Notes under the pieces: model-generated | Databases searched by the model: none | The model's input: the letters and a program-made list of their open reading frames with translations, nothing else | Told to the model about the DNA's origin: nothing | Assembly: GCF_032062105.1 (NCBI RefSeq) | Contig: NW_026928409.1 | Coordinates: 124,001-188,000 of the forward strand | DNA: 64,000 bases | Origin: Saccostrea cucullata | Taxonomy: Eukaryota | Reading direction: 5' to 3' | Part shown: positions 1 through 64,000 of the stretch, in pieces | Position numbering within the stretch: position 1 is the stretch's first letter | Layout of the letters: the number at the start of each line of letters is the position of its first letter | Translations under genes and position numbers: made by a program

Positions 1-15000: not shown

Positions 15001-15977
15001 CCCCGAACGTCTACTACCTATATAAACAGTATAATTATCACACTCAATTAAGAGGCCCTCTGAGGGACACAGGTAGAGTTTACCTGTGTTACCTGTGTTA
15101 TCATGATCAAATATATTTATTTTTCTGATAAAGAATATGTACCAAACCACAAGTTATTTGATTAAATAACTAAATTTCAAGACACTAAACAAGTGTTTTT
15201 CATATAAATATTTTTATTTCAGTACATTTTATTACAAGCTCTATGACACAATGTATGTTTCACAAATACATATAGTAAAATCAATTATCTTAAGATTAAA
15301 GTTTTATCATGGAGACTTAAAACGATTTTGAAAATGATAAATTGTTATTACATTAAATGTATTCAGAGTAAATGCTTAAAACTTAAGCTGAAACGGACAT
15401 AAAAATTATTAAGTACCATAAAAAAGATAAAAGAATTCAACAGATGTATTGAAAAACATTAAAAAGAATATATCTACAATGTAAAAGAAAACCAAAAAGA
15501 CTTTTTTGTCAGTTTATACATGTTAAATGCATTTAAATTGTAAAAATATAAACATTTGCTGCTTTGAAACATTTTGATTAAAAAATAAATAGAATTAAAG
15601 ATAAATTAGCAAATAAATTAACTTTTTTTTCTAATTTAAATGAAGGTAGTTTAATGCTACAAAATTAAAATAAATACTTTGAAAATTTGAGTAGAAAAAT
15701 ATTTACAAATTTGAAAAATATTCAATTCATTTTATAGGAATTATTGGCAAGATTTTTGAAACACTGATTAATATAAATTGACTTAAATACCTAGTAAATA
15801 CTTTGAAAATTTGAATAAAAAATATTCAAAAATTTGAAAAACATTTAATTCATTTTATAGGACTTATTGCTAAGATTTTCACTATATATCTTATAAGTCT
15901 TTGACACATTCATATAAATGCAGGTAGTTTATTCATAGAGTTTGAAACACAGGTAACTAGGTAGTAGACGTTCGGGG
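15001..15977. mobile_element. Non-autonomous TIR DNA transposon
   Basis: Perfect 20-bp TIR CCCCGAACGTCTACTACCTA (15001-15020) / TAGGTAGTAGACGTTCGGGG (15958-15977); AT-rich non-coding interior. Confidence 0.75.
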
Positions 15978-17058
15978 AACACCCCCCCCCCCCACTATCG
16001 AATAAGTTAGGAGACGTTATATAAACACGGAATATCACTACACAAATAAGAAAAGTTGTCGATATTAAAGCTGATATAATCTGATTTTCATTTAGTTTAT
16101 TCTTAAAATATCATGTATGAAATTGATGTGGCAGACTCTATGGCGTTTTGTGTTTAAAGATTACAAAATGTATAGATATATGAATGGAATTAACTATTGT
16201 TAATTGAAAAACGTCATTGATATGTTTGAATGTCAAGATGAAGACCAAAGCAGTGGTTTTTCTTCTTGGAAGTTCGTGAATATATTCTGCTTCACAGAAA
16301 AGTATAAGCTAGTCAACTAGTAAAGTAGCAAAATAATTGTTCAACTGTCAGATTGGCAATAACAATCTTGACAACGACTTAATTGACATAAAATCCATGT
16401 ACAACTGTAAATGATTTAAACTTGTTTGACTATTTAAAAAATAAATCAGAAATTTTTCAAATATTAATTTACTACATTTTCGGTTAAAGATATTTAACTT
16501 GCATTGATAAGACCGAATAAAGCAAATGTAGATAAAGTACTACAAATTAAGACCTATACTCGGCACTCTGGGTCACTGAGTAGTGCATGTTTTGTTTCTT
16601 GCTTGTTTTGTTTGTTGGATTTTGCTAACACCTACTGTGACACAGGACCAGTGTTTATAGTCCCAAACAACGTACCGCTGAGGAATTTAGCCCGCGATGT
16701 AAAAATTAACTCCTTACTCCGCGACTTTAAAGCAAACACTGTTTGGTAAATTGAAAGATATAAATGAATAAAAAAGATACAAAAATCATTGAAGAATTAA
16801 ATGGAAAGGAAATATTAACATAATGCCTCTAAACTCTTACCATTAAAAAAAAATAAACAAGGGTAAATCTTCACCATTGTTTGATCGAACAAGAATAATT
16901 ACATGAAACACGAAAAAAAATTATTTCCATTATGTAAGTAGAGGTAAATGTATGTACATATAGCATGAATGAACCCGAAACGTGCCCCATATCAAGCGTT
17001 TAGATAACTTCTGTCTCTGTGGTCTTGAACTAGAACTCACGGCTTGATTTCGGACAAA

Positions 17059-17334
17059 ATGCGTTTCCTATGCAGGATCATATGTTTTACTTTAGTGATC
17101 TCCGTTGTGGCTGATGGTAAATTGAATGGAAATGTCGTTCTTGAATCAGAATCTGTTGAGGAACGTGCAGTAACGTTAAGTCCTGCGGTAGCTAGCAGCC
17201 TTGCCGCCAGTCTGCACCATCTCTCCAGCGTTTTTCATCATCTAAACTTTACAGCACTGAAGCATTTAAATCTAACAACACTGGGACACCTTTCGTAAGT
17301 ACTCTTTTTGAAGAATCATGTAATAAATCTAAAC

Positions 17335-17366
<32 letters not shown>

Positions 17367-18816
17367 TTATAATTAAAAGTCTGAATGGTATAACCGTTGA
17401 ATTTGTGTGTTGTCTAGGGCTATCTTCGAAGATTGCCCAACTGTGACATTTTTAACGTGAAAACTTACCTTGTAACTTACGTTTTGTTTTTGATTAGTCC
17501 TGTCACTCTACATGGAAATGCCACGTAAGTTGCTACACAGAAACGTCAAGTACATGAAAATACCAGGTAGGTAGATACAAGGACATGATACATAACTAGC
17601 TACATATAATAGAGAATAGCACTACAGCAGCTTCATTGAATGATACCCAGAAATTCAAGATTTAGAATAAGATGCTTGGCGTTCTAGGTAACATCAGACT
17701 TCTTAGATCCGCGCCGTATATACGGCGCATACGGAGTGCATACGGAGCGGATCTAAGTAGTCTGATTTTAATTTAATTGGGGTGCTTAGAAAGAGTAAGC
17801 ATCCCCTTGCGACCAGACACAACCGATCTGACTTTTTGTGTTGATGAGACGGAATATTCCATGGTCAAATTCAATATAAAAATAAAGCAAGATTAGTTAA
17901 TGATAACAGATTTACTATATCTACAATAAAAATAGAAAATTTTTATGCTTGTAAAAAAAATCTACTTTTAATTATCGAAATCAACATTTTGTAACTGAAC
18001 ACATTACTATACTGAATCCTTCTGTTAAATTAATAAATGCTTTATTTTAAAAAATCCGATGAATTTCAATACATTTATTTTTTTCAAGCGGGGTTTTCTG
18101 GGAGGAAAAAGATATTGATAATTTAATATTAAATTCAATGATTTTAAGAAACCACTGGTGTTGCAATACTGCTACGACTAAGAAAATAGTAAAGAGCCAC
18201 TCACAGCTGATATACACGAAGCAGATCAGAGACCGTGTTTCACATCACCACTGTGGATTTTTGGGAACGAGTCGCTGTGCACGACACCACTACTACTACA
18301 TGTATCTGATTTTTTTTATAATTAAGATATCCATTGTATTTCTATGTAGGGAATTCGGTAATAGTTCATACAGTAAAAATACAAAATCCAGAAATTATTT
18401 TTTTATATATATATTCTTAGGTTGACTTTGTAATTGTGCTTAGATTTTGCATAGAATATTCGAATAAGCGTTTCATCCGTTCATTTTAACATCCTTTCCA
18501 TTGAAATTAGATCAGTACCAGCTTATAAAAGGACATACTCAACTCAAACCATCCACACCTCATGTCCAAGTCAAAATCTGGTTTGCTGTAAGGACTACAT
18601 TCTTATAGCTGATAATTGTGTTCGTAAGTACAATGCTTTAGTCTAATTGTTAATAAGTTTTGAACAACTACATGTTTTTAAAAGGTGATCAAGTAATTAC
18701 TTTCATGTGTTCTATCTTAGTTTTGCATGATATTGTTTTCAGCACTGAACGAAATTCCCAATATAAAGGATGACTTGATCAAGCTTCATAACGCCAACAT
18801 TCCTGTTGGGAAATGA
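17059..18816 (+). CDS. Secreted EMI-like cysteine-rich prepro-protein, copy A (200 aa, 5 exons)
   Basis: Exons 17059-17294, 17498-17524, 18149-18301, 18511-18623, 18743-18816; all GT-AG; 603 nt in frame. Signal peptide MRFLCRIICFTLVISVVA; domain NHWCC-x29-C-x7-C-x25-C-x6-CC-x9-C; ends IKDDLIKLHNANIPVGK*. Confidence 0.88.
17337..17366 (+). repeat. (AG)n microsatellite in intron 1 of copy A
   Basis: Uninterrupted agagag run. Confidence 0.9.
17693..17766. mobile_element. Short palindromic MITE-like insertion
   Basis: atcagacttcttagatccgc...gcggatctaagtagtctgat inverted arms; interrupts a Penelope-like 3' fragment in intron 2 of copy A. Confidence 0.55.
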
Positions 18817-20083
18817 TTCACTGGGCAAATTTCTAAACAAAAAATAAATTATCATTCTATTTCAAATTTGTTGTTAGTCTCAATATTAAAGAATCAGATA
18901 TTCTAACTCAATAAGCAGGTATGTTTTTTTTTCTGCTTCAATTATATCATACAGAAGCCTCGGGAATAAACACTCATAATTTAAAGTATTGCTTTCCTGC
19001 AATGCTAGTATTTTATTAAATTGATTACAAAATGTTCTAAACATCAACAAACAAAACAAACAAATTGATATTTCAAGTCCTTAAGGTAGTGTTTCTCAGA
19101 ATGAAACTCTTCCATATATAAATATTGCGAAGAAGATTGTAAAAGCAGGATTTTGATGTGCTTACATGTACTATAATAAAGTTATGATATTTTTTCCCTC
19201 AGAATCTGCTCAGAATCTCTCTCTATGTATACATTTATGTCTGCTTGCCTATTCAACCACAATCAAATAAGAACATAAATACTTTTAAAAGAATAAAAAT
19301 GGTCATTTATCGAAATACATGTATGCAACATATGACAGGGAATCAAAAACACAATATAAAACATATACTAAAGTAAGTAAAGTTATATACCCGGTACATC
19401 AACATTAAAAGTTAATTTAAGAGACAAATAAAATCAAGTTTATACCTGAGAGCAACAACGAGTTATATCAAATGACTAGATGCATATACAGTGTATATAT
19501 CAACACGGGAAATGGGAATGTCAGGAAATTTCTTACTTTGTAAGTTTATAGTAAAAGTGAAGATACGAATGATGATCCATCTAAAAAATTATAAGAATTA
19601 AAAAAAATGAAATGGGCTTAAAATACGGACCCATAGAAATTCCAAAGGTGTGATCATTTGTCCATTTGCAAGTTGCAATAATTTTTGGACTATTTCTAAC
19701 CCTGCACCATGAAAGCAATTAAAACAGAAATTTGAACAAAAGTATTTCATGATAAAAGCATTTGTTAGGCTTAATCTAAAATTTTCACAACATTATCTAT
19801 TTCACAGATTTTATAAAATTACAATTTTTCATAAAACATGTATAGTTATATTTGGAAACTTTGTCATTTACAATCTTCTAAAAATCTTCTGTTAAAATGT
19901 TTCCTATATAAAATCTTCTGTTAAAATGTTTCCTATATATATATAAAGTTCAGAAGGAAAATAGTTACCTTTTATAGTTCATGCATAGCAAAGCTATACC
20001 CCAGGGTATAGTTTTTGCTATCCACCCTCGGAAAATTTTGATGCAATTTTTGCCTCCAATATTTTGATTTCCAGCGATAAAGA

Positions 20084-20234
20084 AATAAACAACGTTTTTC
20101 AGTGAACATGGCGTTATGAATAGCAATTGCTCTGCTGGCATATTCCATGATGCGCGCTAGCGCATCATGGAAAATATGCCAGCAGAGCTATTGCTATTCA
20201 TAATGCCATGTTCCTTGAATAATCGTTGTTTATT
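20084..20234. repeat. ~150-bp near-perfect palindrome (Crypton/MITE-like)
   Basis: aataaacaacg...catgatgcgcgctagcgcatcatg...cgttgtttatt; arms pair with few mismatches. Confidence 0.7.
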
Positions 20235-22119
20235 ACTTATATTTGCATTTTTTGATTTTTTTTTCAAGAATATCAGAGGAAATCCTGACTTACATAGGGA
20301 CGCTGAAGGCTTCTTGTCTTCAGTAAAGAAAAACATACAGCTTTAAAATCAGTACACCTGATCAATGCTCTTTTTCTCTAATAAATCACGAACAATTTTT
20401 AAAGTATTTCCCTCTCAAACACAGTTATCTGGATACAAGCAGCGCCGTCATCACATTCTCTTAAGGTAAGTCATTCGTCAGCTTTTTAGAAAAGTTCACG
20501 CAGAAGCTTTTACTTCAAAACTACTTATTAAAATTCAATATTTATATCATATTTAAATTCAACAATGTAAATTTTTTAACATTCAATGAAGAAACTGCTA
20601 AAAAATCTACAAAGAAGCAAGATTTATGAGGGACTATTTCTTTTGGTGGAAGGATATTTAGCAGAAAATTCTGCAAATCTGCACATTTATAAAATTTAAT
20701 GTAATGGAAATTTAGCCTCACATACTTTTACTCGGAGCATATTTTCCGTTTTGATATTGCTAAAAAATATTTAATATAAGTCTTAATTAATATTTTTAGA
20801 CTAAGTTTTACACCTTCCCTCAACAAACTTTTCCAAAAAATGAAAATATATTAAAGAAGTCAAGATCAAATTTACACCATTTTTTACCTGAAAATCATAT
20901 TTTGACAAATATTTCAAAATTAACATCACTAACCCCACCTTTTTCTTTCATTATTTTAAACTACTCGATACTTGTGACTGATCAGCACTTAAGTCGTAAA
21001 AAGTTTGATATAAGAAAAAATTTTATTGCCTATAAAGTTTTAATACCCCAAATATGTTATTTTTTTAGTGCAAAAAGGTCACACAATAATTTACGCGCAT
21101 TAATTTGCAAGATTTGTTTAATGATAAATATTATTCAAACTATTTTACGTAAAATAAGATTATATTAATTGCCATGCTTACATCTGATCAAATATAAAAA
21201 GGGTTAAAGTAATTAACCAAAGAGATGAAATTTAAGTGCAAAAAGGTCAACTTAAATGTACTGTAGATCAGTAGGATGCGCACTGACCTCCTATTTTCTT
21301 TGCGATTTTGAGTTACACTTTATGAGTACTTATCCAAAATATACTTCTCAAAAAATCCTTGATTTAACAAATTTCAGGAGTGACTTACCTTAATTTTTGT
21401 TTTGATGCAGTTGTGACGTCATCCTTCAACGTTATTGAAACCCTCTGACAAAATCAATAATTTAACGCTATGATGAAAAATGAGAATGCTTCCATAATGA
21501 ATATTACCCCAGAATGTTTTTCTATGATTTTTTTTTTAGTTTTTCTATTTATTTTCAATAGCTGAAATCATTCTTGAAATAGATATACTAGTTAAAGAAA
21601 TTTTCTCTTTCTGAATGTTATTACTCAAGTGTGAAGAGTTATCGTTCTTTGTACAAATATGCATGATACGAAAAAATAAAAATATGACAGTTCTCTATAA
21701 TTTTTGAAAATTTTATTATACAATTAAATACATCAACCAAAATTAAATTTTTAAAGATATAAATCAGCAATTTTAAATATTGTGAATTTCTTTTTTTTCT
21801 TCAAAGAATATTATTAAAACTTATATTTATTCCTCTGACGAAACATTTCATATATATACTTCTCAACACGTACTGTGCGTATATTGGAGCCTATCTACAC
21901 GAGTGTGTGAAGCTGTTGCGTCTATAAACCTATGAAAACAGTTGGTGCGTACATGTTTATAGTGGGAGAGAGCAGTGGATATGCAAATACTTACTGATGG
22001 TGTCATAATGACTTCAGTAGCATTGTGACGTCATCAGGATTTCAGATTATTCTTGCAGTATTATTTTACTCAAAAAAAATTCAAACCTCAGAAATTATAT
22101 TATACATCAGTATAATAAA

Positions 22120-22900
22120 ACGCTTATTCGCTGGTTGTGAGTGGGATTAATAGAATTATTCATTACTACGAGTGTGGGATAGTGAAATTTCACCAAGGGG
22201 ACAAGATTCACAGTCTAGGATGAGGCTGTGCCGAGTCCTAGACCGTGAATCTTGGCCTCGAGGTGGAATTTTACTATTCCCACACGAGTAAGTAATGAAT
22301 GATTATTTTTCTCGCATTATTTTATCCAAAATAACGGCCTGTCAATGACGTCGCCATAGGGCTAAAAAATATTTTTTAAATTTTCAATCTAATTAAAAAT
22401 CGAAATACACCATCGGAGAGCGCGTACCTGAAAATGGTTTAAACATAGTGTAAACTAATAAAATGAATTTCAGTTCATGTAAATCAATTAGACAGATTAA
22501 AACTTTGAATAAAGAAAATTATTTATCCGATTCATTCTAGAAGAACTCTTCCGCGATCTAAATATAGTGCCATTTAAAAAGTGAAAATACGACAATATTT
22601 TGAATGAAAATAAGTTTATTTTAATAAGTTACATGACAACATTTTAATTAAATGTGACATTTTTTAACATTATTACAATTTCTTTATATTAAGACGGAAT
22701 GTTTACGTTATCGTTCACGGCGTAGTAATACACAGTGTAAGACAGAAAAATCTCACACTGCTGTCTCACACCGTACAAGTCAATCTATGCGAGAAAGCTC
22801 TTTTATCAAACCCTTGACAGGGACTATTCCCCTTGGGCAAGCCTTCGGGGAATAGTTCCCTGTAAGCGCTATCCCACTCACAACCAGTGGACAAGTGTAA
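22120..22900. mobile_element. Non-autonomous element with inverted ends and internal hairpins (Crypton-like, tentative)
   Basis: ctggttgtgagtgggat (~22131) versus atcccactcacaaccag (~22871); internal hairpins at ~22200-22270 and ~22815-22865. Confidence 0.5.
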
Positions 22901-25861
22901 GTGTATAATATTATATTATAAGTATAAGTGTATGATATTAGGACAACTGTAATATTACATTTTTTCGTAATGTACTGGACTGTCCAGGAGGAGAAAGCAT
23001 CCCCTGTTGACGGGTCACACCCCTCGTGAGCCCTATGTATATAAGTAAGTAAGACAAGTAAGTAAGACAGTGTACCTTACACTTCATGTAGCATTGCATA
23101 ATGTGTTGTGTTTAATTATGTAAATTTTATTTTAATCACACTCCCTTAAGTGTGCAAAGTTAATGTATTTATCTTGTACAGACGCAATAAATCAAAGACA
23201 ATTTTTTTTTATGTTTTTTTTTAAATTCATTTGGCGCTTTTGTGCACGGCTGAATGATATAACATCATATTATTTGGGTCTCCAAAGCAACGGGTAGACC
23301 CAGCAACAACAACAACATTTCTAAAATCTACACTTAGCCATTGTTTTCTAAAATTTGATTAACACCAACCTTGCAACTAGCGTGTACCCGGTGTCGCATA
23401 ATATTTGGTCCGCCTCGTTTAAAGGTCCGGCCGGACCAAATACGATAACATATTAGGTCCGCCTGGCTCTATAAGAAAAGGTCCGCCCTCGGCCTATTAT
23501 ATGAATTGTATGCCTGTGTTCATTCGATATTAATTGAAAAACTACTCATTTAAAATTAATTGAGGATATAAAGTCGTATTAATAGCTAGTGTTTCCTCCA
23601 AGAGAATGTAGTAAACAATAAGTAAGAAATTAATACATAAATAATATATTTATTAAAGAAATGTATAGATTTATTGATCGAGTTTCCTGTCGGGAAGATG
23701 GGACATGCTTATTTTGTCGTTTAAATACACTGGTATCAACATTATCATTTTAAAAAATATTAAGAATACAAATGTACATACATTTACCTTCACCGCCTGT
23801 TTACTGGCAGATTAATCAGTATGCAATGAACAGATGAGTGTTCGTAAGTCCAACACAAATCATTTAGTTACACTCTCTTTCCAATAAGTACATGATAAAT
23901 ATCCGACTTCCACTCGCAAAAATAAATTCACATCATTCAAAATATATTTCTTTATAGTTTTGATAAAAAAAATCTGTCATTCTTTACGTTTAATATTGTT
24001 GTCAATAAGTGGGGGGTCACTGTGACAGGGGCTTATGTCACGTTGTACTACCCTACACCCGTTATTGTAAAAACAACATGCCTGCGGATTGGGCAGTTAG
24101 GGGTTAGTCTATAATTGTCTCGTTTGAGCATTTCATTTCCGGAATTTTTGGTAATTATCAACTTTTCATTTCCGACATTTTTAAGTTTTCATTTCCGACA
24201 ATTTTTTGTTTTCATTTCCGACATTTTTTCAAATACATAAGTAGTACTTATAGTAACAAATCTGATAACTTTACTTATGAAAAATTTAAAGGAATAAATC
24301 ATAAATAAATCATTGAAATCCAATTTGTAAGTCTATCAGTGACTTATAAGTATGGTGCTGTCATTGACATTTGATTTAGTGAACAATAAATATGGTGAAA
24401 AAGTTTTATGCTCATTAAACTCTTTTACCTAGACTTAGTGCTACATGTATGCATATATGTATAAATAGTTCTTTTTTAATTTTATTAATATTTTGGCATT
24501 AATACTTCTAAAATTCTATTTTCTTTTACTTAGAAAACATTGAATTGCCGCACAGGTAAATTCCGGAAATGAAAAAAAAATTATGTCGGAAATGAAAACA
24601 AAAAATGTCGGAAATGAAATTAAAAAATGTCGGAAATGCTATGCAAATTTCTTTAAATGAAATGCAGCGAACCCAAAGTACCATATCCCCTGTGTTTTTA
24701 TTAACACCGTTTCTTACCTATTCAAAGGCTAATAATTATATCTACTATATCTCTGCATTTCATTTCCTGAATTTAACATTGCATTTTCCGACAATTTTTG
24801 TTATCATTTCGGAATCCGACATTTTTATTTTCATTTCCGACATTATTATTTTTTCCCCACATTTTTGGATTTTTTAAAAGATACCTTTATGGCACTTTAA
24901 AGTAAACATATATAACAAAGATGGAAAGAGATTTTTAACAGGGTATTGTATATATGTATTATATAATATTATTTATGACGGAAGTATGATTTTTTTTTCA
25001 TTGCCGAAAAAATACTGACATGAATTTGACAAATGTCGGAGATGAAAACTTTTAAAATGTAAAAACTGTCGGAAATGAAAAGTTTTTTTTTTTTTTATAT
25101 TTTTTTTTAAATTCCGGAAATGAAATGCGGCCCACTAGATATTACTTCAGGACAAGGTAAATGTGCATTACTTGGCGAAATCAAACTAAAGTCGATAGAT
25201 TGCTGGATTTATAAATGCCTTTATTATTCATATTTAATTTACATGTCGCTCATACAAAATCTCTGTGCATTAACTATTTATACTTATGTCTCTCGGTTTC
25301 AATAAAAATCCAAACATTTTATACGCCCCTTCTAAATGTTTTTGTTTTTTTTTTGGCGGGGGGGGGGGGGGGGCGTAGTAAAATCACGCGGATACGTGTC
25401 AAAAAATTAAAAACATTAAAGAATACCGGTATTGTACATATATGTCCCACATTTTTCCCCCAGAAAAAAGAGCTTGAGTTTAAAGATACCACCAATTTCA
25501 GAAGCCTGGCATACTAGAATTTCCCGTTAGCATCTAACAAACAATCCCGACTTGATTTTTCACCAGAGAAATACTGCTTCAGTACGGATTTTTTTCTCTC
25601 CCTTTCCACTGCTTTACGAGCTATAGGGAGAATTTTTTCAATCAATACATATTAAAGAGAAACTTAAAAAGCATACATTTTTTTTTAATAAATTAAATAG
25701 AAATAGTCTTTTAATATCATGACGTATCAAAAACTTCCTTGTAGCTCCTTGGTTAACGTTAGATTTTTCTATGACTGATTTCTTTTTATCATCGGCCACT
25801 GCTTATATATTCAAATTAAACTGTAAAAAGAAATGAAATTCATAACCAATAGCATTACATG

Positions 25862-26090
25862 GAGTGCATGGTTAGAGCGTCGAAGTAAGGAGTTGATCCT
25901 TACGTCGCAGGTTCGAATCCCTTTTTGGGACGTGGAAATCGGTCCTTCGGATGAAAACGTATAAACCGGGGTCCCGTGTCGCAGTAGGTGCTGGCACGAA
26001 AAAGATCCCTCCCTACTCAATGGCCGTAAGCGCCGAGTAAAGGACAAAATCTGTAGCTCACTGGCGGCAAGTGGTGGCGTCTCTACATTG
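25862..26090 (+). mobile_element. tRNA-derived SINE
   Basis: A-box-like tggttagagc and B-box ggttcgaatcc, followed by a body (aaaccggggtcccgtgtcgcagtaggt...aagatccctcc) also found at ~51850-52070 and ~36860-37010. Confidence 0.75.
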
Positions 26091-27249
26091 CATGAGAGAA
26101 TTACCTAGTTGATTTAACTAGTGTGCCTAGTAAAGCGTTCTTCGTGATTAGTAATCACTCTGTTTACTAGCTAAGATAGTGAAAAGTGGAGAAGTGGTCG
26201 TAAAGATACTTAAATACCTAGTGAAAGTTACTTATGAATTCTTAGATTTACTAATGTTATCTAGTAAATCTACCCAATTCCTAGTAAAACTACTTTTGAG
26301 GTAGTGATTGTATGGACAGTAAATTTACTATTCTTCCCAGTGACTTTCACTAGTTTTTAGACGGGGTCACGTGACCCCGTCTTTTAGTTTACTCTCAGAG
26401 GCCTAAAAATAGAAAACGGAAGCCGTGGTGATAACACATGAATTAGGTCTACGCATACGAAAGAGTGCAGAAATTGTTTCGATCAAAACATAAACATTTT
26501 GTATCAAACTGAAGAAATTGATATGAACCTTTGTCTAACTCAACTAATAAAGTATTTTGATAATTTAAAACTGAAAATATTAACTGTAAATAACACTAGT
26601 AGACAAAGTACTATCTTGCGTATTATTATGACTGTGTACGCATCATCCATTGTTTACTTCCGGAAAAATTATTAGTTCGTACCTGATGAAATTCGGAGCA
26701 GTTCAGAAAGGTTTTCAGACTGAACAATTATTAAAATTTCTACTTCAAATCAAATTGAATAAAAAATGTGAATGTATATTATTCATAGTTTTGTTTTTAG
26801 TATGTTAATGAAAAAATAAAGTTGTTATTAAAACTCGTAAAAAAAAATCACATTTGTGAAATCTAGCATGAAGATTATTTTGACCCCGTCTTTCAGTACT
26901 GTCTCAGTACTTTGATTTTTTTCAGTGATATATGAGTGAAAAATTCTCGAGAGCGACGTTAGGCAGCATTTAATCAATAAATCAGTCTTTTCTGTCGAAG
27001 TATTTTCTTATGTCAGTAGACAGTAGTTGGAAATTAAGTTAGCAATTGTCTCGTGTTTAAAAACTATTTTCAAAACAAAAGGCGGACCCTTTCTTCTGGT
27101 GCGTTTTAAGGTCCCCCTGCTACTCTTTAGCTCACATCAGCCGAAGGCTTAAGTGAGCTTTTCTCATCACAATTTGTCCGTTGTCTGTCGTCTGTTCTCT
27201 ATTGTTAATGAGAGAGATGTGCCCCGTCCATAATTTTGCTGTGTAATAA

Positions 27250-28735
27250 GATATACAAAGGACGGACCTTTTCTGATAACTGTGTTTTAAGGTCCGCCCT
27301 GTCCCTTTCTCGTGTTTTGAAGCTACGAAAATAAAAGCTGTCCAAAAATTTCCTTTATGACATGAAAATATCTGAAATACAGAGGACGGACCTTTTCTGA
27401 TAAATGCGTGTTAAGGTCCGCCCTGTCCCTTTCTCGTGTTTTTAAGGTACGAAAATAAACCCTGTCCAAAAATTTCCCTTCAAAACATACAGATATCTGA
27501 AATACAGAGGGCGGACCTTTTCTGGTAACTGCGTTTTAAGGTCCGCCCTGTCCCTTTCTCGTGTTTTTAAGCTACGAAAATAAACCCTGTCCAAAAATTT
27601 CCCTTTAACACATAAAGATGTCTGAAATACAGAGGGCGGACCTTTTCTGATAACTGTGTTTTAAGGTCCGCCCTGTCCCTTTTTCGTGTTTTTAAGCTAC
27701 GAAAATAAACCCTGTCCAAAAATTTCCCTTAAAAACATACAGATATCTGAAATACAGAGGGCGGACCTTTTCTGATAACTGCGTTTTAAGGTCCGCCCTG
27801 TCTATTTTTTTTTAGTTTTCAAGCTACTAAAATAAACCCTGTCCAAAAATTTCCCTTTATGACATGAAAATATCTGAAATACAGAGGGCGGACCTTTTCT
27901 GATAACTGCGTTTTAGGGTCCACCCTGTCCCTTCCTCGTGTTTTTAAGCTACTAAAATAAACCCTTTCCAAAAATTTCTCTTTAAAACGTAAAGATATCT
28001 GAAATACAGAGGGCAGACCTTTTATGATAACTGCTTTTTAAGGTCCGCCCTGTCCTTTTCTCGTGTTTTTAAGCTACGAAAATAAACCCTGTCCAAAAAT
28101 TTCCATTATGACATGAAAATATTTGAAATACAGAGGGCGGACCTTTTCTGATAACTGCGTTTTAATGTCCGTCCTGTCCCTTTCTCGTGTTTTTAATGTA
28201 CGAAAATAAACCCTGTCCAAAAATTTCCCTTTAACACATAAAGATATCTGAAATACAGAGGGCGGACCTTTTCTGATAACTGCGTTTTAAGGTCCGCCCT
28301 ATTTCTTTCTCTAGTTTTTTAAGCTACGAAAATAAACCTGTCCAAATCTTTTTTGTATGTCATGAAAATAACTGAAATACAGAGAGCGGACCTTTTCTGA
28401 TAACTGTGTTTTAAGGTCCGCCCTGTCTTTTTGTCGTGTTTTTAAGCTACGAAAATAAACTTTGTCCAACATTTTTCCTTTATGACATGAAGATATCTGA
28501 AATACAGAGGGCGGACCTTTTCTGATAACTGCGTTTTAAGGTCCGCCCTGTCTCTTTATCTAGTTTTTTAAGGTACGAAAATAAACCCTGTCCAAAAATT
28601 TCCCTTCATAACATACAGATCTCTGAAATACAGAGGACGGATCTTATATATTATGCTGCGCTTTAAGGTCCGTCATGTCACTTTCTCTGATTCTTATGCT
28701 ATACGAAAATAAACCCCGTATACAATTTCCTTTGC
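27250..28735 (+). repeat. Tandem array of about 12 units of ~125 bp inside the TIR element
   Basis: The (c/t)tgaaatac anchor recurs at 27372, 27497, 27622, 27747, 27874, 27999, 28123, 28248, 28372, 28497, 28623. Units carry GGGCGGACCTT...AAGGTCCGCCC or a close variant. Confidence 0.95.
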
Positions 28736-30399
28736 AATGAGCAAAGACCACCTTTATCCAAAATTATCTAAATGGAATGAAGAGCAGTCATATCCAAATA
28801 AAATTATTCAAAAGTTGTTTTTCTGGTTAGGGTGGTCTTTGGCAACAAATTGTCATCTTAGGTGGGTACCTCAATATTTATTATATATTCCATACAAACT
28901 GGATAATTTTTATATTTATCATATGAGGGAACTATTAACATTGGCATATCATTGTTGTGTGATTTGGTTTTATGCATGTATAAACTAAGATTGTATAAAA
29001 AAATTTAGGTTAAGCAATGTCATAAAAAAAATCACTAGTAGTGTAGGCGAAAATGCCTATCAAATGCGCTATGGCTCTTTCTGGGTACTGTTGCGGGCTG
29101 GGGTGAGGTTGGGGGGGGGGTCTGCAGAGATTCAAAATTAAAAAATACTTGATACACAACATATGAAGAGGGTCAAGTGATGCAATGCTGGATCCAACTG
29201 TAAACACATGTATGCTTTATTCTTTTTCTTCTATTTTTGAGCATATGGACGAGAACTTATAAAAACTTTCCCCCTCAGGCTTAATCCTTTTCATACAGGC
29301 GTAAGATAAATAATTATAAACAATTTTTCGCAAAAGGCTCCATATGTCGGTTATAATAGAAAATAATTTACAGTTATTTCAAAAAGAATAATTAATTTTA
29401 TAAAATTATACAATCAGCTTAAGTTTTTGGTCTGAGTCGTAAGTTCTTTTGTAAAACAATCCTCTGGTGTATATCTTTTCCATATATAGTGAGCTGCTTT
29501 AGTCTTTAACTGAACATTACAATCAAGTATTTTGTTTCTGCAGTAAATGTAAATAGAGATCGAATTCAATGTTAGGTTATATTTTACACTATCCACAAAT
29601 AAAGGACCAAAATATGATTATAAACAGAAAACAAAAGGTATATGTAAAGACTACAGGAAACCAGAGAATTACATGTACCCTTTATCGATCTTTCATGTAG
29701 TATTAAACTCCACACTTGGGATAAGGAATTTCTTTAAATCATATAAGGCGTTTTTTTTTTATAAGTTAAGACTAACAATATTAAAAATATCTTTCTTTTA
29801 TATACAGAAAGAACCGCTGTATTTCATTTCCGACATTTCGTTATTTTATTTCCGACAATTACTTTTTTTTTCTCGACATTTATTTCTTTTCATTTCCGGA
29901 ATTATTGCTAGGTACCTCTCCGGCAATTTAATGTTTAACAGGTACATGTACGTAGAAAAGGAATTTTGAAAAAAATTATTATACACAACATTTTTAATAT
30001 AAAAATTCTGTATATATACATCTGTATTTGAAGCACTAAGTCTAGTTAACAGAATTTTTTTTCATTCATTTTGTTCACTAAATTAAGTGTCAAAGACTGC
30101 GCCGAACTTATGTCCAAGACATTTGATTTACTAAACAGTCTATAATTTATTCTTTAAAATTTTCCATTACCGAAATTTAAATCAATTGCGTTTCATGTAT
30201 AGATATCAGAGATTTAAAACAATGACCGATTCTGATCGACTCGGAATTTAAATATCAGACACAGTTTTAATTCAATTAGTTTGAATTTAACTAATAGAAA
30301 CGTCGGTATATTTAAGTTCAATATCGGTAAAAATTTTAATTTGAACATAGATATCACATCTCATGTAAATTATTATACGCTTAATCTAGTATTTTTAAA

Positions 30400-30887
30400 T
30401 TTTAGCTCTGATTATGATACGCCATATTTAGCTATACAATTTTAATTAAACTAAGAACAGCAAATCATCGTCTTCCAGTTGAGACTGGGAGATGGTTTGG
30501 AATTCCCAAAAATGATAGACAATGTAATCTTTGTAATAATGGACAAATAGCTGATGAGTATCACTACATTTTAGAATGTAAATATTTTTCCGAATATAGA
30601 AAAAAATATCTTCCTAGTAAATATTGTAATAGACCAAATTTTTTCAAATTCTCAGAATTGTTGTCATCTGCTGACTACAAAGTATTAATTAAACTATGCA
30701 GTTACATAAATAGAGTATATGAAAAAGTCTGTCCTCCATAATTATTTATGTTACTTTATTTGAATGTATTTCCGCCATTTCACGTGTATCTTGTATTTTA
30801 TTTTTTGTATATATTGTACATATATTGTTGAACCTCATGTACCATTGATATGGTTTGAGAGAATAAATTGAACTTGAACTTGAACTT
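30400..30887 (+). mobile_element. 5'-truncated LINE (3' end of ORF2 with Cys/His motif and tail)
   Basis: LIKLRTANHRLPVETGRWFGIPKNDRQCNLCNNGQIADEYHYILECKYF...VCPP* (stop 30739-30741), then AATAAA and a (TTGAAC)n tail. Confidence 0.8.
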
Positions 30888-31909
30888 ACGTTTATACTTA
30901 TTACAAATGTCGCAGTTTTGAAGTGTACGCATGAATAGTTTTTTCCTTGGCCTAATTTATTAATTTAAAAACTTCAAATCTATTGATATATAAAGCTAAC
31001 ACATGACCATTAGGTTCACCGACCATTCAATGACAGCGCCATCTGCCGCGGGCTCTACCTGTGGGTACCTGTCAGGTAAACAAATACGTCACACCCCATT
31101 GTTTTATTAGCTATACACACCGACAGATTTCACACCTTGAATCGTACTAATTTACACAAAGTAAATTCTAAGGAAAAACAAACACTTGCACAATAATTGT
31201 GGCATTATTTTTAAAGAAATTATGGTCCTAAACGGCAATACTCAAACCACACTAAACGAGTAGATTCTTGTCTAGAGATACGTGTATGTTGTACAAAAAA
31301 TAAAACACAATAGGGTAAATCCTTCTTATCAAATAGTATATTAAACTGATTCTCTTTAATATCATATGTTAAAGTCAAGATTAAAACATTTTGCATCACC
31401 CGGACCTTAAAACGTAGGGGGACCTTTTCTTATACGGGCCGGACCATTTCTTATAAAAGGCGGACCTAATATGTTATCATATTTGGTCCGGTCGGACCTT
31501 TAAACGAGGCGGACCAAATATTATGCGACACCGGCAAGCACCTTTCTTTATATAATTGAGAATTAGATAACTCGATCGTGCCGAAACAAGGAGAGATATC
31601 TGCGCCCAAAAATATTGCACTTCATTTCATTATCTCTACATTTTATGAACAAAACTAATTTTATCTTGTCATAAATAAATCAGACTTAATACATGTCTAC
31701 CTCCTCTGTGCTGGAACTGTTTGTAAATTCCGTTATATGCAGGTCACGATTTGTAATTAAGTAATTATGTAAGAAATAAGGCATAAGATTTAAGTCAAAA
31801 TCTTTAGATGTAAGACAATTTCCTTTTAAGGCGTCTGTACTTTTAGTATCATACAATTAGTTTTACCGTGTATTAGTACGTAGTGGGTTTTTTTTGGTTG
31901 TTTTTTTTT

Positions 31910-32325
31910 GTGTGTGTGTGAAACACCGATGCCCCCGTATAGAAGCTTGTAGAGAGGTTTGAATTTTCTCAAATGCATACCACTTTAAGGTCATAAGGTC
32001 AAAATTGTTTGTTCTCAAAGGAAGGTCTTTTCACAAGTAAAGCAACTGAAAACTATGAAAGCCCTTGCTCTATCTGTTCAAAAGTTATAACCAAAGATAC
32101 ATAGTGTGGTAACTTTTGTAAAAGTGGGTTAAACTCCAAGGTCAATGTCAAGAGATCAAATTAAGTGGTACCCAAAGAAAGGTCTTGTCACTAGGAATAC
32201 CCCTGTGAAATATAGAATAGCCTCACCCACTCAAAAGTTACGAGCAAGGTTAATTTTTCTGCAGACGGACAGAGAGGACAAAAACTATATACCCCGAATC
32301 TTCGATTACGGGGGCATAAAAATTC
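31910..32325 (-). mobile_element. HINE/Helentron-like non-autonomous element
   Basis: Ends tgtgaaacaccgatgccccc and ccccgaatcttcgattacgggggcataaaaa; aaggtca core motifs. Confidence 0.6.
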
Positions 32326-33847
32326 GTTAAGAGAAGTAATGAATGTTTGCATCTTGGGATATTTTATTCCAGTATAGACTTTATTTTACGTTAATAAATG
32401 TACAAAATTTAGCCCTGTTTCAGATATTCTTCTTATCATTTGGTTTGTATGTAGAAAGTTAAACAATGTAAAAGATAAAGATTTCTGTATTCTTTTAAAT
32501 ATAGGTTCTATTGAATAAATCATTATTGATTTTTTTTTTTTAATTCTTTGTATAATATAAATCATATATAGTACCAATTTCGATGCACAAAATGCCCGTT
32601 TTGACAAAATTATGTCTCTTCATTTATATGCCGTTCGAATTCCGAATGAATTAAAATTAAGAATTTAAAGAGTTGAAAAAATTGGTGCCAGCGACTGAAG
32701 CCATTTACATGTACGTCGAAGGATTATAGCTTTGCAAGATGAAGAATCCTAACCTTGAAAATACGGTATACTTCTAAATTTACCACAGCAATTAAATTTG
32801 AATCCATGTTTTCAAGCTGGTAACGAAAGTACTTAGCTACTGACCTTAGGAGACCCTCGGGGAATAACAGTCTACCAACAGAGGCCTCGATACAGGAATC
32901 ATAATATATATCTTAGATGATACCAATTCTAATGCTCCAGATCCGCACGTTGACAAATTATGTCTACTCAGTAAAGCCCATGCATCAGTAATGTGTATAT
33001 TGTTTTAGTATGAATCCGTAAGATACTGACCTTAAATGATTAACTCTGCTTATGATACATAATATTTTAATAAAGCTGATTACAAAATATCATTGATGGC
33101 ATTTCCAAGAATTGGCATCTTAATTTACTCACAGCCACTGAAATGATAAAAAAGAAACATAGGTAGGGCCAACAAAATTAATCAATAGTTTCTCAGGCAC
33201 CGCCGCATCAGGTCAAAAACTTAGATAAACAATATATTTCTTGTAAACTGTTTTTCATGCATTAATGTAAGAAAACAAGAAATAAAAAAAAATTAATTGC
33301 CTGTGGTAATATGCAAATTTAAAACCTATCCTCTGCACTAAGTTCCATTTAGAAAAGGAAGGTCATTTTTCTACGAAACGAGAACTTTTTAATATGAGAT
33401 TCAAACCCTCGACGTTAATACACTTCTTGCTCCGCGGGCGACGGACAACTCTCTTAAACACTGCCACACAATATCAATATACATGTAGTAGATCATCTTC
33501 AGGAATTGTAGAACATACCCACAAGTTCTTGTACAGTGTGTATGGACGAAGCTGTAAGTTACATGGGCAGGTGAACAAGATCCTAGCTTTTTATAACCTT
33601 GACAAACTTTTGGTGGGAAGGCATCCGCACAAGGTACTGAAATATAAATGACTAGATTCCATAAAGATATATATATTTAGTAAAAAGTGAATTCAAAATT
33701 TTACCACTTCTTAATTAACAACTGACCAATACTGAAGTATAAAAATAAATATATTCAAATAAATGATTTGAAAGCTAATGCTTTTATCTTTTTCATCATT
33801 ATCACGCCAAATTTCTTGTATTTCCTTATATCAACTTCTGAAAATCA

Positions 33848-35204
33848 TTACGTACGTGGAGTTGTCGTTCTTACTGGGGCTAAATGAAGATCATCAATGC
33901 TAATATATCCACCTTTATACAGTGTTGTTATAAGATTCGCAGTGGCCTGAGACATAGCCAGCTGTAATAATGAGTAAGAGAATGAAAACATGGTTAGATA
34001 AATTTTAGCAGCTTTGATTACATATTTCTAATCAACAAATTACTTATTACAAACTACGTGTATTCGATTTAATAGATCCGACGAGAATAAAAATGATTAT
34101 GGTACAACTTTTTATTTTAAGAATGTTCGTTTTCGCAAACATAATTACTATACAGCTACCTCCGGCGTCTCCCCAAACCCTGCTACCACTATTCCGGTGG
34201 CGATATCCTTAATAGACACGGTGGTTCCTCCTCCCATTACTTTTACACCGCGACCCATAATGGTCGTCTGTAAGGAGGTGTTGAATTTCAAAAAGCAAAA
34301 TCATCAAATTTTATTGAAGTTTTTTCATAAAGAGTGTAACTGTGTACAGACAAATAAATCTTCAATGTCTGTTTAAATTCAATATTCACTGTATCCTAAA
34401 TTGTTTTCCTGACTTAACCGCCAGATTATTACTTCTGCGAAAAGAAACAATGTAAACCAAACTTCAAAATATTCTACTTATTCAGTGTTGTAAAACTAAA
34501 AATAAGCTTCACTACATTACGAGCATTCTCAACAGCTAAACATCATCATACATGTATAAATATCATGAACAATTAAAATTAACATCGTTAATAAATAAAT
34601 TAAATTTTGATATCACTACTTACATAAGGACTCTCTCCAAATAACGTATTCAGTAGGTAATTTCCAGCCGTGTTGACAAAGTTCGTGACTTGTCCGGCGA
34701 GAGCTTGTCCAAAGGCTGCTGACACTAGGGCTCCAACTTGTCGTCTTTGTGGAGCCCCATTTACAGAGAACAATACAGCCGAGAGGCTCAAGCAGAGAAA
34801 GAATACTTAAATGAATAAATAATGATAGAATTTAGTCAAGGTATTAATTCAGTCAAAATTAGAAGTCTTTGATATTCCAAGATTAACCTTTACATGCAAA
34901 ATTGTGTCATAGAACCATAGATTTACATTGTAATACTTTTGTCTAGGAGTGTACTTTCGATACAAAATATTCATGCGAGTTTTATTTGTAAAAAAATGAT
35001 ATCAACGATACAAATAATATTTTCTTATCAGTCTTTCGTCCTTAGCTTTTAAGGATATTTTGGTTTGGGGTTCTAAAAAGTTACAAAAAATGATTTTAAA
35101 AAACAATTTCCTTAAATTGTGAAACAGAGAAAAGAAAAAAATTACAACAGTTTAACAAATGCTATAGAGATTAAGAAACATCGAGACATACCTGTAATTT
35201 TCAT
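33848..35204 (-). CDS. Secreted cysteine-free protein with ALF/scygonadin-like architecture (138 aa, 4 exons)
   Basis: Exons 35204-35192, 34805-34624, 34267-34160, 33961-33848; GT-AG; in frame. MKITVFFLCLSLSAVLFSVNG-APQRR-QVGALVSAAFGQALAGQVTNFVNTAGNYLLNTLFGESPYTTIMGRGVKVMGGGTTVSIKDIATGIVVAGFGETPELAMSQATANLITTLYKGGYISIDDLHLAPVRTTTPRT*. The gene model is well supported; the family call is tentative. Confidence 0.75.
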
Positions 35205-37959
35205 ACTGACAATTATTACGATGAAAATATTCTTAGTGATTACAATATAACGTCAAAGGAAGAGTGTCAAAGATAAGACAAACAGAACTAAAGAAAACAA
35301 TCTAGGTCAGAGTCCATGTATGAAATTTTATGGTTAAAATTTTAGCTTTATTAGATGCATTCTGATATATTTGTATGCATTGTTTATCATTACTTCTACA
35401 CATTTTCCATCTATCCTTGATTACAATACTGACATGTTCATTACGAAAATGTGAAAGTACGAACAGAGATTGATCTCAAAATTCTACAGACACTACAGAT
35501 CAGCGTGAAACATGGACATCCGGAAATTTCAATGGTGGGTTCAGGTACCCAGGAGGAATTAAGCATCTCCTATTGACCGTTCACATTATCTTTGAGACAA
35601 ATCTTTTGATCAGATAGGTGGACATTTATTAGATCAATTATACGAGCAAAGGCCTAACAACTGTTATGAAAAAAGTCAGCCAAAGTACAACCAATTTTAT
35701 ATTTGCTAAAAGGTCATTTAAAGAAGCATAAACTTTAGAAAATGCTGAATTTAAACGGTGTTGAAATCCTTGATGTGTATCCTCAACTTATCCGTCACAA
35801 ACATGCCTAGATTCAAAAATATTTTAAAGTATGCTCATGATTATATAATAAATTTGTTGATTTGAACAACAATGGCAGACGATATCATGATAGCAGAAAA
35901 TATTACAACACAAGTAAAGAAAATGATGATAGAAATGCAGAAATAATTTCGTTTATCACACTGTTAAAGTTAATTGTTAGTGAAACATAATTAAGAAATA
36001 GAAGTTAGGTTTTAGTCGGCCATTATCCTTATATCAAACATTTTAAATATGAAAGAGTTTACCAGACCTGATTACATGTTCATAATGATTTGAAATATCG
36101 ATATACATGTAGAAGTTACTCATTCATGTGTATTGTTGAGCTTATATCGATAACGTTTTATCAATAACTCGAAGGTTTTTTTTTTTCTTGTACTAGTTTC
36201 TGAATAAATTTTGCTTCATAGAAATATGAAAAACAGGTAAGCAATTAAAGAACACAAATAATGTCCATCGGAATTCCAACAGTTTTTTTTCCGGAAATTT
36301 TGGCGACCGATGACAATAACAATGTTGTCAATGAAGGACTCCATCATCTCTTATGATTTTCATGATGTTTAGAAAGCTACCTTAGGTAAGAGAGGTCAAA
36401 TCCACATCTGTTGAATGGGGTTTGAAAAATATTAATCCCTAAAATGTATTTTAAAGAATTTCATCTTTTAAAAAAAAAGAGTGATCATAATGAAAATAAA
36501 TTTTTAAAACACAACTTTAATTACGCGCTTCAAAAACGAAACAAAAATGATTTTGTAACAATTTTTGTCTGTTGGAACAAAACATTGTTCTTGTAATATT
36601 TTTAATTACCTCTGATTTAGTGAGATGAGAAAGATAGATGTTTCTCATAAAACTCAATATATTTTTAATCCTGCAAATTTCCTTCAACAAATTGAAATGC
36701 AATTGTAGCAATACGGGAATAAATATCGAATAAACATTTTTAAGTTTCCCTTGACAGAAGGTTAAATATGCATAGTCAGGATTCTTTGATATTATTATTT
36801 ATTTAATCTTTTCATTTTATATACTACGGAAGGTATTGGGTTCTATCTTCGTCGTTCAGTTGAGACCTTATAAGAACAGAGGTACTGGAAAAGATCTTCC
36901 ACTGCTCAATGGAACAAAATGCCGAGTAAAGGTCTTAATTTGAAGCCCATCACCGATATGTGGTTACTTGTCCATAATAGTAAACCATTCTCGAATGGGA
37001 CGTAAAACAATTTTGTTCTTTCCCCGAGAACATTTTAAAAGCACCGTATATTGCTTTACAATAATTATCCAACTATTTCATTACTGAATTTAGCCGTTTT
37101 TTTTAGCAGTAAACAAAAGAAAAAATACTAAGAAGAATATTGAGCAGTGGTTATGCATACTTTTTAAACTGAGCATTAGTGCTTGGTAATTTGAATGTTA
37201 TGGAAAAAATAATCCAAAGATATATCCTTAGAATTTAAATGATGACATAGGAGATAGCATACAAAAAATGACGTAAAAAGAATAATTAAATTGTTTTCAA
37301 TAAATTTCGAGCCCGTATTTTTCTGCTTTTTGGAAAATGTACAGCATATTAGCATTTGAAGTAACAGTTGCTTAAAAAAATTTCACATCAAAACTACTTC
37401 GGTAACCTTGCACTCAGACATTTATCTCTTCCAATCTAATTTCTAAAGTAAAACTTTCCTAGGGACGATGATGCTTCTTCGATGACAATAACAAAATCAT
37501 CAAAAAGTTAGTATTATAATACAATTTACTAATGACGAGATAGGGAGCTATATTTACCAATCATTGCATTTTTTCTTTTCCTTTTCTTCTCTAAGGTACA
37601 TGTATATACTGTACATTACCTTCAATACAGGGCAAAAAACTTACAGATTTGCACTTGCAAATATATTGTTCATACCACTTTATAAGACAGAATAATTCAA
37701 CGCAGGAATGCACTTTACCTTAGACAATTGCAATTATTATGACTTTTTCTCCCACAAAAATATTTCTTTCGAAACAAAACACGATGTTCATAACACGTAT
37801 TCAAACGTGGAAAGAAATATATGAACCAGATCAAAAGCTTTTGCAAATAAAGTGTAATTTCTCTAAAACCAATCTTCCTTTCCTTTCAGTCGGGTCAGAA
37901 ATATATGAACTTCAAATACTTCCTCAAATTTTTATTGTTATTTTCTGCTAAATTTATAT

Positions 37960-39356
37960 TCATCCAACGACAATTCCGCCATTATGTAGATTGATGAGGT
38001 CGTCCTTAATGTTAGATATTTCACTTAGAGCTGTAAAGTAAAAATAAAAGAACATATTATGAAGTATTGAAATAGTGAAAATAACTAATGACTATTGTTG
38101 TTAAAGTATTTTGTCTTTAATATAATAAATATTTCTTTAAAAAAAATAATTGAATTCATTTAATTTAATCCAAACATTCTCGGAGGCAGTCATATCGCTG
38201 CTAATTTTTTGAATGGTTTTAATTTGCATCTTATGATGTCTTAGATTTTATGAATTGCTATATAGTATGCAGAAATTTTTTTAGNNNNNNNNNNNNNNNN
38301 NNNNNNNNNNNNNNNNNNNNNNNNNNNNNNNNNNNNNNNNNNNNNNNNNNNNNNNNNNNNNNNNNNNNNNNNNNNNNNNNNNNNNNNNNNNNNNNNNNNN
38401 NNNNNNNNNNNNNNNNNNNNNNNNNNNNCAAATTTCATATTTTTTGTTGTGTTTTTTTTTGCCCTATCCATCCTTTCATCAAGTTCATTCGCCTTTGTAT
38501 CGTCACTATATGTAGAAAGGTAATTAGTTTATAAAAGTCAAAAAGAATACAAGCAAGCTTCAATATACTTACGGACACAACTACCGGCTACTAGAACGTA
38601 TCCTTTACAGCAAACTAGGTTTTTGTTGGGACAGCTGGTGTGAATGACCTTTACTGAGTATGTTGTTTTGTATTGCGGTACCGAGCTGCAACATAATATA
38701 CACTGTTACTATATTAAGACATTATGCATAGATATAGGTCTTACTTGAAATCTTATTTAAAAATACATAGTATAGAGTCAATAATATAGTAGAAAAAGTA
38801 TAATGTTTTGCATTATTATAACTAATTATATACATATAGTAGTAGTGATGCCTGGCACATCGTGACAATCCCAGAAAGCCACAGTGATGATGAGACACGC
38901 GATCCCTGATTTGTTTAGTGTACAGAAGCTGTGAATGTGTCTGTGTGATTTTCTTTGTCGTGGCAACGTTACAACACCAATGAGCCCTGGTAATCATGAT
39001 AGAAATGGTTAGTAAAATGAAAGTTTAATCCGGTTTTGGAGTTTTTTCACCTTTTGAAGCTTTATAGGGCATTTATAGAACACCATTTAGAAAAAAAAAT
39101 ATGACTTTCTATGTGTATATACGAAAATAAGGGAATTGAAGGTTAGACTTAAGATGGAGATAAAAGAAGTTAAACGTCTTGATACACACGTCGCATTTCC
39201 ATGAAGAGTGACTGCTCGCACAACACGTTGAGCGTTTTCTGGAAGGTCCAGGATATGCATTTTGCCAAGAGCCTCTTTTTCTTTTTCACTTAGGAACTCT
39301 AGCGGATCACAAATTATGAAAGTAATGCACAAATAAAAACATAACAATCGTAGCAT
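37960..39356 (-). CDS. Secreted EMI-like cysteine-rich prepro-protein, copy B (167 aa, 4 exons)
   Basis: Exons 39356-39190, 38986-38834, 38685-38573, 38030-37960. Signal peptide, pro-piece ending RVVR, AVTLHGNATAHWCC...CGFLGLSRC...CPNKNLVCCKGYVLVAGSC, end IKDDLINLHNGGIVVG*. The last intron contains the N gap. Confidence 0.88.
38285..38428. other. Assembly gap
   Basis: Run of 144 N. Confidence 1.
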
Positions 39357-40530
39357 TTTTACCAGTTTTCAAGTTTGCTCACTATTTCCTAAACTTTAAG
39401 ATAAACACAGAGTGATTCCGAAAGTGTAGGTGAAAAATCAGATGTACAAGGGGTCATCATGTGTGGTGTTCCCATATTGAAGTGGCTTATGTCAAAGAAA
39501 CACGTAATACCAAGATATGACAACTGAACTTTTAATTACAGTACATCGCACAAACGGACTGTTGTGCTTGACTTACTGCACTGATCTGTAATCCACACCG
39601 AACCTTATAAGTCGAACATTGTTTTCTATGACCTTCAAATCAAAACTTAAAATTCTTCATTAAAAAGCATTTCAGTTCATACATCGAATTGATGTATATC
39701 AGTGGCGTAAAATTTTACACAGAGCATAACCTATATATTTCATGTTTGAATGAGTATAAATCTTGATTGTAAATTTAAAAGTATCAGTGTTTATTTTGGT
39801 ATATTAAAGACGTAATTGAGAATACAAATTTGACAAGTTAATAGTAAACAAAACTTGGATTTTCTGGGCCTAAATAATGTTAATAAGCATCAGTTTGAAA
39901 ATCTGTGAGATGCAGGATGAAATTCTGTCATTAAAAAGAAAGGATATAATCACTTAAATTTCATATATTTGTCTGCATTCTAATTTTAATTTGTACAGTG
40001 TTAAGTAAGGAAACATGGAGCTAAAATTTACGTGTTTTAAAGACTCTGTCCTCAATATTAAGGCGAAGAAGATGTATACAATGGATTTATTTAGTACAAA
40101 ATACATGGAATTTGTTTTGACATACAAGTAGAATAGAGCTATGACCATAGAAAAAGTTCATGAATATGCTTTTGCAAAGTTAAATGGCTTTTTTCATATT
40201 TGATACTGGGTAAAAAAAAATCAAATAGACAAAAGCCATGGTGTTAGAAATAGATGCATTTAAAATACATTTATTTTCAGCTTCTTCTGTTTAGATTTGC
40301 CTTATGTTTAAATTTTAATAATTCTAAAGGTTTACGGAATTAAATGAATATATTCTGGACATTTTCGGGGGTCTGACATTTCACTTGCTCTTTAATTCCG
40401 TTTTCGTATTTGTCTTAAAATCCACTTTTAATCAGCCGAAATATACGTAGTATGTCAATAAAGTATTGATAAGATTTCAAGCGACAAGGGAGTCCTCTAG
40501 AGGTACAATATAGTTAGTAAAGCCACGATA

Positions 40531-41737
40531 ATGCTGAAATACATCGCTTTTACATTGATCGGAGTAATAATAATACAAGGGGCACATATTAATAGGAATA
40601 GACGCACTGGAACAGCGTAAGTCATGAAAACTTTCAATTTAACTATGAAAGAATATATTTCGTCTCCAGAGAGAGTACCAACATGCTGCAGTATACTGGC
40701 AACTTAGCCACATATGATCCACATATGAGTATCATGTGATTCTCATATGACTTGCCACATATGATTTTCATATGATTGTATATACATATGATTCTCATAT
40801 GATCCACATATGATCCTCATATGAAAGGTAATGCATATGTGGATCATATGTGGCTAAATTGCCTATGTATAACAAAGTTTTTAAAAATAATGAAAGTCGT
40901 GGTGGTAATTCGGATCTTAACTTTCAGTTATCTGTGCTTTCATTTCATTGTTTAGGGAACATTGGTGTTGTGGTGTGGATGTTGCACCAGTACGGAAAAA
41001 CGTGACGACAGTTGATGTAGTACCAACACAGGTAACAAAAATAGTGAATACTACATACCAGAGAGACTGCCACTTTGGAGAGACACCCACTATCGCGGAG
41101 GGACTTCTGTGTGAGGACATCGTCAGCCATGTTGTGTATGGTTTGTTAAAATATTGTGTATTTCCATAGGATGGGAGAGGCGAGTGAGGGATGCTAAGAA
41201 AACATTGAATCATTTTTCAAAGCATACATGTACTGAAAAACAAACTTTTATTCATAAATTATATTAATGATTTAAACATGTAATTATTTTGTTTAAAATG
41301 CGTTTTATAGAGAAAATTGATGAATATTTTGAACATTTTTAGAACGACGACGGAGTTAAAGGAAGTCAATAAAACAACGATTGTTGAGTACCCTGGGAAA
41401 TGTCCTCAGCACTATCTCCACTGCTGTGACGGATATGAAAAAGTAGGATCCCAGTGCTTAGGTAGGATTTCATCGCAAAGGATTTTAGCCGGAAATAAAC
41501 TTATTTAAAATATTTAAAATAATCAATTATCAAACCTTTTGATTATGATTTGTGTTGTAAATGTGCTCTTTGATTCTTTTTTACGTGTGTTCTTTCTTAT
41601 TGACATGTTAATAAATATTATATATTTTTGACATGTTACTTATATCAGTACTAGTTCTTACTTATATCATTTTTTTCACAGATCAGGGAGCATCAAGTTC
41701 CCTACAAGAACTCATAGATGCTGGCCTACTTGGATAA
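40531..41737 (+). CDS. Secreted EMI-like cysteine-rich protein, copy C (146 aa, 4 exons)
   Basis: Exons 40531-40616, 40956-41135, 41343-41461, 41682-41737. MLKYIAFTLIGVIIIQG-AHINRNRR-TGTAEHWCC...C-x13-C...CPQHYLHCCDGYEKVGSQC...SLQELIDAGLLG*. Confidence 0.88.
40698..40863. mobile_element. MITE built of CATATG modules, in intron 1 of copy C
   Basis: ggcaacttagccacatatgatccacatatg ... catatgtggatcatatgtggctaaattgcc inverted ends. Confidence 0.65.
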
Positions 41738-42533
41738 AAGATAAACATTGTATTCATTTGTGCAAAATAATGTATTCATTTGTGCAAAATGACAATTAAA
41801 AATATACCCAGAAGTTATGTTTTACTTTAATTTTTAATATTTACATTCAATGTAATTTTCTTTATGAAATCCATTAGAAATCCATGACGTTCAAATCTCT
41901 TTAACACACGTATGCGCGAAACCTTGTCACCGCGCTTTAGAATACACAGTAAGAACTAATTGCATTTTCAATACTTTAGGAACACCAAAATGTTCATTGT
42001 TTGACACAATTTAATTTTAAAAAATTAACCCTGTTGAATTAACGTAAAAATACATCAAATGTGCATTTAAAATTAATTTGTCACTTTTTTCCTCGCAATG
42101 TTCGTTTGCGTTATTTACCTTTACGACGTCACAAACGTCTATAAAGCACACCAGTTTTGGAGGGCGCTAGATTCACATCAAAGATTACCGAAATAAACAA
42201 TTATGAAGAGGAAAAATTAAAGAATGTAAATATAAGTATTGAATTCATATTTTGGGATGTCTTCGGTCCTATCGGCGCTAACGCGCGGTATTCAATTTGT
42301 CGGCACGGCCTGGTGTGTGATATAAATGAATACTATAAATATACCTTATTCATCGGGTTTATATTCTGCAGCACATTATTTTTGTTCAATCTGATGGGTA
42401 GATTACACAGATTTCTCAGATCGTCACTGTATGCTTTTAATGCACTGATTAGTATGCTGGACTGAATTTTTGCCGAAAATTTTAGACCCCGTACATAGCG
42501 TAAATTAGTATTTCGAATAAAAAAGTACTCATA

Positions 42534-42902
42534 CAGTGTTTGAAACAATATTTCATCCCAAAGGACACAGCGGCAAAGCAGACTATTTCAAGTTATACAA
42601 AAACCAGCCACAAAAAATTCTTTTCTCTCAATATCTCTGGTTTTACCACTTTCAAAAACATATATGCCATGTGGCAACGCACTTTGAAAAAATTACGCAC
42701 TTTGAAAAAAAATTTTCAAAGTGCATAAACACTTCAAGAGAAAAAATTTCTCAAAGTGCGTTAAGAGTGTACATCAACATTTTATACTATGGGGACATTT
42801 AACGCACTTTGAAAAAAAATTATATAAAAAAAATTTACACCATTGAGAAATGTCAAATTGTTATGAGAACAAGGTGGAAGATCCAAATTTTTCTATACAC
42901 TG
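42534..42902. mobile_element. Tc1/mariner-type MITE
   Basis: TA-CAGTG...CACTG-TA ends; internal acgcactttgaaaaaa repeats. Confidence 0.5.
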
Positions 42903-43865
42903 TACATAGCTGTAGGTAGCAATTTGAAAGTGGAACCCAATTTTCAATGCCTATAAAATGTATACGTATATCTATAAATGCAAAACATATGTTAGAGTTC
43001 TCTGATATCTACACCCAAATATTTTTATTTTTAACTATCGAAATTTTAATAAAAGCAAAATATGCTGAAAAATTGGTAAAAGATTTTTTGAGAGAGAAAT
43101 ATATATAAAAATCAAAATCGCTGTAATTTGAAGATTACCGAAAAGTTATCCAAAAGGCTCAATTATTTAAATTCATTGAAATATGGAAATAATTTTTTTT
43201 CAAAGCAGAGAAAACATAAATCTTTGAAAAGAAATTTTATTTTTTCAAAGTGGTAGATTCAGGTCCCATGTAAGAGCAAGCATTTTTCATAGTGCGTTGT
43301 AAACCTGCAGCGTGCTCTTTAATTTCAATCATGAAAATATCTAACACCATGGAAATGTCAAAGTTATTTGGAAGTCCAAAGACAATTCAGTGTGCAAAAA
43401 ATACTTTGATATCAGATTTTTTTTCCATTTAATGAAAGCAAAATATGCTGTAGGTAGATTTTTTTTACAGAGAAATAATATAAATGTTTTGACAAGTTCA
43501 CTGTATTGACAATTAAAGAACCTGTTAATTTTCTGACATCTGAATTGTGCATGTTTTTTTTCCGTAGAAATGTCAACCATTGCTTTTTTTATAATCAGTA
43601 TACTTTTGACAAGTTCATAATTGACAATTAAAGAACTTGTTAATTTTTCCTGAAGGATGTTTTTTTGTTTTAGAAATTCAACCACGTTTTTTTTGAATCA
43701 ATTAATCTGTTATATGTATACACTGACTCATCCAAACAACATTTCAAAAAAACACAACAACAAACTAACAAACAAACAAACAAACAAACAAAGACAAACA
43801 CAAGTCTTGAAATTCTAAAGAATATTATCATCTTAAATCTCAACGTACAACTATCTGTTTTATAT

Positions 43866-44633
43866 TCAACCAAGAAGGGATAGTGCAACTTCATGAAGAT
43901 CTCTCAAATCTGAAAAAAGTAGGAAAAGAACATTATTTAAGTACGTTACATGCATGTGTTGTCCAAACGATTTCTGTATTGCTTTATCCATGATTTTGGT
44001 TCATTTCATAAAAATTATTAACTTACAAACACATTTGTAAGCCACCATAATGTACATGTTGCAGCATACGATGTGTTCCTTTGGGCATCGGCCTTCAACA
44101 ACTGTTTTATAGTATTCAGTTACATATGTTGTTACTGGTCTACAACAGAAATAAAGCAGATATGTTTCATCAATTTAAAAGAAATACATAGTTTTGCTTT
44201 TCCAAAATCTTGCATTTTACGAAAAGTATCATACATACTTGTCATTTACAAGATGATGCCTTGCAACGGAACGTGATTTAGTAACCAGTGGTAGAGGTGT
44301 ATTTCTGCAGCAAAGATGTTCCCTTAAAAAAAATTACAGGCGACTGTTTTAAAACCACCAGGTATATATTAAAAAAACAACTTTGAATCCCCCCAAACAG
44401 CACAAGACGAGTACATACCCTGTAAGTGTTGCCCGTACAAGTCTTTGTAATGATGGTGGAAGATCTCGTTCATCAGCCCTAGCCAGGGCCTTTAGTTCGT
44501 CTTCACTTAAAGTTTCCTCAGCTCTTACTTTTCTGATTATTGGTTTCAATGAAAAATCATCACAAAATCCGACAAGAATTAAATTTAGAAATAAAACCAA
44601 AAGAAATATTCTCTTCATGCTGGTAGTCGCCAT
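43866..44633 (-). CDS. Secreted EMI-like prepro-protein, copy D, 6-Cys short form (151 aa from first ATG, 4 exons)
   Basis: Exons 44633-44419, 44322-44239, 44139-44027, 43909-43866. Pro-piece ...DLPPSLQRLVR; EHLCC-x40-CPKEHIVCCNMYIMVAYKC; ends LHEVALSLLG*. Confidence 0.85.
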
Positions 44634-45129
44634 TTTCTAATTTTCAAAGAGATAAGACGGCCAAGGGTCATAGGATATTATATTTGAATTCCATTAAGAC
44701 ATTTTCTTATGGCTAGACAATAAGTTTTGAAAATTGAGACATCATGTGTTATTTTTCGATTTTATTTTATGAATCATTTGATAAGAAAGTATAATACTCT
44801 CATTTTAATAACATATGTTTTGAGACTAAATTACATCACATCTGATTCGCATTTATTTTCCAAATGATAGAGTACTAGTCTTGTCCTTCGCAAAGTTACT
44901 TAAAAACTTCATTCTGATATCAGTTATAAATATTGAAATTTTCCGTTTAAAATTTTTACTAGAATAATGTAAATAAAAGAAATAATAAATGGAAAATATT
45001 AGTGTTTTATTCACCAAATAATTTCAAAATGAACAATATGATAATGTAACTATTAACAATTTTAACAATCATTACTTCCATTCATATGACGACTCTATAT
45101 ATTCCAATGAACATGAAATAAAAAGATAG

Positions 45130-45600
45130 CACGACATTTAATACAGTTGTTTCATGTTTGGATATGTTTCAAGAAAAGTTGTTAATGATGACAATGCAGC
45201 AAAAATTTATGATAAAAGTGATGACTTCAACTATTTGATCTTTAACCCTTATTTATATAGCAATAGATATGAACCTGTCAAGCCTGCATATACACTTTAT
45301 GTCAAATAGAAGCGATACCCAAGAATATTCTTGACGCACGAACGATTTGTAGAACGATTCAAGATTTTGGCAAACAAATGATCGACGAAACAACAAATAG
45401 CCACATTTTCGTTTCATTTATCATCATTTACCTATTCTATGGTCAATACAATGACTTTTTCGGCAACTATAATCTTTAAGTCATATGTTGACTGATGTTT
45501 TTCAAACTAAATTTTGGGCTTTTATTTTACCATTTTTCCAAAAATAATAAGGTGCACAGAGCAGATGTGACCAGTTAACAGTGTATGCTCGTCCCTATAT
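45130..45600 (+). mobile_element. Decayed Penelope-like RT 3' fragment
   Basis: tatgataaaagtgatgacttc (YDKSDDF) and a terminal gtgaccagttaacagtgtatgct motif similar to the element at 9240-9880. Related minus-strand remnants at ~35500-35960 and ~51290-51650. Confidence 0.5.
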
Positions 45601-45714
45601 GGAAATTTATTCAACCTGTTTGCTCTGCTTCTAGTTTGTTTTGTTTCAATAGACTTTTGATCTTGAGTACTACTGTGAAATCATTAAATTTTGTGGAGGA
45701 GGGGGGGGGGGTAA

Positions 45715-46150
45715 TTATGCGCCTGGATCGATAGATCCGGGGCGTATATTGTTTTTGTCCTGTCTGTCTATCTGTTTGTTTGTTTGTTTGTTTGTTTGTC
45801 TGCAAACTTTAACCTTCGCCATAACTTTTGAACCATGAAATATAGAGACTTCATATTTGGTATATATACTCCACTAATTTTGCTCTTTCAAATGACGCCA
45901 AGGTCAATGACCTTGTGACCTTGACTGTGACCTGTATACTAAAAATAGCATTTTAGTACCTTCGCCATAGCTTGTGAACCATAAGAGATAGAGACTTCAT
46001 ATTTGGTGTGCATACTCCACTAACCAGGTTCTTTCAAACTACCGAACTACAATGACCTTGTGGCCTTGACTGTTTCCTATATGCTAAAAAACAGCTTTTT
46101 TGCGAATTTTGTTGCCGCCGGGTGCATAGTGTTTCACAAACACATCTGGT
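45715..46150 (+). mobile_element. HINE/Helentron-like element
   Basis: 5' hairpin ctggatcgatagatccgg, (TGTT/TGTC)n microsatellite, gaccttgtgaccttga core repeats, 3' end catagtgtttcacaaacacatctggtt. Confidence 0.7.
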
Positions 46151-47814
46151 TTTTTTTTTTTTTTTGATTTCGAGGTATGGAGAGACCATCAGGTCCATAA
46201 CCACCTCGAAATGTAAAACTTCGTATGCATAACTACTCAACACTTCTCCAACCTCCAAATCAAATCCCACAAACCAACATTTCTTTCTCAACCTTGAAAC
46301 TTATCTCCATATTTCATTCATAACAATTTAAAGTTCAGTTTGAAAATTTATCATCGGTAAATTGTATTGTTTAGGTTTTATGACTTAGGCAGTCATACAT
46401 GTATAAGTTAAAGAAAATTATTTATTTAAGACTTTTTCTACCGGATGCATGTGCTCCAAAAATGCTAGTCATGAAAAACTGAAAATGTTAAAATTAGGAG
46501 CCATTGTTGTTCATGGAATGAAATCGGTGCTCTACTTAGCAAAATATATTCCTAACATGAAAGGATTCGTAGTTTTAAATATTAAAAAATACAAAAAATT
46601 ACTTATAGCAAATAAATAGTTAAAAAGGACGTTGTAAGAAGCTACATGTAGTTAGTGATTATTTATAATTTATATATTTGTACTTCTATTAAAGACAATG
46701 TTATAAACAAAATAAAACGTACCCGGTTTACAAATCTCATTTCGTAGCATAATCGGCTCTCGGCCATTTTCAGCCCTCTTGTTAATGTTGGATATTGATA
46801 CATGGTCAATGTGGGAAAGACTATACATTTTTTTTATCAATCTAACCCAATATTCACCAATATAAGTTTAATAACCCTAAAGTATCGGTTTTCAATGTGA
46901 TTTTGATGTAAACAAACAAAAAGCTACTCCTCTTACATGTTGCACACCATGGTTATTCAGTGTATATAAATGAACAGAAAATTTTGTGAAAAACTTTCAA
47001 AATCCTACCTGTCCTTCAATTTTTGGTCTGATTTCAATATTATAACTTGGCACACAAGTAGACTACACTCAGATACATGATTCTGTGTATCGGTTTTTGA
47101 TTTCGATGAACGGTATTGCCGTGGTTACTAAAAATAGAAATTTTTGTGAAATACTTTCAAATGCTACCAAAAATCTAGAGAATTTTAGAGTTTAATATCT
47201 GGACGGTTTATTGACCGCTGAGTTTGTATTACATGTACGAATATGCCCGAAACATTCCGAATACGAGCGTTCAATATCGAACGCCTCGATGTAAACAAAA
47301 AAAATGTCGTCTGGTCGAATTCTCAGAACTAAATTAAAGAAAGGAAGTGGATCTAGGTAAGATGTGTTTATTTTTCACACAAAAATGAAATTATTTATTA
47401 AAATATAGTGCGTACTAGACCAATTAAAACCTAAATAAGCAAATCATATCGCTCGGTAGGGCCATCGGAATAATTTGAAAACCGATACTAAAAAAACATT
47501 AATTTTAGTTTTTTTTTAGATGGAATAATTATTATGAATTAAGTGGAAATGTTTTAGCTATATAATGCTTTGCTGGCACTGTCTGTTCAAATGCACTCGC
47601 AAGCTCGTGCGTTTGAACGGCCAACTTGTGCCAATATTCACCAATATAAGTTTAATAACCCTAAAGTATCGGTTTTCGATTTTGATGAACGATGTTGCCA
47701 TGGTTACTAAAAATAGAAAATTTTGTGAAATACTTTCAAACTGCTACTCCAAATACAATTTTAGTCGGATTATGATATAATGTGGCATGCAAATAGATTA
47801 CACTGAGATACATA

Positions 47815-48468
47815 ATTATGCCCCCCTTCGAAGAAGGGAGGGTATATTGCTTTGCTGCTGTCTGTTGGTAGGTCTGTCGGTCCACCAAGTTTCCGTTCAT
47901 TTTCTTCGCAACGGTTACACATACTGAAATAAAATTTGGTATACAGATTTATCTTGAGAATATCTAGGTCAACTTCGGTTTTAGGTACGATCGAGCCATT
48001 TTTGACAGAGTTATGCCCCTTGGATTTAGAAAAAAAGCCAAATATTTACAATTTCCATTTATTTTCTTTGCAGCATATTTTATACATTTTTTTATATATT
48101 TTTATACATGTTTTAGTTTGCACATACTAAAATGAAATTTGGTATATAGATTTATCATGAGAATATCTAGGTCAAGTCTGGTTTTGGGTACGATCGAGCC
48201 ATTGTTGACAGAGATATGGCCCTTGGACTTAGAAAAAGCCAATTATTTGCAGTTTCCGTTCATTTTCTTGGCAGAGGTTGCACAAACTGAAATAAAAAAT
48301 TTGGTATACAGATTTATCAGATGGATATCTAGGTAAAGGTTTTGTTTTGGGTATGATCCCATCATTTTTGACATTTTTGACAGAGTTATGCGGACTTATG
48401 TCGTTTTGGACGTAGAAAAATTCCAATTTGGGGGAAGGGGCATAAGTATTTTACAAACATCTCTTGTT
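47815..48468 (+). mobile_element. HINE/Helentron-like element with three internal tandem units
   Basis: ttatgccccccttcgaagaaggg start; units at ~47925, ~48125 and ~48285; end ggggcataagtattttacaaacatctcttgttt. Confidence 0.7.
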
Positions 48469-48799
48469 TTCATTTTGTTTAAGTTTTGGTTTTTTATGTT
48501 GATGAATGGTGTTGGCAAGGTAACTAAAATTAAAAATTCTGTAAAATTTGATTAAAAGCTTATCTTACAGTTGTAGTCTTATGGCAATCTTGCCACAAAT
48601 AGAAAATAAATCAATTACCATAACTCTATTTATTGCTGTTGTAAAGTTTCAAGTCACATCTCCTACTTTTCTCTTCCTTTGTAATAAGTACAAACCAGTA
48701 GACCTATAGTCTCGATAGAGATTTCTGGGTTTTTCACACATTACATGTATCAAGCCATGAATTAATCATGGTAGAGGGTAAAAAAAACAAACAGATATA

Positions 48800-49866
48800 C
48801 GAGGGGCTATCAAAAAGTTCGTGGACTAGCGCAATAATTAAAACCGCTTTAGGTACATCAATGAATTTTAAAATATTTAGCTATTATCTTTTCTATCTAT
48901 AGAATAAACCACAAATCATCAATTTTATTTTTAAATAAATAAGTAAAGTTTTCATAAGCAATGGTATGTCCAGGCGCAACCTCGAAAACGACGTTTTTTC
49001 GACCTAAATGTAACTAAGATAAACTATTTTGATATGAACATTTGACATCCAAAAATCCCGTAAATTCAGGTAAGTGTTAGGACACTATGGTTCTATAAAA
49101 TATGAAATTTTTACCTCATTCTGGAAGTTCTGTGAAATTTTATTTTAAATTTTACATGGAGTATCCAAACAAATATTGCCTTGAAAATGACGTCAAAAGG
49201 AGGAGGGTTTCCTTTTCCAACATTCTATAAAGTTTTGCCACTGAAAAAAACTGGTACATGTATACACCTAGGAAATGTTTAAACTGACTAATTAGAAATA
49301 ATTTGCATTCAGATTACTTGTTTTTTAATGCCAAAATAGATTCAGAAAGAAAAGGGATGCAAAGTTAATGTCGATTTGTAGTCAAGGTTTGAAAAATCTA
49401 TCATGTCAAATAATGACGTTCATCATGTGTTTTAGCTATATTGAACTCCAAATAAACAAATATGCTGGCACAATCAAGCGAGGATCTCTCCCAATCTATA
49501 AATCCATTTGCAATAATATATGCAATGAAAGCTGCTGTTCATGACATTGTAAGGTCATAAAAACAAGATGGGTTGAAGTCCTTACTCAGCTCTAGGGAAT
49601 CTCATCAAAATAAGTGTTCGAGGTAGAAGAAGCGGACATTGAAAAATAATGACGTTGTCGGACGTCATGAAAGTAAGCGGCGACGGCGCCGGATGATCAT
49701 ATAATGTTTTTTTTATAATAATTTGGGAAATAACGAACGTATCAAGCTCAAATTGTCAACATTTCTTTGCTTTTTGTTGTTTTATGTTCCTTATAAATTT
49801 TGTAAGCTCAGACAACAAAATACTAATTTTATAGCCTCAGTCTACGAACTTTTTGATAAACTCTCG
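48800..49866. mobile_element. Non-autonomous mariner-type transposon
   Basis: TA-CGAGGGGCTATCAAAAAGTTCGTGGACT ... AGTCTACGAACTTTTTGATAAACTCTCG-TA: TIRs with TA duplication. Confidence 0.8.
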
Positions 49867-51849
49867 TAAATGTATTAAGAGCACAACATTTTATGTCCAT
49901 GTTTACTCAATGAACTTATCAGTATCAAATGATTAGAACTAAGAATTAGGTATCAATCGAAGTACAGTCAGTAACGATACTGGAAAGGGTTGGAAAGGTT
50001 GGCGTACTGTTATGTATCCTTACACCGACTCTTCAGAATTTCAATAACAATAGATAAGAATGTGTGCGTATGTAATGCTGGTCAGGGCCAAAGTTGCAAA
50101 AACACGTGATAGTTCTCACGGAGTAAATTTAAGGACATGGCCGATTTCCGGGTCACATGTTGAACCCTTTGTTTACTAGCATTGAATGTATGAAGATTAG
50201 GGAGAAAATCTTGTTCATTATTGTAGCATATTAAATCAAGAGCAAAAATGTTTTAAACATAGACCCCATAATAAGTATATTTTTTGAGTTCTTAATAAAC
50301 AATCAGAGACAACAATAATTTTGATACAATCAGATTTCTTTGTGTAAGGTTTTAGTGTGCATACATGTATGCCAGGGGATAATAAGCGTGTTCTCCCCAG
50401 AACCCTTTTTACAAAACATACTAAATAAAACGTCAAATTCATCAAATAATAAAAAGTATTTTCATGTTAATCTCACATTGAACAATGCGTTATGCTAATC
50501 ATTGTAAAATACCTGAAAGTATAATTTAAAATAAAATTATTCAAAAGTCCTTTATCAAGTATAAAACTATTTAATTTATTGCAAAAAAGTGTTTTGGTAG
50601 CCAAATTAACCTCTAAACTGTGTATTTCTTTCCTAAAACCTCTTATCACTAGAACACTCCTCCTTTATTGTATAAAAATCCTATTTGCCGTTTGTTTCTT
50701 CCTTTAATTATCTGTTTGAAATTCTCGAAAATATTACTTATAATGTAAAATAATTGTAACAGACTGCTAATATTATTATGAGAAATAAACCAATCTTGTA
50801 AAGGGAGACGATTCAATTTTCCAGAGAGGAAAACTAACATCTCAAATAAAAATAGAAGAATGGGTAAAAAAAAATCACAGATTTAACGGATATAGGGATA
50901 ATTCAGACCAAATCCTCCTTCAAGTAAAATGTATACATTTTAAATGTGGCTAAAATTGTGAATAAAGAATAAAGATACTGTTTTTTAGCTTTTCATCAAA
51001 TCAACACCAGCTTTTAGCTCTACTCTAGTTTAAAACCATACCACTCTTCTTGTTGGAGAAAGGGTATAATGCTGTATCTGAAAAGTGAAAACTCTAAAAT
51101 TATTATAGGTATACAAGATAACGATATTCTGAAGACGTATTTCATTTAATGGTTATGATAAAAACAAAATATTTTGAGGCTTCGTCAAACTTACTTGATG
51201 TTATGAGGATGATAATTCATTTAATAGTTTGCAATAAAAGTAGTATAGTTTTTTATAATTATTTCAATGAAATATATGGAGATAACGAATATGGTATTAA
51301 AGCTCAAAGTTCATTAAACATGATAAATTTTGGAGCACGTCTAAAATATCAGATATCGAATCAAGTGTTTTGTCGTCCGGCCACACCCGCTGTGTGTTCT
51401 TTGTATATGTTCCTTGTCATGATCCAGAAATAAAGGAGATTTCTATCGAAAATTCAGTGTGTAAAAAATGACCTAACGATTAGTATGAAAAATGGCAGTC
51501 AGCTTTTGACTTAATGATAAATTGTATTTGCCAATAAGATATCGACGAAATGATGACTTTAAACAAGACTGTTGATATTCCTGTTCCATCAACTTGTTTG
51601 TCAATGGCTAACCTCGTTTTAGAAATTGTTAATACGTAGAGCATGCATCTAGAGTAACCAATGCTAGTTAAAATCTTATATCATCAGAAATCTGTTAACT
51701 AATCATGACCTCAGAAGATTATTAGATTATTCCTTAAAACATTCCTTTGAAGAGATTTTATGAATTGTGGCTCCAGCCTCCCAGCAAGGTCACTATAGAT
51801 TGGAATTGAATATAATGAAATATAAACATAGAATACCGGTAACTAAAGG

Positions 51850-52070
51850 TCGCATGGCGCAATGGTTAAAGGGTTTTCTCTAGAGTCGCGGAGCAAGGAT
51901 TTGAATTTTACACCACACGTATGAATCACAATCTGAGATATCTAGGACGTAGGGACACGCCCTTCGTGTGAGACCGTATAAACCGAGGTCCCTTGTCGCA
52001 GAAGGTTCTGGAACGAAGAAGATCCATAACTTTCCAGAAACGACTATGCTTTGTGGCACGTTTGGGGAAA
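51850..52070 (+). mobile_element. tRNA-derived SINE (degenerate)
   Basis: tggcgcaatggttaaa A-box; body gtataaaccgaggtcccttgtcgcagaaggt shared with the copy at 25862. Confidence 0.6.
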
Positions 52071-52418
52071 AAAATCAAAAATGAGAAGAATTTTTTTAGA
52101 CTACACACGACAGACAGCCGACGAACAAATTTCAATCAATAAAGCTCTCTTGAGCTTTTGGCTGAGGTGAACAGAAAGGAAAAAACAATTAATTTTGAAG
52201 AATCCTATAGCTTATTTGCTAGATGACGTCATGTTCAAGGTGTTTTTCATAGTTGTGATAAAAGCATTGAAATTTGGGGCTCTTATACATTTTATGATAG
52301 AAGACGTTCTGTTGCGGAAGTTTTTCATTTAATACTAGTAGTGATAATAAAAAGTAACCAAATTTGAAGATATTTCTTCAACAAAAAAGTATTTCAATGT
52401 TTATTGCACAAATTATGT

Positions 52419-54964
52419 TTAACCAAGAAGTCCAGCTTGCATAAGATCTATCAAATCCTGCTTGTAGGCCGCTGCTTCACCGAGCACTGCAATGGAAAAA
52501 ATATCAGAATTACTAGGAAATATTCATCTGTAAAAGTCTCTTCTATTAAATAATGAATTTCAACAGAGAGAGTGTAATACATACGCATGCAGTTTCCAGT
52601 GATGTTTACGTAATGGTTACAACAAACAATGTTTGTATTGGGACACTGCTGAATCAGAGGCATCTCCTCGTAAGTCAGATGGGTGATCAGTTTCTCTCTG
52701 TAACATTTTTAAGATATGAAAGTTTTCTAGTTACCTATTTCAAATAAGTTAATAATTCTGTGCGATGAATTTAGAAATTTTTTTCTACTGTAGTTTAACA
52801 TATTGAGCAGTTTCCCTAGCAAAAAATCCTTTTTAACATATTCATATCTTAATTCTTTTTCAAGGTTCTATTGTCCATTCTTATTAACATTGATAAAATT
52901 GGTTGATATTCTAAAATTTGGATAACTTACTGATATCTCAATTCATTTTGATGGCATTTTCCACTGTTCAGAAATCCACATGAATTTTCTCCAACCTGAA
53001 CTTGAACTCCGACCTTTACTATTTCGCTGACGACCTTTGACACTGTCTTATAACCAATAGGAGAACTTGTATCGGTGGAGCAGCAAAAATGTCTATATAA
53101 TAAACATAAAAACATTAGTAAAGAATTCAAATGATACAGTGTTTACAATTAAATGTGTTGATAATCGCAAAGCAACAAATATAAAAATCTATAACTCCTC
53201 CTTTTCTCTAAATTCAAAAATTAAAAAAAGCTAAAAAAGAATTTAATCTATTTCTCTTTTTTTAATTACCAAAGAAATTGAGTACTGTATAAGAAACACT
53301 TTTGTATTATCATTTTCTCTTCATAATTTTATTTGATGACGATTTAAAATAAATGCATCACTTCATATCATTCACATAACGCTATAAAAATATACAACTA
53401 AAAGTTTATGTGAATGGGGTATCTGAAGAAAATAATATAACTCAAAAATTCGAATCAAGCCTTTTAATTCATTTTAAATAGAGAAACAGGTAAATTATTC
53501 ATTGAATTGGAGCCAGTCAAGGGATTTCCCAGTCAAAGCCCCCTAATAAAAACGTCCCGGTCAAAGCGTCCCCCGATTTTAGTCAAAGCGCCCCCTAATT
53601 TTGGTCAAAGCACCCCCTAACATATTTTTATAGAAAAAATACCGTCCCCAAATATTGGTCAAAGCGTCCCCTGATTTTAGTCAAAGCGCCCCCTAACATA
53701 CTTTTCTATAAAAAATTCATTACTGTCCCGAAGAAATGATCAAAATGCCTCCTGATTTTGATCAAAGCGTGTTCTGGTTTTGGTCAAACGCCCCCTAACA
53801 TATCTTGATAGGATTTTGGGAAGGGGTGGGGGTAATTACAGAGGGCTCAGGTAAAATCAAGATGTATAATTTGCGTATTTCTGGCTTTTATTTCGGAGTT
53901 CGAAAAATCTTGCATGGTGCCAGTAAAAAAATCAGGGGACATTTTGTCCATTGCTTGGGGATGGATTCGAAACGATTTTTTTCTACTGATAGAATTATAT
54001 TAGGGGGCGTTTTGACCAAAATCTGTGACGCTTTGACCAAAATCGGGGGCATTTTGACCAATTCTTGGCGACGGTTTCGAAACGATTTTTTTTCTAAGAA
54101 AAAATATGTTAGGGGCGCCTTGACCAAAATCAGGGGGCGCTTTGACTAAAATCAGGGACGCTTTGACTACAATCATGGGACGCTTTGACCAATATTCGGG
54201 GGAGGTTGTGTAACATCATTTTACTGTAAAATTCTATAAAGGGGCGCTTTGACCAAAACATAAAGCCGCCCCCCTAATGAAACCGTCCCGGTCAAAGCGT
54301 TCCCGATAATGGTCAAAGCGTCCCCTAATTTTGGTCAAAATGCCCCATGATTTTGGTCAAAGCGCCCCTTTATAGAATTTTACAGCAAAATGCCAAAGTG
54401 TAAAGCTGCCAAAGTTCTCCTACCATATTGTTGAAATGTTAACAATGTTTTCAAATTTTAAATCGCTTAACTATGACCTCTCAATGGATCACTTATGGTA
54501 TCGCAGCCTATCACATTGTGTTGAAAGTGTCAAAGGGGAAAAACAAAGAAATATAAACAGAAAAGTAAAAATTTTCTTGTCAAATATGGAATTTATTTTA
54601 CGTATAAAACAATATTTTCATAATTTCAATTATGCACACTCACAAAAAATATCAATAAAACATCTGTTCCACTCATGAAATAAATTTCATATCCATCTAC
54701 CAAATATTGAATACATTCAACTGAATACATTTATTTCTTATTTACAAAGATAAATCAGGAGTAAATCAGGAGTACTTACGAGTTATCCCCAGTTTTTGTT
54801 CTTCTTCTCAAAGCAACTTGTAACCGAAAAGGAAGATCGCTAAATTTGGCGTTGGCGAGAATTGCAAGTTCCTGAGGAGTAAAGGGATTCTTTATAAGAT
54901 GGGAGGAGAGCAGGTAGCACGATCCTAGGATTAGCAGAGACAGGGATATGATTCCTTGTGCCAT
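52419..54964 (-). CDS. Secreted EMI-like cysteine-rich prepro-protein, copy E (175 aa, 4 exons)
   Basis: Exons 54964-54780, 53092-52931, 52697-52585, 52486-52419. Pro-piece ...SDLPFRLQVALRRR; HFCC-x33-CGFLNSGKC-x25-CPNTNIVCCNHYVNITGNC; ends KQDLIDLMQAGLLG*. Confidence 0.88.
53530..54390. repeat. Foldback element of ~22-bp modules in intron 1 of copy E
   Basis: ggtcaaagcgccccct-type modules run forward at 53530-53800, reverse at 53930-54260, and forward again at 54270-54370. Confidence 0.75.
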
Positions 54965-55083
54965 GATTGCCAGTGAGAATTTACCAACAGTCAAAAGATA
55001 AAAGAGTTGACGAGATCTTATCGAAGAACGCGTCATAACAGTTATTCAAAGATGGCCGCCTGGTGGACTCGAAGGAACAAATT

Positions 55084-64000: not shown

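Follow-up and report, generated by a model that had tools for sequence, protein, structure and literature searches.

Results

The window, i.e., the whole stretch of 64,000 nucleotides from Saccostrea cucullata contig NW_026928409.1 that was analyzed, holds five complete paralogous genes (A to E) and part of a sixth (F). Gene A (17059..18816, forward strand) has five coding exons (17059-17294, 17498-17524, 18149-18301, 18511-18623, and 18743-18816) and encodes 200 aa (XP_062615792.1), with a long His-rich pro-region that carries neither RxxR nor a dibasic site before the domain. The other four have four coding exons each. Gene B (37960..39356, reverse strand; 39356-39190, 38986-38834, 38685-38573, and 38030-37960) encodes 167 aa with RVVR at residues 44-47 (XP_062615794.1), and gene C (40531..41737, forward strand; 40531-40616, 40956-41135, 41343-41461, and 41682-41737) encodes 146 aa with RNRR at residues 22-25 and without a pro-helix (XP_062615813.1). 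The 151-aa product of gene D (43866..44633, reverse strand; 44633-44419, 44322-44239, 44139-44027, and 43909-43866; XP_062615795.1) has six Cys, lacks the hairpin tip loop and has a tail of just 15 residues, while gene E (52419..54964, reverse strand; 54964-54780, 53092-52931, 52697-52585, and 52486-52419) encodes 175 aa with RRR at residues 53-55 (XP_062615812.1). When the exons of A to E were joined by coordinates, five open frames were obtained, each identical to the uncharacterized NCBI S. cucullata protein given above. GT-AG borders were found in all 16 introns, and the intron phases 2,2,1 are common to the five genes, the 27-nt exon 17498-17524 being an extra of gene A. Gene F (63137..63728, forward strand) was recognized from tblastn and HMM matches, reading frames, and exon lengths; its exon 1 (63137-63307) is frameshifted, exon 2 spans 63576-63728, and the remaining exons lie past the window edge. 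Orthologues of gene F elsewhere have an L-G end.

The original prediction held that five paralogues end in Gly-stop or Gly-Lys-stop, and all five C termini quoted there were located in the window, with a stop after each. Gene A ends in V-G-K-stop (Gly-Lys-stop at 18808..18816, forward strand; quoted end at 18775-18810, then Lys and the stop), which would be a substrate for carboxypeptidase E (CPE) and then PAM. The C terminus is V-G-stop in gene B (Gly-stop at 37960..37965, reverse strand; quoted end 37998-37963) and L-G-stop in genes C (41732..41737, forward strand; 41702-41734), D (43866..43871, reverse strand; 43898-43869), and E (52419..52424, reverse strand; 52454-52422). The last Gly is encoded by three different codons (GGG, GGA, GGA, GGT, and GGT), and the background frequency of Gly or Gly plus K/R before a stop was 116 of 3664 stop-ended six-frame stretches in the window (3%), so that Gly ends in all five genes exceed chance. 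The stated heavy divergence of the rest of the sequence was borne out for nine of the 10 pairs (24-37% identity) but not for A and B, which are 62% identical, so that the five genes represent about four independent cases of a Gly end.

Across the family, Gly or Gly plus K/R was the end of 42 of 61 complete representatives, compared to 5.7 ± 2.3 in shuffled tails (maximum of 14 in 5000 shuffles), although the members are related and both the shuffle and the binomial figures therefore overstate independence. The signal was kept in 31/48 proteins once kin of the oyster queries had been removed and the rest scored again with a profile lacking the tail, at a median identity of 30% to the window proteins (55 aligned). 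The claimed invariance of the terminal Gly thus applies to the five window genes but not to the family, since 19 of the 61 representatives lack it; some of these are model errors, while many are apparently genuine. Among oyster records, 42/47 have a terminal G, GK, or GR; gene A ends in G-K in some oyster genera and in G-R in others, and the variants seen in the wider family are G, GK, GR, GKKK, and GRKRK. Conservation in orthologues was the check suggested with the original prediction, and these data agree with the proposed amidation signal. In 20 cases, the last Gly is followed by one to four other residues, which begin with K/R in 14 and consist entirely of K/R in 12. On a quick tree built without the tail, in which five of 66 branches are strong, the Gly-plus-basic state (14/70 rows) required 10 changes, at least three of them forced by strong branches. 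The distance from the last Cys to the terminal Gly varies from 15 to 41 residues; D-like members, whose tail is shorter by about nine residues, have retained the Gly. The preceding residue is V/L/I/M/F/Y in 33/42. A terminal G or GK is the substrate for α-amidation by CPE plus PAM, and a Gly that moves with the stop codon and has no fixed position, follows a hydrophobic residue, and repeatedly gains and loses K/R extensions has the signature of these enzymes. No dibasic site is common to the tails, and a short amidated peptide cut from the tail was rejected for this reason. Ubiquitin-like conjugation through the Gly was also rejected, since the secretory lumen is not known to contain the machinery for it.

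Named relatives were found in a bryozoan, a nemertean, an annelid, and rotifers, with the Gly signal kept in 7/8 of the named non-oyster proteins; a repeat word-index sequence search added only one further named non-oyster relative. In most members, one small domain is accompanied by a pro-region and processing sites. The family also includes triple-repeat and Link-fused members, which resemble modular binding proteins more than hormones; in two Link-domain fusions of one lineage, the helix and a G-L-L cap are kept and the last Gly is changed to Ala. No Pfam model matched the family at cut-off, and literature searches found no description of it, no paper joining "EMI domain" with "oyster", and none naming any of 18 family identifiers. 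In the portion available of an oyster ganglion neuropeptide survey, the family motifs and LOC identifiers were absent from the text and text supplement. The five genes thus belong to an unnamed family that occurs in no fewer than five phyla of the Spiralia (molluscs, annelids, nemerteans, bryozoans, and rotifers), and its proteins likely serve in signaling or recognition.

The predicted anatomy comprises a signal peptide, a pro-helix, a basic cleavage site, an eight-Cys long β-hairpin, a C-terminal helix, and an amide. By hydropathy only, the N termini are hydrophobic (11-residue mean of 2.4-3.2 in A to E, at least 2.0 in 53/56), and a basic site lies at most 22 residues from the first CC in 40/56. 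The model of protein B (pLDDT 91.6) has a long unsupported hairpin and a helix at residues 146-161, and both predicted models show the six C-terminal residues as coil, which would make the C terminus accessible. The amphipathic helix said to precede the end was predicted in B, and its hydrophobic periodicity was significant across the family (p 0.009), but in none of the five single tails (p 0.07-0.24). The suggested likeness of the tails to antimicrobial or toxin helices was not upheld, as their net charge is 0 to -3; with moments of 0.44-0.57 that individually did not exceed shuffles, a cationic amphipathic helical antimicrobial peptide was rejected. The cores are cationic in A (+8), B (+10), and D (+5) and acidic in C and E, and the hairpin alignment columns are K/R-rich. 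Tail length showed no difference according to the L-P motif of the pro-region (18 versus 39 proteins, p 0.67), which bears on whether the pro-helix clasps the tail helix.

In fold searches, neither of the two models was matched by Foldseek at E 0.001, or by VIA at Z 5 among 48,161 chains; the searches contained no EMI chain for comparison. PDB sequence searches returned 0 matches and then just two septin rows at E 0.42, and a search of the core against the named clusters of the atlas gave no usable match. For a β-pore-forming toxin, which would have a membrane-spanning alternating hairpin together with cap and receptor domains, all rows obtained were weak and paired hairpin with hairpin (best E 0.16; Z 3.9, rmsd 4.9, 54 aligned); these reflect generic long hairpins, and this candidate was dropped.

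The original prediction also named a matrix EMI module, and this was not supported: none of 69 family proteins, and none of the five from the window, reached the Pfam EMI cut-off (at least 25 bits). Three of the 69 were weak matches (best 13.2 bits, E 0.16), two of them across nearly the whole profile. Like EMI (PF07546; MEGF10/CED-1/Draper, EMILIN, and multimerin), the family has a secreted Cys-rich module ending CC-x-G-(Y/F)...C, but with eight Cys and a second CC at the start, compared to six to seven Cys in EMI. Set against the consensus WRCCPG(Y/F)xGxxC, as given in the part of the source available, the family matches the CC, the G (37/55), and the Y/F (50/55), but has no W-R before the CC, no Pro after it, and nine rather than seven residues to the last Cys. 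EMI heads EGF repeats or coiled coils, whereas the family domain stands alone with a pro-region, C-terminal helix, and Gly end. An EMI plus EGF cluster ranked third (0.79) in a feature search, a lead only.

Discussion

We consider it reasonably likely that the A to E proteins are secreted, trimmed and amidated by CPE and PAM, and act as conserved ligands, and the original interpretation is to this extent partly supported. The five proteins and most of their relatives are small, Cys-rich, and end in Gly or Gly plus K/R, so that they are likely to be secreted and amidated like peptide hormones, and a ligand role is suggested by six paralogues that recur across the oyster species sampled, with gene B orthologues 80-95% identical. 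The analysis shows the gene structures, the eight-Cys domain, and the Gly or Gly-K/R end. The precursor is predicted to carry a signal peptide and a helical pro-region, with a furin-type convertase cutting at the basic site just upstream of the H-W-C-C start, and to fold into a disulfide-tied base with a long two-stranded hairpin and a hydrophobic C-G-x-x-G-x-x-R-C tip, with the amphipathic helix after it and the last six residues free. Trimming of K/R and amidation at the Gly would then quite probably give a protein of about 9-13 kDa with a Val- or Leu-amide end. Given that end, the helix and amidated tail may be read by a receptor or partner, with the variable hairpin tip setting target or paralogue specificity, a step in which our confidence falls slightly short of even. 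The representatives without the signal, the missing pro-site of gene A, and the position of the gene B RVVR inside a predicted helix count against this reading, as do the Gly-extended forms in oyster extracts, the Cg-BigDef1 MS result (both below), the absence of the family from the ganglion survey text, and the triple-repeat and Link-fused members.

Parallels for such processing exist, e.g., in Chlamydomonas, where the proGATI precursor is 908 residues long. According to the accessible part of that study, a folded, disulfide-bonded 23 kDa domain is freed at a furin-like site, trimmed of Arg, and amidated by PAM on a hydrophobic residue, with a signal role (PMC9351486). The sequence and fold of this algal glycoprotein precursor are unrelated, and its amide was proven by MS, whereas that of the present family is deduced from sequence. 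The sections available of two oyster papers report amidated peptides (PMC8398477; PMC4200219), with Gly-extended forms alongside amides in oyster extracts (PMC4200219). Cys-rich molluscan neuropeptide precursors (CCWamide, CLCCY, GSWN, FYFY, CCCGS, prohormone-3, and PTTH/trunk) are likewise made as secreted prepro-proteins whose mature parts are rich in Cys and in some cases amidated; in the partial source text, they are set apart from the family by loci, descriptions, and survey text. A bolder version, in which these would be an ancient family of amidated hormones or cytokines of protein size found across the Spiralia, built on a hairpin scaffold derived from EMI and overlooked in neuropeptide surveys, with the hydrophobic-amide tail as receptor epitope and the paralogues as a fixed oyster cluster, is less likely than not.

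Alternatively, these could be amidated host-defense or opsonin proteins, in which the hairpin, cationic and hydrophobic at its tip, attaches to microbes or dying cells, the amide serves chiefly to shield the C terminus, as in big defensins, and the mode of action would resemble that of secreted Nimrod bridging molecules, a role that we hold to be unlikely but credible. The C-G-φ-φ tip loop (42/55) is flanked by basic residues, and three of the cores are cationic. The available excerpts on EMI domains and NimB4 describe the former as predicted phosphatidylserine binders (PMC13751773) and the latter as bridging apoptotic cells (PMC8419693). Drosophila secreted Nimrod B proteins are, as far as the partial text goes, a small clustered secreted family in the EMI/NIM orbit that bridges targets to phagocytes; they carry NIM/EGF repeats, and the likeness is by description only, not a finding of homology. 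We know of no amidation in NimB. The oyster big defensins Cg-BigDef1 and Cg-BigDef5 offer a parallel layout, with, in the portions available, a signal peptide and a propeptide, a furin-type site, a disulfide domain near 10 kDa in size, and a terminal Gly treated as amide donor; for Cg-BigDef1, Gly loss was screened for by MS in 2011 and is absent from the matched modifications in the accessible part. They differ in having a hydrophobic N-domain and a six-Cys domain of β-defensin fold, whereas the family has another Cys pattern, no Pfam match, no sequence likeness, and an amide predicted to follow a neutral to acidic helix on a long hairpin. The acidic cores of C and E, the neutral to acidic tails, and the tip loop lost in D argue against defense, as does the stable, highly conserved paralogue set, since oyster antimicrobial peptide families are fast-changing.

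It is also unlikely that these are secreted proteins of a structural, mucus, or adhesive kind, with long hairpins rich in Tyr/His/Thr/Val that form sheets and any amide only blocking carboxypeptidases or removing charge. The unsupported hairpin, the A and B cores with eight His, the triple-repeat and Link-fused members, and the link of EMI to multimer formation (in the source text available) would fit this, but the predominance of single small domains with processing sites does not, and a Gly kept at changing distances with K/R extensions that toggle points to selection on a processed end. We also find it improbable that the Gly is an unamidated structural residue, i.e., a helix cap or a small residue packed on the base, that comes last by coincidence. 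A G-φ-φ cap is indeed conserved after the helix (G in 38/50) and part of the family lacks the terminal Gly; however, the cap Gly is a separate, internal residue, with the terminal Gly 3-9 residues beyond where both are present, unfolded in the predicted model and at no fixed spacing from the last Cys, and the mostly K/R residues after it would be left unexplained. Chance or simple shared descent with recent tandem expansion, to which the common ancestor of all members and the closeness of A and B might point, is very improbable and effectively refuted by phylum-wide conservation of the Gly beside neighbors about 30% identical and tails of varying length.

Amidation through a CPE/PAM-type end is a textbook processing route, and the family using it is unnamed. 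If the amide is confirmed, these proteins would add to mollusc, worm, and rotifer signaling or defense a class of folded, amidated proteins of 9-13 kDa with deep conservation, and would be candidate ligands for orphan receptors of farmed oysters. Conserved Gly or Gly-K/R ends would then also be a guide to large PAM substrates, which escape surveys of short peptides.

Five paralogues share a C-terminal Gly

Exons of the five complete paralogous genes (A to E) were called from the raw window sequence and splice-site lists. All five C-terminal ends quoted in the original prediction were located in the window, each followed by a stop, and the joined frames were identical to five NCBI Saccostrea cucullata proteins, each annotated as uncharacterized. 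All 16 introns were GT-AG, and because the phases 2,2,1 were common to A to E, the genes are considered paralogous, with homologous last exons. Heavy divergence, as originally described, applied to nine of the ten pairs (24 to 37% identity), but A and B were 62% identical. In gene A, a 27-nt micro-exon (17498-17524, + strand) carries T-L-H-G-N-A-T, the stretch ending exon 1 in B and in a sixth copy, F. Gene F (63137-63728, + strand) carries a frameshift in its first exon and runs past the edge of the window; since its orthologues are intact in four other oysters, it would be either a pseudogene allele or an artefact of assembly. An HMM search of all six frames of the window found no copies beyond A to F. 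Genes B (start 39356, - strand) and C (start 40531, + strand) are oriented head to head; 1.2 kb separates their start codons, and they may have a common promoter. A 144-N gap (38285-38428) falls in the last intron of B, leaving its coding exons untouched. Two tandem arrays, a 125-bp unit in 11.7 copies (27253-28716) and a unit of about 147 bp in 4.8 copies (58989-59798), are likely satellite or helitron-type repeats. Pieces related to the latter array also lie near 32000 and 45800.

The terminal Gly is conserved among oysters and in a wider family

Orthologue records from S. cucullata, S. echinata, Ostrea edulis, Crassostrea virginica, Magallana gigas, and M. angulata were gathered by word-index searches and cluster look-ups. 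The terminal Gly was conserved in these orthologues, with G, GK, or GR ending 42 of the 47 oyster records having the C-terminal part. The five exceptions look like model errors: three depart mid-tail though the same gene has a normal record elsewhere, and two run on as G-W, resembling stop read-through. Gene A ends in G-K in Saccostrea versus G-R in Crassostrea and Magallana.

A profile search with 15 oyster proteins as the query gave 102 representatives among 1.84 billion, of which 61 were retained for having both CC motifs of the Cys-rich core and a tail (the residues after the last Cys) of 12 to 45 residues. The other 41 lacked the last core (18) or the first half (8), or had tails of <12 (8) or >45 residues (7). 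This filter was independent of the last residue, but the tails had already been seen by the analyst when it was set. Gly, with or without a basic extension, preceded the stop in 42/61 (G 30, GK 7, GR 3, GKKK 1, GRKRK 1), compared to 5.7 ± 2.3 for shuffled tails. Re-scoring with a tail-less profile, as a test for bias from the Gly-ending queries, gave 37/54, and 31/48 with oyster kin removed. Organism names were obtained for 7 of 10 looked-up ids, plus one from another search, and seven of these eight non-oyster relatives (Bugula, two from Tubulanus, three from Owenia, Seison, and Rotaria) ended in G, GK, or GR. In an Atlas feature search, scores were 0.94 for a mollusc cluster and 0.91 for one labelled "secreted protein" from rotifers. 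Organism names cover a minority of the 61 representatives, and the range of the family may therefore exceed Spiralia. The terminal Gly, originally called invariant, is so in the five window paralogues but not family-wide, as 19/61 representatives lack the signal. One of these results from reading through an intron, in three the G is trailed by two residues of which the first is K/R or F, and several terminate in basic residues without Gly. Amidation thus cannot be essential to every member. The amidation-type end on this unnamed family is real and strongly conserved.

A probable amidation signal at the C-terminal end

Three patterns, namely position, K/R extensions, and loss in Link fusions, argue for an amidation signal rather than a structural Gly. 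The distance from the last Cys to the terminal Gly varied from 15 to 41 residues, and D-like members have a shorter tail with Gly still last; the Gly tracks the stop codon, not the fold. The helix is closed by a separate internal G-phi-phi cap (cap G in 38/50). Where residues followed the Gly, the first was K/R in 14/20 and all were K/R in 12/20. On a quick tree built without the tail (90 columns, 5/66 branches strong, three rows omitted and twelve oyster rows added), the Gly-plus-basic state occupied 14/70 rows with 10 changes, at least three of them forced. Carboxypeptidase E removal of basic residues would let such extensions come and go, and scattered extensions are therefore expected if the enzyme trims them. 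Link-domain fusions, one lineage, keep helix and cap and lose the last Gly. The residue preceding the Gly, the putative amidation target, was hydrophobic in 33/42.

According to the portions available of published work, oyster ganglia produce MS-verified amides (PMC8398477, section 2.7). Two published observations count against the amidation reading. Oyster extracts contain Gly-extended forms alongside amides (PMC4200219), and for Cg-BigDef1, Gly loss was among the modifications screened in 2011 and absent from those matched (PMC3182236), while later papers regard it as amidated (PMC6805989, PMC9786018).

Protein anatomy and comparison with known systems

A prepro layout was indicated by hydrophobic N-termini (53/56), a helical pro-region in which an L-P is conserved, and a basic site ahead of H-W-C-C (40/56; present in B to E, absent in A). 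An AlphaFold2 model from 55 sequences (pLDDT 91.6, pTM 0.62) predicted a single long hairpin (strands 66-91 and 97-122), then a small Cys-rich base and a helix (146-161) that leads into a free tail. All sequences share six Cys; the two at the tip occur in 53/55. The tip motif C-G-phi-phi (42/55) is replaced in C-type and absent from D-type proteins; base, helix, and Gly are retained. At the columns of B residues 91-99, the tip is hydrophobic and disulfide-closed (C-G-F-L-G type, 42/55), and may resemble membrane-binding loops. The amphipathic C-terminal helix of the original prediction was recovered as family-level periodicity (p 0.009) and as the predicted helix, but on a tail that is neutral to acidic.

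The 86-residue cores of A and B contain eight His apiece, and the pro-region of A is also His-rich, possibly reflecting metal or pH sensing. In the representatives P0074 and P0075, the domain is fused with a Link (Xlink) domain or a pair of them, with an internal tail without the last Gly. P0083 (Owenia) and P0106 carry three tandem copies and are possible polyproteins; the tail of the second copy closes with an internal G-K, and I-V-G stands at the C-terminus of the protein.

Identity as an EMI module was not upheld. The likeness consists of CC-x-G-Y..C, with weak EMI matches in 3/69 members, and since the family falls below the Pfam cut-off and off the consensus given in the available part of PMC13751773, it is EMI-like at most. 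The build is shared with big defensins and with Cys-rich prohormones, but no motif is, and NimB4, as far as described in the available text (PMC8419693), offers an analogy of function only.

Proposed processing and function

We propose that the proteins would enter secretion, lose the pro-region by cleavage at the basic site, have any K/R after the terminal Gly stripped by carboxypeptidase E, and then be amidated at the C-terminus by PAM, the amidating enzyme. Taken jointly, these steps are probable. Processing of a folded domain along this route has a precedent in proGATI, according to the part of PMC9351486 available.

If amidation occurs, we tentatively favor, at somewhat short of even odds, a conserved ligand in which a protein partner would read the helix and the amide, because no feature persists more than the C-terminal end and oysters keep a stable set of paralogues. 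A role in defence or as an opsonin, or a structural role, may apply instead.

Searches of an open literature library, together with PMC8398477 (text and one text supplement) and the available part of PMC6337334, gave no description of the family; expression data or a family name might exist in subscription papers, figures, other gene-id systems, or the PMC10396302 supplement, which lay outside this coverage. The processing chemistry is already known, and the family would be a new carrier of it.

Follow-up and report, generated by a model that had tools for sequence, protein, structure and literature searches.

We identified, on the minus strand of the Saccostrea cucullata genome, a gene for a two-domain protein whose N-terminal domain, as judged from a predicted structure, very probably has the alpha-beta4-alpha-alpha fold known from arthropod ALFs. 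The second domain is a six-cysteine module of ShK type. Common ancestry of the N-terminal domain with ALFs and scygonadins is probable. The gene lies within a 64,000-nucleotide stretch of contig NW_026928409.1 (here called the window), which is AT-rich animal DNA with a GC content of 29 to 36%.

Gene structure and two-domain product

The coding span (33125-35204, minus strand) comprises six exons separated by five GT-AG introns of phases 1, 0, 0, 1, and 2, and it specifies a product of 179 amino acids. Coding exon 1 (35192..35204) carries the start codon and residues 1 to 4 and is followed by the phase-1 intron; upstream, the 5′ untranslated region lies under an RNA contig up to about 35393. 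Exon 2 (34624..34805) encodes residues 5 to 65, which comprise a likely signal peptide, a pro-piece, and the long N-terminal helix. Exon 3 (34160..34267) encodes residues 66 to 101, a predicted four-stranded sheet with no Cys and a net charge of 0, and both of these exons are followed by phase-0 introns, at Tyr65/Thr66 and Glu101/Leu102. Exon 4 (33856..33961) contributes residues 102 to 136, with two predicted C-terminal helices and a Thr-rich linker between the N-terminal domain and the ShK-type part. Exon 5 (33519..33636) encodes residues 137 to 176, or most of the ShK-type domain, and exon 6 (33125..33137) adds the last cysteine and the true stop codon. Exons 5 and 6 were both absent from the first model of the gene, which described a single-domain protein.

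Once spliced, the six exons equal P0001 (XP_062615793.1, Saccostrea cucullata LOC134277480) plus a stop codon, letter for letter, and a protein search with exon 2 as the query returned P0001 at 100% identity over the query. The identity with P0001 and the presence of orthologues in other bivalves demonstrate that the gene is real and not a chance reading frame. The segments quoted in the preliminary description (a signal-like N terminus, APQRR, a Gln-initiated Ala/Gly helix, LFGESPY/TTIMGR, and AMSQATANLITTLYKGGYISIDD) are all found on the minus strand, in four exons with GT-AG introns.

The 3′ end of the gene had been placed at 33848. However, the TAA at this position sits in intron 4, and RNA contigs from all four runs joined exon 4 (end 33856) to exon 5 (33636-33519). 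Loose contig ends in each of the four runs matched 33108-33137, which includes exon 6, with one mismatch, and one contig spanned exons 1 to 5. The runs come from a related oyster, 90 to 99% alike, rather than from this genome; their status as RNA is on record for one run and guessed for three, and they carry no tissue labels. Contig depths ranged from 2 to 1130 and are not taken as expression levels. A short isoform was not seen among the contigs of the four runs, in which rare forms are dropped. Purifying selection acts on the gene: in run X2, whose pieces over exons 2 to 5 differ at 39 places, 20 of the 24 listed coding differences were synonymous and 21 of the 24 fell at third positions, counts that cover the listed differences only.

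By inspection, residues 1 to 21 resemble a signal peptide, and a five-residue pro-piece ending in Arg-Arg precedes Gln27 (codon at 34740). The protein is likely secreted. Cleavage of the signal peptide after Gly21, followed by a furin-like cut after Arg-Arg, would yield a Gln-initiated mature product of 153 amino acids. Such processing would resemble that of big defensin precursors, in which pro-domains also have dibasic ends (PMC7203481). The dibasic-then-Gln start is present in five of five oyster proteins of our 13-row alignment (A4). In the four scallop proteins (P0006, P0027, P0028, and P0029), no Gln start is evident and the pro-region is longer; the Ala/Ser/Gly-rich region ahead of their ALF-fold domain is much extended. 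The likeness to big defensins is one of architecture only: both have a signal peptide, a dibasic pro-piece, a hydrophobic N-terminal part, a linker, and a six-cysteine C-terminal domain, but the folds differ in both parts, and big defensins did not appear among the Pfam or PDB sequence matches. A homodimer prediction scored 0.02, which bears neither way.

The two domains differ in composition. Residues 27 to 132 contain no cysteine (pI 5.6, net charge −1), whereas residues 139 to 179 contain six (pI 8.3). The gene had been described as cysteine-free, which is true of the first domain only; the ShK-type domain encoded by exons 5 and 6 has six cysteines. Its cysteines (C139, C148, C157, C171, C175, and C178, over about 40 residues) align in ShK spacing with those of 7L2G, OspTx2a, and BgK. 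The Pfam ShK model (PF01549) matched the oyster protein at 17.2 bits (E = 0.0076), below the curated cut-off of 20.9, and it matched 10 of the 13 rows of A4, in which row 1 was entered without the ShK-type domain and row 13 is cut short (best E = 0.0025). Matches to solved ShKT peptides were weak (7L2G, E = 0.0007 to 0.004). Between Cys157 and Cys171 there is no Lys, and Thr-Tyr stands where BgK has its Lys-Tyr dyad. The oyster copy shares six C-terminal cysteines in ShK spacing with aurelin, BgK, and 7L2G but differs from this domain family in its subthreshold Pfam score, in the missing dyad, and in forming one half of a two-domain protein. The dyad is also missing from aurelin, a ShKT-family peptide that is antibacterial and binds anionic vesicles (PMC10608444).

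Predicted fold of the N-terminal domain and comparison with ALFs

The AlphaFold model of the N-terminal domain, built from a 13-sequence alignment, had a mean pLDDT of 74.1 and a pTM of 0.69, with the strands at 81 to 87. The alignment is shallow; a model from four sequences only reached a pLDDT of 38 and was set aside unsearched. In model numbering, the predicted elements are H2-33, E39-42, E45-52, E55-60, E66-70, H74-91, and H97-101, that is, three helices and a four-stranded sheet. The same arrangement, in which four strands are flanked by one helix on the N-terminal side and two on the C-terminal side, is described for Limulus ALF and ALFPm3 (PMC10672452). Structure searches agreed with this likeness. 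Foldseek ranked shrimp ALFPm3 (2JOB) first (E = 0.058, probability 0.96, TM 0.55/0.57), and of the 48,161 chains compared by VIA-align it was likewise the top match (Z = 8.6, rmsd 3.0, 92 of 102 residues, 9% identity). It was the only chain with a Z of 8 or more, the next reaching 6.4 over 68 residues, and it again came top when Foldseek's own list was re-scored, although all three rankings rest on one model. Identity over the structural alignments was 9 to 12%.

A Foldseek E value of 0.058 is not significant alone, and in VIA-align a best Z of 7 to 8 is usual even for models that have no clear match. Nevertheless, we consider the match to 2JOB credible because the target had been named from sequence beforehand, because the alignment spans nearly all of both domains, and because further lines of evidence agree. 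The preliminary description had proposed an ALF/scygonadin layout and had suggested AlphaFold with Foldseek as a check; at the level of the predicted fold the proposal held, and an unrelated fold did not emerge. In a viral structure library nothing was significant (best E = 0.045, TM 0.27).

Gene layout and short motifs point in the same direction. In shrimp ALF genes, three successive exons hold, in turn, the leader with the first helix, the sheet of four strands, and the pair of C-terminal helices (PMC6213531), and exons 2, 3, and 4 of the oyster gene divide the predicted elements in the same way, a correspondence that holds for elements only and not for positions or phases. In a comparison by eye with Table S1 of the same paper, the turn leading into strand 2, TIMGRGVKV in the oyster and TVLGRGVRL in the scallop, paralleled TFLGRPCKI of crab scygonadin and FMGHTC of a crab ALF. 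In the C-terminal helix, ATANL/ATQDF...GYIS of the family paralleled ATKDF...GLIT of ALFs.

Sequence profiles did not recover this likeness. The Pfam model Anti-LPS-SCYG (PF11630), which had been put forward as a check, matched none of the 13 members at E values up to 10, and it was absent for single exons, whole proteins, and alignments alike, in searches where HMMER filters drop weak matches. Sequence and profile searches of solved-structure sequences did not retrieve 2JOB either, again at E values up to 10. Their weak match to a phage head fiber (3QC7, E = 0.8 to 1.6) was set aside, as it covers the last strands and helix only.

The oyster domain also departs from ALFs in the features by which they are defined. 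As the preliminary description had noted, both cysteines are missing from the N-terminal domain, and so is the cationic loop. The domain core is free of Cys in all 13 proteins, which rules out the two cysteines of ALFs as well as the scygonadin pair flanking 17 residues. From the strand register, Val73 and Ile84 would occupy the places of the two ALF cysteines, with about 10 residues between these positions rather than 20. An Arg71-Asp86 cross-strand pair may brace this shorter hairpin instead of a disulfide, as suggested by the register of the predicted secondary structure; both residues are invariant in 13 of 13 members. Instead of a basic cluster, the 36-residue strand region contains 2 to 4 Lys/Arg across the 13 proteins at a net charge of −1 to +2 (3 and 0 in the oyster protein). 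The core is anionic in each of them (pI 4.3 to 6.2), as in scygonadins. With 179 residues in two domains, the protein also exceeds the single domain of 97 to 124 residues typical of ALFs. Lacking the disulfide and the basic cluster, and with a short hairpin and two domains, the oyster protein falls outside the definition of an ALF and is better described as an ALF-fold protein.

Compared with ALFPm3 and Limulus ALF, then, the likeness lies in the predicted fold, in a leader followed by a hydrophobic and often Gln-initiated helix, in the exon partition, in the turn motif before strand 2, and in a C-terminal G-hydrophobic-I-[ST] motif. The differences extend beyond the domain itself to the extra pro-piece, the ShK-type fusion, the missing PF11630 match, and the occurrence in bivalves. 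Scygonadins (Scylla and Carcinus) are ALF-related and come closer in their anionic charge, shorter hairpin, three-exon genes, and motifs, which are the closest by eye, but they keep two cysteines, are single-domain, and belong to the crab reproductive tract.

Family distribution and surrounding locus

Members of the family were found in Saccostrea (two), Ostrea, Crassostrea/Magallana, Pinctada, Pecten (two), Mizuhopecten, and Ylistrum, that is, in oysters, a pearl oyster, and scallops. Pecten maximus has two copies. The Magallana gigas orthologue is LOC105347062. Two further records belong here: P0007/P0018, and P0017, which is truncated and more distant. The family was assembled from word-based searches and from an exhaustive profile search of 1.84 billion representatives. 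The latter gave 14 matches at E values up to 0.001, from which 8 single-exon fragments and 1 bacterial composition match (P0016, a Pseudomonas Ig-repeat protein, E = 8e-5) were dropped. The alignments exclude P0030 (71 amino acids) and the single-exon fragments with intron tails (P0008-P0015). Among the matches of these searches, which are shallow for distant relatives, none is a named protein of a mussel, gastropod, or arthropod. The ESM Atlas gave no usable match, and neither the 29 nor the 315 pattern matches in metagenome contigs were confirmed as family. P0017, a marine record, is 30% identical to the oyster domain and retains the linker together with the first cysteine of the ShK part; with it, the family may reach beyond the named bivalves. 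Databases name the family records "uncharacterized" or "ShKT domain-containing."

Both domains and the linker are kept in all full-length members. Among oysters, identity is 72 to 91% in the N-terminal domain and 92 to 93% in the ShK part, and the C-terminal helices of exon 4 hold a conserved G[YF]IS..[DE]L motif. Within the window the gene is single-copy.

The ALF-fold gene is surrounded by at least five H[WF]CC pieces and related Cys-rich exons. Likely secreted, Cys-rich, intron-split genes lie at 17029-18643, 40921-41505, and 63520-63729 on the plus strand and at 38541-39368, 44004-44636, and 52454-55045 on the minus strand. In these genes a leader and pro-region go with one exon that carries H[WF]CC, often alongside CGF[LW], and another with the pattern CP...CC...C; the encoded domains may be EMI-like. 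The best tblastn match outside the ALF-fold gene had an E value of 0.11, and thus its neighbors have no significant similarity to it; 14 single-exon pieces from them gave no convincing Pfam match. A defense role for the locus, which the gene had been thought to support, is therefore not supported by the neighbors. Nor do the single copy in the window and the strong conservation of the ALF-fold gene itself speak for such a role.

Other features of the window include a tandem array at 27253-28716 (125-base unit, 11.7 copies, 86% matches) and arrays of a 146- to 147-base unit at 45812-46100 and 58989-59798, with related pieces near 32133-32327; the latter unit is probably a dispersed oyster repeat. 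A stop-free stretch on the plus strand at 30418-30741, KLRTANHRLPVETGRW...C..C...DEYHYILEC, resembles the C terminus of a non-LTR retroelement protein. An assembly gap of 144 N (38285-38428) adjoins one of the Cys-rich genes.

Possible function and origin

The N-terminal helix is long, hydrophobic, and partly amphipathic. This helix, together with the big-defensin-like pro-piece and the aurelin-like ShK-type module, leads us to favor a role in defense, to which we give a little less than an even chance. On this reading, the protein is a secreted bivalve protein with ALF-fold and ShK-type domains, distantly related to ALFs and scygonadins, that binds lipids or microbial envelopes without a lipid A clamp. 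The hydrophobic helix and the uncharged sheet could drive binding, and the ShK-type module, which is mildly basic, would bind anionic surfaces by analogy with aurelin. The outcome would be the tagging or trapping of microbes in mucus or body fluid and not strong neutralization of endotoxin; in big defensins, the hydrophobic domain traps bacteria (PMC7203481). Classic endotoxin neutralization is unlikely, since the oyster strands hold three basic residues and carry no net charge. In cationic ALFs, lipid A is bound by residues of the hairpin and of the strands next to it. These residues are missing from anionic group D ALFs, whose LPS binding is lower by about 20-fold and whose antibacterial activity is weak (PMC3701609). 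The identifiers of the oyster gene were absent from open-access paper texts and from the supplements of four papers (PMC11750097, PMC12064177, PMC7720132, and PMC6281612), which may use other identifiers, so that this absence bears on expression neither way.

The strong conservation and single copy in the window set the gene apart from expanding antimicrobial families, and for this reason we disfavor an arms-race peptide. These two features would also fit a rather unlikely alternative, in which the same ALF-derived architecture serves as a nonimmune component of mucus, adhesive, or shell matrix, with a conserved host molecule as its partner. The missing cationic site is consistent with such a role, as are a Thr-rich linker that could carry glycans and the occurrence of ShKT proteins in limpet adhesive mucus (PMC7333891). 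However, both the ALF fold and the processing through a signal peptide and propeptide to a Gln start are typical of defense peptides.

We consider it improbable that the protein acts, like scygonadins, in the reproductive tract, in seminal fluid or on the surface of gametes, where it would modestly inhibit microbes or modulate gametes. Scygonadins are anionic, with a shorter hairpin and 17 residues between their cysteines (PMC6213531); in crabs they are active in the ejaculatory duct and also affect the acrosome reaction (PMC10053787). Around strands 1-2 and 3-4, the oyster protein looks by eye more like scygonadins than like cationic ALFs, but the scygonadin cysteines are missing. Furthermore, reproductive proteins of broadcast spawners are often fast-evolving, whereas the oyster protein is conserved.

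Slightly more improbable still is that the likeness to ALFs is convergent and reflects an independent elaboration of a common alpha-beta-beta-beta-alpha core of dsRBD/HicB-like type. After the ALF, nearly all structural matches of the model (m0e3e7feccfcf) were dsRNA-binding domains (dsRBDs), which share this core and reached Z scores up to 6.4. Whatever the origin of the oyster domain, this ranking suggests that ALFs themselves have a dsRBD-like fold in elaborated form. Convergence would also fit the lack of an HMM match to PF11630 and a weak Pfam match of 1 of the 13 members (E = 0.017) to DUF7387, which we take to be a HicB-like family. Yet the dsRBD matches covered 53 to 75 residues in most rows and missed the extra strand or the last helix, as opposed to the 92 residues covered by 2JOB, and convergence would not account for a secretion signal, an exon partition, and motifs in common. 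In addition, dsRBDs are intracellular, and the helix that follows their third strand opens with a basic motif for RNA binding. Residues 97 to 116 of the oyster protein contain neither Lys nor Arg, and the Pfam dsRBD models matched none of the 13 members.

A potassium-channel-blocking ShK toxin with a carrier domain is highly improbable: the six-cysteine pattern and the weak matches to solved ShKT peptides would suit it, but the segment that bears Lys-Tyr in BgK has no Lys here, aurelin being likewise without the dyad, and oysters are not known to have a venom apparatus.

ALFs are described as confined to marine chelicerates and crustaceans (PMC6213531), isopod ALFs keep both cysteines (PMC7017220), and the "ALF-like" genes of two other papers (PMC12609373 and PMC8221624) are crustacean ALFs. 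The domain is not wholly unseen outside arthropods, since one bdelloid rotifer gene is labeled PF11630 in a table of PMC12220480. Searches of the open-access literature turned up neither a bivalve protein with the ALF fold nor a fusion of ALF and ShK domains. It is possible, although we hold this more loosely than the proposed role in defense, that the ALF/scygonadin fold predates the split of arthropods and mollusks, that the bivalve form is disulfide-free with a short hairpin braced by the Arg-Asp pair, that the cationic LPS loop closed by cysteines was an arthropod addition, and that oyster ALF-ShK proteins are an unrecognized class of bivalve defense proteins whose ligand is not lipid A.

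If the fold and the exon partition are truly shared, the origin of the scaffold would move back to the protostome ancestor, and a defense fold supposed to be restricted to arthropods would extend to bivalves. A natural version of the ALF fold without the disulfide and the cationic loop would make the role of the remaining fold testable. For farmed oysters and scallops, the protein may represent a candidate defense factor that sequence searches have missed.
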